Both the position numbers and the translations under genes were made by a program. Positions 1-64,000 of a stretch of DNA of 64,000 nt are shown here, in pieces (within the stretch, counting starts at the first letter, position 1; the number at the start of each line of letters is the position of its first letter). The notes below the pieces were generated by a model that was not told the DNA's origin, made no database searches, and saw only the letters and a list, made by a program, of their open reading frames with translations. The stretch lies in assembly GCA_014728035.1 (NCBI GenBank), contig WJMJ01000078.1:32001-96000 (forward strand), in the 5' to 3' direction. The stretch is from Promethearchaeota archaeon (GTDB lineage: Archaea; Asgardarchaeota; Thorarchaeia; Thorarchaeales; Thorarchaeaceae).

Positions 1-887
1 GAATTGGCTACTAATTGTTCTAATCTGAGGCGTCTGAGACTTTTGAAGTTTCTAGCTGGTTGATAGATATAGGCAATAGCATTTTTGATGAAGGATTGTC
101 GTTCAATCTCTTGGATGACGCTTTCAACTTCAGAAATAGTATCTACAATCGCACTACCGATAAACATCGGACGTGTTGCAGCCATCATACCAACCCAGAG
201 TTCTTCTTGATATTCTCTAATCAACCAATCCAAAAAATCCTGGCGTGAAATTTCCTTTTCGCTCCACTCAATTCGCGGATGGAAAGCCACTCTATCACCA
301 GCACTTAGACGCCATCGAAGCGAGAATCTAATCCCTCCACCTTCTTTCAGTTCATTTAATGTCCGCCTAACAATTCTTACTGTGATACCAGTAAGACGTG
401 CAATGTCCTTTATTTGCATTCTAGCATCAGAAAGAAGTGCTTTTAACACTCTAATCTGCAATCTAGTCAAGTCAACTTTTGTTCCAGAGGGTGTTGCTAT
501 TGCATGAATTTCTACATTTGATACAGACTCTCTATTGCGCAGGAAATCGGAGAGATCGGTTAGCGCCATAGAGTTTTCATATTCTCCAAATAATAGATAT
601 CCTCCACCAAAAACGGGTGCAACTTGAGAAATAGCTTGATGATGCCCTATCTCAGTAATGAAATTTGACTTCGATTCTGTCCCATCGGTGGTCAACCAAA
701 TGAAGGCCATCTCCGAACCAATCATGGCGGGATTAAATTCTACTATGAAATCGGAAATAATTTCCCTTTCAATTAGATGGTCTATTCTCTTTTTGACCGC
801 ATTTGCAGATATTTCGAGTTTCTTTGCAATTTCTCTGTACGGTGTTCTGCAATCGTGGGCAAGGATTGTTAATATTTCCTTATCCAT
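1..887 (-). CDS. Tandem Lrp/AsnC-type winged-helix transcriptional regulator (runs off window start)
   Basis: Not in the ORF track. Manual translation: MDKEILTILAHDCRTPYREIAKKLEISANAVKKRIDHLIEREII, then a second HTH LQIRVLKALLSDARMQIKDIARLTGITVRIVRRTLNEL; no stop before the window edge. Confidence 0.85.
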   Translation of the reverse strand, partial: MDKEILTILAHDCRTPYREIAKKLEISANAVKKRIDHLIEREIISDFIVEFNPAMIGSEMAFIWLTTDGTESKSNFITEIGHHQAISQVAPVFGGGYLLFGEYENSMALTDLSDFLRNRESVSNVEIHAIATPSGTKVDLTRLQIRVLKALLSDARMQIKDIARLTGITVRIVRRTLNELKEGGGIRFSLRWRLSAGDRVAFHPRIEWSEKEISRQDFLDWLIREYQEELWVGMMAATRPMFIGSAIVDTISEVESVIQEIERQSFIKNAIAYIYQPARNFKSLRRLRLEQLVAN

Positions 888-1105
888 TTTATCTGGCAAT
901 GTCAAGTCAATCAAATGTCTTGTTCTTGGATTATTGAAAAATTATTGGTTAGGTAGATGTGTATTGATTATATTAACTCCCAAACCTAATTATCAGTCCA
1001 TATTGATTATCATAGGTATCCTATTAAACACATATTCTTTTTTAAGAAATTCTGATAGAAAAATGGTGTTTTTTCTGGATAGATTAGCTCTCTTTTGGCA
1101 ACGGA

Positions 1106-1328
1106 ATTTTCGACCTGGGGAAGGAACAAGTATTCAGTGAACAATAATGACTAAGACAAATGAATTCCCACCCCGCGGATCTGACGGCCCCTGGTAAGCA
1201 CCAACCTCAGATTCCGAACCCATGAGATGCTCACATCGGGCATCTCATACTAATTCATTTCGAAGCATTGGGAAATATTGCAATTCAGTCACTCAAAGTA
1301 TGAGTGTAGATAAATAGGTGTTGAAAAT
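1106..1328 (+). ncRNA. Putative structured RNA element A (multi-branched, GGCCCC motif)
   Basis: Nested stems: ATTTTCGAC 1106-1114/GTTGAAAAT 1320-1328; AAATGAATT 1158-1166/AATTCATTT 1252-1260; CGGATCTGA 1176-1184/TCAGATTCCG 1207-1216; ATGAGATGCTC 1222-1232/GGGCATCTCAT 1238-1248. G-U pairs favour the + strand. Confidence 0.5.
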
Positions 1329-1334
1329 ATTCAG

Positions 1335-1991
1335 TCATATAGAAAATGTATCTCCGACTTCCATTTCAACCAATTCAATGTCGTGAATCTCATCAAGCAT
1401 TTGTCTGAGTTCTGAGATTCCTATCCCGCGAATGTGCATCGGAATTACAAATCGGGGTTTAATGATTTTAGCCGCTTCAGCCGCCTCGACATTATCCATG
1501 GTGTATGTATCCCCACAAGGCAACATTGCTACATCAACTGGACCAATTTGTTCCATTTCTGAGATTAGACCAGTATCTCCAGCATGATAGATAGTTTTAC
1601 CATCAATCTGTATAACAAATCCACAGCCATAGTCTTTGGGGTGAAAAGGTTCACCAGGTGACCTAAAACGTTCAGTGTTGTATGCGTGAACAGATTTGAT
1701 TTTTACATCTCTAACATTACATTCCTCATCAGGTGAAATCATATGGATTTCATGGTCAAATGACTTTGCACAGCCTTTTGTTCCAATTACAATGGTGTCT
1801 TCTGTTTTTACCAAATTGAAAGATTCGGGATGGCAGTGGTCTCGGTGTCCATGTGAAATGAGATAGATAGATGCAGGTCCATTGACCGAGTTCTTATGCT
1901 CATCAGAAACATATAGGTCTATGAAGATCTTTTCTACTTCATTTTCAATCATGAATCCCGCATGTCCTAGCCATTGGATATTTACGGTCAT
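1335..1991 (-). CDS. MBL-fold metallo-hydrolase (UlaG/UPF0173-like)
   Basis: WLGHAGF, SHGHRDH, YHAGDT and PMH motifs; start trimmed to MTVNIQW. Confidence 0.9.
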   Translation of the reverse strand: MTVNIQWLGHAGFMIENEVEKIFIDLYVSDEHKNSVNGPASIYLISHGHRDHCHPESFNLVKTEDTIVIGTKGCAKSFDHEIHMISPDEECNVRDVKIKSVHAYNTERFRSPGEPFHPKDYGCGFVIQIDGKTIYHAGDTGLISEMEQIGPVDVAMLPCGDTYTMDNVEAAEAAKIIKPRFVIPMHIRGIGISELRQMLDEIHDIELVEMEVGDTFSI

Positions 1992-2129
1992 AGTAACACA
2001 TACTATCAACTGTCTAACTTGCATATTTGTGTACCTGAAAAATAAGAAAATGTGCAACGAGTTGTCCAATCTTTCTCCTATTGTGTCTTATTGAAACGTG
2101 AAGAACAACCAATGCAAAGAACAGGAAGT

Positions 2130-3371
2130 CTAATACATTCTCTTCTTATCGGGATCAATTGAGGCAGCCTTCTTTGCCAAACGTACAAATGCCTTTGCCA
2201 TTGAAGAGGTGCTTACACCAGCTCCTGCAAGAAGTTGAAGTTTCTTTTTCGTTATCATAGGGATTTTACCTCTATTAGATGAAACATACCCTCTTGGACT
2301 CTCTAGAAATTCCATATGATCTGGTGGTGGTATTATTCCTGCAGCAAGTATAGGAAAACTAGCAATCATCTTTGCAAACATTTCTGCACATAAATCAAGC
2401 AACATATCAGGGTCGGGAAGGTCTTGTTTTCCGTACTTTTCGTTTGCAGCACGCCGAATACTTGCATCGAACATTCGTTCCAACTTATTTGCTCTTTCTG
2501 CTGTGAGACTCGATCCTCTACGGAATACTTCGTAAAGAATTGATTCACCCGCCATTCCCACTCCACTATCATCTGTTGAAGTTGTACGTACGTATCTTGA
2601 AGCGTGTCCTGCTTTGCGTTCTCTCTCAAGAACCTCGAGACGTTCATCAATTGTCTTCTGACCCATTTTGACAATTTCTTTATAGTTCGGTTTCATGATA
2701 TGAGTGTACATTATATCCCAATACAGGTCAGTTCCAGTACTCAGTGGATATACCTCAAATAGTTCAGAGGCAATTTTATTCATCGCCCAAATATCAATTC
2801 TATTTCGTTTTCTTCTATACATCATGTTCAATCCATGAAGGAGAATTGCCGTAATTACTCGAACATCAACCTGATCTGGGTCTGTGGATATCATCTCCCC
2901 AACCTGTTCAGCTGTTGAAACGTAATGTTTGTAGAGTACCATCGATTGGACAGTTACGTCCGGTGTCTTCGCACTTTTCTCGTCAATAATCATAACAAAG
3001 GTCTCAAAACTAGCTGTAATTGATTGTACATAGATACGGACAATAAGATCCAAGATTTCAAGTAGTTTGTATTCCTGATTCTTTTCAAGATTTCGAGAAA
3101 TTAATGAAACATCTGTCACAAACTCTGCAAAATCGTAATCCTCAGGAAGAAGTCCATTTACAATTATATAGTGATAGGCAGCTCCCAAATACAAGGCATC
3201 ATCGTCAGGTAGATTGGGAAAGAGACTGGCAATCAGCTCATTTTCTCTCTTAACAAACCGTCCAACAATCATCTCGTTTGTGGATTTGACTCGTTCAATA
3301 TGCTGAGCTGGATGCTCAAATTTACTCTTTAGCTCACTTAGCATACCCATATCTTGATTATCAACTGTCAT
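2130..3371 (-). CDS. Hypothetical alpha-helical protein (413 aa)
   Basis: Long ORF with an AAGGAGG ribosome-binding site upstream; 16 nt from the upstream gene; no recognised motif. Confidence 0.75.
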   Translation of the reverse strand: MTVDNQDMGMLSELKSKFEHPAQHIERVKSTNEMIVGRFVKRENELIASLFPNLPDDDALYLGAAYHYIIVNGLLPEDYDFAEFVTDVSLISRNLEKNQEYKLLEILDLIVRIYVQSITASFETFVMIIDEKSAKTPDVTVQSMVLYKHYVSTAEQVGEMISTDPDQVDVRVITAILLHGLNMMYRRKRNRIDIWAMNKIASELFEVYPLSTGTDLYWDIMYTHIMKPNYKEIVKMGQKTIDERLEVLERERKAGHASRYVRTTSTDDSGVGMAGESILYEVFRRGSSLTAERANKLERMFDASIRRAANEKYGKQDLPDPDMLLDLCAEMFAKMIASFPILAAGIIPPPDHMEFLESPRGYVSSNRGKIPMITKKKLQLLAGAGVSTSSMAKAFVRLAKKAASIDPDKKRMY

Positions 3372-3387
3372 TCATTTTCCTCCTTTT

Positions 3388-4761
3388 CTAATCTCCACGT
3401 GATAGAAATCGTGATAGGAAGCCACGTTTTCTTGGTTCATCCTCATCGGATTCATCTTCTTCTTCAGTCTTGTTTGCTTCTGGTAATCCCTCGCACATAG
3501 AAGCAATCTCTTCCTTGGACAGATTAAAGATACTCTGAAAAGCCTGATACTCTGGATTATCCGATAGGTCTCCGAAAGATATCCAGTCGCTACGAAGCCA
3601 GTCTTTTACTATAGTTCGAGGAAGAATATCTTCAAAGGATTGGTTCTTTTCCATACCTTCAGTTAAGTCCCGCAAGAGAGTTCTTCCTTCCATATGAGGT
3701 ATCGCTTCGCTAAGAATTCCCAGAGAGTCAGCCATTGATGTTGCCATGTAAATCTTATTTCCATCACGTCTCCAGATGGATTGTGTATCAAATACTTCAT
3801 CACCATTTCTATACTCATAGACTGCTCTTTGTGGGATGTAAATGATATTTGAGAAAATCTCTTGATTTACCTGACTCACTGATACAAGAACCGTGTCAGG
3901 TAACAGACCGAGCTGAACAATTGACACCACATCTATTGGTCTTTGATAATCAGGATGTATGTTAAGTAACATTCCCTTGGGTACAACAAAAGCTGCTTTT
4001 TTGATGGTTGTCTGAGGTGGTACGAAATCAACCTCTGAACCACAATGAGGACATTTTGATTCGACCATCTGGTTCAATGCTAGTTCTTTTTTGCATCCAT
4101 CCATACTACATTGATAGTATGCTTCCACAATTTCAAGTTCAGTAAGAAGCACTGCGTTGATACTTGTTGGTTTTCGAATCGATTCCACACCACCCCTAAG
4201 CTCTCTTCTCTCGAAAATCAAATGATGTTGGAGTGCCAACATGTGTTGTGCAACCTGATCAACATCCTCATAGTCAGCAGACACATCAATTAACTCGGAA
4301 GACCGCATTGCTTGAGCTCGTCTATACGAACCCGAATAATATTTGCAAGTCAAATCAATATAGTTTGTGTAGTCTGTAAGATTCACATCTGCATAAGGTG
4401 TGATGAGTAATCCAAGATAGTAGACATTGCCAGCATGTGACTTAACTTGATAGATATAACTACCAAGCTCGCCCGAAACCGGATTGACAAGCTCAGAACC
4501 ATACTTGATAGTGTGTAGGACATATTGCCTCATCTGAAATAAGTCAATTATATTGAGTTGTCCGAAGCCCACTTCTGCTAATGTGCGGGATCGCTCATCC
4601 TCAATTATCCCTTCCCCTCCTAGAATATTTGCAGAGTTGATCATTCCACCTGTTTCGGACATCGCACTGATTACTGCAATTGTCATAGAATTTTTCTCAA
4701 TGCGTTCTGCTATCGGTTCATGCTTTTCTTTGAATCTATCAAAAACTGGCGGTCTATCCAC
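3388..4761 (-). CDS. Hypothetical protein with central Zn ribbon, possible longin-like domains and acidic/basic tail
   Basis: CSMDGC...CPHC; N-terminal VISAMSETGG strand-turn pattern; tail EEEDESDEDEPRKRGFLSRFL. Confidence 0.7.
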   Translation of the reverse strand: MDRPPVFDRFKEKHEPIAERIEKNSMTIAVISAMSETGGMINSANILGGEGIIEDERSRTLAEVGFGQLNIIDLFQMRQYVLHTIKYGSELVNPVSGELGSYIYQVKSHAGNVYYLGLLITPYADVNLTDYTNYIDLTCKYYSGSYRRAQAMRSSELIDVSADYEDVDQVAQHMLALQHHLIFERRELRGGVESIRKPTSINAVLLTELEIVEAYYQCSMDGCKKELALNQMVESKCPHCGSEVDFVPPQTTIKKAAFVVPKGMLLNIHPDYQRPIDVVSIVQLGLLPDTVLVSVSQVNQEIFSNIIYIPQRAVYEYRNGDEVFDTQSIWRRDGNKIYMATSMADSLGILSEAIPHMEGRTLLRDLTEGMEKNQSFEDILPRTIVKDWLRSDWISFGDLSDNPEYQAFQSIFNLSKEEIASMCEGLPEANKTEEEDESDEDEPRKRGFLSRFLSRGD

Positions 4762-4953
4762 TTGTGCTTCACTTCCCTGAGAGTTCTCTTATTTTCTAAA
4801 TGGAATTGATAATTGAAGCTTCTTGGGATAGAGTGGTATGCGGTATGATCTGATATCCATTGTTTGCTTAGTAAAATGTTGTTAAATATTGAAACTTACA
4901 TAGATGCCCAGTTGTTTGGTTTGATTGAATCAAAGTATTAAGGAGGAATTGAC

Positions 4954-5904
4954 ATAACTGAATATGAAATTAGAACTGATACTGAAGGAATTCCCAATTC
5001 GGATTATCAGTTTAGAACATTTGCTATCGAACATCTAGCTGAAATGACTGCTTTTATCGAGAAGCTGAATGGTGACGGACTACTTAGTAAAAATGAACGA
5101 TTTCAAAAATACATAGAAGATACTTTAACTGGTCCACCAGAGGATTTCCCCGAGGCAAGGTCTGTAATAATCCTTGCAGTATTTACTCCTCTTGCAAAAG
5201 CTACTTTCCAATATGAAGGCAAGGAACTTGAAATTATGGTTCCTCCTCAATACTATCGAACAGGAAGAAAGATGGAGCAACTTGAATATACTGTGCAACA
5301 CGATATTATTGGTAATCCCACGAGCAAGATAAAATTTGAGTATAATGTATTACTGAAACATCTTGCAGTACGAAGTGGTCTGGCAAAATATGGCCGTAAT
5401 AATATTACGTACGTTAGAGATATGGGCTCTTTTTTTACGTTGTATGTCTTCCTGACAGACTATAGTTTTGAAGAAGACAACTGGGGCGATCTTGAGATGC
5501 TCGGAGAGTGTGAAAAATGTCGTTGGTGTGTTAGAAGTTGTCCTACTGGTGCCATCAGAGAAGAACTCTTTGTTTTGAATGCTGGAAAGTGTATAAGTCT
5601 GTACAACGAAGTTTCTGGCGAATTTCCGGAATGGATTTCTAGTTCTTATCATAACTCATTGATGGGTTGCATGAGATGTCAAATAAAGTGTCCTGCAAAT
5701 AAACAGGGGCTGAAAAAGCACATCCAACTTGATACTATTACTGAAGAAGAAACACGTGCAATAGTGAATGAAGAATATACTGAGAGTCTTATGAAATCGG
5801 TTTCAACCAAATTACGAGGTCATCAACCTACTACAAATGAAGAGCTTTATTCCGTATTTAGCAGAAATCTTCGAGCGGTATTAGAAGCAAATTCGTACGA
5901 TTAG
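4954..5904 (+). CDS. Epoxyqueuosine reductase-like / double 4Fe-4S cluster protein
   Basis: CEKCRWCVRSCPTGAI and GCMRCQIKCP clusters; LAVRSGLAKYGRNN. Frame is open from 4942; possible ATA start at 4954 after AGGAGG (first ATG is at 5044). Confidence 0.8.
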   Translation: MTEYEIRTDTEGIPNSDYQFRTFAIEHLAEMTAFIEKLNGDGLLSKNERFQKYIEDTLTGPPEDFPEARSVIILAVFTPLAKATFQYEGKELEIMVPPQYYRTGRKMEQLEYTVQHDIIGNPTSKIKFEYNVLLKHLAVRSGLAKYGRNNITYVRDMGSFFTLYVFLTDYSFEEDNWGDLEMLGECEKCRWCVRSCPTGAIREELFVLNAGKCISLYNEVSGEFPEWISSSYHNSLMGCMRCQIKCPANKQGLKKHIQLDTITEEETRAIVNEEYTESLMKSVSTKLRGHQPTTNEELYSVFSRNLRAVLEANSYD

Positions 5905-5934
5905 CAAATAAAAGGGAAAAATCCATCGAAAAAT

Positions 5935-6777
5935 GTGTGTTTGAAAATGGATAGAGACAAAATTGGTAGCATCTTGTATATTTTGATGTACATCATTGCT
6001 CTTGGATTTCTCACAATCGAAGTATTTCGTCTATATGGCGTGATTGATCAAACCTTTGTAGAAACTATGATGGCAAATCTTGCAGCTAATGATATCATAT
6101 CGTTTGTAGCTATTATAGTAGTACCAATTGTCTTCTTCCTATGGTTCTTTCGTTTCGCCTATAGTGTAGCTCCTCCGGAAGCAAAAAGACAATTATTCTT
6201 TTGCTTCATTCCCCTCGTTATTTTTCTCCTTGTAGGATTTTTTGCAATTCTTGCTATAATGTATATGGCCGTGACATTTATTGGAATATATCTAACTGGA
6301 GTGGGAACTGGCATAAGTGGCTATGAGGATGGTAAGCAGACAACAGGAATCACTTCTATAATTGTTCCAGTTATTGCTATTGTAGGAATAATTCTTGAAA
6401 TGGTAAATCAAGGTTGGTTTGATATCATTATACCTGTTCTAAGTCAATCACTTACTCTACCATGGCCATCTCAAGCTTCATCACCATCTCCCTCGGGATA
6501 TGGAATTGGATATTATATCTCGATGATTTCAATACTGTACAGTATTGTAAAAACAACACGCACCTCTTGGGCTCTTCGAACAGACCTTGTAGGCTCAGAT
6601 TTTACTGATGGGAATGCTGGGACATTATCCATGCTTCTAAATCCGTTATTCATGATATTTTGGGTCCTTACGGTGGTATTTTTGTTTCCATTGTTACCAT
6701 TCATCTACCTGTATTGGGGACTAATGATTCTCTATGTGTTAGCATGGATAACTGGAAAAGCAGGTCTCGTAAGCTGA
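5935..6777 (+). CDS. Multi-pass membrane protein of unknown function
   Basis: About 7-8 hydrophobic segments. Confidence 0.7.
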   Translation: MCLKMDRDKIGSILYILMYIIALGFLTIEVFRLYGVIDQTFVETMMANLAANDIISFVAIIVVPIVFFLWFFRFAYSVAPPEAKRQLFFCFIPLVIFLLVGFFAILAIMYMAVTFIGIYLTGVGTGISGYEDGKQTTGITSIIVPVIAIVGIILEMVNQGWFDIIIPVLSQSLTLPWPSQASSPSPSGYGIGYYISMISILYSIVKTTRTSWALRTDLVGSDFTDGNAGTLSMLLNPLFMIFWVLTVVFLFPLLPFIYLYWGLMILYVLAWITGKAGLVS

Positions 6778-6841
6778 TTATATCTGGATTGACTTGTGCT
6801 CAGATATGGTCACTTTTATCTAGTGAGTATAGTAATCATGG

Positions 6842-7564
6842 TTGAGAATGATGAGAAGATTTGCATCAGTGCTGTTGGTTGTTTCAATAATGGTTCTACT
6901 TGCCGGACCGATTAGAGCACAAGATAGTACGTATCCCACAGTAACCATCAATTTCCGAGAACTACGGATGGTTCCGGAGGACTTCTCATCGCTATCTCAG
7001 ACGGCCCCTCCATTCTCAAATAATGCCACTTTGAAAACTCTACTATCAAATAATGATACTCTTTTCTGGGAGCCTATTGGCAGTCGAAATGCAACATATC
7101 AAATTGATTCAGAGAGTAGCACTTTTGCAATTGTTCAGGTCAATTCCACTGGATTTTATCAGAAACTTGTAGGCCTATCACCCGATAATCAATCAATACA
7201 GTGGATTGCACCTCTAAGTGAAGCAATATCTAACAATTTTACGAATGTAGTAGTAGAAGCAATTGATTTCTTTGCTGATGAAGGGAGATATTGGGGACTT
7301 TGTGAAGAGATTGTCGTACTTCCTGGAGGTCTAGTAAATCAAGAAGATAACTTCGTATGGAGGTTAACATTTCATCTAATAGCTGAAGCTCAGAGGTGGA
7401 CTCTGCTTCTCAATAGTTCGGGTACTCTATTAAGCTATCAAGCAACAACAATTCCGTGTATAAGCTGTTGCAATACAATCCCTGTGATAGTCTTTGGAGG
7501 GGTTATCTTGGCTATTGCTATTCTGGGGATTTATGCTCTGAAAAATGGTGCTCCTTGGAAATGA
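6842..7564 (+). CDS. Secreted, C-terminally anchored surface protein
   Basis: Signal peptide (RRFASVLLVV...IRA-Q), C-terminal transmembrane helix preceded by PCISCC. Confidence 0.7.
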   Translation: MRMMRRFASVLLVVSIMVLLAGPIRAQDSTYPTVTINFRELRMVPEDFSSLSQTAPPFSNNATLKTLLSNNDTLFWEPIGSRNATYQIDSESSTFAIVQVNSTGFYQKLVGLSPDNQSIQWIAPLSEAISNNFTNVVVEAIDFFADEGRYWGLCEEIVVLPGGLVNQEDNFVWRLTFHLIAEAQRWTLLLNSSGTLLSYQATTIPCISCCNTIPVIVFGGVILAIAILGIYALKNGAPWK

Positions 7565-7569
7565 TAAAA

Positions 7570-8319
7570 TCAATCATTATATTTACCAAGTAATGTCTTT
7601 TCAGAATATCCAAACCCTCTATCTGATGGTAATTCTATGAGGATGAAGCTTGAATCAAAATTGGATGTGATAACTAATGGTTCATCAATATCAGCTCTAG
7701 CTTGGTCTTTTGTACTAAGAGTATATTCACCAATATCAAGATATCCAGTTGTCACATACAGAAATATTCGTCTTGGTTTATCAAAATCAAGTGTGATTGA
7801 CTCGCCTGTTTCAAGCATTGAGCGGTAAATTGTTGCGTTGGCATGTAATGGAACCACATCATCAGACTGCCATCCTGATGCAATAGGAAGAAGTTTGTTC
7901 TTCCATTTCTTTGGCATGTATGTTTTCTGCTCATAACTTGGCTCGATATCAAATTCATTTGGTTCGATCCAAATTTGATAGAAATTGGTATTCATATCAA
8001 TCAGATTGAATTCAGAATGGCTTATACCCGAACCTGCAGACATTCTTTGAACATCACATACTCCAATTATTGATTCATTACCTATACTATCTCTATGAGT
8101 CATCTGCCCCTCTTCAACAATGGTGATTATCTCCATATTTTTGTGCGAATGCGTTGGGAATCCAGTATTTGGTGCAACTAGATCATCATTAAAGACTCGT
8201 AATGGTCCAAATCGGATGTTATCAGGATCGTAGTAGTGTGCAAATGAGAACAACCAGTATGTTCGCAGCCATCCAAAGTCTGCAAAGTGTCTCTTATCTG
8301 CTTTGATTATCTTAAACAT
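7570..8319 (-). CDS. Pirin family protein (YhhW-like)
   Basis: FGPLRVFNDD, GFPTHSH, HRDSIG, MSAGSGISHSE, QIWI. Confidence 0.92.
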   Translation of the reverse strand: MFKIIKADKRHFADFGWLRTYWLFSFAHYYDPDNIRFGPLRVFNDDLVAPNTGFPTHSHKNMEIITIVEEGQMTHRDSIGNESIIGVCDVQRMSAGSGISHSEFNLIDMNTNFYQIWIEPNEFDIEPSYEQKTYMPKKWKNKLLPIASGWQSDDVVPLHANATIYRSMLETGESITLDFDKPRRIFLYVTTGYLDIGEYTLSTKDQARADIDEPLVITSNFDSSFILIELPSDRGFGYSEKTLLGKYND

Positions 8320-8676
8320 AAAGGATTCCTCTATTCAGAAGGAGCTCACAATATTGAGCGAATCTACAATACCCTTCTCTCATTCCATTATTGGATTTAT
8401 CCCTTATACATCTTAACTTTTCACTAAAATGCATAAATCTCGAATTCGATTTGTTTTTCAAAGCTTGTTCTATTGTTTTATATGAAAACAATAGAATCAT
8501 GTTCTTGATATTTTCCGGGTAATTATGGATTCTAATAGAAAATATGTCTGTATTATCAAACGGTATCGTAGAACTCTCGTCCATAATGATTTCAAACGGT
8601 ATAATATTATATATTATACCATAACATCTCCACCTATAGCGTTAAAGTGTAATTGATGAAAAAGGGATTGAAAATA

Positions 8677-9030
8677 ATGTCCGAAGAAGAATTTCCAAAA
8701 TTAAATCCTAATGAAACTGTGATTCGAGAAAACAAAGCAAAACATGTGCGACACGGTGGACAGACAAAACAAGGTGGTACTTTGATATTAACAGACCAAA
8801 GACTCATCTTTGGTCGTCATACCTCTTTCTTATTCTTCCTGTTCAAAAAAACTCACGTGGCTGCAGACATATCACTAGGTGACATCGACAAAATTGAAAC
8901 TCAAGGCATGCTCAGAAAGTCATTGGTTGTTCACTACACAGTTAACAACAACACCGAAACAGATGTCTTTGAAGTTAGTGATGTTGAAGAATGGGAGTCG
9001 AAACTAAAAGAATTGGTTAGCTCAGAGTAG
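8677..9030 (+). CDS. Small PH/GRAM-like domain protein
   Basis: ETVIRE...GGTLILTDQRLIF...ISLGDIDKIE...EEWESKLKE pattern. Confidence 0.7.
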   Translation: MSEEEFPKLNPNETVIRENKAKHVRHGGQTKQGGTLILTDQRLIFGRHTSFLFFLFKKTHVAADISLGDIDKIETQGMLRKSLVVHYTVNNNTETDVFEVSDVEEWESKLKELVSSE

Positions 9031-9240
9031 ACTCCAGATCAGGATTGTCAGCATATTTTATACTGTTGGTAGCCTTCTGATTTAATCATTTCAGAGTTTA
9101 TCGATTTTGACACCAAATCAAGATTGGTTTGGTGCTCCTCTTTTTTTTGTAAGTTTTCTCAATAAGAGCTATCAATGGCAAAAGCGTTATATCACCAAAA
9201 CGTCTGATTTCAGTTAGACTCCTACTCATTGTATTCTTAT

Positions 9241-9358
9241 GCGGAGGTTGCCAAGCCAGGCCAAAGGCGTAGGGTTCAGATCCCTATCTCGTAGGAGTAA
9301 AATGCGTGCTTGCCACGTATTTGCCTAATCGCGTGTTCAAATCACGCCCTCCGCACCA
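9241..9358 (+). tRNA. tRNA-Leu(CAG) with encoded CCA and a 30-nt intron (9299-9328) at a non-canonical site
   Basis: Acceptor GCGGAGG/CCTCCGC-A-CCA; D arm GCC..GGC; anticodon stem TAGGG/CCCTA with TT-CAG-AT (CAG 9277-9279); variable arm CTC-GTAG-GAG; T arm GCGTG-TTCAAAT-CACGC. Confidence 0.93.
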
Positions 9359-9367
9359 TTCTACAAA

Positions 9368-10114
9368 TTATGATTCTTCGATTACTACTGCACCACTGTT
9401 GTATAACCAAAATGAATCAGGTTTTATTGAGCCAATTAGTGTTATATTGCTATCTCCTGCGGAGGCTATTCCTTTGTCTGTAGCTACCGACAATGAACAA
9501 AGTGCTGGCACTTGTGTATAGACTGCTTTATAGACCATCTCCGAGGTTATTCTTCCGGTCACGAAGAATATTGAATTTTCCAACTCCCATTTTTCTGAAA
9601 TTGCTAATCCAATTACTTTATCCATCGAATTGAGCCGACCAATATCTTCAGCAAAGAGGAAATCATCTTCTAAAGGATTGACCAACATAGAAGCATGTGT
9701 TCCGCCCGTTTCTACATGGAGAACTTGATTCTTACGCATTTGATTTACATATCCAAAAAGACTATCATAAGTGAGACTGAATTGCCTTGTGCTCTGAGGA
9801 TGGTAAATATGGATATTCTCAGTTTTTAATTGAAGAAATCTTTCAATGAGATCTATTCTGTTCCGCGAAGAAAGCGTGATACTTCCAGGCTCCACTGAGA
9901 GTAGCTTGATATCTTGAAAATCATCAACAAGTCCACTTGACATCAAATATCCTATTGCTAACATATCTTCCAAACCAGGACTACAAGAAAATTTGGCCAG
10001 CATGAAATCTTCAAGCCAGAGTTCTAATTTTGTTTCAACTACAATATCTTCCAATTGTTCCTGAAGCTTCCCATCGAAATATCTTTGAAAGCTAAACTGT
10101 TTTGAGTCGTCCAC
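9368..10114 (-). CDS. fdhD: Formate dehydrogenase accessory sulfurtransferase FdhD family
   Basis: ETGGTHAS, EDIGRLNSMDKVIG, TGRITSEMVYKA. Confidence 0.85.
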   Translation of the reverse strand: MDDSKQFSFQRYFDGKLQEQLEDIVVETKLELWLEDFMLAKFSCSPGLEDMLAIGYLMSSGLVDDFQDIKLLSVEPGSITLSSRNRIDLIERFLQLKTENIHIYHPQSTRQFSLTYDSLFGYVNQMRKNQVLHVETGGTHASMLVNPLEDDFLFAEDIGRLNSMDKVIGLAISEKWELENSIFFVTGRITSEMVYKAVYTQVPALCSLSVATDKGIASAGDSNITLIGSIKPDSFWLYNSGAVVIEES

Positions 10115-10197
10115 GCTGGAACCTCACACTAACACAATCACTTAATCCTATTATTTCTAAGGTTTATTATCAGATGTTAGACTGAACAGAAAATATG

Positions 10198-10722
10198 CTA
10201 GCCAAAGAAAGCATGCAAATATAGAAGGACGGAGTTGGTTATCAAAGGAAATAGCAACCAAGTTACATAATTTCCGATTGGTGCTGTGAATCGATTTAGA
10301 TCAGGTGGGACGAACGAGAAATATCCCCTTTCAACTGGTGTCCATCTCCAGAGGTCTCGAATCTTGCAAAAGAATGGTTCAATCACCAATAGATCCAAGA
10401 GTGAATTTACAACACCTGAACCAATAACTGCAAAAGTGGGATGAAGTCCGAAGCTAAGGAATAGCAGGATACCACCTTGAATGACTGAAGTCCACATAAA
10501 AGGAATCCATGTTGGTACTCTTCCTATGAAGAGACCATTTGGTTCTGTATAATGATAGTAGCCTTTTCCAGAAACATAATGTTCACCTACTAAAGCAGTT
10601 ATGAAAATCAGCAAGAAATGAGGAAATACAACCCATCCAAAAAAAGTCCAGATAAAATGGAGAATAATTGTGCTTGCTGCCACTGAAATGAGCAACAATA
10701 TAAAACCCACACTCTTTTGCAT
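10198..10722 (-). CDS. Membrane protein, DUF422/CruF (carotenoid biosynthesis)-like
   Basis: GE..V..GYYHY, VPTWIPFMW, DLLVIEP, LWRW, APIGNYVTW. Confidence 0.6.
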   Translation of the reverse strand: MQKSVGFILLLISVAASTIILHFIWTFFGWVVFPHFLLIFITALVGEHYVSGKGYYHYTEPNGLFIGRVPTWIPFMWTSVIQGGILLFLSFGLHPTFAVIGSGVVNSLLDLLVIEPFFCKIRDLWRWTPVERGYFSFVPPDLNRFTAPIGNYVTWLLFPLITNSVLLYLHAFFG

Positions 10723-10739
10723 GCTTGAATGTATCCCTC

Positions 10740-11084
10740 CTAGTCGGTGGATTTGGTTCTTCTCCTTTTGACCTTCCCCTTGAGAGAGCTTTTCAATTTC
10801 CTTTGTAGTTCTCTCGTGCGTTCTTTGAAACTTATCACAAAAGAACGACCCTTTCTCTCAGTTTCGATTTGTTTTTCAACCAAGGTATTCTGAATATCAA
10901 GAAGGATATCAATAACTGAAGAAACAGTACGTCTATCAACACCCAGAATTCTAGATAGTTTTGCAATGGTCATAGGTGTTCCAGATTTCATCTCATGGAT
11001 GACTCCACGCATCACCTTTTCCAAACCATGCCTCTCAAATCCAAATCCCGAGTTCGATACAGACATTATTCTCATATTGTACAT
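10740..11084 (-). CDS. Small winged-helix DNA-binding protein
   Basis: PMTIAKLSRILGVDRRTVSSVIDIL; basic tail. Confidence 0.7.
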   Translation of the reverse strand: MYNMRIMSVSNSGFGFERHGLEKVMRGVIHEMKSGTPMTIAKLSRILGVDRRTVSSVIDILLDIQNTLVEKQIETERKGRSFVISFKERTRELQRKLKSSLKGKVKRRRTKSTD

Positions 11085-11117
11085 ACAATAACTGCAATAT
11101 ATACATAACTATGTATA
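11076..11117. promoter_or_regulatory. Two operator-like palindromes at the HTH gene start
   Basis: ATTGTA-CA-TACAAT (11076-11089) and TATACAT-AACT-ATGTATA (11100-11117). Confidence 0.4.
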
Positions 11118-11252
11118 CTTTATTATGAGCTATTTGATGGTTTATCGGTCTGAATTGGCATAATTGAAGTGTTTTCGTTATATAACCATATTTTGTCTTA
11201 GAACCAAATAACTAATCAGTAAGAAATCAGCTTAGTGGATTAAGGGAGAGAT

Positions 11253-11804
11253 ATGACAGAGTACTATCTTGACATTGAAACTCTTGGAGTAAATCCCGAG
11301 CGAAATAAACTAATCACCATTCAATATCAGCAATTGGACACCAAGACCGGAAAACCTACTGGACCTCTCACTATTTTGAAGGAATGGGAATCTTCTGAGA
11401 AAGAGATGCTTAGAGATTTTCTCGATATCATTAATCCAGACAATGCATGGGACTTTATTCCAGTAGGTTACAATCTTCGGTTTGAGCTGTATTTTTTGCA
11501 GGCGCGGCTTCGAAAAATACTGAAATTAGACCTCAGTGATGAATGGCTCTACTACGATTTACCAAGGATAGATGTTAAGAGCACTATCGTTATGATGAAC
11601 AAAGGCCAATTCAAAGGATCGTCTCTCGAGTGGTTTACAAAGAGTGAACTACATGATAGTCAAGTTTCTATCTGGTACGCTCGCAAGGAGTATCATATGA
11701 TAGAGGAATATATCAAAGATGCAGCAAATAGGTTTCTACATGCTTACCAGTATCTAAAAATACAGCTGCCAATACTCCATGAAGGCTATTCTCCTTCTAT
11801 CTAA
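11253..11804 (+). CDS. RNase H-like / DEDD 3'-5' exonuclease domain protein
   Basis: YYLDIETLG, ESSEKEML, VGYNLRFE. Confidence 0.75.
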   Translation: MTEYYLDIETLGVNPERNKLITIQYQQLDTKTGKPTGPLTILKEWESSEKEMLRDFLDIINPDNAWDFIPVGYNLRFELYFLQARLRKILKLDLSDEWLYYDLPRIDVKSTIVMMNKGQFKGSSLEWFTKSELHDSQVSIWYARKEYHMIEEYIKDAANRFLHAYQYLKIQLPILHEGYSPSI

Positions 11805-11948
11805 GAAAATAGTATCACTTTCATAGATAACATTTGGAAACACAATCCAAAATATTTCATAGAGTTATATATGGGCAGTTGGTGGAAATATTCCTTCAAA
11901 ATAGTATAGCTGAAGAAACTCAAATAAGAAATAATATTCAGTAGTAAA

Positions 11949-12395
11949 TTACTCATTTCGAGGAATTATAAACAGGGTTTCTATCTTTTCTATCCCATCA
12001 ATCGTTTCAAGTTGAGTAGTTATGAATGTAGACAAGCTTTGCATATCTTTTACCAAAATTAACGCCATAAAGTTCGATGGGCCTGCAGTAGAATAGACTA
12101 TATCAATTTCAGTGAAACTTCTGAGTTTTGTATATAGCGCATCAGATGACCCGGGTTTTGAAGTAATCAGAGCTATGACTTGAATCTCGTAGCCCATTTT
12201 TCTATAATCAACATCAATCGTGAATTTACGAATGAATCCCTCTTCTTCCAAACGTGCAATACGATTTCGGACTGAGCTTGGACTTAGATTAACAGCCTTG
12301 GCCGCAGCAATATCTCTCAGGGAACGTCTTGAATCCTCTTGAAGGATTTCGATAATTTTACGGTCCTTTGCATCAAGTCTATTTGCATGACCCAT
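11949..12395 (-). CDS. Lrp/AsnC family regulator
   Basis: LDAKDRKIIEILQEDSRRSLRDIA...SPSSVRNRIARLEEEGFI. Confidence 0.9.
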   Translation of the reverse strand: MGHANRLDAKDRKIIEILQEDSRRSLRDIAAAKAVNLSPSSVRNRIARLEEEGFIRKFTIDVDYRKMGYEIQVIALITSKPGSSDALYTKLRSFTEIDIVYSTAGPSNFMALILVKDMQSLSTFITTQLETIDGIEKIETLFIIPRNE

Positions 12396-12458
12396 CTTAA
12401 CCCAACATATACAGCGTATTAGCTATTGGTGATAAATCATTGGTCTAGAAGGAGATGC

Positions 12459-12485
12459 GCTGAGCGCCAACAAGGTAGTTGGCGC
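12459..12485 (-). terminator. GC-rich hairpin just downstream of the aIF5A gene
   Basis: GCGCCAAC-AAGGTA-GTTGGCGC inverted repeat. Confidence 0.45.
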
Positions 12486-12491
12486 CTAGTC

Positions 12492-12899
12492 TTACTTTAC
12501 TCTGGTAATTATTTTTCTGCCCATCAAGTCCCAAACTTCTACGCCAACATTCAATTCGATCTTGGCTGCCAGTTCTTCATCAGCTGGCCGTGGAACTTCG
12601 TAGGTTTCGTAAGTTTCGCTATCCATCAATGATAGGTTGTCACCTAAATCAGCAATAACTGTGGCACTTCGTTTGTCAATAACTGGTACATCAACCATAC
12701 GGTCGACAGGCATTATGACATTGCGTTTTCTACCATCAAAGAATCCAATTGCCATGATGTTTGCTTTTGCTGATCCGTGCTTTCCTGGTTTTGATTTTTC
12801 AACGGAAACAACTTTGCAAGGCTCATCATCAATTATGAAATAACTACCTGGTTTCAAGCTCTTTGCATCGGTTTTTCGGATGCTCAATTGTTTCACCAA
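12492..12899 (-). CDS. eif5a: Translation factor aIF5A
   Basis: Hypusination motif KSKPGKHGSAKA. Confidence 0.97.
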   Translation of the reverse strand: MVKQLSIRKTDAKSLKPGSYFIIDDEPCKVVSVEKSKPGKHGSAKANIMAIGFFDGRKRNVIMPVDRMVDVPVIDKRSATVIADLGDNLSLMDSETYETYEVPRPADEELAAKIELNVGVEVWDLMGRKIITRVK

Positions 12900-12960
12900 A
12901 CCTGACTGGACTGGATTTCAGACCAAGTCTTGTCTACACCTAATAGACTACTGATATACT

Positions 12961-13908
12961 TTGCGACCGCATATATTGAAACCAACCAACAATGGTAAAA
13001 AGGAACCATTGCCAAAACCATACTGGATGTGTTCAGCCTTGATTGAGAAGAATCCGCAGATTCTTAGTGACCGTAGAACAGTGGGATTGGTTTGCAAACC
13101 AGGACGACCAGAGATAGAGCGATTTGGAAATAGAGTAGCGGAATATCTGATCGAACAAGAAATTGAAGTTCTATTTGACCCAGGATCTCTAAATCTAGCG
13201 CATTTGAGTGCGAGTCCCACACTTATTGAAGACATGAATGTTGATTTCGTCATCACAATAGGAGGTGACGGCACAATCTTGTATACCCTCTCGAACCTTC
13301 CGGACCGTGAGATTCCATTCTTTTGTATCAATAGGGGTACTGTTGGATTCATGACCGAGGCAAGTACAACCACCGCTTTCTCAGCTTTGGAAAAAGTCTT
13401 GGATAATGACTGCATCATCGAATCTAGTGTGAATATCAGTTCTGGAGTTGGCTCACGCCGCTTCGAAGATGCATTGAATGAAGTATATGTCGTTTCAAGA
13501 GTGCCAGGAAGATTACTTACATTTCAGGTATATCTTGACGGAACAAATGTTGATTATGGTCGGGCCGATGGAGCGATGCTTGCAACGCCAACAGGTTCAA
13601 CTGCATATGCATTGGCAGCAGGCGGTTCTATTCTCGCACCTAATGTGCATGGATTTATTTTCGTACCTGTATGCCCACCACGCTTTGAGCTGAAATCGAT
13701 TGTTATTCCTGATGAAAGTAAACTAGAATTGGAATTAGTGAAGGCAGGTGCAAGGGGTCTAGCAGTTATTGATGGACAGACACGTTGGGATGTTGAGCCC
13801 GATGAAAGGGTATGGATTAGAAAATCCGACACCTGTACTCGGTTTATTCGTCTCTACGATAATTATTATGAACGGTTAAGAACTAGATTAGTGCCCCGTA
13901 CGTTATAG
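12961..13908 (+). CDS. nadK: NAD(+) kinase (true start probably about 13039)
   Basis: IGGDGTIL, ALNE, ADG...ATPTGSTAYALAAGG. Confidence 0.93.
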   Translation: MRPHILKPTNNGKKEPLPKPYWMCSALIEKNPQILSDRRTVGLVCKPGRPEIERFGNRVAEYLIEQEIEVLFDPGSLNLAHLSASPTLIEDMNVDFVITIGGDGTILYTLSNLPDREIPFFCINRGTVGFMTEASTTTAFSALEKVLDNDCIIESSVNISSGVGSRRFEDALNEVYVVSRVPGRLLTFQVYLDGTNVDYGRADGAMLATPTGSTAYALAAGGSILAPNVHGFIFVPVCPPRFELKSIVIPDESKLELELVKAGARGLAVIDGQTRWDVEPDERVWIRKSDTCTRFIRLYDNYYERLRTRLVPRTL

Positions 13909-14436
13909 GTGGGTTGTATGGGTAAACTATACATTTTGGATACGGGAGCATTTCTCTCAACCTGGACTCAGAAACAGATTGATGCCGAGTTCATTTCAAC
14001 ACCTAGTGTTTATGACGAATTAAAAAATCGAACTAGCAGAAATCGAGCAGACACACTCATCAGTCTTGACAAATTGAGTCTCATCAGTGGAAACCCACAG
14101 GTCATAAAAAAGGTTAGAGATGCTGCTTCTGAATTTGGTGACCGAGTCGTATTATCAGATACAGACATCGAGTTAATAGCTGTTGCTCTGATCTACAATC
14201 AGGAACGAGAGAGTGTTATGTTAGTATCTACTGACTTAGCGGTACTAAATACAGCTGCTTCATTGAGCATAAAGATAATAGACCCCAAAAAACGGATGCG
14301 TAAAACGATACTTTGGATCTATAGATGCGAAGCGTGTGGAAGAACCGAACATCGCCCTCCTGCAAACTTAGAATGTCCTGTATGCGGTACAATTATGCAC
14401 AGAAAATCAAAAGCTAGTTCTAAAGTACGAAAGTGA
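13909..14436 (+). CDS. nob1: NOB1-family PIN endonuclease with Zn ribbon (SSU rRNA maturation)
   Basis: ILDTGAF, LSDTDIELIAVA, STDLAVLN, CEAC...CPVCG. Confidence 0.88.
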   Translation: MGCMGKLYILDTGAFLSTWTQKQIDAEFISTPSVYDELKNRTSRNRADTLISLDKLSLISGNPQVIKKVRDAASEFGDRVVLSDTDIELIAVALIYNQERESVMLVSTDLAVLNTAASLSIKIIDPKKRMRKTILWIYRCEACGRTEHRPPANLECPVCGTIMHRKSKASSKVRK

Positions 14437-14501
14437 GTATTACTAGAGTTATACTCTTAGTTAAGTTCTATTTCTGTAGGATATATTCTGAGGCATAGGT
14501 T

Positions 14502-14771
14502 ATGATTTCAAGAAAAGGCGAAGAAATTGATAGAGAAATCGAAGACATCAAATATCAAGTTAGGAGAGAGCTTGAAACGATAAAATCCCTAATGGACGAC
14601 TTTGGATATCGAAATACACCTCCAGGTTGGACAATGCCTTTTCAACTTCATCGACTTAGACGTGCTCTCCGAATCCATTATCTTGCCCTGAAGATTCGTG
14701 AAACCACTCCAGAACCAAAAAACATGCATGATCTGACTTGGGAGTTCAGTCCTGCAGATATGCAATTCTAA
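14502..14771 (+). CDS. Small hypothetical protein
   Basis: ATG ORF filling the intergenic gap. Confidence 0.55.
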   Translation: MISRKGEEIDREIEDIKYQVRRELETIKSLMDDFGYRNTPPGWTMPFQLHRLRRALRIHYLALKIRETTPEPKNMHDLTWEFSPADMQF

Positions 14772-15200
14772 TCATTCACCAATGATTAGAATCTCTAATT
14801 TTCTATCTCTGGATTTGTTATCGAAATCTACGAAAGCTATTTGCTGCCATGTGCCTAAAGTTAGTCTTGTGTCAACAAATGGAACTGTAAGACTTGGGCC
14901 AATAATTGAAGCACGTATGTGTGAATGTCCATTTCCATCTCTCCAACGGAGATGATGTTCGTATACTGCATCTCGTGGTGCAAGACGTTCCATTGCTTCT
15001 GGAAAATCCTGTAACAGCCCATCTTCGTACTCGATTGTTATTATTGACCCTGTAGAACCAGGACAAAAAACAGTACATATCCCTGTCTTGAGTCCACTTT
15101 TGATAACAACATCCGCAACCTTTTGCGTGATGTCAATCATATCACAATTTCCTTCGGTCTGTAATCCGATTGTAGAATGATACGTGGGCATTATCGTCAC
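14772..15200 (-). CDS. YjbQ/UPF0047 family protein
   Basis: DGNGHSHIRAS, LGTWQQIAFVDFD. Confidence 0.92.
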   Translation of the reverse strand: MTIMPTYHSTIGLQTEGNCDMIDITQKVADVVIKSGLKTGICTVFCPGSTGSIITIEYEDGLLQDFPEAMERLAPRDAVYEHHLRWRDGNGHSHIRASIIGPSLTVPFVDTRLTLGTWQQIAFVDFDNKSRDRKLEILIIGE

Positions 15201-15237
15201 TAGTTTAGAACTATCAAGCTTCTACTTGTTTTTTGTG

Positions 15238-17031
15238 TTACTTGTTCTGTGCTATTCTAATGAGTTTTCTCAGTGTTGGTGCTTCTTCAACCAAATCTTC
15301 TTCACGTTCTTGTAAGGATAATAGTGCAGCAATTCCGCTCCCTTTATTCAATGCAGTTACAACCTCAAGGATAGCTGCTTCTTTTTCGCAGTCACATTTT
15401 TTCACAATTGCATCCATTTTCTTGACGATTCTCGATAGAGTAGTATCATCACCCATATCATGTTCATAAATAGAAGTAAAAACAAGATAGAGGTCCTCAA
15501 AAGCTTCTTCTGGCTCGTTGATTTCTATGAATCCATCAGCTGATCTTTCAAGATACTCAATTGCCTCTTCAATATAGTCTGAGTCTTTAGTTAGTATTGC
15601 TTCAACTCCCGCTGCACGAAGCCATATTGTTGCCAATTCAGGCACTTCTAATTCTTCATAAAATTGTGCTGCTTCCAGGGCTTTCTTGCTTGCTATTGTG
15701 TGATACTCTTGATGCTTGGCCATATCACCTAAATGTTCTGCACAAGCTGCAGCTTTATTGTAGTACTTTGAAGCTTCGTCATTTTGTCCTTGCTCAGCAA
15801 TTTTCTCAGCAAGTTTTACGTAGATATTCATTGCTTCTTCGTAATGCTTGTCAGCTTCATTTTCCTTCCCAGCCTCTTTGAGAACCACAGATGCCTCCTC
15901 TAATGAAAGGGCCTGCTGTTCATAATGTTCTTCCTTTTCTTCTCGTGTGGCCTGATTCAGATAGTAATCGACAACTTCTCGATAGATTTGTTCAGCTTCC
16001 TCATCTTGTCCCCATCCTTTTAGACAAAATGCCATATGCCGCAGGTAGTTTTTCTCTGATGAAAGTTCTTTCTCTTCTTTTGCTTTTTCGGACAATTGAG
16101 AGAAAAGTTCACCAGCCTTTTTAAAGGCCCATTTAGCTTTCATTACTCTTCCTAGATCTCTGAACAATTCTCCTGCTTTAATTAATAATGGAGCAAGAAC
16201 TTCTGGCTTTCCTTCCATCTTCATATATGCTTCTGCAGCCTTGAGCATAGCTTTTTTTCTTGCACTTGTTAACCGTTCAAGCCGATAAGCTTCTTGTGCA
16301 GCATCAAAAATATTCCCAGCCTTTTCATATAATTCAGCTACCTCATAGAACTCTCCTGCATCCATCATAAGTCGAATTGCATCTATGATGTTGCCTCTTG
16401 TTTGCATGATTTGTGCAGCTTCAGCAAGAGCATTTCCTGCAGACATGAAATCCTTTTCATCTTTCGAGAGATCAGCCCATTTCATTGCAAGTCTAATTGC
16501 ACGATCATTGATACGCTCGCCAAGTTCATCATCACCACACTTGTAATAGAGGCGACCCACCTTCTTGAGGAGACTAATGGTCTTTTCAAAATCTTTTTCA
16601 AGTTCTTTGATGTCTGCTAATTCCTCGAGTGCATCTGCAGCTTTCATAGTAAGTACACTCTTTTCCTTCTCGCTTTCCCCAAAGTCAGCTGCTCGGAAAT
16701 AGAAATCAGCTGCCTGTTTATACTCAGTTGCTTGTTCAGCTATCTTAGCAGCAGTTTTGTTAACCCTGACTATTTCCTTATGAATTTCTGGATTTGAGTC
16801 CATTCGTATCAACATGAGTGTGGCATTGTTGAATGCTTGAAATGCTTCCTCTGCACGATATAACTTGCTATATGCGAAGCCAGTTTCTTCATATATTTTG
16901 GAGGCTTCTTGAAATTTACCCTTCGAAGCCAAAATATCTGCTGCTTTCTCCAATAGTCTTGCACCATCTACCCGATTTCCTTTACTCAGAATCTCTCTTG
17001 CTTTTTCTAACATATCATTGATGGAGGGCAT
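15238..17031 (-). CDS. Long SNAP/TPR-like alpha-solenoid protein
   Basis: Repeated A...yekAa..y helical-hairpin pattern across about 590 aa. Confidence 0.75.
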   Translation of the reverse strand: MPSINDMLEKAREILSKGNRVDGARLLEKAADILASKGKFQEASKIYEETGFAYSKLYRAEEAFQAFNNATLMLIRMDSNPEIHKEIVRVNKTAAKIAEQATEYKQAADFYFRAADFGESEKEKSVLTMKAADALEELADIKELEKDFEKTISLLKKVGRLYYKCGDDELGERINDRAIRLAMKWADLSKDEKDFMSAGNALAEAAQIMQTRGNIIDAIRLMMDAGEFYEVAELYEKAGNIFDAAQEAYRLERLTSARKKAMLKAAEAYMKMEGKPEVLAPLLIKAGELFRDLGRVMKAKWAFKKAGELFSQLSEKAKEEKELSSEKNYLRHMAFCLKGWGQDEEAEQIYREVVDYYLNQATREEKEEHYEQQALSLEEASVVLKEAGKENEADKHYEEAMNIYVKLAEKIAEQGQNDEASKYYNKAAACAEHLGDMAKHQEYHTIASKKALEAAQFYEELEVPELATIWLRAAGVEAILTKDSDYIEEAIEYLERSADGFIEINEPEEAFEDLYLVFTSIYEHDMGDDTTLSRIVKKMDAIVKKCDCEKEAAILEVVTALNKGSGIAALLSLQEREEDLVEEAPTLRKLIRIAQNK

Positions 17032-17155
17032 TAGTTCACCTCATGATTCAAGGGGGACAATTATTTTTCTGATTTCAATCTTATAATTAATATTGCGTGA
17101 AATACACTTCATTTCTCTCAGGTAAAACTCAAATAGTGTTATGATATGAACGAAG

Positions 17156-18271
17156 TTGGTAGTCGTCTTGAGTCAACCAGACATTAGACTTGGACTTATT
17201 GGTACTGGCACCATTGGAAAGATGCATCTTCTCAGTCTTGCAGCACTTCGAGAGTCAAAACTAATTGACCTAGAAATCTCCGCTATATGTGATATAGAGT
17301 CTTCAACTCTCAAGAATGCTTCAGAGCTCTTTGAAGTTGAAACAACCTATTCTGATTATCAAAATCTAATCGATGATGAAGATGTCAATGTTGTATATGT
17401 ATGCACTCCAACAAATAAACATAGAGACATGGTGATAGCGGCTGCGAAAGCACAGAAAGCTGTTTTTTGTGAAAAGCCTCTTGCCCATAGTGGTCCGCAA
17501 GCACAAGACCTCTATATGATTACAAAGTCACATAATATTCAAGCTGCTATAGGACTCGTTCTCAGATTCGACCAGTTCCTTGTTCATGCTAAACAACTAA
17601 TTCAGAAGTATGATTTTGGAAAACCTATGTTAGCACATATTAGAGATGATCAACGCTTTCCGGTGGACTATATTTACGCCAGTAAATGGCGGATGGACAG
17701 ATCCATTGCGGGAGGTGGTACTCTCATAGAGCATAGTATTCATGATATTGACGTTCTTCAATGGTTTTTTGGTCCTGTAGAACATGTTTATGCAACTGTT
17801 AACAATTTCAATGGGTTTGATGTTGAAGACCATGCTTCATTGGTGTTGACTCATCATGATGGTTGCGTGAGTACTCTTGATTCTGTTTGGCATTGGGTTG
17901 AGCGACCTAATGAACGACGATTTGAATTCTTTTTTGAAAATGGCTACCTAGGAATAAAACTAGAATCAGACAAAAGATATGTTGAGTATCAATTGAAGGG
18001 AGAAAGGCCTGTAAAATTGTGGGCGGAATCTGTTAATACAACTCTCATTGAACATCTGGATTTGGATGAACAAAATCTCTCTACAGAAGCCTATGAAACC
18101 CTCACACAAGTTGGTTCTGAAAGGTATGCTGCTTTGAGCTATTCGTTTTTGAAATCCATTCGAGATCAAACCGAGATGGTTCCAGGATTCAAAGAAGGAG
18201 TTTCCGCTCATCGTATTGTTGATGCAGCATACGAATCAGCGGATAAGGCTGCGCGTATTTCTCTATCATAA
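17156..18271 (+). CDS. Gfo/Idh/MocA family oxidoreductase
   Basis: GLIGTGTIG, VFCEKPLA, GGGTLIEHSIHDID. Confidence 0.92.
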   Translation: MVVVLSQPDIRLGLIGTGTIGKMHLLSLAALRESKLIDLEISAICDIESSTLKNASELFEVETTYSDYQNLIDDEDVNVVYVCTPTNKHRDMVIAAAKAQKAVFCEKPLAHSGPQAQDLYMITKSHNIQAAIGLVLRFDQFLVHAKQLIQKYDFGKPMLAHIRDDQRFPVDYIYASKWRMDRSIAGGGTLIEHSIHDIDVLQWFFGPVEHVYATVNNFNGFDVEDHASLVLTHHDGCVSTLDSVWHWVERPNERRFEFFFENGYLGIKLESDKRYVEYQLKGERPVKLWAESVNTTLIEHLDLDEQNLSTEAYETLTQVGSERYAALSYSFLKSIRDQTEMVPGFKEGVSAHRIVDAAYESADKAARISLS

Positions 18272-18311
18272 TAAGACATCCTTAAGTAGACCAAGCAATC
18301 AAAGAGCCAAG

Positions 18312-19685
18312 ATGGATATGAAGGAAACGTCCATTGACCAGATTGATGAATCTAACTACGATGTTGTGATAGCTGGTGCTGGAGCTGGCGGTTTACTTAC
18401 CGCACTTGCACTGACAGCAGAAGGAAAGAAAGTTCTAATTATTGAGAAAGAGTCACATCTAGGTGGAGTTTGGCACAGCTATTATGTTGATGGCTACCGT
18501 GTTGACCAAGGGCTTCATATCATCACTCGTGTAAACCGAGGTTCTTTTGCTGAATTCATGAGGGAACATATTACACCCCCACCGGAGTTTGTATTGCATG
18601 AGGGTTGGTTTTTCCGAGTACATGACAAGGTTGGTACAATTCCGACGAGTGTTGGTGAAACCTTACGATGGCCGCTTACAGGAATGAAAGGACGTCTGGG
18701 ACTAGCAAAAATCGGTGCCAAGATAAAGACAATGAAACTTGAGGAGATGGAATCCTACAAAGATATCACATTTCTCGAGTTTATGCAATCCCGTGATGCG
18801 ACTAATCAAGTCATGCTTGACGTTATGCAGAGTGCTATCTATATGGCTGCAGGAGTTGGTATTGATGAAGCATCAGCTTACGAAGCACTTCGAACATTGA
18901 AAGATACTGATAAGGAAAGTTCAAAATTATCCTCTGCAAAGAAACTGCTGGTGGGCTCGGATGAGTATGATGAGGGGTATGTAATCGGAGGTATGCAGGG
19001 GCTAATTGATAGGGTTGTTGAGGTAATCGAAGGAAATTATATCCTGAATACTCCAGTAGAGAAAATTCTTGTTCAGAATGGAAAAGCTGAAGGTCTTCTA
19101 GCTGGGGGAAGGAAGCTAGAACATAATACCATTGTAAGTAACATCCCTCTCTGGTCAATGCCGAACATTATTGGTTCTGACTCGCCTGATGTGATTGAAT
19201 TCTTCGATAAATGGAGTACTATGAAATTCACACAGGGCGTTACAATTTGGCTTGGTCTTGACGAAGTTGTGATTGGGGATAGGAAATCTCGTGTCATTGT
19301 TCACCCTAATCCTAATACTTGGATTATCTCTTTATCAAGTTTTGACCCAACTTGTGCCCCAGAAGGTAAAGAGTTACTAGGTTTGGCTACTATATTGCCT
19401 GACGGAATGACAACCAAGGAAATCGTTCAGCAGGTGAAAGATAATGGTATCAAGGAGTATCATCCTGAAATCCTTGAACATATTGAAATGGAGCATGTTC
19501 AGACATCTTACGCTACTCGTGCTGCACTTATTCCCGGGCAGACTGACCTAGATCGGCCTGGTCCAAAAACCCCGGTTGACGGCCTATATATTGTTGGTAC
19601 TGATACTGCAGGGTCTGGTGTAGGACTTCAACAGGCAGCCAACTCTGCAACAGGGTTGGTGAAGGTATTACTCGATGAATTGTGA
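18312..19685 (+). CDS. FAD-dependent oxidoreductase, phytoene desaturase-like
   Basis: DVVIAGAGAGGL...EK...LGG, GGMQGLID, TPVDGLYIVG. Confidence 0.85.
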   Translation: MDMKETSIDQIDESNYDVVIAGAGAGGLLTALALTAEGKKVLIIEKESHLGGVWHSYYVDGYRVDQGLHIITRVNRGSFAEFMREHITPPPEFVLHEGWFFRVHDKVGTIPTSVGETLRWPLTGMKGRLGLAKIGAKIKTMKLEEMESYKDITFLEFMQSRDATNQVMLDVMQSAIYMAAGVGIDEASAYEALRTLKDTDKESSKLSSAKKLLVGSDEYDEGYVIGGMQGLIDRVVEVIEGNYILNTPVEKILVQNGKAEGLLAGGRKLEHNTIVSNIPLWSMPNIIGSDSPDVIEFFDKWSTMKFTQGVTIWLGLDEVVIGDRKSRVIVHPNPNTWIISLSSFDPTCAPEGKELLGLATILPDGMTTKEIVQQVKDNGIKEYHPEILEHIEMEHVQTSYATRAALIPGQTDLDRPGPKTPVDGLYIVGTDTAGSGVGLQQAANSATGLVKVLLDEL

Positions 19686-19687
19686 AT

Positions 19688-20515
19688 TCAGAGTGATTTA
19701 GAAGCTTTCAGAGAAAACATGAGCGGAACGGATTCTGCAAAATCCGGAAGAACCCATCTATTGTTTTCTTCCTGCTCTTTCATGAAGGGTAATGCCTTGT
19801 AAGTTGTGAATGGGAATTCGTTAAAGAATTCAATTCTGAGTCCTGAATTGATAACACTGTTTATGATATCTGACACACTGTGAGTCCATTCATAGGTCTT
19901 CATAGCAATTGGAAACCGCACAGCAGGATCTGCATATGTTCCGCTTTGCTCAAATTCCAATGGCTCATCTTTGTGAAAATAGGGATAATGGACTCTGAGA
20001 TTATCAGATTCTTCAGCATCATTAAAGATGTATGCTACAGGATGAAATTCTCGAATATAGAAGAACCCACCTGGTTTTACAAATCGTGAAATAATGTTTG
20101 CCCACTCATCCAAATCGGGTAGCCAACATAGAACGCCGCCAGATGTAAAAACGATATCATACTGTTCATCTATTTTCTCGGGCAGGTCATATACATTGGA
20201 CTGAAGAAAAGTTGCTTGGTCATCGACCTGCTCGTTTAATGTATTTGCAAGGTCAATGGACTCTTCAGAGAAATCCACTCCAGTTGCTTCAGCTCCAAGT
20301 CTAGCCCAAGACATAGTATCAAGACCAAAATGACATTGCAAATGAAGTAAGGTTTTGCCCTTGACATCACCTACTTCTTCTATCTCAACTGGATCGAGTG
20401 TTAATGCTCCCTCAAGAAAGTCATCTACTTTATAGAGGGATGTTCCGCGATGGATGGGTGCCAAGTGATCCCACATCTGTTGGTTCTTCTTGATGTATTC
20501 ATCCATTGCAATCAA
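19688..20515 (-). CDS. Class I SAM-dependent methyltransferase
   Basis: LLHLQCHFGLDT, GVDFS, GVLCWLPDL. Confidence 0.9.
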   Translation of the reverse strand: MIAMDEYIKKNQQMWDHLAPIHRGTSLYKVDDFLEGALTLDPVEIEEVGDVKGKTLLHLQCHFGLDTMSWARLGAEATGVDFSEESIDLANTLNEQVDDQATFLQSNVYDLPEKIDEQYDIVFTSGGVLCWLPDLDEWANIISRFVKPGGFFYIREFHPVAYIFNDAEESDNLRVHYPYFHKDEPLEFEQSGTYADPAVRFPIAMKTYEWTHSVSDIINSVINSGLRIEFFNEFPFTTYKALPFMKEQEENNRWVLPDFAESVPLMFSLKASKSL

Positions 20516-20567
20516 TAAATCAAATACAACAACCCACTAATGAGATTGTCGGAATGCTAAGTAATTT

Positions 20568-21434
20568 CTAAATGAATTTCGTAATGGAAAGATTCTCAGT
20601 AACACTCCAAAAAGTATCGATTAATTTTAAATCAAAAGGGAAATACAGAATCAATTCATCAAGCCCAATATCACAGAAGGCATTTACAATACTTTCAAAA
20701 TTCTCCATTGAGGAAAATGTGTCCCTCCAAAATCTACCTAATGCTAAGGCAGATTTGATTAGCGTTGAGGGGCTTCTTTCTAGTTCATCACATGTTTCTA
20801 GGATGAATTGCAATCTTCCTCCAATGACTTCAACAACTTCTTGTAGTGATTTCTCCGAGCTACAATACGAATTCCATCTATCTGCATATTTTACAGATAT
20901 TGTCATCATTCGTTTACCAATAGCTCCAATAGTTATTGGAATGCTAGGTTTCTGAACTGGAGATGGTATTAATCTGCATTCTTCAGTCTGATAGTATTCT
21001 CCATTAAACGTGATTTGTCTTCCTGCAACTAATTCTCTGATTATTTTCACTTGTTCTTCAAATCTGTCTACTCGCTCTTTCGGAGCCCAATCTCGAAAGT
21101 TAAGCGTTTTGTAAATTCTATCCTGAGCACTCCTAACACCTCCACCGAGACCTAACTCAATCCGTCCATCTGCTATATGGTCGACCGTAATGGCTCTTTT
21201 TGCGAGTAGCGCTGGATGATGCAGCATAATTGGTGTTACCAATGAGCCCAGTCGTATTCTCGAAGTGGTTTCTGCTACACTGGCTAACACAGACCAGCAT
21301 TCATGCCAAACACCATCCCCCTGAAACTCATCAGGAATCCACAATGTATTCCACAATGATGTATCAAGTCTTTGTGCTATTCTTTTCAAGTCTGGATATG
21401 GTCTGTTTTGAAATAGTATTACTCCTAATTTCAT
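20568..21434 (-). CDS. LLM-class flavin/F420-dependent oxidoreductase
   Basis: TSRIRLGSLVT, PALLAK...TVDH..GRIELGLG. Confidence 0.88.
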   Translation of the reverse strand: MKLGVILFQNRPYPDLKRIAQRLDTSLWNTLWIPDEFQGDGVWHECWSVLASVAETTSRIRLGSLVTPIMLHHPALLAKRAITVDHIADGRIELGLGGGVRSAQDRIYKTLNFRDWAPKERVDRFEEQVKIIRELVAGRQITFNGEYYQTEECRLIPSPVQKPSIPITIGAIGKRMMTISVKYADRWNSYCSSEKSLQEVVEVIGGRLQFILETCDELERSPSTLIKSALALGRFWRDTFSSMENFESIVNAFCDIGLDELILYFPFDLKLIDTFWSVTENLSITKFI

Positions 21435-21579
21435 GTTAGATTTCTCTTATTAGAGATATCCCTTCATTTTAGAAGATATTACTTCTAAGCAAAAATCGGT
21501 CTTGCTCTAGCGAAAGTCCTTTATTCTGCCGATGTTGCCAGCTTCTTGACTGTGTGTTCTCACAAGGAGTCAATTCAAA

Positions 21580-22137
21580 ATGCCTATGATCGAGATACGG
21601 TGGCACGGAAGAGGCGGCCAGGGTGGCGTAACCTCAGCAGAGCTACTAGCCAAAGCTGCTCTTATTGATGGATACAAAGGTGTACAAGCTTTTCCTTATT
21701 TTGGGGCGGAACGAAGAGGAGCTCCAGTAAAAGCATTTACACGGATATCCGATGAGAAGATCAATGTACGAAGTCAGATATACACCCCCGATATTGTAGC
21801 TGTCCTGGATCCAGGTATCATTGACCTGATTGATGTCAGTGAAGGACTCAAGGATGGAGGCAAAATAATCATCAATTCAGAAAAAGACGCCTCAGAGTAC
21901 GAATTTGAAAAAGGACATGTATATACCTATGATGGAACTGGTATTGCGCTGAAGCATGGCCTATTGGTTGCTGGACTGCCAGTCGTAAACACTACCATGT
22001 TAGGAGCTTTTGCAAAAGCAACTGGTCTTGTTGAGATCGAAACCATTCAAAAAGTAATCAAAGAGAAATGGTCTGGCAATGTTGGTGAGAGAAATGCCAC
22101 AGGTGCGAGAGAAGCCTACGACACCTGTAGTGATTAA
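21580..22137 (+). CDS. porC: 2-oxoacid:ferredoxin oxidoreductase gamma subunit (orphan)
   Basis: EIRWHGRGGQGGVT, FGAERRGAPV, NTTMLGA. Confidence 0.92.
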   Translation: MPMIEIRWHGRGGQGGVTSAELLAKAALIDGYKGVQAFPYFGAERRGAPVKAFTRISDEKINVRSQIYTPDIVAVLDPGIIDLIDVSEGLKDGGKIIINSEKDASEYEFEKGHVYTYDGTGIALKHGLLVAGLPVVNTTMLGAFAKATGLVEIETIQKVIKEKWSGNVGERNATGAREAYDTCSD

Positions 22138-22146
22138 CACGTGAAA

Positions 22147-22932
22147 CTATCCATAGATTCTATCGTAGCCGGACCTGCTTGGTGCAGAACGGCTACGCCG
22201 CATTCCATCTACTTGATGGGCAACTTCTCCCAATTTCTTCTTGATTTGGTCCGCACTCTCTTGTAGTTCAGTGGTGTCCACTTTTACATCATACATCCTT
22301 GATAGTGCATGAAGCAACTGAATAGCACCCTCAGGGTCAGGCATCATTGGTATAGCAGGGGTCAATAGAGCGAATCCGACCATCTCCCTACACAGTGTTT
22401 CTGATAAAATCGAACCTGCAATTCCAGTGATAATTCCTTTTTTGAAAAGCTCCATATGTTCATCTTCTTCTAAATCAGCAATTTTCTCTTCTTCTGCTGC
22501 ATAGAGTACCTTTCTTTGGGTGGGTATACCTTGAACTGGAATTCCATCAAGAATCACGGTTTCATTAACACCAATACTTGCTGCCCAATCCAAAATTGCT
22601 GAACTTACAAAGTACATCCCATCCTCTGATACTGGGAGTTCTGTTGTCACAACAATCAAGTTCTTTTCAGAATTACCATAAATTCTGAAAGGATGTCGAA
22701 GACGACCATCCATGAAGACTGCAGCTGAAGGAAGATATCTAGACCGCACATGCGCAATCTCCTCCATCTCAAACTGTTCAATAATAGTATTAGCAGCAAT
22801 AATTCCTACAACACCTGCAGAGGGAAAACAACAAATAAGCAGGGGATTGTTAAATTCTGGAGTTTTTGTCTGAACAACTTCTGCCTCTGGCGCTCCAAGT
22901 TTTTTTATCTCGCCTTTGTCAGCCATAATCAT
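22147..22932 (-). CDS. Proteasome assembly chaperone PAC2/PbaB family
   Basis: FPSAGVVGIIAA, PFRIY, GIITGIAG, PDPEGA, C-terminal YG. Confidence 0.85.
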   Translation of the reverse strand: MIMADKGEIKKLGAPEAEVVQTKTPEFNNPLLICCFPSAGVVGIIAANTIIEQFEMEEIAHVRSRYLPSAAVFMDGRLRHPFRIYGNSEKNLIVVTTELPVSEDGMYFVSSAILDWAASIGVNETVILDGIPVQGIPTQRKVLYAAEEEKIADLEEDEHMELFKKGIITGIAGSILSETLCREMVGFALLTPAIPMMPDPEGAIQLLHALSRMYDVKVDTTELQESADQIKKKLGEVAHQVDGMRRSRSAPSRSGYDRIYG

Positions 22933-23123
22933 ATCCCTATTTCTAATAGTCCCTAGTCCAATATTAACTTTGACTCAAGAAGGTAACACTTGACAAACGC
23001 TCCTTAGTATCCAGGATACAACATGTGAATAATTGTACACTATCTTCCGAAAAAGAGAGTACTTACAGTTCATGAGATGCAGTTAAGTATAAGAAATCAA
23101 ATCTCACTTATTGCTGGTGCTAT

Positions 23124-24287
23124 GTGATGCGTTTTCGAACTGAGAAAATAATGCCTCCACCAATTGTGAAACTCATAGAAGAAGCTCGAAGATTTATTGG
23201 CGCTTCAGAATTTCTCAATTTAGGGCAGGGACTTCCTGGACATATCCCCCCTACAATTAGTTTGCAAGGGCTTCAAGAAAGACTTACTCATCCATCTGCA
23301 CATCTGTATACTCCAGATAAAGGACTGCTAGAACTCCGTGAGGAGCTTGCATTATATATCCGCCAGCAATTGAACAACTATGTAAATCCTGAAACTGAAT
23401 TGATGATAACAGCAGGTGGAAACAATGCCTTTGCGGGAATTGCATTGACGTTATTTGAGCCAGGACAGACTGTCATCATGCCATCTCCATTTTACTTCAA
23501 CTCGGTCATGGCAATTCGTCTTGTTGGAGGAAATGTCAAGATGATTCCGGTGGATGAAACATTTCAGCCAGATCCGGACCTGATTGAGGCGGCAATCGAT
23601 GATAGAACAAGAGCTATCTTTCTAGTATCACCAAACAATCCCACTGGTGCAGTCTATGAAAAAGAACGAGTTGATAAAATACTTGATCTGTGTTTGGAAA
23701 ATGAACTCTATTTGATTTCAGACGAGACCTATGCAAGAATGGCTTTTGAAGGCTCAATGCATTACAGTCCTCGGTCAAGACGTGATGCACAAAATCACGT
23801 TATTACGATCGGGAGCTTTTCGAAAGATTTCGGTATGAGTGGATGGAGAATTGGCTATATTACGGGACCAGAGGATTTCATGGAAGAATATCTCAAGGTA
23901 CAGGACACCATGACAATTTGTGCGCCCACACCAAGTCAGCTTCTTGCTCTTGAAATTCTGAAGACGGGACTTGATGTCATCGATTCCGAAATGGAGGGTG
24001 TAGCTAATCTAAGAGAATTGGCATATCTTCGAGCCAAAGAGATTGACCAATGGGACCTAACGCGTACTAAGGGCACATTCTATCTATTCCCAAAGGTGAG
24101 AGGTTGTAAAGATTCGCGGAAATTGGTTCTAGATATTCTTAGAGGAACAAAAACCTTGGTACTTCCAGGTTCTGTGTTTGGAGAAGCTGGAGAAGGGCAT
24201 ATCAGACTCTCGATAGGCCCCCTAACTCCGGAAGCTGTTGATGAGGCATTTGATAGATTAACAAAATACTTTGCAACCAATTCTTAG
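23124..24287 (+). CDS. PLP-dependent aminotransferase class I/II
   Basis: SPNNPTG, DETY, SFSKDFGMSGWRIG. Confidence 0.93.
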   Translation: MMRFRTEKIMPPPIVKLIEEARRFIGASEFLNLGQGLPGHIPPTISLQGLQERLTHPSAHLYTPDKGLLELREELALYIRQQLNNYVNPETELMITAGGNNAFAGIALTLFEPGQTVIMPSPFYFNSVMAIRLVGGNVKMIPVDETFQPDPDLIEAAIDDRTRAIFLVSPNNPTGAVYEKERVDKILDLCLENELYLISDETYARMAFEGSMHYSPRSRRDAQNHVITIGSFSKDFGMSGWRIGYITGPEDFMEEYLKVQDTMTICAPTPSQLLALEILKTGLDVIDSEMEGVANLRELAYLRAKEIDQWDLTRTKGTFYLFPKVRGCKDSRKLVLDILRGTKTLVLPGSVFGEAGEGHIRLSIGPLTPEAVDEAFDRLTKYFATNS

Positions 24288-25582
24288 CAATAAGTTTCCC
24301 ATTCCCATTGGGTTATCACATGACTTGTATAATGCTCCCATTCTTTTCTCTTGAGACGAAGATACGAGTCAATAATTGGTTTCCCGAGAGCATCAATAAT
24401 CACTTTGTCTTTCTCCAAGTAATCAAGTGCCTCTCCCAACGTAGTAGGCAGTGTGGATATTCCCAATTTTGCAAGTTCTTCTTCATCATAATCAAAGATA
24501 TTTTCACTTCTGGGCTCAGGTGGTTGAAGCTTGTTTTTCATTCCATCAATCCCACATGCTATGAGTGCAGAAAACAGGAGATACGGATTTGACATGGGGT
24601 CCGCAGACCTGAATTCTACAGCTGCTTTCTTAGCAGTGTTGAATAGTGGAACTCGTATGAGAACTGTACGATTTCTGAATCCCCAAGAAACATAGACAGG
24701 AGCTTCATGATGGGGAACAAGGCGTTTGTAGGAGTTGATGGTCGGATTTGCAATAGCAGTGATAGCTGGTGCATGCTTGAGCAAACCTGCAACAAAACTC
24801 CTTCCTTTATCGGAGAGATAATCACCATCATCTTTTCCAAACAGGTTCGTACCATCTTTCCATAATTGAATATGGCAATGTAATCCATTACCCGCATCAT
24901 TTTCAAATGGTTTTGGCATAAAGGTTACATCAGCATCATAATTTCGTGCAATAGTTCTTGCTAGATTTTTGAATAAGACCAAATAATCAGCCATCTTGCG
25001 GGCATCTTCAAAATCAATTTCAACTTCTTGTTGGGATTTTCCAACTTCGTGATGGATAACGCGTGGATTGATGCCTAATTCTCGAATTGCAGAAGAAATT
25101 TCTAACAAAATGTCTGCTCCGGGATTTTGTGGATAGGTATCGGCATATCCGCCAAAATCATATGGTGCGCCATCTCGAGTAATCAGATGAAATTCTGGTT
25201 CGGTCTTGACCTTAAAAGTCAGGTCCTGCAAAATGGTATCATAGACATTTTGAAGCACTCCTCTCGCATCCAAAGGAAAGAAGTCCTTATCCTCTTTAGA
25301 TGCCATTTTTGGTTTTACATAACACATAACTGCAGCAGTTCTGTAGATAGAATACGGCAATTCGATCAGGCTTGAAACATCAGGGTAAAGCCGAAGGTCA
25401 GATGATTCAACTGATGCTAATCCAGTGACCGAGCTGCCATCGCAGCTTGAACCCTTTTCCAATACAGGATCTTCTTTCAGCTGTTCAATTGTTTCTGCTG
25501 GTTCGCATGGCACAATCATGGCTTTTAGGTTGCCAAGCAGGTCAGTAAAGCGTAGTTCGATATACTCAATATGCTCAGACAT
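24284..25582 (-). CDS. glnA: Glutamine synthetase type I family
   Basis: DGSS, EPEF, HHEVG..Q.E, TFMPKP, GNGLHCH, NSYKRL, EFRSAD. Confidence 0.92.
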   Translation of the reverse strand: MSEHIEYIELRFTDLLGNLKAMIVPCEPAETIEQLKEDPVLEKGSSCDGSSVTGLASVESSDLRLYPDVSSLIELPYSIYRTAAVMCYVKPKMASKEDKDFFPLDARGVLQNVYDTILQDLTFKVKTEPEFHLITRDGAPYDFGGYADTYPQNPGADILLEISSAIRELGINPRVIHHEVGKSQQEVEIDFEDARKMADYLVLFKNLARTIARNYDADVTFMPKPFENDAGNGLHCHIQLWKDGTNLFGKDDGDYLSDKGRSFVAGLLKHAPAITAIANPTINSYKRLVPHHEAPVYVSWGFRNRTVLIRVPLFNTAKKAAVEFRSADPMSNPYLLFSALIACGIDGMKNKLQPPEPRSENIFDYDEEELAKLGISTLPTTLGEALDYLEKDKVIIDALGKPIIDSYLRLKRKEWEHYTSHVITQWEWETYC

Positions 25583-25660
25583 CTTTATCCCGCCCTATTG
25601 GGAGTGTGTTCCATTGTCAACATACTGATATTTTAACGATAGCTTTCTGGTCTATTTTTA

Positions 25661-25981
25661 TTAGCTCCAAAGTGCCTTGTACCAAGCTTCAGATTCATCC
25701 TTGAGTTCTAATTTGATTGCACCACTAACGACACTGACATCATCATCACGTCTGATTTCAAAGTTCATAGCTGCAATTCGTATTGCTTTTTTCTCAAGAT
25801 GGACATTATTGATATTTCTTGCATGAAGACGTACAACTGTCTTTCCATCGTCAATGGTCAACATGAGCTCTTCATAGGTGACTTCTCCTTTCATCTTGAA
25901 TTTTCTGTCACGGAAGTTTCCCATATGAGCTTCTAGATTTTCCAACTCAACTTTCACTTTCTCTGCTTTCATAGTGACCAC
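25661..25981 (-). CDS. Small beta-rich hypothetical protein (PH-like)
   Basis: Beta-strand pattern ending in a Trp-containing helix (SEAWYKAL). Confidence 0.6.
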   Translation of the reverse strand: MVTMKAEKVKVELENLEAHMGNFRDRKFKMKGEVTYEELMLTIDDGKTVVRLHARNINNVHLEKKAIRIAAMNFEIRRDDDVSVVSGAIKLELKDESEAWYKALWS

Positions 25982-26068
25982 AGAATTAATCCTCTTCTTA
26001 CTAACTTATGAAGTTCGTCATTGGCGAAAGATAGATTGCTTAATCTGTTCTTAACGCATATGATAGTT

Positions 26069-26884
26069 ATGAGAAAAGGGTTGCATATCGGAACAAGTGG
26101 TTGGTCCTATGAAGATGATTGGGTTGGGCCATTTTACCAAAGCAAAAAAGGAATGCTTGGCCAATATTTAGACATCTTCGATACTGCAGAAATAAACTCA
26201 ACATTCTACTCTCCACCTAGTAAGGGATTCATCAGCTATTTGGTTAAATCGACTCCAAAGAACACATTCTTCACGGCTAAACTGCCGCAGAAAATCACCC
26301 ATGATCACAGGTTGAATATATCCGAAGAAACACGAGAAATTCTGAATGATTTCTTCAATCGGTTAAAACCAATCTCCAAAAGAATGTATGCCTTATTGAT
26401 TCAGCTGCCACCATGGGATATCAAAACTATGGGAGACCTCGAGTCATTTCTATCAGAGTTAGATAACTCCTTCAGATATGCAATTGAGTTTCGAGATGAG
26501 AGTTGGCTAATGAACTCTACATGGGAGTTACTAGAGGCGTACGATATTGCACATGTAATTGTAGATGAGCCAAAGCTCCCAATAGACTTGAGAATTACAA
26601 CTGATTTTTCGTACATCAGATGGCATGGACACGGAGAAGATGTGTGGTATCACTATCTATATACAAAGCGCGAGTTGGAAGATTGGCTTCCACATATTTC
26701 TCACATCTGTGATAGAACAAATTCTGTCGTAGCATATTTCAACAATCACTTTGAAGGATATGCCCCTTTCAACGCATTACAGATGTTACAATTACTAGGA
26801 AAATTGACCTCTAAGCAGGATAGAAAATTGCAATCAATGAACAAGTATTTTTCATTAGAGCAAACTAGACTAGACCAGTTTTAA
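26069..26884 (+). CDS. DUF72 (YecE) family protein
   Basis: IGTSGWSY, EINSTFY, QLPP, AIEFR, YIRWHG, YFNN. Confidence 0.92.
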   Translation: MRKGLHIGTSGWSYEDDWVGPFYQSKKGMLGQYLDIFDTAEINSTFYSPPSKGFISYLVKSTPKNTFFTAKLPQKITHDHRLNISEETREILNDFFNRLKPISKRMYALLIQLPPWDIKTMGDLESFLSELDNSFRYAIEFRDESWLMNSTWELLEAYDIAHVIVDEPKLPIDLRITTDFSYIRWHGHGEDVWYHYLYTKRELEDWLPHISHICDRTNSVVAYFNNHFEGYAPFNALQMLQLLGKLTSKQDRKLQSMNKYFSLEQTRLDQF

Positions 26885-26941
26885 GAGCCATATTCCTTTA
26901 GAAAGTGATATAAGTAGTGTGAAAGCTGGCCTGCAAAACGG

Positions 26942-27394
26942 GTGAATGAAACCATGAGCTTTGATTTATTTGCCGAATCTGTTGTTAGGTCCCCAAAGGA
27001 TAAGCGTCCAAGAAGAGGCCGCGGATTTAGTCATGAAGAAATTTCTAAAGCAGACCTGACAGTTGATGAAGCACGCAGAATGGGTCTGATTGTTGATCTT
27101 CGAAGAAAAACAGCATATGACGAAAACATCGAAATTCTCAAACAGTACGTGAAAGATATTGAAGAGTTTGTTGGAGTCCTAGAAGAAACTACTGTAACTG
27201 TTGACAAGAAGGCAATAAAAGAACTCACATCAATCAAAGCACTCGAAGAAGAAGAGGCAATCCTTCTCATTGATGCTGGAATTAAAAGCCTTGAAGATTT
27301 GGCGTATTGTGAGATACCCAAAGTTTCTAACAAGACTGGTATTGACGAAGAACGCATCACCGAACTAGTAAAAGCTGCTCTGAAGAAGGTCTAG
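26942..27394 (+). CDS. rpl13e: Ribosomal protein eL13 with C-terminal helix-hairpin-helix domain
   Basis: RRGRGFSHEEI, VDLRRKT, then LIDAGIKSLEDLA...KTGIDEERI. Confidence 0.85.
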   Translation: MNETMSFDLFAESVVRSPKDKRPRRGRGFSHEEISKADLTVDEARRMGLIVDLRRKTAYDENIEILKQYVKDIEEFVGVLEETTVTVDKKAIKELTSIKALEEEEAILLIDAGIKSLEDLAYCEIPKVSNKTGIDEERITELVKAALKKV

Positions 27395-27405
27395 AGTAGC
27401 GATAT

Positions 27406-28524
27406 TTGGGGGAAATAGGGCTGGAGCTAGACCGGCTCATCAGGATACTGGAAAATCCCCCATCAGTTCTTCGACCAGCTATCCTTCCTGATTTCTTTCT
27501 CGACCATTTTGTAGTTACAGAAAAGATTGAGGACTTTGTAGATGGTTTAATTCAACTAGCATCCCAAGGTGGAGGAAATTTACTTGGGTCTTTCCAATTT
27601 ATTCGGCCTGGAGGGAATACTGTCAACACCGCCTCTGCACTTCTGAAGATGGGACTTGACCCTCTTATGGTAATTACTACCGATGAATATGGTGCATCCA
27701 TGCTTAAGGCATTGGTAGATTCTGATTTGGACCTCTCTCATGTTCATACGGATGGAGCCTTATCTGCAACCGTTTCTATAGAAGGGGAATATCAAGGACG
27801 CCATGTTAATCTCATGGTTAGTGATAGCGGCTCAGCAGCGAAATTTACAATCAATGACCTGACTGAGGAGGACATTACAGCTATCAAGAACTGTGGACTG
27901 GTCGCTCTTCTGAATTTGAATCATAACACAGCAGGTGTGGAATTTGTAACTGACTTGTTTTCACAATTAGAAGGAAATAACATTACCAAGTTAATCGATA
28001 CAGGAGATCCTTCTGCGAGACCAAATATGGTTCAAGACCTCACTGACAAAGTTCTAGCACAAAAAATAGTTGATGTTATTGGAGTTAATGAAAATGAAGT
28101 GTGTTGGTTTGCGTGGGCACTTGATAAGAGAAATGAAAGATGGAGAGAGCAAATTTCACACCCCGAACATTGGATAAAGGCAGGAAAGTATGTATCAACT
28201 GAAACTGGAGTTAGAGTTGATCTGCACACCCCATATTTTGCAGCTTCAATACTCGCGGATGAAATTACATGTACTCCAACATTTGAAGTAATTCCGAAAA
28301 TCACACTTGGCGCAGGGGATACATGGAATGCTGGAAATATTTTTGGAATTCTCCATGAATTGGAACCATTAGATCGACTTGTTCTTGCAAATTCCGCTGC
28401 AGCACTCTATGTTTCTTCTAGGAATACAAACCATCCGTACTTGGAGGAGATAATTAGATTCCTGAAAAATCCTCCAAGACTCTCACATATCGGTACAAAG
28501 TTACTTAAATCAGATTGTAAATAG
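27406..28524 (+). CDS. PfkB family carbohydrate kinase
   Basis: PGGNTVN, NENE, GAGDTWNAG. Confidence 0.85.
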   Translation: MGEIGLELDRLIRILENPPSVLRPAILPDFFLDHFVVTEKIEDFVDGLIQLASQGGGNLLGSFQFIRPGGNTVNTASALLKMGLDPLMVITTDEYGASMLKALVDSDLDLSHVHTDGALSATVSIEGEYQGRHVNLMVSDSGSAAKFTINDLTEEDITAIKNCGLVALLNLNHNTAGVEFVTDLFSQLEGNNITKLIDTGDPSARPNMVQDLTDKVLAQKIVDVIGVNENEVCWFAWALDKRNERWREQISHPEHWIKAGKYVSTETGVRVDLHTPYFAASILADEITCTPTFEVIPKITLGAGDTWNAGNIFGILHELEPLDRLVLANSAAALYVSSRNTNHPYLEEIIRFLKNPPRLSHIGTKLLKSDCK

Positions 28525-28560
28525 TACTGATGTTATAATCTTGAATTTGAGAGTGAAATC

Positions 28561-29475
28561 TTGGATTTAGAACGAGTACTGACGAAACTACGATATGATG
28601 AGAGCGTCAGTGGCTATTCTCTCATTACTAACAAAGGAGAACCATTTCTTTCATTTAGCTTACCAGAAGAAGTGATCCCTCAAATTCGTGGTACACTTGA
28701 AGTTCACTCAAAATCATTACGACTGATGAATATAATGACTGGACAAGGTACAGTTGTCCTTGCAAGAATAGACAATAACTGGGTGCTTGCAGTACTATTC
28801 AATCCAGACCAAAGCTTAGGCATGTGTCTGCAAAAATCAAAGGCGGTGGTCGAATCCCTTGAAGGAGTGGATATAACTCCACCTCCAAGTATCACCAAAT
28901 CGGAGCAATCTCAAACAGAAACGGAATCATCTGTGTCTGTTGAGTCACACTCGGAGATTGAAACAGATTTGGATATTGACGACATACCAATGGAAGAAAT
29001 TGATGTAAGACATGGTTGTGTAGTACACAAGAGCGATAGATACGATGAAGCAATGAGTATGGAATCTAAATTGAATGAAGAAATGCGCTTCAAATTTTCA
29101 AATGCGGCGATTGACACCATACTTATGGTTGACGAAACAAGAACAGTACAGAAAATAAGTGAAACATTGTCTAAGAGGTTGGAGCAAATCATAGATATTG
29201 TGAAGTGGTGTGTTTCCAAGCATATTCTCACTGTAGAGTGTCCATCTCAGCAAGAACCAGGAGCTCGTGAGATCGTAGAAGTACCAATTTTTGATGGTGA
29301 ATTCAAAAAGGTGAAGAAAGAACATAAAGAAGTAATAGAATTATGTACTGGTGACCTTACAGTTCAAGAAATCGCAGACCACTTGAAAATACCCTATTTC
29401 CAAGTATTACAGAGCATTATTCCCTATAAAGGAAAGACTGTCAAATTCGTTAGAAAAGATAAAGTAGTTAACTAG
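28561..29475 (+). CDS. Roadblock/LC7-like domain plus two winged-helix domains (copy 1)
   Basis: N-terminal LERVL..L...VSGYSLIT.KG...VVLA....WVLAV...SLG; C-terminal VDETRTVQKIS and LCTGDLTVQEIADHL; paralog of 31386. Confidence 0.75.
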   Translation: MDLERVLTKLRYDESVSGYSLITNKGEPFLSFSLPEEVIPQIRGTLEVHSKSLRLMNIMTGQGTVVLARIDNNWVLAVLFNPDQSLGMCLQKSKAVVESLEGVDITPPPSITKSEQSQTETESSVSVESHSEIETDLDIDDIPMEEIDVRHGCVVHKSDRYDEAMSMESKLNEEMRFKFSNAAIDTILMVDETRTVQKISETLSKRLEQIIDIVKWCVSKHILTVECPSQQEPGAREIVEVPIFDGEFKKVKKEHKEVIELCTGDLTVQEIADHLKIPYFQVLQSIIPYKGKTVKFVRKDKVVN

Positions 29476-29484
29476 TATGGAGAT

Positions 29485-29994
29485 ATGAGAATGGGATTAA
29501 AAGGAAGATTAGCGTGGGCGCTTAAGATAGATAAAGTTTCTAAGCCGCTATTCCAAGCTGTTTGGCGAGAATTGTTGAATAATCTATTTCAGACCTGTGA
29601 TAGTGTTGATGAGATCAACAAGAAACTCAAATCAATTGGGTTCAAAGTTGGAGAACATCTTTTGATGGACTATGCTGAAAGAATCAAAGAACATGCACAG
29701 AGTTTTACAGAGTTTGCAGATACACTGAAGCTGGCATACAAAGTCAACTCAGGACAGGATTTCACTGACGTATGGATAAGTGATGATGAGAGCACCATCA
29801 AATTCAGTGATGCTGATTGTCCTATTTGCGAAGGTGTTGTCATAAACGATATGCCAGGTCTTCAATACTGTAATCTAGTCAGTGGTGTGTTTCAAGCAGT
29901 ATTAACGCTGCGAGGTTTCAAAGGAGATGCATATCAAGAATCATGCAAAGCACTTGGCGATGAGATTTGCACTTGGACTATAAAACAAGCTTGA
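29485..29994 (+). CDS. V4R / TRAPP Bet3-like protein
   Basis: LKSIGFKVGEHL, DCPIC, YCNLVSG, ESCKALGDEIC. Confidence 0.8.
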   Translation: MRMGLKGRLAWALKIDKVSKPLFQAVWRELLNNLFQTCDSVDEINKKLKSIGFKVGEHLLMDYAERIKEHAQSFTEFADTLKLAYKVNSGQDFTDVWISDDESTIKFSDADCPICEGVVINDMPGLQYCNLVSGVFQAVLTLRGFKGDAYQESCKALGDEICTWTIKQA

Positions 29995-30056
29995 ATAATC
30001 TGTTTCTGTGATTCTTTGCATAGCTATAAATGCACTCACATATATGAACAAACAGA

Positions 30057-30593
30057 TTGAACAGAAGCGGAGGAAAATATTTGGGTCAACTTGTTGGAAC
30101 CCTTGTGGGTCTAGTTACTGCATTTGTTGTATCATTCATTCTTCTTACTTTTGGAGTCTTTCTGCCGCCAGAATTGGTGCCAGCACAAATAGTAGATGAT
30201 TTTGCATTGTACACGGATTTGGAACTGAAGTTAGCAATCACAGGAACCGTGCTATTCCCATCCCCCTTTGAAGCCACACTAGGACACGCTTTGACCTATG
30301 GCGCTAGAGGATGGACTGTTCTCATGTTTCTAAGTTGGGGTCTCGGTGGATTAGCAGCTGGCCTACTATCACGAGACATTGTTCAAGGTGTTTTCGCAGC
30401 TATATTTGCAGCTGCCATCGGAGCTTTATTGACATGGCTTCTAATTTTCGTAATTCAAATTCCAGATTTCAGTCAAATTTTTGGAACTGGGTCTCTTTTC
30501 ATTATGCAATCCGCACTTGAAGGAATGATATATCCCGCTATTGTTGGAGGGATAGGTGGACTATTAGGTGGAGCCATCACTCGGGAACGGTAA
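30057..30593 (+). CDS. Gly-rich membrane protein
   Basis: 4-5 transmembrane helices with GxxxG motifs. Confidence 0.7.
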   Translation: MNRSGGKYLGQLVGTLVGLVTAFVVSFILLTFGVFLPPELVPAQIVDDFALYTDLELKLAITGTVLFPSPFEATLGHALTYGARGWTVLMFLSWGLGGLAAGLLSRDIVQGVFAAIFAAAIGALLTWLLIFVIQIPDFSQIFGTGSLFIMQSALEGMIYPAIVGGIGGLLGGAITRER

Positions 30594-31176
30594 TCAATTC
30601 AAGAGCTTTGGGACGAAGTACGTTTCCACACTCTGAACAGATAATAGGATTAGATTTGAATACTGCACCACATTCACAAGTGGATTCTATTATTGGAGGT
30701 GCAATAGACTCGTTTTCACTAAGAATTTGCTTTTTGACCAATACAACAGGAACTGCTGATAATAAAGCAAGCATTGATGCCCCAATGGATTTTATGAATT
30801 GAAAAAGAATAATCAAATTTCGTTCATTTTGGTCACCGGTCCAAAAGGTACTGTCTTCAAGAATCATAGAGATGATGCTCAGAATTGCAATGACAACACC
30901 AGTCCAAAAAACAGTTCTAATCGTGTTCCATTTGGATTCTGAAAATATTCCTCCGATTAGCCCAACAGCAAACCATACCAAAAGATAACCTAGCAGACCA
31001 TGAAATAGGAAAAGCATTGATAGATCTTGAAGCAGAATACTACCGTGTAGAAGCGGTGAAAGAATATCATAAGGTGAAGGATAAGTAATTGGTTCAGGAT
31101 TTCTAAGAAACACGATACAAATTGTACCAATTATCGCGCCAATTATTCCACCAATCATATTACGCATCAATTTCAC
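30577..31176 (-). CDS. Membrane protein with C-terminal Zn ribbon
   Basis: 4-5 transmembrane helices then CECG...CSECG. Confidence 0.7.
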   Translation of the reverse strand: MKLMRNMIGGIIGAIIGTICIVFLRNPEPITYPSPYDILSPLLHGSILLQDLSMLFLFHGLLGYLLVWFAVGLIGGIFSESKWNTIRTVFWTGVVIAILSIISMILEDSTFWTGDQNERNLIILFQFIKSIGASMLALLSAVPVVLVKKQILSENESIAPPIIESTCECGAVFKSNPIICSECGNVLRPKALELITVPE

Positions 31177-31385
31177 TCCGGCAGGCTACACTGTTACTAT
31201 GAATTTGATAGTTGGTTCCACTTAATGGTTTCCAAAAGGGCGCATAATCATAAAAACAGACTAAAGGAAGAGAATTATATATTATGAAAAGAATTTTCAG
31301 AGTATATTACCACAATCCTTTTGTGAGTAATTCGTGCAAGATATAGTGTACACGCAGGTCTATATTCATCCACAGAGAGCGTGAG

Positions 31386-32369
31386 GTGCCGTATATGAGC
31401 AATGATTTGGAACGTGCATTGTCAAAACTTCGATTTGATGATCAAGTATTAGGATATTCTTTAATGACAAAAGCTGGCAGACCATTTGTCAGTTTTGCTT
31501 TTCCTGAGGATTTATTTCCGCGTGTCAAAAACAGCATCAAGCTGTATAAGGCAGACCTGCGATTAATGACTATTGACACAGAAAAGGGATTAGTTGTACT
31601 TGCACCTGTTGATGTAAATTGGATATTGACTGTGTTGTATGTTCCTGAATTACAGCTTGGTCTTGCTATTGCAAAGACCAAAAACGTCCTTCGATTATTG
31701 GAAGGTATCGAACTTCCTCCACCACCGGATGAATTCGAAGAAGCATCCGAAGACAACCTTCAGGTTTTGGAAACGATAGCAATGAAGGCAGCTTCGACCG
31801 AAGCGGAACCCACCACAGATACGACTCCAGTTGCACCCGAAGTAGAAGAAGAGGATGAAGAAGACGCAGAATTAACACCTGATGATTTTGATGTGCAACC
31901 AGGTACAATTCCCAAGCGCGGAGAAACGTACTCAACATCTCTTTCACTAGATTCAGATCTCTACAAAGAGATGAAAAAATTGTACCGGAATTTTGGCTTT
32001 GATGTGCTGATGCTCGTAGATGACAAAAAGACGGTTTCAGTCATTGCAGATTCTATGTTCCAGCCAAATGAGAGAGTAGTAGAACTTCTGAAATGGGCAG
32101 CTTCCAAAAAGATTGTCGATGTTCCAGTATCAGAAAGTGGAGGAAAGTCTTCAACTGGGAGTAGAATGGGACGATTTGTACAAGTACCACAGTTTGAGGG
32201 AGATATGTCCAAAGTCGATGATTCTGATAAAGCAATCATTCAACTCTGTGATGGTAGTCGAACACCTAAACAGATAGCTCAAGAGGTTGGGCTTCCTAAG
32301 GCTAAAATCATCCAAGTAATTGCACGATATCGACGTCATGGACTGAAGATGATAGGTAAAACTATCTAA
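31386..32369 (+). CDS. Roadblock/LC7-like domain, acidic linker and two winged-helix domains (copy 2)
   Basis: DLERALSKLRFDDQVLGYSLMTKAG aligns with 28561; VDDKKTVSVIA and LCDGSRTPKQIAQEV. Confidence 0.75.
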   Translation: MPYMSNDLERALSKLRFDDQVLGYSLMTKAGRPFVSFAFPEDLFPRVKNSIKLYKADLRLMTIDTEKGLVVLAPVDVNWILTVLYVPELQLGLAIAKTKNVLRLLEGIELPPPPDEFEEASEDNLQVLETIAMKAASTEAEPTTDTTPVAPEVEEEDEEDAELTPDDFDVQPGTIPKRGETYSTSLSLDSDLYKEMKKLYRNFGFDVLMLVDDKKTVSVIADSMFQPNERVVELLKWAASKKIVDVPVSESGGKSSTGSRMGRFVQVPQFEGDMSKVDDSDKAIIQLCDGSRTPKQIAQEVGLPKAKIIQVIARYRRHGLKMIGKTI

Positions 32370-32393
32370 TAGTACTGAAGAGGTTCAATAAAA

Positions 32394-32867
32394 ATGGCAA
32401 AAATTGAAAATCCAATACTAGTATCAATATATTCCCATATAGTCCAAGATATTCTTGCGGAAACATCCAGTATCGAAGAAGCTAATCAGCGTCTACGAGA
32501 AATTGGACGTGGTTTAGGTTCTCAGATTTATTTGAATACAGAAATTGCAGACAAAACAAAGGACACAATAACAACCCGTGAAGATGTTTCAAAGATGATT
32601 GAAACTGCATACAAGATTCTATTTGACAAAAAGCCAGATGACATCGATATGGAGAGTGCACGAGGCTCAGTTCGAATTACAGATGAGGAATGTATCTGGT
32701 GTCAAGAAGTGAATCTAGAGGGAATGCGGGGTTTTGGGTACTGTGAAATTTTCAGTGGAATCATGGAATCACTACTAGAATTCAAAGGTGTTCAGGCTAA
32801 AGTATTCCAAGAAATGTGTCATGCTACTGGATCTGATTATTGTACTTGGAATGTCAGGTTAACATAA
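32394..32867 (+). CDS. V4R / TRAPP Bet3-like protein
   Basis: LREIGRGLG, ECIWC, YCEIFSG, EMCHATGSDYC. Confidence 0.8.
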   Translation: MAKIENPILVSIYSHIVQDILAETSSIEEANQRLREIGRGLGSQIYLNTEIADKTKDTITTREDVSKMIETAYKILFDKKPDDIDMESARGSVRITDEECIWCQEVNLEGMRGFGYCEIFSGIMESLLEFKGVQAKVFQEMCHATGSDYCTWNVRLT

Positions 32868-32876
32868 GCTTATGGA

Positions 32877-32907
32877 GAGAGGAATTCCTCTCTTTTCATT
32901 TCATTTT
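32877..32907 (+). terminator. Palindrome followed by T-rich tract
   Basis: GAGAGGAATTCCTCTC then TTTTCATTT. Confidence 0.45.
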
Positions 32908-32993
32908 ATAAATAGGAGCCAAAATCACTTTATCAGCAAAAAGCACTTAACACTGTCTTCCATTGTTTCCATGTTACGGAGTTGGTCTGAAGT

Positions 32994-33542
32994 ATGCCAA
33001 ATGATGATGAAGTAATCGAATGGTGGCAAGGCAGATTAAAAGAAAGAGAACTGATGCTTGCTTTCTTTTCAAAAACATGGAACAAATTAGGTAGTCGTAT
33101 CGCTGTTATGTTTCCTGAAAGAGTACGAGACCTTTACTACAGTGCTGGAAGACTTGCAGGGCTGGAAGCACAAAGGGAGTACTTCAAAGTAGGAAAACAA
33201 AAACCGCCTGGTGATTTCAAGGGAATCATTGAATTCATCAAGATGGCTCTTGGTACACTCATTGTTCCGTTTGGAGATGTAAAAATAGCTAAATTGTACA
33301 AACTTTGGTTGGATGAAGAAGCAATCATTGAGATTCGTGATAACCCTTATGCAGCGGGTATGGCAATGGAAGAACCATCATGTTATTTTCTGAAAGGATT
33401 TATTGAATCGGTTCTCGAATATTTGACGGACTACAATCGTTTAGAATATGAGAAGCTAGAGGTTGTAGAGGAAAATTGTATGTCTGCGGGTTCGGACCAT
33501 TGCTCATTTAAAATGAAACTGACTTACCCAGCCAAAGGTTAA
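32994..33542 (+). CDS. V4R domain protein
   Basis: YSAGRLAG, NPY, SCYFLKG, EENCMSAGSDHC. Confidence 0.82.
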   Translation: MPNDDEVIEWWQGRLKERELMLAFFSKTWNKLGSRIAVMFPERVRDLYYSAGRLAGLEAQREYFKVGKQKPPGDFKGIIEFIKMALGTLIVPFGDVKIAKLYKLWLDEEAIIEIRDNPYAAGMAMEEPSCYFLKGFIESVLEYLTDYNRLEYEKLEVVEENCMSAGSDHCSFKMKLTYPAKG

Positions 33543-33592
33543 TTCATTAGGTGCGGAGATTACTCCGCGCCATTCTATTCAGTTTCTACTAC

Positions 33593-34696
33593 TTATTCTG
33601 AATACCTCTTCCAAAGATAGATTGATGATACTCCTATAGTTGACACAACTGATATGATTGGTAATCCTAGAAGAAAACTAGTAGATCCTATCAAGATGTG
33701 TTCCTGTACAGCTCGATAAGGTTCAAATTCTTCACGAATTCCAAATAGATTTCCAGAGAATGCATCAACATAAAATCGGATGTTTTCAATTTCTGACTCA
33801 AAATCCAGAACCCAAGACAGTCGCAGATGGTGGTTGCCGTCGGCATCCTCTACATCAGCTAGAGCTATTTTGGGAGTTTGAAGTGACAGGTTATTTTGTT
33901 CACTAGGAAACTCATAGATTGATAGTGCATTTGAAAGGGCTAGTTGTTGACCTACAACATGAGTTGTATCAATCGGATCTAATCCAATCCAATCGTAATG
34001 ATAATAAGAAATTCCATGAGTGAATGAGGAGGCTCTTACAATTATTGAAGAGGTTTCAATTTCAATGGGGCCGTTATACTCCTGAAAAACAAGAGAGTAA
34101 AAACGCCGACAGTCGTAGGGGAATCCCTCAATATATCGAGCCGTAAAAGGAATCTCAATGTTATAGTCAGTGAGAAACTCTGAAACTATTGTTTCAGCTT
34201 CCAACAAGGTGATATCCGTAGGATCATATTCGTGAAGGTATCTGCTTTCATATTCTATTACTTGACCTTCAATCGCATCAACAACTACATATGCCGTAAA
34301 ATCAACATGGTTGTACAGAATTTTCCAAGATGGGGGAATATCTACTTTGAGTATTGCCTGAATAGTCCAGTTAACAAAAGGTGGACCTACATCCTGTAAG
34401 AAATTAGTAGCTGTCGATAGTGCACTTTCATTATCTACAATAAAATCAAATGTTTGAAAATCACGAGTTACCAAGAAAGGTCTTTGTGATTCGATCTTGA
34501 ACGCATTAGGATAAATAGCAGAGTATCTAGTATCCGACGTGAAATTGGAAAAGGACGAGTCTGTAACAACCGTTCCTTCCAGATTTGAACTACTCATATC
34601 CCAACGACTTAGAGAATATCCAACGAGAGGTAAAGCAACTCCTCCAACTATTAGAAAAACCACAAGTAGAGGGAATAACTTACTTACAAACACCAA
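33593..34696 (-). CDS. Membrane-anchored extracellular protein with PepSY/YcdB-like repeats
   Basis: N- and C-terminal transmembrane segments; VVDAIEGQVI and YVDAFSGNL motifs. Confidence 0.65.
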   Translation of the reverse strand: MVFVSKLFPLLVVFLIVGGVALPLVGYSLSRWDMSSSNLEGTVVTDSSFSNFTSDTRYSAIYPNAFKIESQRPFLVTRDFQTFDFIVDNESALSTATNFLQDVGPPFVNWTIQAILKVDIPPSWKILYNHVDFTAYVVVDAIEGQVIEYESRYLHEYDPTDITLLEAETIVSEFLTDYNIEIPFTARYIEGFPYDCRRFYSLVFQEYNGPIEIETSSIIVRASSFTHGISYYHYDWIGLDPIDTTHVVGQQLALSNALSIYEFPSEQNNLSLQTPKIALADVEDADGNHHLRLSWVLDFESEIENIRFYVDAFSGNLFGIREEFEPYRAVQEHILIGSTSFLLGLPIISVVSTIGVSSIYLWKRYSE

Positions 34697-34751
34697 GATT
34701 GTAACTCCAGTATTTTAGTTACAATTTGTAACAACGCTTATAGTTGTAATT
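34684..34751. promoter_or_regulatory. Cluster of TTACAA/TTGTAA half-sites including the palindrome GTTACAA-T-TTGTAAC
   Basis: Half-sites at 34684, 34699, 34718-34732 and 34745, between divergent genes. Confidence 0.45.
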
Positions 34752-34842
34752 ATATGGCGATTTATAATTATGAATAGTACAAGTGTTGTTCAAACGCAAG
34801 TGCTTAATTAGGAAAATACCAAACTAATGGTGAGACAAGAGA

Positions 34843-35604
34843 ATGAAATCGACTAGATTGAGGAAGACGTTGATAGCTTCACTTCTGTTTGCATTGATGC
34901 TGGGATTTTCGGTATCTATGTTACTCCAATTGAGTACAGGAGAGGATTCAATACTGGTCAATCAAGTATCTTCTAGTAATAGCAGAAATCTAGCAGTACA
35001 CAATCTGACCGTTTCAACTGCTCCTTCCAATATGATTACATCAGTCCAGCTGGATAGTGACTTCAGTTCATTCTTTGGCACTGCCAGTTTAGTAACGTTA
35101 GCTCTTGGTACAGTATCTATTGATCGTAAGGAAGAAAGAAGTTCCACAAAATTACGAGACAGAATAATTAACGAAGTATCTCTAAGTCCGGGAATACACT
35201 TGAGAGGTTTGCACCGAGCTCTTGATTGTGCAATGGGAGCATTACAATACCATCTACGAAATCTTGAAGCAGAAGATATCATCCAATCATTCAAAGTTGG
35301 GAATTCGAAACATTTCTTCTTGAATGGATTTTCAGATGATAACAAGGTACTAGAACTCACTGCACTGCTTAGAAATCCAACGATGCAATTGATTGTATCA
35401 GAAACTGTAGAAAAGGGACGCACCACACAAGCACACTTAAGCAGAAGTTTAGACCTTGATAAGAGCCTGGTATCATATTATGTTTCTAGTTTAATCAAAG
35501 CAGATGTATTCGAGACCATCCGTGTCTTTGGTCGAGAAAAACCAGTTCGGGTTACCGAATGGGCACAATTGTCTATTGATTCACTTGGTCTGATAGTTCA
35601 ATAG
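34843..35604 (+). CDS. Membrane-tethered double winged-helix regulator
   Basis: N-terminal transmembrane segment; PGIHLRGLHRAL...GALQYHLRNLE; second HTH TQAHLSRSLDLDKSLVSYYV. Confidence 0.8.
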   Translation: MKSTRLRKTLIASLLFALMLGFSVSMLLQLSTGEDSILVNQVSSSNSRNLAVHNLTVSTAPSNMITSVQLDSDFSSFFGTASLVTLALGTVSIDRKEERSSTKLRDRIINEVSLSPGIHLRGLHRALDCAMGALQYHLRNLEAEDIIQSFKVGNSKHFFLNGFSDDNKVLELTALLRNPTMQLIVSETVEKGRTTQAHLSRSLDLDKSLVSYYVSSLIKADVFETIRVFGREKPVRVTEWAQLSIDSLGLIVQ

Positions 35605-35720
35605 ATGTTCTAGTACATCTATTGTCAGACCTTCACCTTTATTTTTACAAATTCCGACTCGGATATAGTCTGATTGGCAGGTAAATATAGGGTTCAATCA
35701 GGTGAGAGCGAGGTGTCATT

Positions 35721-36470
35721 ATGTCTGACGATATGATTCTAGGTGCAGATGACTTTGATGAGTCAATGGATTTTGATGGATTAGATAAGGTAGAATTTTC
35801 TGTCAAAATGAAAGGGGTCTCCAGAAAGTATTTGCTAGGAAGTCGTGAAGTAATTGCTTTGAACCAAGTGGATTTGAAAATCAGATCTGGAGAATATGTT
35901 GTAGTATCTGGTCCATCAGGTTCTGGAAAAACTACGATGCTGAATATAATTGGATGTATAGACTATGCTACAGAAGGGCGGATTCATATTCTCGATGTGC
36001 CAATTGAAGATTATGATGAATCATTCAGAGCAACTTTCAGGCTTAATAACACTGGATTCATATTCCAGAGTTATAACTTAATCTCGACACTTACCGCTCT
36101 TGAAAATGTCATGTTCCCTATGCAGATTACAGACAAGCCAGAAGAAGAATTGGAACAAGATGCATCGGAATTACTGAAAAAGGTCGGTTTAGAAAACCGA
36201 TTGGACCACTTACCTTGGCAACTTAGTTCTGGAGAGCAGCAAAGAGTTGCAATAGCACGAGCAATAGCTAATGATCCAGCAATAATACTTGCAGATGAGC
36301 CTACAGCAAATCTCGACGAGGAGAGCGCTGAAATGGTCCGGCAAATTTTGGATTCTCTCAACAAATCTGGAAAGACAGTAATCGTCATGACGCATGATGA
36401 GAAGATAATCAACAACTCAGAAGTAAGACATCTGCTTATCCGGGACGGGAGCGTGATTTCTGATGACTAA
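35721..36470 (+). CDS. ABC ATP-binding protein, LolD/MacB type
   Basis: GPSGSGKT, LSSGEQQRVAIARA, DEPTANLD. Confidence 0.95.
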   Translation: MSDDMILGADDFDESMDFDGLDKVEFSVKMKGVSRKYLLGSREVIALNQVDLKIRSGEYVVVSGPSGSGKTTMLNIIGCIDYATEGRIHILDVPIEDYDESFRATFRLNNTGFIFQSYNLISTLTALENVMFPMQITDKPEEELEQDASELLKKVGLENRLDHLPWQLSSGEQQRVAIARAIANDPAIILADEPTANLDEESAEMVRQILDSLNKSGKTVIVMTHDEKIINNSEVRHLLIRDGSVISDD

Positions 36471-38313
36471 GCAAGACTATGCATCTAAAGATCTTAGACG
36501 AAGACCATTTCGTAGTGCTTTGACCATATTCACAATGGCTAGTGTCATAGCAGCAACAACGTTTCTTTTCCTATTTGGGAGTGTACTTCTTGATATAACC
36601 GCCTTTGTGTCTTCAACAGGTCTCAATTCCTCCTTTGGTGTCTTCTTTGAAACATTCATTTGGGGCACTCTACTAATGGCAGTTGTTTTGGGAGGTGCAG
36701 TTGTTTCTTCCACCATATCTCTAGAGATGATCAGTAGAAGGAGAGATATTGGTCTAATGAAAGCAGTTGGAACATTGATGGATACTCTTTTCGACCATTT
36801 CATGGCACAAGCAGTGATATTGCTGCTTCTCAGCATTGTCATAGGACTGACAACCGGGCTATTATTGTATATTATTGGCATGATCTGGTTAGCAAATGTT
36901 ATCACCGGAGCTGAGTTCAGTTTTGTATTTCCATATCTGCAACTTGCAGCTATTGCTGGAATATACTTCTTTATGGGATTTTTTGCAGCACAAAAACCAA
37001 TTTATGAAACAGTAAACGAATCGCCTATTTCTGCTCTTAATCCGGAAATCGGTATGCGGGTCCGTCGTGTTGGATATCTTGATACATTCGGTCTTTCATT
37101 CAGATTAGCAACAAAAGCTACTGGAAGAAGAATTAAGGGGTCTCGAAGAACTATCCTCTCCTTGATGCTAAGTTTCTCTCTTGCATCATTACTTTGGATT
37201 GGAGGAGGGATTACGAGTACTACTACAAATGCATATGTTACCAGAGCAATGGGTAGCAACATAGTAGCAGTGGGAAACTCAAATCTACTCAACACATACT
37301 ACGATGCATACTCTCTCTCAGGCGAAAGAATTGAAGGGGCATATAATTTCACAGAGAGCCAATACATACTCCCAACTCCAATGTTCGCAGATCTGAATGA
37401 TATTGATGGTGTAGACATCGTAGAACAACGAATGATAGATTATCAGAGGATATACGAAGGACCTGCCATTATCTGGAATCCAACATTAGAACAATATGAA
37501 CGAATAGGGAAAGACCGAACCAATTCGTCACTGATTGTGGGAATAGATTGGGAACATACAATATCAGATTGGTATTTTGAAGGAAGTGAGATTGAAGATT
37601 CACAACAGGTTTGGATAGGCGGAGAGCTAGCTACTACGATGTATGAAGATCCACTAATTCAACGTCTAGGTGTAAAAGGCGCTTCGATGGAGATTGCAGG
37701 CATCGCATTCGATATTCTAAACGGAGGAATGCTTGCTATGTTGCCACTAGATACCATGCAAGACCTTTGGGGTGTATCGGGTTCAAACCTCGCATTAGTC
37801 CAAATAGAAGACTATTCTGCATCCGTAATTGAAGAGATCGAGATGGTTGCGAATTCCTATGGTTTCAGCATTACTTTACAACAGAATATTCTTGACGAAA
37901 ACCTTAGAGCAATAAACCTTGTATGGAACCTTTTGCAGCCGCTACCTCTGATTGCACTAGTCAGTGCCTTTGCAAGCTTGGCAAACTACCTATTAGTATC
38001 GGTATTTGGACGATTCGACGACTATGTGATTATGAGAGCAATCGGTGCTAAACCGAAGTTCATTGCTAAAACAATGATTGCTGAAGGTTTAGATATAGGA
38101 CTTAAAGCAGGATTACCAGGTGTGCTTGCATCTGTGTTTTTCAGCGTGTTTCTATTGGTTCCAGAAGCAGCTGTACCGTCTACTCTGTTCTTACCATTAT
38201 CGATAGTGACCATGCTGATCAGTCTTGTAGTCATAGTCAGTCTGGCTGCAGTTCCAGTCTATTTCATGTTCTCGCGAAGAAACGATCTGAAAGTATCAGA
38301 ATTCTTTGTATAG
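36463..38313 (+). CDS. FtsX/MacB-like ABC permease (two permease units plus extracytoplasmic domain)
   Basis: RRRDIGLMKAVG and IMRAIGA motifs; multiple transmembrane helices. Confidence 0.88.
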   Translation: MTKQDYASKDLRRRPFRSALTIFTMASVIAATTFLFLFGSVLLDITAFVSSTGLNSSFGVFFETFIWGTLLMAVVLGGAVVSSTISLEMISRRRDIGLMKAVGTLMDTLFDHFMAQAVILLLLSIVIGLTTGLLLYIIGMIWLANVITGAEFSFVFPYLQLAAIAGIYFFMGFFAAQKPIYETVNESPISALNPEIGMRVRRVGYLDTFGLSFRLATKATGRRIKGSRRTILSLMLSFSLASLLWIGGGITSTTTNAYVTRAMGSNIVAVGNSNLLNTYYDAYSLSGERIEGAYNFTESQYILPTPMFADLNDIDGVDIVEQRMIDYQRIYEGPAIIWNPTLEQYERIGKDRTNSSLIVGIDWEHTISDWYFEGSEIEDSQQVWIGGELATTMYEDPLIQRLGVKGASMEIAGIAFDILNGGMLAMLPLDTMQDLWGVSGSNLALVQIEDYSASVIEEIEMVANSYGFSITLQQNILDENLRAINLVWNLLQPLPLIALVSAFASLANYLLVSVFGRFDDYVIMRAIGAKPKFIAKTMIAEGLDIGLKAGLPGVLASVFFSVFLLVPEAAVPSTLFLPLSIVTMLISLVVIVSLAAVPVYFMFSRRNDLKVSEFFV

Positions 38314-38352
38314 ATAGTTTCATTAGAGAAATCATAGGCGGACCAGTGAGGT

Positions 38353-40026
38353 TTGCCTATGTCAAATGAAATACAAGAAGACGAGTTCAATATACACTGG
38401 ATTCGTGATGTAGTAGATGAAGTATTAGCACGTGATGTGGATGAGTATGTGCTTTCCACAGGTAAGAGTCCTAGTGGAAGTATCCATATCGGATTTGTAA
38501 GAGAACTCATAACATCAAATGTCATCAAACGAGAACTCAAAGACCTAGGCAAAAAGGCTCGTTCGTTATTTGTCGTAGATGACTATGACCCAGTACGGGC
38601 ATTTCCACCAAGCGTTTCTCTTTCATTAGATGAATGGGTCGGAATCCCCTATTGTGATGTGCCAGATGAGTTCGGATGCTGTGATAGTTTCGGGTCGCAT
38701 TGGGCAAACGAATTAATTGAAACATTTCCTGATTTTGGGCTTGACCCTGAAATCGTATGGACTAGTAAACTCTACCAGACTCCTGAGATGCGTGATGCAG
38801 TACGAATCTGTCTGAAGGAAACAGAAACATTACGTGAAATTATGATCAAGTATGTGGCTAGTGATTTCAACGACGCCCAGCGAACTAAATACATCAAAGC
38901 AATGGAGGATTGGTATCCTGCTTCAATCTTATGTCCAGAATGTGGTAAGTTTCAAGCTGGAGCAAAGGGATCTATAAAGCCCAACCGCGTTACAGGTTAC
39001 GATATAGAAACGGACCATGTCAGTTTCAAGTGTCCTGGTTGTGGGCACGAAGCCTCTGTTCCACTAGACAAAGTGAAAGTCAAATTGACTTGGCGGATTG
39101 ACTGGCCTACAAAATGGTATGTGCTAAATGTGACATGCGAACCAGCTGGAAAAGATCACTCGGTAAAAGGTGGTTCTTATGATACGGGACTTGAGGTTTC
39201 ACGTCGAGTCTTTGATTGGGCAGGCCCGGTCAAAGTACCTTATGAATGGGTCATGATTGGGGGCAGAGATATGGGAACATCAACGGGCATCGTCTTCAGT
39301 CCAAAAGTATGGACCGAGATTGCGCCACCCGAACTATATCGATTCCTTATGCTAAAGACAGACCTACAAAGAACAATCAATATTCAACCTGAACGTGTAC
39401 CAGATTTAGTTGACCAATACGATAGGTTTGAGAGGGTGTATTATGAGGTGGAAGAAACAACATCCGATGAGAAAGAATTAGCAAAACTACTGTATCCTCT
39501 TAGCGAATCAAATCCGGTGCGAAATGAGTATTTGCCAAAACTTCCATTCAAATTTGCAGTAACAATCTCACAACTAGAAGAAGTAATTGGAACAGAACCC
39601 GTTATAGCTAAATCAATCGAAGTAATGCATAAGCAATACGATATCGAGTCTGTTTCAGATGATATACTGGCACATATCAGAAAACGATTAGATAGAGCTT
39701 TAAAGTGGGTTACAAATTTCGGATCTAAAAGAGAAAAAATCGCAGTTCCAGTAGAAGTGCCTGAATCCATAATTTCGACTATAACAGATGATGACAGAAA
39801 ATTCCTTACACTTCTTTTAAAAACTCTCAGAAAATCTTCTCTGGAAGATGAAGAACTTCAGACGGAAATTTTCGAGTCAGCAAGAGAGGTTGGAATTAAG
39901 ACAAAAAGGGCATTTACTGTTCTGTATCGGATTTTGATTTCATCAAAGTCGGGACCACGTATTGGACCATTTCTAAATATGTTGGGTACTGATTGGGTAG
40001 CGAAACGTATTGAATCTGTACTCTGA
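38353..40026 (+). CDS. lysS: Lysyl-tRNA synthetase class I
   Basis: HW, SPSGSIHIG, KLTWRIDWP, EPAGKDH, GPR. Confidence 0.95.
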   Translation: MPMSNEIQEDEFNIHWIRDVVDEVLARDVDEYVLSTGKSPSGSIHIGFVRELITSNVIKRELKDLGKKARSLFVVDDYDPVRAFPPSVSLSLDEWVGIPYCDVPDEFGCCDSFGSHWANELIETFPDFGLDPEIVWTSKLYQTPEMRDAVRICLKETETLREIMIKYVASDFNDAQRTKYIKAMEDWYPASILCPECGKFQAGAKGSIKPNRVTGYDIETDHVSFKCPGCGHEASVPLDKVKVKLTWRIDWPTKWYVLNVTCEPAGKDHSVKGGSYDTGLEVSRRVFDWAGPVKVPYEWVMIGGRDMGTSTGIVFSPKVWTEIAPPELYRFLMLKTDLQRTINIQPERVPDLVDQYDRFERVYYEVEETTSDEKELAKLLYPLSESNPVRNEYLPKLPFKFAVTISQLEEVIGTEPVIAKSIEVMHKQYDIESVSDDILAHIRKRLDRALKWVTNFGSKREKIAVPVEVPESIISTITDDDRKFLTLLLKTLRKSSLEDEELQTEIFESAREVGIKTKRAFTVLYRILISSKSGPRIGPFLNMLGTDWVAKRIESVL

Positions 40027-40080
40027 GACCTCTCAACATGTTTATTAGAGGTTCGCAATTGCCGGACCTCAAACCATTAT

Positions 40081-40824
40081 TTGGTGATACAGATGCTTGG
40101 AAAACTGCGAGAAAGATACCAGAAGGTTATGATGCCTGTAGGGCGACTACTAGCGAAGACCGGAATAACTCCAAATATGATAACAGGTCTTACCGTTCTA
40201 GTTGCAATGATTAGTACCTATTTCTTTTACATGGGTGAGCTTCTAATCGGTCTTGCAGTGATGATCTTCACCGTCGTCATGGATATGTTTGATGGTGCTG
40301 TTGCAAGAGCTGCGAACTTAGCAAGTCCTTTTGGAGCCACTTTTGACCACACCTTGGACAGGTATGCAGAATTCCTATTCATGCTTGGCCTTATGCTTGG
40401 ACCTATCGGTTTGGTTTCAATTCCGTGGTGGCCTTATGCGACAGGCGATAAATTTGTTCATTGGTTCTGGGGATTTTTCACGCTATTTGGAATGATTATG
40501 GCAAGCTTTTCCAGAGCAAAAGCAGAGTCAGTGGGAGGTATGGATAACTGTGCGGTAGGTATTGCAGAACGTCAAGAAAAATTAATTCTAACAGTGATTG
40601 GCATTCTTCTGCTAGCATTACCTGCAACCAATATCTGGATGGATTTTCTTGCTTTCTTTCCTTCCGCCATTATGGACTTCTTCGTAGCTATTAAGATAAC
40701 TAACATTCTAACTTTTCTAACGGCAATTGTGGGTATACTCTCACACATCACAGTTGGTCAGCGATTAGCATATGCTAATCGAATAATTAGAGGGAGAAAT
40801 TTGGATGCAACATCCTCTGTATAA
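40081..40824 (+). CDS. CDP-alcohol phosphatidyltransferase (archaetidylinositol-phosphate synthase-like)
   Basis: TPN, DMFDGAVAR...S.FGA.FD.TLDRYAE, SFSRAKAE, ERQE. Confidence 0.9.
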   Translation: MVIQMLGKLRERYQKVMMPVGRLLAKTGITPNMITGLTVLVAMISTYFFYMGELLIGLAVMIFTVVMDMFDGAVARAANLASPFGATFDHTLDRYAEFLFMLGLMLGPIGLVSIPWWPYATGDKFVHWFWGFFTLFGMIMASFSRAKAESVGGMDNCAVGIAERQEKLILTVIGILLLALPATNIWMDFLAFFPSAIMDFFVAIKITNILTFLTAIVGILSHITVGQRLAYANRIIRGRNLDATSSV

Positions 40825-41731
40825 TTTAGTGTCCATTGGCAATCCATTGTATGACCAAATATCAAATTCGGAATTGGACTTCAATTCTGATACTTTCAGT
40901 GGAGGTAGCATAACAGTCTGTCTAGTTGCAGACGCACTTGGTATCAGTAGATTGGTAATGATTGGATCCGTACCGAAAAAAGAACGATTCAAAATACTAT
41001 CAGCTATCGAACAAACACAGATTGAACATTTCTTGATGGAACCAGAAATAGATATTCCAGCAAAAGAAACAGTACAAGAAGACGCTTGTCAAGGACAAAT
41101 ATTGGGACCTCTTGGAAGGATACGAATCAGAGATATCCCTGAAGAATTTCTTTTATCAGAGGTAATCGTACTCAATCCCGTCTTACAGGAAATTGATATT
41201 GATTTAGTTGAGTGGGTTTCATCATCATCTGATGCACTCATCCTGATAGATATGCAAGGATTCCTTAGAAGGAGAAATAAAAGAGGATATGGAGTATATA
41301 CACCTCACTCCGAAGATATTCGTCAGCTCTTGAATTCCGTTGATTTGGCAAAGGCAAATCAAGTTGAAGCACAACTTATGACGGGAGAAGAAGATGCTTT
41401 TGTTGCAGTTGAAACAATGGTGGAATGGGGGGCAGAGATAGGAATAATCACAAGAGGTAATAGAGGTTGTATTATTTTTGATGGGAATGAGTTTCTCCAA
41501 ATACCTGCATTTGAAACAGATGTTGCTTGTTCACTAAGTGCGGGAGATATATTTCTTGGTGCTTTTGCTACACACCTCCTAGAAACAGACAATCTGCTGG
41601 ACTGTGGATTATTTGCTACAAGTACAACCAGCATTATTTTGGAAAAAGAGCCTCAATTGCCATTGTTTATTGACCGTTCAGAGATTCAAAAACGAATTGG
41701 TCTTCTTCAGGATGATGTCAAGATACTTTAG
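40805..41731 (+). CDS. PfkB family kinase
   Basis: DMQGFLR, KANQVEA, ITRG..G, AGDIFLGAF. Confidence 0.8.
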   Translation: MQHPLYNLVSIGNPLYDQISNSELDFNSDTFSGGSITVCLVADALGISRLVMIGSVPKKERFKILSAIEQTQIEHFLMEPEIDIPAKETVQEDACQGQILGPLGRIRIRDIPEEFLLSEVIVLNPVLQEIDIDLVEWVSSSSDALILIDMQGFLRRRNKRGYGVYTPHSEDIRQLLNSVDLAKANQVEAQLMTGEEDAFVAVETMVEWGAEIGIITRGNRGCIIFDGNEFLQIPAFETDVACSLSAGDIFLGAFATHLLETDNLLDCGLFATSTTSIILEKEPQLPLFIDRSEIQKRIGLLQDDVKIL

Positions 41732-42075
41732 ATCTCAGTAAGGTCAAAAACAGAATCCATGGTCTTTGAGAGAAATCGTTTTGCCTCTTTCATTGCAAGT
41801 CTGCCATCCTCGGTGATCTCGTAATATTTTCTAGGTGAGCCACTACGTTCTTCTCCTCTAATCAATCCATCTTTGACTAATCGATAAATAATTGCATAGC
41901 CACTGACCGTTGCGGGTGAAAAACCGAATCGTTTCGTAACAAGTTCTTTTATCTCATAACCATAATGGGGTCTTTCTTGAAGTAGACGGAGAATGTAAAT
42001 CCATAACATCTCTTTTGTCAGCTTTTTTACAAGACGATGCATTGCTTTTGGTAGTTCTTCAACATCCGATGTCAT
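41728..42075 (-). CDS. PadR family regulator
   Basis: ILRLL..RPHYGYEI, RKYYEITEDG. Confidence 0.9.
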   Translation of the reverse strand: MTSDVEELPKAMHRLVKKLTKEMLWIYILRLLQERPHYGYEIKELVTKRFGFSPATVSGYAIIYRLVKDGLIRGEERSGSPRKYYEITEDGRLAMKEAKRFLSKTMDSVFDLTEI

Positions 42076-42659
42076 TTACTAATTCTCCTTTCGAATTCTG
42101 AGATCACTGCAGCGACACAATGACTACTCAAGTAACTTGTTTCTCCCAGAGAAACTGATTCAACTCCAACGCTTTCGATTATCCTACTTGCGTTCTCATC
42201 AAAACCTATGTGGTCACCTAAGATAAAACTGTTCTGCGCATTCAATTGAAGATTCTCATTCGCCTTAAGTGGTTTGCCATCTTCTCTGAGTACCCATGTT
42301 TTACCAGAGGGGAGTGCAAAACGAGTAAGTACCTCTTCTAGTCCAATATCTATTCTCATTACATGTTCTACTACTTGTCCTTGTAAGACCCTCTGAATTT
42401 TTCTTGCCCAGGCAACTTCTCCTTTTGGTAAAACTGTAGGATTTTGAAAAACCAAACTTATGTCATTATGAAGAATGGCTATGACTTCTAATTCGAATCG
42501 TGGAAATGAAACTGGGCCCCAATCAAAACAAGCTGATAGAACTCTACATAGCAAATCTATTCGTTTTCCAGAACCAGGTAAATCCTTCAAGATGAATTTT
42601 CCGTCAGTGACGGTATTTGGGAGTAATTGGATAAATCTTAGTTTTGAGATGGTTGCCAT
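42072..42659 (-). CDS. trmY: tRNA (pseudouridine-54)-N1 methyltransferase
   Basis: DLPGSGKRIDLLCR, FILGDHIG, VSLG...YLSSHC. Confidence 0.88.
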   Translation of the reverse strand: MATISKLRFIQLLPNTVTDGKFILKDLPGSGKRIDLLCRVLSACFDWGPVSFPRFELEVIAILHNDISLVFQNPTVLPKGEVAWARKIQRVLQGQVVEHVMRIDIGLEEVLTRFALPSGKTWVLREDGKPLKANENLQLNAQNSFILGDHIGFDENASRIIESVGVESVSLGETSYLSSHCVAAVISEFERRISK

Positions 42660-42734
42660 TTGGAATACCAGCTAAATGTAATCCATATGTGCTACAAAGA
42701 TTTGCTGATCGAACATCTTGTGATTATTCACAGT

Positions 42735-43034
42735 CTATCTTCGTCGTCTTCCTCTTCTCTTAGAGGCTTCTCTGATCTGTACTTTTCCTGTGTGTACTGC
42801 ACAACTTACACAATAATACTGAGTCATCTTTCGAGTATGGATATAGCTACCTTGTGACCTCAGCTCTCTTGCAAGTTGAGGATCCACTACAGATACACGC
42901 TTTGTGTATTTCTTCGCCTTATCAGTAGGTACCATTCTACCGCATTTAGAACATTGTACTGACCCAGTTCGGCCGGATTTTCCTTTGCTTCTTCCGCCTG
43001 ATTTTCTCTTTTTACCCAAATTATTCACCATCAA
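42735..43034 (-). CDS. rps26e: Ribosomal protein eS26
   Basis: CSKCGRMVPTDKAKK...YCVSCAVH. Confidence 0.95.
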   Translation of the reverse strand: MMVNNLGKKRKSGGRSKGKSGRTGSVQCSKCGRMVPTDKAKKYTKRVSVVDPQLARELRSQGSYIHTRKMTQYYCVSCAVHTGKVQIREASKRRGRRRR

Positions 43035-43102
43035 GTATGGTTACTTGGAGCTTCTATGGGGAGGCCTTTTAATCTTGTTTATAGCACTGGCGACAAAGAA
43101 GC

Positions 43103-44185
43103 CTACTGCCAGTGTGGGCTTATCATTTCGTATACCCGGTTTAAGATATTGATGTTCTGAGTCACAAGCATTTCGTGTACTATTCTATCAAGTTGGTCTG
43201 GAAGAGGAGGACAAGCATCTCCAGCGAGACCTCGAATACTTGCTTCCACACAGAAACCAAGACCAAGTGGATTATAGCCACCTTCTAGTACCCAAAAGGA
43301 CCCTCTTGCACTTACTAAGTCAACTAAATCCCTTACAGTTCGACCTATTTTCCAAAATGTTCTCGAATCGATATCCATGTTTCCAACTGGGTCCGCCCAA
43401 TGTGAGTCATATCCTGCAGATACAGCAATTACATCAGGTCTGAAGTTCTCAATAGCAGGAACAACTACTCGATCAAACGCAGCTTCATATGAAATATCAG
43501 GGGACATATCAAGTAATGGAATGTTAATGTTTGTTCCAATACCTTCACCATAACCAATCTCCGAATAATGCCCAGTGCCATAGTTTTCAAAATCATATTC
43601 ATGAATTGAAATATATTGAACTCTTGGATTAGAATAGAATATCTCTGCAGTTCCATTTCCAAAGTGGTCATCAAAATCGATTATTGAAACCCTCTCAGCA
43701 CCTGCTTCAATGGCGGACTTCACTGCTATTGCTATGTTATTGAAAAAGCAAAGACCTGTTGGATTCGATGTTGAAGCATGATGACCTGGTGGTCTAAGAA
43801 GTGAATAAGCATGACTTGATGTCTCCTCCATAACCATTTTACTCGCTCTTAATGCCCCTCCTACAGCGTAAAGTCCTGCGCGATATACTTCTGCACTTGC
43901 AAAAGCAGATTCTCCAAGATGACCACTTCCCAAGTCACCATATAATTCGACTGTATCAAGAAGGTAGGGAGAATGAGCAAGAAGAATATCTTCTCGTTTT
44001 GCTTTTGGGGCATCAACTCTTGTCAACTCTCCAAGCAATCCAATACGATTTAGATGTTGCATAACCATCTGTGTTCTAAGAGGGGATTCAAATGCTTCAA
44101 GATGGGGTCTTGGAAAAGGTGCAACATGTTGATTAGGTCTTTTCTGTGAGATGAGTGCAATATCTTTGTAAGTCAAGTGAATCAT
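43103..44185 (-). CDS. Histone deacetylase-family (Zn-dependent) deacetylase
   Basis: RPPGHHA, GLCFFNN, DDHFGNGT, SAGYDSH, LEGGY. Confidence 0.92.
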   Translation of the reverse strand: MIHLTYKDIALISQKRPNQHVAPFPRPHLEAFESPLRTQMVMQHLNRIGLLGELTRVDAPKAKREDILLAHSPYLLDTVELYGDLGSGHLGESAFASAEVYRAGLYAVGGALRASKMVMEETSSHAYSLLRPPGHHASTSNPTGLCFFNNIAIAVKSAIEAGAERVSIIDFDDHFGNGTAEIFYSNPRVQYISIHEYDFENYGTGHYSEIGYGEGIGTNINIPLLDMSPDISYEAAFDRVVVPAIENFRPDVIAVSAGYDSHWADPVGNMDIDSRTFWKIGRTVRDLVDLVSARGSFWVLEGGYNPLGLGFCVEASIRGLAGDACPPLPDQLDRIVHEMLVTQNINILNRVYEMISPHWQ

Positions 44186-45657
44186 TCCTGCAAATACACA
44201 TTATTTTCCTCGGGCTCGATAACAAAAGATTCTGCTGGCATAACATAATGATATAGTACTGTCTTAAGTTCTGCTGAAAGGACAGTAATATTTCTAGCCA
44301 ACTCTATATCATCAATTCCTTTTTTGGATAAAATCCAATGAGTGAATTCCTGCGCGTTGGTATGATTTCGCTTCTGAGAAACCCAAAGAAATCCCTCCCT
44401 CTCAAAAGCATCTGGATGTGCTGCTTTGAATCTTGCACAGGCATCTTCCAAATTCGTAGGTGGTCCTCTTCGTTCAAAGTAATCACTAATTTTGGGGTTT
44501 TCTACAACAATACCAAGTGCATATCTATTTTCTCTGAAATGAACCTCACAAAGAGTCGTTCCAAACCTTTCTTCACCCGTTTTTTCCTTTGTCAACCATC
44601 TTTGTGTAAGTTCAGCTAAGCTGTATAATTTATCACGAATAATCGTATAATGAGTATCCTTAATCTTTTCAAACTCGAAGGTGATAATATGGGATTTTAT
44701 CCAGCTGGGTAAAGGATTAGTAGGGATATCTGTATACAATATTTGACGAATGACGAAATCTTCTTCATCGTGTCGTATAGCATCCAGTAGTCGATTACTG
44801 GATATAACCATCCAACGATATGTTCGTGGAGAGAGGCTTGCTGCTGCGTTTCGGTTTGGGTCTGTGGGGTCTATAACAAAAAATAGGTCATCACTGAAAC
44901 GGGGAATTTTTTTCAATTCCTTTTTACTTCGGTTCAAGGGATCAATGGGATTATCAGACAGAGTACATATTGCATCCAAAGCTTGAGAAAAGGTTCTATT
45001 TTCTACAACTATGTTTTCAAGCACATATCCAGTAAACCCCATTCGTCCTACCGCACAGGTGTCCCCGTATGCATGACTAGCTTTTGAAAATGCCTTTAGT
45101 ATTCTGATATTCTCGCGGATTTTTTCATCGATATGTTCTAGCATATACTTTGTATGATGGTAGGTTCTATCAACTGCAGTAATTGGTCCGTCTGTAGCTA
45201 GTTCTTTGGGAGATAGGGCGAAGCAGGCTACTAAATCAACTTCAAGATTATTTAGCTTGAATGACAAGTATGGATGTTGTGCGTATGTCTTCTTAATATC
45301 CGACGCTCTGATAGTTTCAGCTGCTGGACGAAACCATTTATTCACGAGTTCATCAATAGTTTTACTTAGATTCCTATCAATATCTTCGTTTGGACTGTTC
45401 AGAATCTCCTCATAGTCCGATTTGACAAGCCCAATAAAGATATCAAGGTCCGCAGCTCCGCGTATTTGCGTCTGCTTTTTACCAGTAGACCCCTCAGCCT
45501 CAATAAATTCATAACTTACTCCGATCTCATTTCCTCTCTCTATCAGTGCGTTTCTCACTTTCTGAATCGTATCTTTTTGTGTTTGAATTTCTATTTCCGT
45601 AGGAGTGATTCGTTCAAGAACTATACCTCTAATTCTGTCAGGTAACAATTCAGTCAA
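44182..45657 (-). CDS. cca: Archaeal (class I) CCA-adding enzyme
   Basis: EGSTGK...ADLDIF, YAQHPY, TAVDRT.HH, GFTGY, DPTDPNRNAA, GPP. Confidence 0.9.
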   Translation of the reverse strand: MTELLPDRIRGIVLERITPTEIEIQTQKDTIQKVRNALIERGNEIGVSYEFIEAEGSTGKKQTQIRGAADLDIFIGLVKSDYEEILNSPNEDIDRNLSKTIDELVNKWFRPAAETIRASDIKKTYAQHPYLSFKLNNLEVDLVACFALSPKELATDGPITAVDRTYHHTKYMLEHIDEKIRENIRILKAFSKASHAYGDTCAVGRMGFTGYVLENIVVENRTFSQALDAICTLSDNPIDPLNRSKKELKKIPRFSDDLFFVIDPTDPNRNAAASLSPRTYRWMVISSNRLLDAIRHDEEDFVIRQILYTDIPTNPLPSWIKSHIITFEFEKIKDTHYTIIRDKLYSLAELTQRWLTKEKTGEERFGTTLCEVHFRENRYALGIVVENPKISDYFERRGPPTNLEDACARFKAAHPDAFEREGFLWVSQKRNHTNAQEFTHWILSKKGIDDIELARNITVLSAELKTVLYHYVMPAESFVIEPEENNVYLQE

Positions 45658-45740
45658 GTGACAACCCTACTACTTCTGAAGTGTATATCGCTAAGAATCT
45701 TCTCCAAGATTTATTCCTCATGTTTAAAGGATAGTACATC

Positions 45741-46271
45741 TTGATTCTATTATCCGATTTCATTAGGTTGATTCATATGGTGGATATGGTAGCAATTGCA
45801 ATTACGATTCTAAAGCACAAAAATCAATATCTATTTCTAAAACGCCGGAAAGCACCCTATGAAAATCTCTGGAGTCTAGTTGGTGGAAAGGTGGATTTAG
45901 GGGAACATATAATGCAAGCTTCTATACGAGAAGCTATGGAAGAAACGGGAACAACACAGATTATCGATTATGAGTATCGAGGTCTCGTTTCTGAACGACT
46001 TGTTCAATCGGATGGAACATTGTTAGCACATTTCTTAATCTTTGTTGGATTTGCAAACATTCCCGATTTTCAAAAATCTCATAGAGAAGGAGAGCTGATG
46101 TTATTTACTGACCCAGAAATAGAGGCACGAGGAAACGAGTTTCTACCTTCTGATCTTCATATGTTCAAAACATTCAAAAATCCCAGACCCAAAACCTCTC
46201 TTTATGAGGCTGAGCTGATATTCGATGGTTCAAAGTACACATTGGAATATTACAGGAAGGCTGAACATTGA
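45741..46271 (+). CDS. NUDIX hydrolase
   Basis: GGKVDLGE...REAMEETG. Confidence 0.88.
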   Translation: MILLSDFIRLIHMVDMVAIAITILKHKNQYLFLKRRKAPYENLWSLVGGKVDLGEHIMQASIREAMEETGTTQIIDYEYRGLVSERLVQSDGTLLAHFLIFVGFANIPDFQKSHREGELMLFTDPEIEARGNEFLPSDLHMFKTFKNPRPKTSLYEAELIFDGSKYTLEYYRKAEH

Positions 46272-47242
46272 ACATTGGTGACATTGAGATTGTCCCTATT
46301 GCTTCTGAAAGTATGGGAGTTCGTTCTTTTTGTACGAGAATCGGTACACCAGATTTGTCAATACTTCTAGATCCTTCAGCCGCTCTGTCAAAGCGATACC
46401 GTCTTGAACCGCATCCGCAAGAATACAGAATGCTTGAGTCTAAACTACAACAAATTTTTGTTGAAGCCCGTAGGGCGGACCTTATCTCTATATCGCATTA
46501 CCATTTCGACCACGTCCGCCCAGGATTCACTGATTTTCACTATATCTTCAGTTCAAGAGAAGAGCTACAAAGGATGTTAGAGGGAAAAGAGATATGGGCT
46601 AAAGACAGCCGTGAAAATATTAACCCCTCTCAACGAAGACGAGCATATTATTTTCAGAAAGATATTGAAGGCATTGTTCGAAAATTGAAATGGAGTGACA
46701 GCGAAAAGACCAAGTATGACAACACATCCATAGAATTCTCTCAGCCACTCCCACATGGACCGGAGAGAACTCCACTTGGTTTTGTTATCGCAACAACTAT
46801 CAAATATGACGACCATTCAGTTGTTTTTGCTCCAGATATCCAAGGCCCATGCTCTGAGAGTACTCTACAATACTTACAATCTCAAAAACCATCCGCAGTC
46901 ATTGTTGGGGGGCCTCCTACATATATATCGAGATTTCGAGACCACCATAGAGCATTAGCAAAGTCTGCTCTTCGAACATTGGCAAAATCCGTTTCAGTAG
47001 TAATCGTTGATCACCATCTTCTACGTGATAATGAGTGGAGGGATTGGTTAGTTCCTATAAGAGAAGCTGCTGAAATAGAGGGAAATACTGTGTATACAAT
47101 GGCTGAAGTTCTTGGAGAGAAGAACAGAAGTTTCGAGGCCGAGCGAATACAACTCTATGAAACAATACCTCCAAATGATGATTTCATGAATTGGTGTAAC
47201 GCTACTGATGAATACAAGAAAGCGAATAGGCCCCCAATTTGA
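46268..47242 (+). CDS. UPF0282 MBL-fold protein
   Basis: ASESMGVRS, SHYHFDH, INPSQRRRA, PHG, GGPP, DHHLLRD. Confidence 0.85.
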   Translation: MNIGDIEIVPIASESMGVRSFCTRIGTPDLSILLDPSAALSKRYRLEPHPQEYRMLESKLQQIFVEARRADLISISHYHFDHVRPGFTDFHYIFSSREELQRMLEGKEIWAKDSRENINPSQRRRAYYFQKDIEGIVRKLKWSDSEKTKYDNTSIEFSQPLPHGPERTPLGFVIATTIKYDDHSVVFAPDIQGPCSESTLQYLQSQKPSAVIVGGPPTYISRFRDHHRALAKSALRTLAKSVSVVIVDHHLLRDNEWRDWLVPIREAAEIEGNTVYTMAEVLGEKNRSFEAERIQLYETIPPNDDFMNWCNATDEYKKANRPPI

Positions 47243-47305
47243 TTTGGTGCTCATTAATTCTGATTAATTACATCAGAGATTTCTTTTTGGGCAAATAAAT
47301 TCAAT

Positions 47306-47584
47306 GTGTTTTTGAAGATGATATCAGGCAAATCTGGTTCCGAAATAGACATTGATGTGAGTATGATACAAGTACTGGTAGGTCCGCTTGGGACACGAGT
47401 ACTTGTATTGATTTCACAGGGCTGCGAAACCCCAGATGATATAGTACGATTCAGTTCCATCTCGTATGAATGCCTAGATGTAAAAATACCACTGCTACTC
47501 GGTTTGGAATTAGTAGAGGAGTTCGAGTCAACTTACAAGACTACATCTCGTGGAGAAGCATACATAGCTGCAATAACGGGTTGA
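47306..47584 (+). CDS. Small winged-helix-like protein
   Basis: GCETPDDIVRFS...LLGLELV...YKTTSRGE. Confidence 0.55.
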   Translation: MFLKMISGKSGSEIDIDVSMIQVLVGPLGTRVLVLISQGCETPDDIVRFSSISYECLDVKIPLLLGLELVEEFESTYKTTSRGEAYIAAITG

Positions 47585-47588
47585 GATT

Positions 47589-48017
47589 ATGAAACACCTT
47601 ACTGAATCAGTCATTTCATTGGTAGATTCTCAATCGATTGATATCAAAGGGATTGGTGACTTTACGGGTTTTACGGATCAACAAAAAGTGCTTGTTATTG
47701 GAACAAGAAGTGAATTTTTACGAGTCTATCGAGTCAAAGAATCAGAGGTGGTTCTACTTCGTGTAGCTCTTACTCTAGACGGATTTCGTACGTCTGCTAG
47801 ATCAATAATCGAAAAAATGAGAAATATTGATTTGCATCTCATTCACTCAACAGGTTTCTGTCCTCTTAGAGACTATTGTGTCTGGGAAGGATATTTTGAG
47901 ATATCTCTACGGGAAAAGATTGAAGTGTTCCATGCTTGGGTTCGTGAACAACCTTCTGTGATTGATATTGAACTTAAATACCTGACAAGTAACAAACAAG
48001 AAGACTGTGAGGAGTAA
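47589..48017 (+). CDS. Hypothetical protein (C-terminal ACT-like fold possible)
   Basis: LIHSTGFCP...CVWEGYF; operonic spacing. Confidence 0.6.
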   Translation: MKHLTESVISLVDSQSIDIKGIGDFTGFTDQQKVLVIGTRSEFLRVYRVKESEVVLLRVALTLDGFRTSARSIIEKMRNIDLHLIHSTGFCPLRDYCVWEGYFEISLREKIEVFHAWVREQPSVIDIELKYLTSNKQEDCEE

Positions 48018-48573
48018 CTTGATGATGACCAAAGAAAGCAGTGCTACACGCAAGTTGATTGACCAATTCAAGAAAGCTTCTGAGGAGGCAGAGGATAGTC
48101 TTAAACTTGAAGAATACCAACAGGCAATGGCACTGTTCTTTGAGGCGAGTCAAGCAGCAGACGAGATGTGTGAACGCTTTATCACTCTTCTAATCAGAAC
48201 CGCGCCAAGCCCCTCTCATCGAATTCTTTTGGTAGAAGTACTCGCATGGAGATTACGGTACTACACGGCACAATATGATTACCATCTCTCAGTTGCACAG
48301 ACTCTCAGAGGCCTTCCTCGAGAGGAGTGGATTGCTCGTCTTGAAACAATTCTGGTGCTATCTCAGAGTCTAGTTACCAAACTCATTCCAATATTGAAAC
48401 AAGCTGACGATGTGAGCCTCAGAAGAAGAATTCAAAAAGTATTAGATGATTGGGTTACTGGTATTAGAAGTTTAGTGGAAAAACTCAGGTCATGGAGAAT
48501 GGCAAGCTCTCAGGCATCTAGAGTTTTGGAATGGGCATTAGATAATGATTTGGAAAATCTCGTGAAATTCTAA
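48007..48573 (+). CDS. Alpha-helical hypothetical protein
   Basis: Long ORF overlapping the stop of the upstream gene. Confidence 0.65.
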   Translation: MRSNLMMTKESSATRKLIDQFKKASEEAEDSLKLEEYQQAMALFFEASQAADEMCERFITLLIRTAPSPSHRILLVEVLAWRLRYYTAQYDYHLSVAQTLRGLPREEWIARLETILVLSQSLVTKLIPILKQADDVSLRRRIQKVLDDWVTGIRSLVEKLRSWRMASSQASRVLEWALDNDLENLVKF

Positions 48574-48797
48574 CCTTTCTTCGCTTCACCTTCAATAAAG
48601 GCAGTAGCTACTTCAGTATCAGCTAATTGATAATGACTATCCACATAACAAACAAGATGGTGGTCTTCATGTTTGATAATTATTGGAACTGGAAACCTAG
48701 TTACCTTCTTCAGTGCTTCCGTGGGAACTTTCCAATATATCGTAGCCTTACAAACTGGACACTGTAACCATTTAAGTTCTTCAGTCATCGGAAACAC
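48570..48797 (-). CDS. Small putative Zn-binding protein
   Basis: CPVC...FPVPIIIKHEDHHLVCYVD. Confidence 0.7.
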   Translation of the reverse strand: MFPMTEELKWLQCPVCKATIYWKVPTEALKKVTRFPVPIIIKHEDHHLVCYVDSHYQLADTEVATAFIEGEAKKG

Positions 48798-48954
48798 CTG
48801 TGTTATATATGAGCCCTACAAGATAACGGAGTCTACAATCGTACTTAAAACGGTTTTTACTATCAGTAGTCTCGGCTACTTGCTAGCCACGCTGTTTTAT
48901 TTGTAACAATTACCAATTTGAATGTTAATGGAATAGACTCCTAAATAAAATTGG

Positions 48955-49782
48955 TTATTCTAAGTCCATATCCCATGCACCAGGGTCATCTAGTTCTCTG
49001 CTCATGATTGGTCCTTTTCTGCGTGCGAGGTCCGATATATCATATCTATCTTGGTCCACCACAAGTTCTTCTGATACTTCATCATAATAAGCAGGGATAA
49101 GGCCCTGATACACGCATTGCTTGATAAGCTTGGTAACTCGATCCTTATCCATTCCGGTGCTCTCTGCAAGGCTTGCCATTGTGACTGCTGCTTCAGATTC
49201 CAAAGATGCCCTTACAAAACCAGCAAACATGAGTTTGAAATATTTCCTAATACGCTTTATCTCATCTCTATCAAGAACACGAACTATTGCGGCTTCAATA
49301 TAGCGGTCAGCCTCACCATAATGATATTCACTAAGCATCAATGCAAGATTGACCAATTCTTTTGCTTTTCCCCTCGTGGTTTCCACCGCAGCATGAATGA
49401 GCTGTCTAGCAAGCTCTATATCCCCTCCAAGTATTGAGAAGAACGCCCCGTCAACAAAACGATGCGGATCCTTTTCCTCCTCTGCTGCCAAAATGAACGC
49501 TTCAGCACCTATCTGACAGTCAATCTCGAATTTCTCATATTGACCCTGTTTAATCCATGCCATTCCTGCCTCAAGCATTGCCTCAGAGGCTCGTGCATAT
49601 TTCTGACATAGCATGCCATGCTCGTATGCGCGCTCAAAGGCATTTGCAGCCTTTGCAAAAGATTCCCACCGTTTCCAACATTCAGCAGCAGCTAAAAAGT
49701 ACATGAGAGCTTTGTCATTACACCCAGTAGAGGCATTCTTTTCTGCCTCCTCTTCTCGCTCTTTGCAGGTGTCTGTTCCCAT
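48955..49782 (-). CDS. SNAP/TPR-like solenoid with C-terminal PCI-like winged helix
   Basis: AAECWKRWESFAKAANAFERA; VTMASLAESTGMDKDRVTKLIKQCVYQGLIPAYYDEVSEELVV fits the PCI pattern. Confidence 0.75.
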   Translation of the reverse strand: MGTDTCKEREEEAEKNASTGCNDKALMYFLAAAECWKRWESFAKAANAFERAYEHGMLCQKYARASEAMLEAGMAWIKQGQYEKFEIDCQIGAEAFILAAEEEKDPHRFVDGAFFSILGGDIELARQLIHAAVETTRGKAKELVNLALMLSEYHYGEADRYIEAAIVRVLDRDEIKRIRKYFKLMFAGFVRASLESEAAVTMASLAESTGMDKDRVTKLIKQCVYQGLIPAYYDEVSEELVVDQDRYDISDLARRKGPIMSRELDDPGAWDMDLE

Positions 49783-50044
49783 TATACTTCATTGCCCCTT
49801 TGATGGTTATATCGAGCTGGGGACATCTACTTCTAAACCTTTCCAGCTAGTCCTTTTTCCATCAAAATCGTTCTCTTATTTCTTTATTCGCCCATCAGCT
49901 GTTCTCAATACCTGTGACCGGATAGGAATAAACTATTCCCTTATTCTACGGTTTATTGTGGATTGCTTCAGGTTCAAAAAAACTGAATTAAACAAAGTCA
50001 TAAAGAAAGAGGAGGGTATGAGCCTTCACTCATACCTTTGATTA

Positions 50045-50731
50045 TTATCTGTCCGAGGTTATTCTACCGTCTCGCATCCGTAAGGTGCGTTTGGCGTACT
50101 TTGCCAGCTCCTCGTTGTGGGTCACCAACACTACCGTCATGTTTCGCTCCTTGTTGATACGCTTGATGACCTTCATGATGGTATCGCCAGTCTTCGAGTC
50201 CAAGTTTCCCGTGGGCTCGTCACAGAAGAGGATCGGTGGGCTGTTCACCAGAGCTCTTGCAATTGCCACTCTCTGTTGTTCTCCTCCAGATAGCTGGCGG
50301 GGGAAATGGTCCTTCCGCTCCAACATATCAACTTCTCTGAGGACTTCGAGGGCCATGGCTTGCTGTTTGTCTTTTTTGAGTTCGTCGGAGGGCCAGAGAA
50401 CTGCCTCGATATTTTCGAAGGCGGTGAGGTCCTCGATGAGGAGGAAAGACTGGAAAACAAAGCCAATTTTCTGGGCACGGACTTTGGGGAGGTCGCGTTC
50501 GCTGATGAGGGTGACATCTACACCATCGAGCAAGACCCGTCCGGAGGTGGGCTGTTCAAGGCCTGCCATGACGTGAAGGAGTGTAGATTTACCGCACCCG
50601 GAGGGGCCGAGAACGGAAACGAACTCACCAGGAAAGATCTCAATGTCAACATCTTTTAGGGCGGCAACAGTCTTTTTCCCGCGGCCATATTCTTTGTTTA
50701 CTTCTTGAACTTGAATGATAGGATTCGCCAT
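50045..50731 (-). CDS. ABC ATP-binding protein, LolD/FtsE/MacB type (GC-rich)
   Basis: GPSGCGKST, LSGGEQQRVAIARA, DEPTGNLD. Confidence 0.95.
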   Translation of the reverse strand: MANPIIQVQEVNKEYGRGKKTVAALKDVDIEIFPGEFVSVLGPSGCGKSTLLHVMAGLEQPTSGRVLLDGVDVTLISERDLPKVRAQKIGFVFQSFLLIEDLTAFENIEAVLWPSDELKKDKQQAMALEVLREVDMLERKDHFPRQLSGGEQQRVAIARALVNSPPILFCDEPTGNLDSKTGDTIMKVIKRINKERNMTVVLVTHNEELAKYAKRTLRMRDGRITSDR

Positions 50732-50733
50732 TT

Positions 50734-51276
50734 TTATTCCTCCCTTAGAGCTCTCATTGGTGGTATTCGCATCGCCCTAAGTTGTGCAAAGATAAGTCCA
50801 GGAATCTGGAGTAACACGACGTAGAACAGTGACGTGAACATAGCAGCTGCATCTAATGCGATAATATCATGCACCCAATAAAGAGGTGATGAGGTTGATG
50901 CGTCAAAATACGCAATAAGTCCTAGAATTTCAACACTGATCTGGAACACAACTAGAAATGCACTTAATGCAACTAGGACAACTTCTCCAACTAGCAACAA
51001 CAGAATGTCAGAGTTATTCCATGAAACACATTTGAGTATAGCAATGTCCTTCCTTCGGAACTGAGATATCAAGATTGCATAGAGTGTGGCAACAATGAAT
51101 GCCATTAGGAGCCAAGGCAGCTCTCCGTACTGAGACGCTCCTGGAAGCTCGATTACACCCTGCAGTCCCTTAGCCACTAATACAATAAGAATCGCATAAA
51201 TGATGATAAATGCGACCACTCGTTTAGTGGCCCGAAAGGCGAATTTTATACTTTTTGTCAGAATTCGAAAATTCAA
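50734..51276 (-). CDS. Minimal FtsX-like permease (4 TM, no extracytoplasmic domain)
   Basis: RRKDIAILKCVSW, RAMRIPPMRALREE; GGAGG ribosome-binding site. Confidence 0.82.
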   Translation of the reverse strand: MNFRILTKSIKFAFRATKRVVAFIIIYAILIVLVAKGLQGVIELPGASQYGELPWLLMAFIVATLYAILISQFRRKDIAILKCVSWNNSDILLLLVGEVVLVALSAFLVVFQISVEILGLIAYFDASTSSPLYWVHDIIALDAAAMFTSLFYVVLLQIPGLIFAQLRAMRIPPMRALREE

Positions 51277-51369
51277 ATTATAAGACCTCCAATAAGGTTG
51301 GCGTGTCGATAGTATTCACAAAGAGGGATACCTAATGTGCTTTTTGGCTACACATTTTTTATGTGATTT

Positions 51370-51561
51370 TTACTCAACGACTTTTACATCTACCTCTGAG
51401 AGTATTGCTGGCCCTCCTTGATCAGGCCACAATTCTTTTCTTAGAAGGTCGCGAACGGCAACACGGATTGCTTCGCTTCTAGAGGGGTACATTCCCTTCT
51501 CCACTAATTTATCGAGTCCATTAACATAGAGCTCGCTCATCTTGACTGTTACTAGTTGCAT
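51370..51561 (-). CDS. Ribbon-helix-helix regulator, CdrS-like
   Basis: MQLVTVKM...LDKLVEKGMYPSRSEAIRVAVRDLL. Confidence 0.85.
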   Translation of the reverse strand: MQLVTVKMSELYVNGLDKLVEKGMYPSRSEAIRVAVRDLLRKELWPDQGGPAILSEVDVKVVE

Positions 51562-51813
51562 TCATTGTCCTCCCGACTATTGCGAATCGAGTTGGGCGAA
51601 ATATAACAGCTTCGGAATAAGTAGAAGTAAGAGCGATTTACGCGCCAATGTTTCGGGGGATTCATCAGTGCTTTTTGAAATAGGTCCGTTGCGAAAAAGG
51701 CTATATAATGTCATTATACATTCAATTCTAAGTCATGAACCATATCGGTCTAGATACTACCGACAATTCACTCTGTTCAAGACGTAACAAATGACCCAAG
51801 GCGGAGATAGACT

Positions 51814-52350
51814 ATGACTGAAGGCTTTGATTATATGCGGAAGGTTGTGATGATAGGAGCAGGTGGTAGTGGAAAGACCGCACTGGTGAACAGATTTCTG
51901 ACCCAGAAGTTCTCCGAGCAGTATATCGTTACGATTGGATCTCAGTTCGCAGTAAAAACTGTTGAAGTTCCTCAAAATGAACAGTCGGTAAAAGTGAAAT
52001 TATTGGTCTGGGACCTTGCGGGCCAGGAACGTTTTGACTTTATCCGTACAAGCTATTATCGTGGGTCAAAGGGAGCCCTGTTGGTATTCGATGTGACGAG
52101 AAAGAGTACATATATGGAACTACCTAAATGGATTGAAGAAACTGAGAAGGCACTAAATGAACGGATTCCAATCGTACTTCTTGCTAATAAAGTAGACCTC
52201 GTTGAGGATCGTGTCATCACTACTGAGATGGGCGAAAAGTTCGTTGAAGAGAATAATCTTGAAGGGTATCTCGAAACCAGTGCACTTACAGGTCAAAATG
52301 TTGAAGAAGCTTTCAAAATTCTCGCTCGGAAAAGTATCCAGAAGAAGTAA
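51814..52350 (+). CDS. Rab-like small GTPase (no C-terminal prenylation motif)
   Basis: GAGGSGKT, TIG, WDLAGQERF, YYRG, NKVD, ETSA. Confidence 0.95.
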   Translation: MTEGFDYMRKVVMIGAGGSGKTALVNRFLTQKFSEQYIVTIGSQFAVKTVEVPQNEQSVKVKLLVWDLAGQERFDFIRTSYYRGSKGALLVFDVTRKSTYMELPKWIEETEKALNERIPIVLLANKVDLVEDRVITTEMGEKFVEENNLEGYLETSALTGQNVEEAFKILARKSIQKK

Positions 52351-52425
52351 ATTGGCGGAAATAGCTAGACATAATTATACTATCCTATGCTTTTTCATCT
52401 AGAAACGGCACTGGATGAACATATC

Positions 52426-53559
52426 ATGCCCGATTCAAAGTTGAATATTGATTTTCTAGAAAAACTGTGTAATGCTTTCGGCCCTAGTGGTTTCGAACGT
52501 GAAGCACAGAAAGTTGCGTTCGATTATGGTAAAGAGTTTGCAGAGGACATTGAATATGACCGGATGGGTTCCGTTGTATTCAAGCATGGGTCAAAAGGTC
52601 CAAAAATCATGCTTGCTGGTCATATTGATGAAATCGGATTTGTTATCACTGAGATAACAAAGAAAGGTTTCCTCAAGTTTCATCAGCTGGGTGGTTGGTG
52701 GGATCAGACTCTTCTAACTCAAGAGGTTCTCATTCATCCCTCTCAAGGAGATGACGAGATAATTGGAATCATTGGTGCACCTCCACCACATATCCTCAGC
52801 CCGGAGGCTCGCAGCAAGGTGGTTACCAAAGATAAGATGTACATCGATATTGGAGCTTCTTCTGAGAAAGAGGTCAAAGATCTTGGTATTAGAGTTGGTG
52901 ACCCTGCAGTTCCTTATGCATTCTTCAGAACCATGGAGCGAATTCGAGAAGAGAAAAAGGAAGACTCTGACGAGAAGGAAACTCGTAAAGTGACCCTCGC
53001 AGCAGCAAAGGCATTCGATGATCGAATAGGCGTTTTCATTGGCCTTGAAGTACTTCGACGGTTATCAGAAGATAAGATTGAACACCCGAATACACTCTAT
53101 ATGGTCTCAACAACTCAGGAAGAGGTTGGATTGCGAGGAGCCAGAACGTCTGCACAGATGATTCAACCAGACATTGGTTTCTCTCTAGATGTTGACATTT
53201 CTGGTGACGTACCTGGCGCGGAAGGTATTGTTCAAAAAATGGGCAAAGGAGTGTCCATCTCAGCAGGAGACGGTTCTATGATTCCAAATCCAAAATTCCG
53301 TCAATTTGTTACAGAAGTAGCTGAGGAGATTGGTGTTCGTCATCAACCTGCATTTCTTAAATCTGGAGGTACAGATGCTGGAATCATACACATAACAGGA
53401 ATGGGGGCTCCCTCATTGTTCTTGGGCATTCCAACTCGTCACATTCATTCACATCATGCCTTACTTGATCTGTCTGATGTAGAGAATGCAATCACACTGC
53501 TTGTCGAAGTAATCAAACGACTCGATAAGAAGACAGTTGATAGCTTCACCAAGTTGTAA
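52426..53559 (+). CDS. M42 (TET) aminopeptidase
   Basis: GHIDEIG, KAFDDR, QEEVGLRGA, GGTDAG, RHIHS. Confidence 0.93.
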   Translation: MPDSKLNIDFLEKLCNAFGPSGFEREAQKVAFDYGKEFAEDIEYDRMGSVVFKHGSKGPKIMLAGHIDEIGFVITEITKKGFLKFHQLGGWWDQTLLTQEVLIHPSQGDDEIIGIIGAPPPHILSPEARSKVVTKDKMYIDIGASSEKEVKDLGIRVGDPAVPYAFFRTMERIREEKKEDSDEKETRKVTLAAAKAFDDRIGVFIGLEVLRRLSEDKIEHPNTLYMVSTTQEEVGLRGARTSAQMIQPDIGFSLDVDISGDVPGAEGIVQKMGKGVSISAGDGSMIPNPKFRQFVTEVAEEIGVRHQPAFLKSGGTDAGIIHITGMGAPSLFLGIPTRHIHSHHALLDLSDVENAITLLVEVIKRLDKKTVDSFTKL

Positions 53560-53573
53560 AAAAAGAAATAGAA

Positions 53574-53593
53574 AGTCAGTGTAAAGACACTGA
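53574..53593. terminator. Hairpin between convergent genes
   Basis: GTCAGTGT-AAAG-ACACTGAC flanked by A tracts (U tracts on the - strand). Confidence 0.5.
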
Positions 53594-53617
53594 CAAAAAA
53601 GCTGGTCACTTCAGTGA

Positions 53618-54706
53618 CTAGCGTTCTCTTTTTCCTTCAATAAATTCATCTACACGTTTTCTTGCTTCAAAATCATCAATTTGATATCTAGGATGTTTGA
53701 AACTGTAAGAGCTGATACTAGATAGTTCTCCACCAATTCCACGGTCTAACGCAATCTTAACAGCACGAATGACATCAATAATAACACCAGCACTGTTTGG
53801 TGAGTCTTGTACCGAGAGTTTAAGATCAAGGTCTAAAGGTAGGTCTCCAAAAGCTCTCGAACGCATGCTAATGTAGCATACTTTGTTGTCTTCGAGGAAT
53901 GGTACGTAATCGCTTGGACCAATCTTAGTGGGTAATTCGTACTCTACGCAGCTTGTGACCGCTTCGGTCTTACTGACTCTCTTTGAGGCTAGTCTGTCTT
54001 CAACCTGCATATTTTCAAAATCTGTGTTTCCACCGATATTCAACTGGTACGTGTTCTTCAGAATAAGACCTCGTTTATCAAAAAGTTGTGCTAATACACG
54101 ATGCAGAATAGTTGCACCTAGTTGACTCTTAATGTCATCACCAGCACAAGGTATGCCTTTTTCGACAAAACCCTTTGCGATTGGATCGTCGGGATTTGAA
54201 ACAATGAACTCTGGAATTGCATTTATGAAACCAATACCTGCATCTAATGCTGCTTGTGCATACATTCTCGACCCATCCGCACTACCAACTGGTAGATAAC
54301 TGACCAACACATCTGCGTCGACTTTTTTGAGTTCTTCAGCAACATCAACTGGTTCAATTTCACTTTCATCATATGCGAAAAATGACTCACGCATATGTGG
54401 TGCCACTCCATCCGATATGGGTCCTGGAAGAACTTTCACCCCAGTTTTTGGAACATCTGGAGCAAATCTCTCGCAACAGTTTGGTTCCTCCCAGATTGCA
54501 TCCGCAATGTCTAATCCAATCTTTCGTGAGTTTGCCTCAAAAGCAGCGACAAATTTCAAATCTTTAGGGAAATATCCGCCAAAATCGACGTGCATGAGGC
54601 CTGGAATCTCCTCATTTGCTTTGGCATCTCGATAGTAGTGTACACCTTGAATTAGCGCAGAGGCGCAGTTTCCAAGTCCTGCTATTGCAACGCGAACTTC
54701 ACTCAT
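53618..54706 (-). CDS. ino1: Inositol-3-phosphate synthase
   Basis: GLGNCASALIQG, SYLPVGS, GDDIKSQLGAT, QLNIGGNTDF, DSPNSAG. Confidence 0.95.
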   Translation of the reverse strand: MSEVRVAIAGLGNCASALIQGVHYYRDAKANEEIPGLMHVDFGGYFPKDLKFVAAFEANSRKIGLDIADAIWEEPNCCERFAPDVPKTGVKVLPGPISDGVAPHMRESFFAYDESEIEPVDVAEELKKVDADVLVSYLPVGSADGSRMYAQAALDAGIGFINAIPEFIVSNPDDPIAKGFVEKGIPCAGDDIKSQLGATILHRVLAQLFDKRGLILKNTYQLNIGGNTDFENMQVEDRLASKRVSKTEAVTSCVEYELPTKIGPSDYVPFLEDNKVCYISMRSRAFGDLPLDLDLKLSVQDSPNSAGVIIDVIRAVKIALDRGIGGELSSISSYSFKHPRYQIDDFEARKRVDEFIEGKRER

Positions 54707-54781
54707 AATTATGTCACCTTACTAAGGTATTCTTTGGCCATAGAATAGTCAGTCCTTTTAAGATTATCGAGGTGGATGTTT

Positions 54782-55594
54782 CTATTCATCAAGATCGTTT
54801 TCAGATTCAGCAGCATATTTCATATACAACACTTTTTTTGCCCCAGCCACTGTCTTTGGTCCTATACCTGAAATCTGCGTCCAATCATCAAGACGAGTAA
54901 TAGCTTCGTAAGGAGAACCAAATTTTTCAAGTATGGACTTTGCTCGGACTACGTTTACGCTAGGAAGTCCAGCAATGAAAAATTCCTGTTCATCAGCCAT
55001 GGAGTCCAATCCTTTTCTGGTTCTAATTGTAGGTAACCTTTTTCCTTTAGTTTCACGTTTCTCTTCGTCACCTATAAGAACCCCATAAAGCAAGCCAGCA
55101 GAATGTAATGCATTGAACCCCTTGATGATTTCAATCCCTTTTTCTTCAATACTTTCAATGAGAGCATCGAGAGCCGATGGATGGATATAGCTTGCACGTT
55201 CCATAGTAACATAGAATGGTTTCCCTTTGGTCTTGTTCGATTTGAATGGGATATACACACAGCCCTTCATAGGATCTCTACGAATAGCCAGAATATTTTC
55301 AATCAACAGGTACGGATTTTCATATTGAAGTAAAGCATCCATCTGTTTTGTTAGTCGCGGCACCCCTGATTTACTTCCTTTTAGTGTACTGACAAGATCA
55401 TTGACCGTTTTTCTCTCAATGGCAATTCCTTCCATTCCCAACACATCTCCAATTGGGATTTTTTCGATGGTGAAAGGAATATCTTCCTTCTTGAGCATCT
55501 CCATGAGCAACTTAACAGAGTTCATTCTTTTGCCGCTTGTTTCATGTACATCTATTACAATCTGCGGAACATTACCAAAAAGGTCCATCTGCAT
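54782..55594 (-). CDS. Short XPF/ERCC4 structure-specific nuclease with HhH motifs
   Basis: IDVHE, GD, IERKTVNDL, GLPSV and ISGIGPKT. Confidence 0.88.
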   Translation of the reverse strand: MQMDLFGNVPQIVIDVHETSGKRMNSVKLLMEMLKKEDIPFTIEKIPIGDVLGMEGIAIERKTVNDLVSTLKGSKSGVPRLTKQMDALLQYENPYLLIENILAIRRDPMKGCVYIPFKSNKTKGKPFYVTMERASYIHPSALDALIESIEEKGIEIIKGFNALHSAGLLYGVLIGDEEKRETKGKRLPTIRTRKGLDSMADEQEFFIAGLPSVNVVRAKSILEKFGSPYEAITRLDDWTQISGIGPKTVAGAKKVLYMKYAAESENDLDE

Positions 55595-55596
55595 TG

Positions 55597-56232
55597 CTAA
55601 TCCTCATTAAAGAGTGTCATTACTGCTGCCATAGAGATTTCTCGTGCTAGATTAGCCTCATCACTAGAACCAATTACTATGACATCTCCATTTTCCGGTC
55701 TAAGACTCTCTCGAATTAGCAGTGCTTCAGCTTCATACTCAAGTACAACTTTGAAATCATCAGGAGGCATCACCAACAGCCCATCATTGAAAAGCAGAGT
55801 TGTTGCTCCTGCTTTGCCATATCCGCCTTGGATTATCGCTTCATCCCGTTGTCGGATTCCATCAGTAACTTGACCTGCCTTTCCTTTCACTATGTTCGCA
55901 TATGCCTTTTCAAGTACTACAAGATTAGGAATTTCCAAGAATAGTCCAAAAGGGACATCACTCACAATAGCATCGAATAGTTTCTGACCGGACTCGGTTA
56001 GTTTCTGACCCTGTTTGCCCTCAGCAGTGATATAGTCACTTTCTGAGAGTCTTTTGAGAAGTGTTCTTGCACTGCCTTCACCTATTGACAGATTGCTGCA
56101 TAGTTCATATCTTCCAAGTGGTTGCTGACGGCCAATCATTATCAAAGCAACTGCTACATGGTACGGACGGAAAGATGGTGCCACACGTCCATCAGCAGGT
56201 TCTGCAATATTGTTGATCTCGTGAATCCACAA
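55597..56232 (-). CDS. Winged-helix protein, DUF4443-like
   Basis: PLGRYEL...IGEGSARTLLKRL, GIRQRDEAI...GATT. Confidence 0.75.
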   Translation of the reverse strand: MWIHEINNIAEPADGRVAPSFRPYHVAVALIMIGRQQPLGRYELCSNLSIGEGSARTLLKRLSESDYITAEGKQGQKLTESGQKLFDAIVSDVPFGLFLEIPNLVVLEKAYANIVKGKAGQVTDGIRQRDEAIIQGGYGKAGATTLLFNDGLLVMPPDDFKVVLEYEAEALLIRESLRPENGDVIVIGSSDEANLAREISMAAVMTLFNED

Positions 56233-56250
56233 TGTGTTTACACTCCAATT

Positions 56251-56877
56251 TTATTTTCTCTCCTCTGCTTTTGATTCTTCGCAATCACAGTCTGGTAGGT
56301 CTTTCGAATCAAACCAAATATAATCACTCATTTGCTCTCTTATTGTTTCGTCAACTATGGGAACTCCCAAGGCAAAAATTACTGTATTTGACATAACATG
56401 AACCATCATGAAGAATAGACCTGTCAGAAGTGTGACGTGATATGGAATAGAAAAGGCATATGCATAGCCTGCATTTGTAATGAGGTCGAAAAGCATTGTT
56501 AACAAAGCACCACTTACTCCTAATTCGATCACTCTTACTCTTCGCGACGTTCTCGCGGTTATATTTCGACCAAGTATTGATCCAGACATTGAAATAAACA
56601 TCCAAGCTACAACTTGAGAAAACCAAATCGGGGGAATAAATGCACCCCACGGATTGATACTGCCATATATTATAGACATGATAATAGTACTCCAAGCTGC
56701 CATTTGGAATCCAAATAGATATGCAGTTATGAAGAGGATTACAGTTCCAAATTCTACATTGGGAATACCCACTAATGTATAATTTCCAACAATTGCCAAT
56801 GCGGTCATTATTGAAGCAATGGAGACCCACCTACTACGAGACAAATTCTCTTTCTTCATATGCAGGTCTCCATTCAA
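56251..56877 (-). CDS. ECF transporter S component (probably cobalamin, CbrT-like)
   Basis: IPNVE, six transmembrane helices, FDLITN, HVMSN; adjacent to DUF4430. Confidence 0.75.
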   Translation of the reverse strand: MNGDLHMKKENLSRSRWVSIASIMTALAIVGNYTLVGIPNVEFGTVILFITAYLFGFQMAAWSTIIMSIIYGSINPWGAFIPPIWFSQVVAWMFISMSGSILGRNITARTSRRVRVIELGVSGALLTMLFDLITNAGYAYAFSIPYHVTLLTGLFFMMVHVMSNTVIFALGVPIVDETIREQMSDYIWFDSKDLPDCDCEESKAEERK

Positions 56878-56882
56878 AACAC

Positions 56883-57617
56883 CTATTTCTTCTTGAATAG
56901 TGCTATAAAAGCTACGAGTGTTATAATTGCAATAGAAGTAATTCCTAGAACTACCAACATATTTGTAGTAGTAATGGAATGTAATTCAAATTCTAGGACA
57001 AATGGCGTACCAAACGAGTAGCTTGTTTTTGCATATACAAGAACTCCAGTTGTCAAGTCATATGACAATTCTGTTTCTTGTGGTTCTCCAAACGTGGGTT
57101 CATCTTGAACATAAGTAAAGGTGATACAATTGTATTCTTTTCCGGATACTTCTACAATTTCATAACTTGATGTCATTGTGCCATTCATGAAATTCCCTGG
57201 AATTCGTTCAGCAGAAGCATATGCACTCGAGTTGAGATTTGCGATGCTAGTCTCATCAGTTTCAATAATCAGACCAGGTAAGAAGGATTCTAATCCCCAC
57301 ACCCCCAAAACAAAATCTTTTGCGATAGCAGTATCATTTGCATCAAGAGATACATTTCCAATTGTTAGTCTACCTTGAACATCTTCATGTATTTGTTGAA
57401 TTGAAAATGTAATCAAACTGTTTGGTTCTGCAATCCATGCTGTTGTTCCAACCCAGAAGAGACCAAATGCCGTATCTGGGCTATCAATTAACCTCCATGC
57501 AATCTCAGGGCTGTTAATCAAATCCGGAGAGGGTATTCCATAGTGTTCATTTTGATATGCAGTTCCCGCGAGAATAACACTCGTGACAACAAGTAGTGTT
57601 AATAGTCTTGCATTCAT
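56883..57617 (-). CDS. Secreted, C-terminally anchored protein
   Basis: Signal peptide, YDLTTGVLV, C-terminal transmembrane helix followed by KKK. Confidence 0.7.
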   Translation of the reverse strand: MNARLLTLLVVTSVILAGTAYQNEHYGIPSPDLINSPEIAWRLIDSPDTAFGLFWVGTTAWIAEPNSLITFSIQQIHEDVQGRLTIGNVSLDANDTAIAKDFVLGVWGLESFLPGLIIETDETSIANLNSSAYASAERIPGNFMNGTMTSSYEIVEVSGKEYNCITFTYVQDEPTFGEPQETELSYDLTTGVLVYAKTSYSFGTPFVLEFELHSITTTNMLVVLGITSIAIITLVAFIALFKKK

Positions 57618-58099
57618 TCTTTATACCTTCTTGAAATAATCAGTAAAAATCCCACCCCGATTGCGCCTATAACTACAATGCCAACAAGTAGAGATGGATC
57701 CGTGGAATCTGTTGTTGGAGCATTATAGGATACAAGCTTCCATTCAACTGTATCATAGTCATCAAGAATATACTTGTTAGCTGCTATGGATCCATATTCA
57801 CCATTAATCCAATATTGCCACCACTTTCCTTCTTGACTACTTTGTGAAACTCCATCAATTGCAGTTACAAATACAAGATTACCTTCCCATTCATACTCAA
57901 CTGGCAGAACAGATTCTGTTAGATTTAACACGGTATCTGAAGACAAGTCATTGAAAGTTCTAAGAGTCCCATTACCAAAATCGACCTGCAGTGTTATTCC
58001 CAATGCAGCTTGATTGTACTCGGATGCAGATATACTAGTAGAAACTGATGTCGGACATAGAAGTAAAACAACAACCAGTAGATGCAATATCTTTTTCAT
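57614..58099 (-). CDS. DUF4430 (transcobalamin C-terminal-like) surface protein
   Basis: VDFGNG, FVTAIDGV, WWQYWING...AA..Y.L.D.D.VEW. Confidence 0.85.
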   Translation of the reverse strand: MKKILHLLVVVLLLCPTSVSTSISASEYNQAALGITLQVDFGNGTLRTFNDLSSDTVLNLTESVLPVEYEWEGNLVFVTAIDGVSQSSQEGKWWQYWINGEYGSIAANKYILDDYDTVEWKLVSYNAPTTDSTDPSLLVGIVVIGAIGVGFLLIISRRYKE

Positions 58100-58324
58100 T
58101 GACGTATCTCCATAGGATAGGATAACCTGTCCTACAACAACCCCCTCTTAAATCTGACTAAAGACCTATTCTCAATTTACAAAATCCAGCTATGAACTGA
58201 AGAAGTACAGAAACCGCCCGCAACTCCATAGGAAGATAAGATTATTTCATTATTTAAAGTAGAAAATGAGTACTAGGTAGTAGATCCAGTTATTCTTCTT
58301 GAAACTGATTTGAACTGTAATCAA

Positions 58325-58521
58325 GACAGTGACATCTGATATCGTGAATCAGCTGGGCAGAGAACTCTGCAAGGGGACCTAGCCCGTAAATAGGGCTATT
58401 AGAACGAACGAACGCGGTTTGACGCAAGTCGCTAATCGCAGTTTGTTACATGGGAGGGGTGCCCAGACAATTAAACACGTCAGATGTCATGTCATTAGCA
58501 AATTTCTTCAGTCCCCTGAAG
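58325..58521 (-). ncRNA. Putative structured RNA element B, upstream of the DUF4430/ECF operon (strand uncertain)
   Basis: GACAGTGACATCTGA 58325-58339/TCAGATGTCATGTC 58480-58493; CTGGGCA/TGCCCAG; GCAGAG/CTCTGC; TAGCCC/GGGCTA; CTTCAG/CTGAAG 58506-58521. Confidence 0.55.
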
Positions 58522-58661
58522 TCCTCTCTCACATATATTATCCGTCACAGTTGCTTAAATATTGTTTGATGCGCGTTATTTCTGACTTCACACCTAAATA
58601 CACAATATCGCATACTAGAGATTCATCTAAGACTAACCGAAGGACTAATACGTAGATACCT

Positions 58662-59336
58662 ATGCATCAAAAAATCATTGGCGGGCGAACACTTGTGGCT
58701 CAAAGAGAAAAGAAATACCCAGGACACCTTTTTGTTTTAGAAGGAATAGATGGTGCTGGTAAGACTGAAGTCTGTCATCATGTAGCTGGGCATTTATTGG
58801 AAAAAGGACTAGACGTGATAATATTACGAGAGCCCACAGATGAAAGTAAATGGGGAAAAAGAATACGTCAAAAATCTCAGAGAGGTGAATTAACCCCCTC
58901 TGAAGAACTAGAACTATTCATCAGGGATAGAGACTGGAATATTCAAAATCGATTACTTCCCGCAATGGAGAAGGGACAAATTGTTCTCATGGATCGCTAC
59001 TTTTTTGCCACAGGAGCGTACCAAAGTACTAGCACAGGAATACATTGGTCTGAAATTCTAAAGCGAAATCGTGAAGAAATAAATGCACTCGAACCGGACA
59101 TAATCTTCATTCTTGATATACCAGCCGAACAAGGTCTCTGCCGAGTAATGGGAAGGGGTTGTGAAACAAACCAGCAATTTGAAAAACTGGATCGGCTTGT
59201 TCAAGTTCGCCAAAGGTATCTTGAAATGGCAGAAAGAGATACAGGCAACTATTTTCTTATTGATGCCACACTGCCATTGGAGAAAGTAGTGGATTCAGTT
59301 CAAAATGTCATTCTTTCATTTATAAATATTCAATAA
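58662..59336 (+). CDS. tmk: Thymidylate kinase
   Basis: LEGIDGAGKT, REPT, DRY...AYQ, PD. Confidence 0.93.
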   Translation: MHQKIIGGRTLVAQREKKYPGHLFVLEGIDGAGKTEVCHHVAGHLLEKGLDVIILREPTDESKWGKRIRQKSQRGELTPSEELELFIRDRDWNIQNRLLPAMEKGQIVLMDRYFFATGAYQSTSTGIHWSEILKRNREEINALEPDIIFILDIPAEQGLCRVMGRGCETNQQFEKLDRLVQVRQRYLEMAERDTGNYFLIDATLPLEKVVDSVQNVILSFINIQ

Positions 59337-59464
59337 TTTTAGGGATATTAAAAAATCCGCGGAAAGTATAGTGACAAGCTTTTTTAGTAACTCGGCAAAC
59401 ATCGCTATAGAATAGGTTGTACTTTCGTACAAGTTCAACTGAAGGGACCTGGAGAAAAACAAGA

Positions 59465-60604
59465 ATGCCTGTTGCATTAGTGCTTATCGATTGGGATTCA
59501 AAAGTCGGAGCTGTATTGAAGGCAAAGGTTCCCGCTGATTTTGCAGACTATTACAGGGAAGACCTCAACACGGAAATTATGAGAATTTTCACTTCACACG
59601 CTATGGGTGATGCAACTGCAGGATTTTCATCATTGAGTGTTAGAATCGGTGGAGAAGAATACGCTGTTGCCTCGTACTATACCGGAATTGTTAGAGAAGA
59701 AGAGCAATATTGTATCTCATTGATGTTAAACACTTCAGAAGATCCAAAATCCTATGAGGCTGCTATTACATCAATAGTGTCTCATCTCACAAATTCAGTT
59801 GCAACAATGACTGATAGTGAAGTACAAGAAGAACTTGAGAACACTTACAGACGAATCATTCGTCTTGCTGGAATGACTGACGAATCCCGTCTGGCAAGGC
59901 TGTTCGCTGATGAATTAGCAAGAGCTGTATTTCCAAAATTATGGAAGGGCGGCATCTCAAAGGAGGACTTGGAAGAATGGCTAAAGATGGTCACTGGACT
60001 TCCAAGTGTTAGTGTAGATTCTATACTTGCACCCTTTGAAGAACTTGGTCTCGTAAAAACCGAATGGGTTGATGAGATTGGTCGTACTTGTGTATTCATG
60101 ATTAAAGACCTTGAAGTATTCAGGGCACCTCCATTACTTGCCATGGAAGCAGCAGGTAAAGTTCTAGACCCAGAATTATCTGCAGAGTATAAGATGGAAG
60201 TACTGGAATTTCTACGGGAATGGAAGAAGACGCCTGAAGATACCGTATCCATAGCTGAGATTCTAGCAGATCCAGATTGTTATGACACTTTGAGTGAACT
60301 GAGAAGACGACCTCAGAACATGGTAGAATTAGAAGCAACTTTGGGAATTCCACCAAAAGAGCTAAAAGAGGCAGTTCAGACTTTGAAAAAATACAGAGTT
60401 GTTTCTGAACGTAGAAGAGAAGATGCATCAGGTGAAACAGACAAATGGATTTTCCTTCTAAACGACATTCGAGTTCGTTTGTTCTTCCCAGAATATTTCT
60501 TAGCTTCTCTACCACAAGATCTGGAAGAAAACCCGGAAGATACCAAACTTAGAGAACTAATTCATCACCATCTACGACTTCTTCGAGATAATTTCCCAAG
60601 ATAA
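59465..60604 (+). CDS. Longin/uDENN-like domain protein with winged-helix domains
   Basis: MPVALVLIDWDSKVGAVLKAKVP...VASYYTG...CISLML; C-terminal ELEATLGIPPKELKEAVQTLKKYRVV. Confidence 0.7.
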   Translation: MPVALVLIDWDSKVGAVLKAKVPADFADYYREDLNTEIMRIFTSHAMGDATAGFSSLSVRIGGEEYAVASYYTGIVREEEQYCISLMLNTSEDPKSYEAAITSIVSHLTNSVATMTDSEVQEELENTYRRIIRLAGMTDESRLARLFADELARAVFPKLWKGGISKEDLEEWLKMVTGLPSVSVDSILAPFEELGLVKTEWVDEIGRTCVFMIKDLEVFRAPPLLAMEAAGKVLDPELSAEYKMEVLEFLREWKKTPEDTVSIAEILADPDCYDTLSELRRRPQNMVELEATLGIPPKELKEAVQTLKKYRVVSERRREDASGETDKWIFLLNDIRVRLFFPEYFLASLPQDLEENPEDTKLRELIHHHLRLLRDNFPR

Positions 60605-60610
60605 ACAAAG

Positions 60611-61082
60611 AGGCCGTTCTAATTATGGATGGCCTGTTCGTATTTTCTCGCAACAGCGGAATATACAGAGTTAATTTGCGGATTTCTCATATTGGTTAAC
60701 ATATTATTGTGATATTCGCATTACTATACTGTCTTTTTTCGGTATTCGCAGAGTTATGAGAGCCCCTTTCACTTCAAAGACACTAGAAAGCTTCTTATGC
60801 GGAAAAGTACACACTGTAATTGCCTTCGAGTACCCGATACTCGTGTACGGCCCCGTCTTGAACTCGCATTCACAACATTAACGGTCCCAAGAAACGAGTT
60901 CTAGCATTGGTCCCAAATAATGCAGGTCCCCCTTGCAAATACTTGCGCATAATATGTGTTTTCCGTACACGGTGAACGGGTTTCCGGACGCGGATGGTTC
61001 GCATCTGCGAGCCAATCCGGTCCCATTTGGATGAATAATCAGGATTGCTCGATACGCATTCGTTCTCGGGCCCATTGGGCCC
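60611..61082 (+). ncRNA. Putative large structured RNA element C with seven GG(T/C/G)CCC motifs
   Basis: More than 10 stems, many with + strand G-U pairs; motifs at 60849, 60883, 60909, 60925, 61019, 61068 and 61077. Confidence 0.65.
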
Positions 61083-61104
61083 ATTTCTCTTTTCAAAGAA
61101 TAAG

Positions 61105-61506
61105 TTAGGGAGAATCGAAGCTGAAACCATCTCCAAAGAATTGAGTATTGATTAGATCATTTTCTTCTTCGGTAAGCAGCTCTACCATATCAATTGCCAT
61201 GTTTGCCTCCTGTCTGAATCCAAGAATCTCATATATCCAAACAAGTTTCAACCAAGCCTCTCGGATATTTTCATCTATTTCCACAGATGTCAATAAGGCG
61301 TCTTCTGCTGCTTCGAGTTCACCTTCTTCTAGCAAGTGCTTTCCAAATTCGTACCAAATGTATGCAAATTCTGGAGACTGTCGAGTCATTTGCACAAATG
61401 CATCTTGATCGTTAATTGAATGGGGTTCGTTCAATTTCTGTGTACGTGGAACGAATGGGGAAAATTCATCTTCAAATCCAATTGGTTTTTGTCTAGCTTT
61501 ACTCAT
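61105..61506 (-). CDS. Small TPR protein
   Basis: PEFAYIWYEFGKHLLEEGELEAAEDALL...EAWLKLVWIYEILG. Confidence 0.75.
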   Translation of the reverse strand: MSKARQKPIGFEDEFSPFVPRTQKLNEPHSINDQDAFVQMTRQSPEFAYIWYEFGKHLLEEGELEAAEDALLTSVEIDENIREAWLKLVWIYEILGFRQEANMAIDMVELLTEEENDLINTQFFGDGFSFDSP

Positions 61507-61737
61507 AGTGAAGCATCCGAATATATCGAGGTTTAAAGACAATTATCAATTGGCCTTTAATCAAAAAACATATCTCCTTTGTTAGATTTACATCTATGGT
61601 ACAATGGGGACTCCACGAAAGTATAGGAGAAATATAAAGTTCCAGAAACAACAAAAGACGACCTATAGAGCATATTTGATATCAAGTTTGCCAAATCATT
61701 ACACTTTTTGGTTATGAAATAGTTATTACGGGCTTAA

Positions 61738-62370
61738 ATGGGGATATTGAAATCGTATGATATGAAAACTTCCTGTCTCCGAGTGATAAGAAATCAGAGT
61801 GATAATTGGGAGTATTCCCGGCCTTATGCAAATGCCTCAACTGGGAAGTTATACGAATCTGCTTCAAACCAATCATTACAGTTATCATTACGAGAAGTAG
61901 TTTTGTATGAGTTAGCCCTCAGACAGGACGAGCGAGTCATGGATATATGTGAAAAGCTATTTGACTCTGCAGATATAGATGAGTGGCTATTGGGTCTGCG
62001 TATTTTGTCTGTAATAGGAACAGAACCAGCAATGGACCGATTGGTCCAAATCTATACGGATGCAGATGTTCACGGACGAAAGCTGGCGCTAGATATCATA
62101 GCTTCAAGTGTGTCTGCTGACTTTGCTCAACCCTTTAGCATAATGGTAAGAGAATTTATTGGTTCTGAATCAATTGACGTTTCAACATGGACTTCGGTGG
62201 CAATAGCTACTCTTTACCATGTATGCAAGAGAAAAGGAATCAACGTGGAATTCTTAGGAGACCCAAACTTTCGCCCATCCATTACAGGTTTTGAAGTGAG
62301 CTCAACAAAAGAACAGTCTACTGATCGATTAAAGAAAACACGATTGGTGGCAATTTCAAAAGAGAACTAA
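61738..62370 (+). CDS. HEAT-repeat-like protein
   Basis: LRILSVIGTEPAMDRLVQIYTDADVHGRKLALDII. Confidence 0.6.
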   Translation: MGILKSYDMKTSCLRVIRNQSDNWEYSRPYANASTGKLYESASNQSLQLSLREVVLYELALRQDERVMDICEKLFDSADIDEWLLGLRILSVIGTEPAMDRLVQIYTDADVHGRKLALDIIASSVSADFAQPFSIMVREFIGSESIDVSTWTSVAIATLYHVCKRKGINVEFLGDPNFRPSITGFEVSSTKEQSTDRLKKTRLVAISKEN

Positions 62371-63311
62371 TTCTCTAACAGATCCAACTCATATCGAATG
62401 CGTCTGTATCGCTCAGTATATCCTAGTTTAAGATATAGCTGACGAGCAGCTTCTTCATCATCAATTACTACAAGGTCAGAACGGGAATACCCTTTCGTTT
62501 TTGCTCTATTCAGCAATTCCAGCAAAATAGCAAGACCATAGCCTTTTCGACGATGAGTTCCCTTTGTGCCAACACCATCAATAATCAGACGGGCATCATC
62601 TTTTGTTGAAGATGCCAACTTGGTACCTAATACATATACAACAGGTTTACCATCAACGTAGCCAAAAAGTGCAAAGTCCGAAACAAATCGATCTGATGTA
62701 CTAAATTTCATTAGTGTTTCAGATGTTACAGGGTTGTATCCAATTTTATCACTAAATATCTCATTTTGAAGATCAGCCCATATTGAGCCATCTTCAGAGG
62801 GATGAATTTCGCGAATAGTCAATTCCGGGGGTGTTGCTCTTACTGGTATTGCACCAATATCAAAGTTGGACATCTTAATCCAGGCCTTGACTGGTTCCAT
62901 ACCTCGTTTCTCTGCAAATTCTATTGCAGAAGGCCTGAAATCCGGGATATAGCTCACGACTTTCTGTGCTCTTTGGGATTTTGCTTTTCTAATGAGCTCA
63001 TTAAAGATAGTGGACCCCACACCTAGTTTTCTAAAATCCGGATGCACTTTCAGTGCTATGCGAGAAACTGGCGATTCCTGTTCAATTGATTTGAATACCG
63101 TGCCATATCCTACATAACCAGCTCCTGATATTCGTACTAGAATGACATTGTCTTCAACATCTACTCCGGGAGTTTGGTATCCAGCTCGATAGTATTCGCC
63201 ATCAAGATCTACGTGATCAGGATTATCTCTGGAACTCACAGCATTGTATATTCGAGCTATTTCGTCACAATGGTCAAGTTTTCCAGGTTCAATACTGATA
63301 TCTGAATTCAA
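62367..63311 (-). CDS. Tandem GNAT acetyltransferase (MshD-like)
   Basis: VHPDFRKLGVG and HRRKGYG, ARQLYLKLGY. Confidence 0.88.
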   Translation of the reverse strand: MNSDISIEPGKLDHCDEIARIYNAVSSRDNPDHVDLDGEYYRAGYQTPGVDVEDNVILVRISGAGYVGYGTVFKSIEQESPVSRIALKVHPDFRKLGVGSTIFNELIRKAKSQRAQKVVSYIPDFRPSAIEFAEKRGMEPVKAWIKMSNFDIGAIPVRATPPELTIREIHPSEDGSIWADLQNEIFSDKIGYNPVTSETLMKFSTSDRFVSDFALFGYVDGKPVVYVLGTKLASSTKDDARLIIDGVGTKGTHRRKGYGLAILLELLNRAKTKGYSRSDLVVIDDEEAARQLYLKLGYTERYRRIRYELDLLEN

Positions 63312-63443
63312 TAATATCCCTCACAATTACATTTTATAGTACAGTAGATATAAACCACCCATATATCTTGTATAATTGTATTAGGTCATCTATACATATA
63401 ATGATTGATTCAATTGTAGCAAAATAATCTGGTGAATATCAAC

Positions 63444-64000
63444 TTGATTCACAATACATTCCTCATCAAAATCTCAGGCAAAGTTTTAGCTACGGCACAA
63501 TACTGGCCAATAGAAGTGTCACAATCAGAGATTGAAGAATTTATTTCTACTAGAGAGGAAATCAAGGATGCCTCAGGTAGTGAGTTCATGAATATCCCTC
63601 TAAACATTCATGACCACAAAATGATGGCACTAGAAGTTGAGTCAGACTTGTTATTGCTTATGGTAGGAGATCATGGTGAGGATGACCGAGCTCTTAGTGA
63701 AAAACTCAAGAAAGGTGCAAGAATTTTACAGAAATATTCTGAGTCAAACGGTTCCGGTAAAATGATTCAGAATTTTGAGAGCATAATTGAATCGTCGGTT
63801 ACGACAAAACTGAAAATAGCACTAGTAGGCGAGGGCGGTGTTGGAAAAACCACTACATTACATCTCTTACTTGGAGATACACCCCCAACACAATATGTTC
63901 CCACCATTGCCTTGAATTTGGAAACGGTTGAAAATATTAGATTTGGGAACTATAGCCTAGTACTCTGGGATTTTGCTGGGCAAGAACGTTTCAGAAATCT
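63444..64000 (+). CDS. Longin-like domain fused to an Arf-like small GTPase (runs off window end)
   Basis: Not in the ORF track. Manual translation from TTG after GGTGA: MIHNTFLIKISGKVLA...KIALVGEGGVGKTT...YVPTIA...LWDFAGQERFR. Confidence 0.85.
   Translation, partial: MIHNTFLIKISGKVLATAQYWPIEVSQSEIEEFISTREEIKDASGSEFMNIPLNIHDHKMMALEVESDLLLLMVGDHGEDDRALSEKLKKGARILQKYSESNGSGKMIQNFESIIESSVTTKLKIALVGEGGVGKTTTLHLLLGDTPPTQYVPTIALNLETVENIRFGNYSLVLWDFAGQERFRN

Follow-up and report, generated by a model that had tools for sequence, protein, structure and literature searches.

Two predicted non-coding RNAs of Thorarchaeota share an unpaired GGUCCC motif, and a third look-alike is very probably a micropeptide gene

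Three long gaps in a Thorarchaeota contig, here called A, B and C, each carry the hexamer GGYCCC, and an earlier note proposed that they are copies of one undescribed family of structured non-coding RNAs. This raises the question of whether there is one family at all and what the shared motif would do. In the window, i.e., the whole stretch of 64,000 nucleotides that was analyzed, every motif quoted for the three elements is present at the places and on the strands given. Local GC content is raised (42.6% in A, 48.2% in B and 45.6% in C, against 39.9% for the window), and the folding z-scores are −2.55, −4.66 and −4.20, respectively. C holds five GGYCCC where 0.16 are expected, a count reached by 0 of 20,000 shuffles, and the single copies in A (p 0.04) and B (p 0.085) are close to chance taken alone. 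The proposal stands in part: B and C behave as folded RNA genes, and A as a micropeptide gene.

A is not intergenic, because a 16-codon open reading frame lies within it:

1147–1197, plus strand: Pro-rich open reading frame of 16 codons, ending Asp-Gly-Pro-Trp (from counts of GPW endings and third-position changes)
1222–1248, plus strand: terminator-like 11-bp hairpin 3′ of the micropeptide frame (compensatory changes in the G001 copies)

The C-tract of A is made of Pro codons and its GGCCCC (1186–1191) of Gly-Pro codons, which show synonymous change in 8 of 13 copies. The motif is kept at the nucleotide level in B and C only; in A it follows the peptide and is present in 5 of 13 copies. Six of the seven differences between A and the copy at C25:62336 fall at third codon positions, and this genome has seven intergenic short frames ending in GPW, compared with 0–2 for ten control endings, with further ones in G001, G010 and G033. 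Sequence comparison gives A the fixed frame, synonymous-biased change and conserved stop by which small ORFs are recognized, and it is very probably coding. A is unrelated to B and C, and the match of its C-rich motif is a coincidence. So is the ATCTGA/TCAGAT helix thought to be common to A and B, since other sequence takes its place in relatives of both. The GPW micropeptides are 12–17 residues long, Pro-rich and end in Trp; most copies do not lie 5′ of a same-strand gene, and the copy in the window is divergent from an AsnC-type HTH gene. Three are tail-to-tail with prolyl oligopeptidase genes, and these micropeptides, below gene-caller size, form a separate lead. PPW-type pausing uORFs, for example AZIN1 uCC, are likewise Pro-rich with a C-terminal Trp and are unlike A in its GPW ending.

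C is predicted to be a separately transcribed, family-wide Thorarchaeota non-coding RNA, with the following parts:

60782–60801, plus strand: promoter of RNA C, BRE plus TATA (TATA 60792–60799), from the promoter matrix
60820–61030, plus strand: RNA C, multibranch non-coding RNA of ~210–230 nt (ends inferred from TATA spacing and conservation)
60828–60849, plus strand: 5′ strand of the closing helix P1, partner ~60957–60982 (two-sided changes in 8/8 core pairs)
60851–60856, plus strand: CCCGUC linker, nearly invariant (columns without change in alignment A3) and in most homologs predicted to be unpaired
60860–60900, plus strand: helix P2, with GGUCCC copy 1 (60883–60888) in its loop (93% of cells paired)
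60909–60930, plus strand: GGUCCC copies 2 (60909–60914) and 3 (60925–60930)
60942–60949, plus strand: conserved CUUGCGCA segment
60986–61024, plus strand: P4, the 3′ hairpin domain, with the GGUCCC at 61019–61024 predicted inside paired sequence

Of the region 60611–61082 first assigned to C, 60611–60780 lacks conservation and the gene starts near 60820 behind its own promoter, which makes C shorter than proposed. This promoter, visible 5′ of nearly all C homologs, scores 29 bits on a matrix of 37 distinct variants from relatives, a set that includes the near-identical site of a sister species, and the next best site in the genome scores 18. The covariance model of C (R2), a core of 162 positions and not the full-length RNA, matches 60837–60994 with 105.7 bits. 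C is present in 79 of 87 genomes of the class and in all 16 genera of the family, nearly always once per genome, and its being kept single-copy in every genus suggests a core function. Two-sided change affects 18 of 30 pairs, with a covariation score reached by 0 of 500 shuffles, and the folding z-score of 60820–61030 is −3.27. The excess of G-U over A-C in its helices (108:22) supports the plus strand. A conserved ORF inside C was rejected, as the distances between motifs do not keep to a fixed multiple of three. Searches of 26 other Asgard families (one match, at E 0.08) and of viral contigs did not recover C.

At a distance of 2.3 kb lies B, predicted to be a second, patchily kept non-coding RNA, which has the motif of C and may descend from an ancient duplication:

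58325–58530, minus strand: RNA B, non-coding RNA of ~205 nt (match of its model R1 at 58327–58531, 179 bits)
58554–58562, minus strand: TATA-like box, matched in the alignment by TTTAT-type boxes of the g1, g3 and g15 homologs
58510–58517, minus strand: 5′ leader AGGGGAC in a hairpin loop, complementary to the motif of B (candidate pseudoknot)
58402–58413, minus strand: unpaired UUCG-repeat linker
58365–58379, minus strand: nearly invariant GGUCCCCUUGCAGAG, comprising the motif and the 3′ strand of the inner helix

B is present in 27 of 87 class genomes (6 genera) and absent at this site in genera that retain C; among viral contigs, one partial match of 14.5 bits (L378) was not accepted. Nine pairs show two-sided change, which 0 of 500 shuffles reach, and the G-U to A-C ratio of 30:7 supports the minus strand. 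Such counts, together with the promoters, rule out the opposite strands of B and C, where GNRA-like hairpins lie. The GCA..TGC hairpin drawn earlier in B is not conserved, and that GCA pairs with an upstream ACUGC. Complementarity between leader and motif extends to most homologs, with 84% of cells paired and one-sided changes only; it pairs better than shuffled leaders at p ≤ 0.05 in 12 of 20 homologs, and no two-sided change was found in the candidate pseudoknot. Overall, it is highly probable that both B and C are genuine RNA genes.

Neither is a long structured UTR, as had been considered, because both have putative promoters of their own and changing neighbors. Genes 3′ of C differ among relatives, and a cis riboswitch or UTR was rejected for C on this and its conserved promoter. 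Other sequence follows B in G001 and G081, and the DUF4430 gene has its own TATA and palindrome whether B is present or absent, so that B was rejected as its riboswitch or UTR; a cobalamin riboswitch was rejected for the same gene given its promoter and the lack of an Rfam match. As the earlier note expected, neither RNA is SRP, RNase P or a known riboswitch, and neither is 5S. The Rfam search proposed earlier returned for the window at E ≤ 5 only a tRNA and four weak matches, all away from B and C, and for eight homologous loci at E ≤ 2 no match. The true genes for RNase P (RF00373), SRP (RF01857) and 5S (RF00001) lie on other contigs (C151, C25 and C9), and the 23S gene also lies elsewhere. 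A short string of C resembles the U6 catalytic stem-loop; a U6/U6atac identity was rejected for both RNAs, the U6 model giving no match at E ≤ 10. By these searches B and C are uncatalogued in Rfam, and a literature search found no description of regulatory or structural non-coding RNAs in Thorarchaeota.

The conserved unpaired segments of B and C are pyrimidine-rich, namely GGUCCC (two or more times), CCCGUC, UUCG and CUUGC. GGUCCC is nearly invariant. The number of copies ranges from one to four, their spacing differs, and individual genera have gained additional ones; in C, copy 2 is family-wide and copy 3 is an extra of this genus. The motif persists in g2 and g12 despite complete replacement of P2 and P3, and the CCCGUC linker is altered in divergent genera only. 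Copy 1 has a predicted unpaired probability of 0.87, and across 50 C homologs the motif has a predicted mean of 0.67 vs. 0.41 for the rest. The unpaired state claimed for the motifs of C is upheld for several copies on a covarying scaffold and fails for the last, which is predicted to be paired. Among the rare forms of the motif, several have U for C, a change that leaves pairing to GGGGAC intact by way of G-U (C of G014 and G030, B of G015).

The most likely mechanism, to which we give a probability of about 0.45, is that these segments are C-rich base-pairing seeds for GGGAC partners, similar to those of RsaE/RoxS. Loop-loop contacts would begin at the unpaired segments and involve G-rich sites of the GGGAC type in other RNAs, either mRNA leaders, where the site would lie at the ribosome-binding position, or further non-coding RNAs. 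Since the leader of B holds a GGGAC-type site, B may mask itself or serve C as a decoy. Promoter, covariation and distribution argue for this reading, as do the unpaired state of the motif and its retention despite helix replacement, and the kissing contacts of the earlier note have somewhat more support than its single-protein sponge. One strong G-rich target site at the ribosome-binding position was found, in genus g1 only. This mRNA leader, G000:C37:25963(−), has GGGAC in a predicted hairpin loop and a second site 5 nt 5′ of the start codon. Among 6,221 candidate leaders it comes first for the UUCG linker of B, and it is kept in G001 with a G-U pair. The site was found after the fact; orthologous leaders in ten further genera lack it, two retaining no more than a bare GGGGAC, and a metagenome scan gave no further copy tied to that gene. 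No family-wide partner of B or C was found, genomes with B show the target pattern no more often than genomes without it, and GGGGAC at SD spacing is not clearly enriched (16/174 vs. 9/158). Other intergenic GGTCCC sites are mostly paired or unstructured, and a cis partner 3′ of C (28/54) does no better than control. The 16S rRNA was rejected as a target, since C stays the same where the two adjacent sites near 1109 and 1125 vary or are missing (G001, G020 and others), and so was 5S, whose 11-bp complement in this genome lies in helix II, which differs in 8 of 8 other Thorarchaeota-like 5S genes. As these complements do not covary with C, a U3/snR30-like rRNA guide was also rejected; matches to 23S are short and G-U-rich only.

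It is possible, if tentative, that C and B are instead multivalent protein-binding RNAs, either a CsrB/RsmZ-like sponge or an RNP scaffold, and that one Thorarchaeota protein reads GGUCCC where it lies in loops and junctions. A nearly invariant motif of variable copy number fits a protein ligand as well as it fits base-pairing; unpaired copies at variable spacing, gains in single genera and the want of a conserved RNA partner all suit a scaffold. However, a sponge would have to compete with sites in mRNAs, and the intergenic motif is not enriched (GGTCCC 52 vs. 68.6 expected, GGCCCC 39 vs. 38.9, by crude gene calls with C itself masked), which counts against it and equally against the genome-wide GGYCCC regulon once envisaged. 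The single copy in B, moreover, complements its own leader. C may also serve as a housekeeping RNA, catalytic or associated with ribosome or tRNA, whose own tertiary fold has the linkers as its core and not as seeds. Single copy in 16/16 genera, fixed synteny and an unusually conserved promoter are in keeping with this, and the motif is similar to the 3′ acceptor strand of several tRNAs, whose 5′ ends it complements if G-U pairs are counted. These tRNA matches are short and G-U-rich, however, and with the 16S and 5S complements that do not covary, the separate loci of RNase P, SRP, 5S and 23S, and the absence of C from the other Asgard families searched, a housekeeping role seems improbable.

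Two further readings deserve very little credence. In one, B and C would be DNA elements, either operators or the inverted termini of an ancient mobile unit enclosing tmk and a longin-like gene; they flank these two genes, point outward and share the motif. Such DNA elements would not account for the strand-specific G-U excess, compensatory helices and own promoters, and B and C are single-copy, have no IS match, and B is missing at the site in genera with C. A single family that unites A, B and C in a GGYCCC regulon is similarly far-fetched. The 12-nt string GGUCCCC(C)UUGCA common to B and C is real, falls in the most conserved parts of each and is the most conserved part of B; GGUCCCCUUGCA of B is found in C too. 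In the copies of A from g1, moreover, the Gly-Pro-Trp codons are still flanked by a helix, though of altered sequence. Nonetheless, R1 and R2, run on genome and window with filters off, match their own loci only, neither each other nor A. With the hexamer of A following its peptide and no intergenic enrichment, the one-family reading is largely refuted as to A.

Extending the base-pairing reading, we can picture an undescribed Thorarchaeota RNA-RNA network in which the seeds of C engage GGGAC loops of mRNA leaders and the sister B, with both seed and target site, tunes C as a self-masked copy or decoy; this is conceivable and rather unlikely. The shared motif, the internal complement of B and one natural candidate target would supply exact mutations for a first test of RNA regulation in an Asgard lineage.

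CsrB/RsmZ hold many GGA loop motifs unpaired on helices for their partner CsrA. B and C are alike in the repeated short unpaired motif on helices and its varying copy number, and unlike in having GGUCCC and not GGA, in one to four copies, and in the motif lacking intergenic enrichment. Archaeal RNase P, SRP, 5S and U6 (RF00026) RNAs are comparable in size range, single copy number and possession of their own promoter. In RsaE, an unpaired UCCC motif binds mRNAs and blocks initiation (PMC2790875). Compared with RsaE/RoxS of Firmicutes, C is archaeal and has a larger multibranch fold, a long closing P1 and the longer motif GGUCCC, and neither B nor C has sequence homology to RsaE (no Rfam match). 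Like RsaE/RoxS and the sponge RosA (PMC2790875, PMC8216469), B and C are intergenic and carry repeated C-rich motifs that are unpaired in the predicted structure. As with sRNAs of that type, several different RNAs of one organism carry the motif, and a G-rich partner site lies at the ribosome-binding position, here in one genus.

Judged by sequence comparison, the three proposed GGYCCC elements, A, B and C, are two new families of predicted ncRNAs with a common motif (B and C) plus one micropeptide gene (A). The earlier note had placed all three in a single undescribed family of structured RNAs. Its quoted motifs are found in the sequence, and the three regions are higher in GC than the window and more stably folded than shuffled sequences (z -2.55 for A, -4.66 for B, -4.20 for C). 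None has an Rfam match, and RNase P, SRP, 5S and 23S genes were located elsewhere. GGYCCC stands far beyond chance in C, with five copies, but its single occurrences in A and in B are marginal. The three-copy family itself is not upheld, as the covariance models of B and C give no cross-match, copies of A resemble neither, and A is a micropeptide gene. We found no description of the B or C families in a literature search.

Features of the window (contig C44, 32001-96000) and of contigs C25 and C37 of the source genome (G000)
1147-1197, plus strand: conserved part of A, an ORF of 16 codons ending Asp-Gly-Pro-Trp-stop, between AsnC-type HTH and MBL hydrolase genes
58325-58530, minus strand: B, between a DUF4430 gene (-) and a thymidylate kinase gene, tmk (+)
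about 60820-61030, plus strand: C, after the longin-like gene P0001 (395 aa) and facing a TPR gene; in order, long closing helix P1, invariant CCCGUC linker, helix P2 with GGUCCC in its loop, second GGUCCC, variable hairpin, CUUGCGCA, 3' hairpin domain
C25, 13900 (-), 119345 (+) and 224186 (+) (loci L254-L256): GPW-ended ORFs tail-to-tail with prolyl oligopeptidase (S9A) genes, each ORF with an AGGAG ribosome-binding site
C37, 25963-26010, minus strand (L251, about 1464-1510): candidate mRNA leader site in which GGGACC, a complement of B and C, occurs twice

The conserved part of A is the ORF, and its differences from the copy at C25:62336 are mostly third-position (6 of 7, five synonymous), the pattern of a protein-coding sequence. 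There are two further copies of A in the source genome. GPW closes seven of its short intergenic ORFs, compared with 0-2 ORFs for each of ten control endings, and additional GPW ORFs occur in G001 (same genus), G010 and G033. The Gly-Pro codons are spelled GGYCCC in only 5 of 13 micropeptide copies, and the C-tract of A is Phe-Pro-Pro codons. Three copies lie tail-to-tail with prolyl oligopeptidase genes, possibly as substrate/enzyme pairs. Two genus g10 genomes carry a GPW ORF between the longin-like gene and C (L180:~1020-1066, G010; L112:~4030-4079, G033). In g1 copies the last codons are flanked by a helix whose sequence has changed, so a minor RNA role in addition to coding is conceivable.

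In almost all genomes examined, a homolog of C immediately follows the P0001 ortholog. The element proposed earlier is present, but its first 200 nt are not conserved, and a conserved BRE-TATA promoter places the start near 60820. Two-sided change affects 18 of 30 pairs; the covariation score was reached by none of 500 shuffles and slid controls dropped to 37-50% paired, which, as both controls disregard relatedness, is support and not a p-value. The model matches 79 of 87 class genomes, nearly always in one copy, and all 16 genera of the family, with no convincing match in 26 other Asgard families searched. Genera g2 and g12 have wholly different inner helices and retain both GGUCCC. The predicted probability of being unpaired averages 0.67 for the motif vs 0.41 overall, which for C bears out the core observation of the earlier note. 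The P0001 protein (59417-60604) is 78-97% identical over the family, lacks a Pfam match and has 2-3 distant paralogs in each genome.

B is single-copy in 27 of 87 genomes (6 genera), and several genera keep its flanking genes without B at that site. Nine of its pairs change on both sides. Its most invariant stretch is GGUCCCCUUGCAGAGUU, and in genera g5, g7 and g12 the C element contains an exact copy of the first 12 nt. Part order is also alike (C-rich linker, helix of similar sequence, UUCG, then motif); given the two models' failure to cross-match, we hold paralogy to be possible though less likely than not. In most homologs, AGGGGAC in the B 5' leader complements the motif, with one-sided changes only. 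Transposase-like sequence is inserted at or beside B in L041 (G009), where it removed this leader, and in L106 (G008), where B has moved away from tmk. A palindrome of TAGGAT-N-ATCCTA type (58118-58134), immediately upstream of the DUF4430 gene and kept in nearly all genera with or without B, is likely a transcription-factor operator.

Comparison of homologs presents B and C as two strand-specific elements that have promoters, covary, and conserve unpaired segments rich in pyrimidines. We give a probability of roughly 45% to these segments acting as base-pairing seeds for G-rich partners. Multivalent protein binding, akin to the single protein reader of the earlier note, may be what the segments serve, and we rate it only somewhat less likely. 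A housekeeping core fold is improbable. Intergenic DNA across the genome shows no excess of GGYCCC, and therefore no regulon of motif-bearing UTRs is visible.

Under base pairing, one candidate partner site partly survived, the leader of a 102-aa gene at C37:25963(-). It has GGGAC in a predicted hairpin loop and a second site, GGGGACC, 5 nt upstream of the start; between the two G-rich sites lie 10 nt complementary to the UUCG linker of B. For this linker, not used in finding it, the leader ranks first among 6,221 candidate leaders, and it is the sole intergenic site having all three blocks of a complement of C. Only G001 retains the site, the orthologous leaders of ten other genera lack it, and the pattern is no commoner in B-bearing genomes; the leader can therefore at best be a target within this genus. 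Some bacterial 23S rRNAs contain a segment identical to its central 17 nt. Both the gene and its tandem paralog occur throughout the family, and neither matches Pfam.

Complements in 16S and 5S rRNA stood out in individual genomes but did not covary, and both were rejected as partners. In many Thorarchaeota the 16S gene is longer than 1,500 nt and can reach 2,411 (L225, L237, L241, L242 and others), which suggests introns or insertions, and the 16S leader has a conserved, structured, C/D-box-like segment. The 5S gene (L201:1501-1620 and L598-L606), highly variable in helix II, directly precedes a DUF1512 gene at 8 of 10 other loci but not at the G001-like locus L597. By Rfam alignment, the variable region of the tRNA-Leu(CAG) at window 9241-9355 contains a long insertion. 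Divergent tRNA genes are clustered on G000 contigs C26 (at least 15) and C161, which suggests virus, mobile element or contaminant contigs.

The proposed base pairing of B and C is drawn by analogy with known RNAs. In RsaE, an unpaired UCCC motif binds to mRNAs and blocks their initiation (PMC2790875), and RosA is a sponge of RoxS (PMC8216469); the pyrimidine-rich segments of B and C may work in a similar manner.
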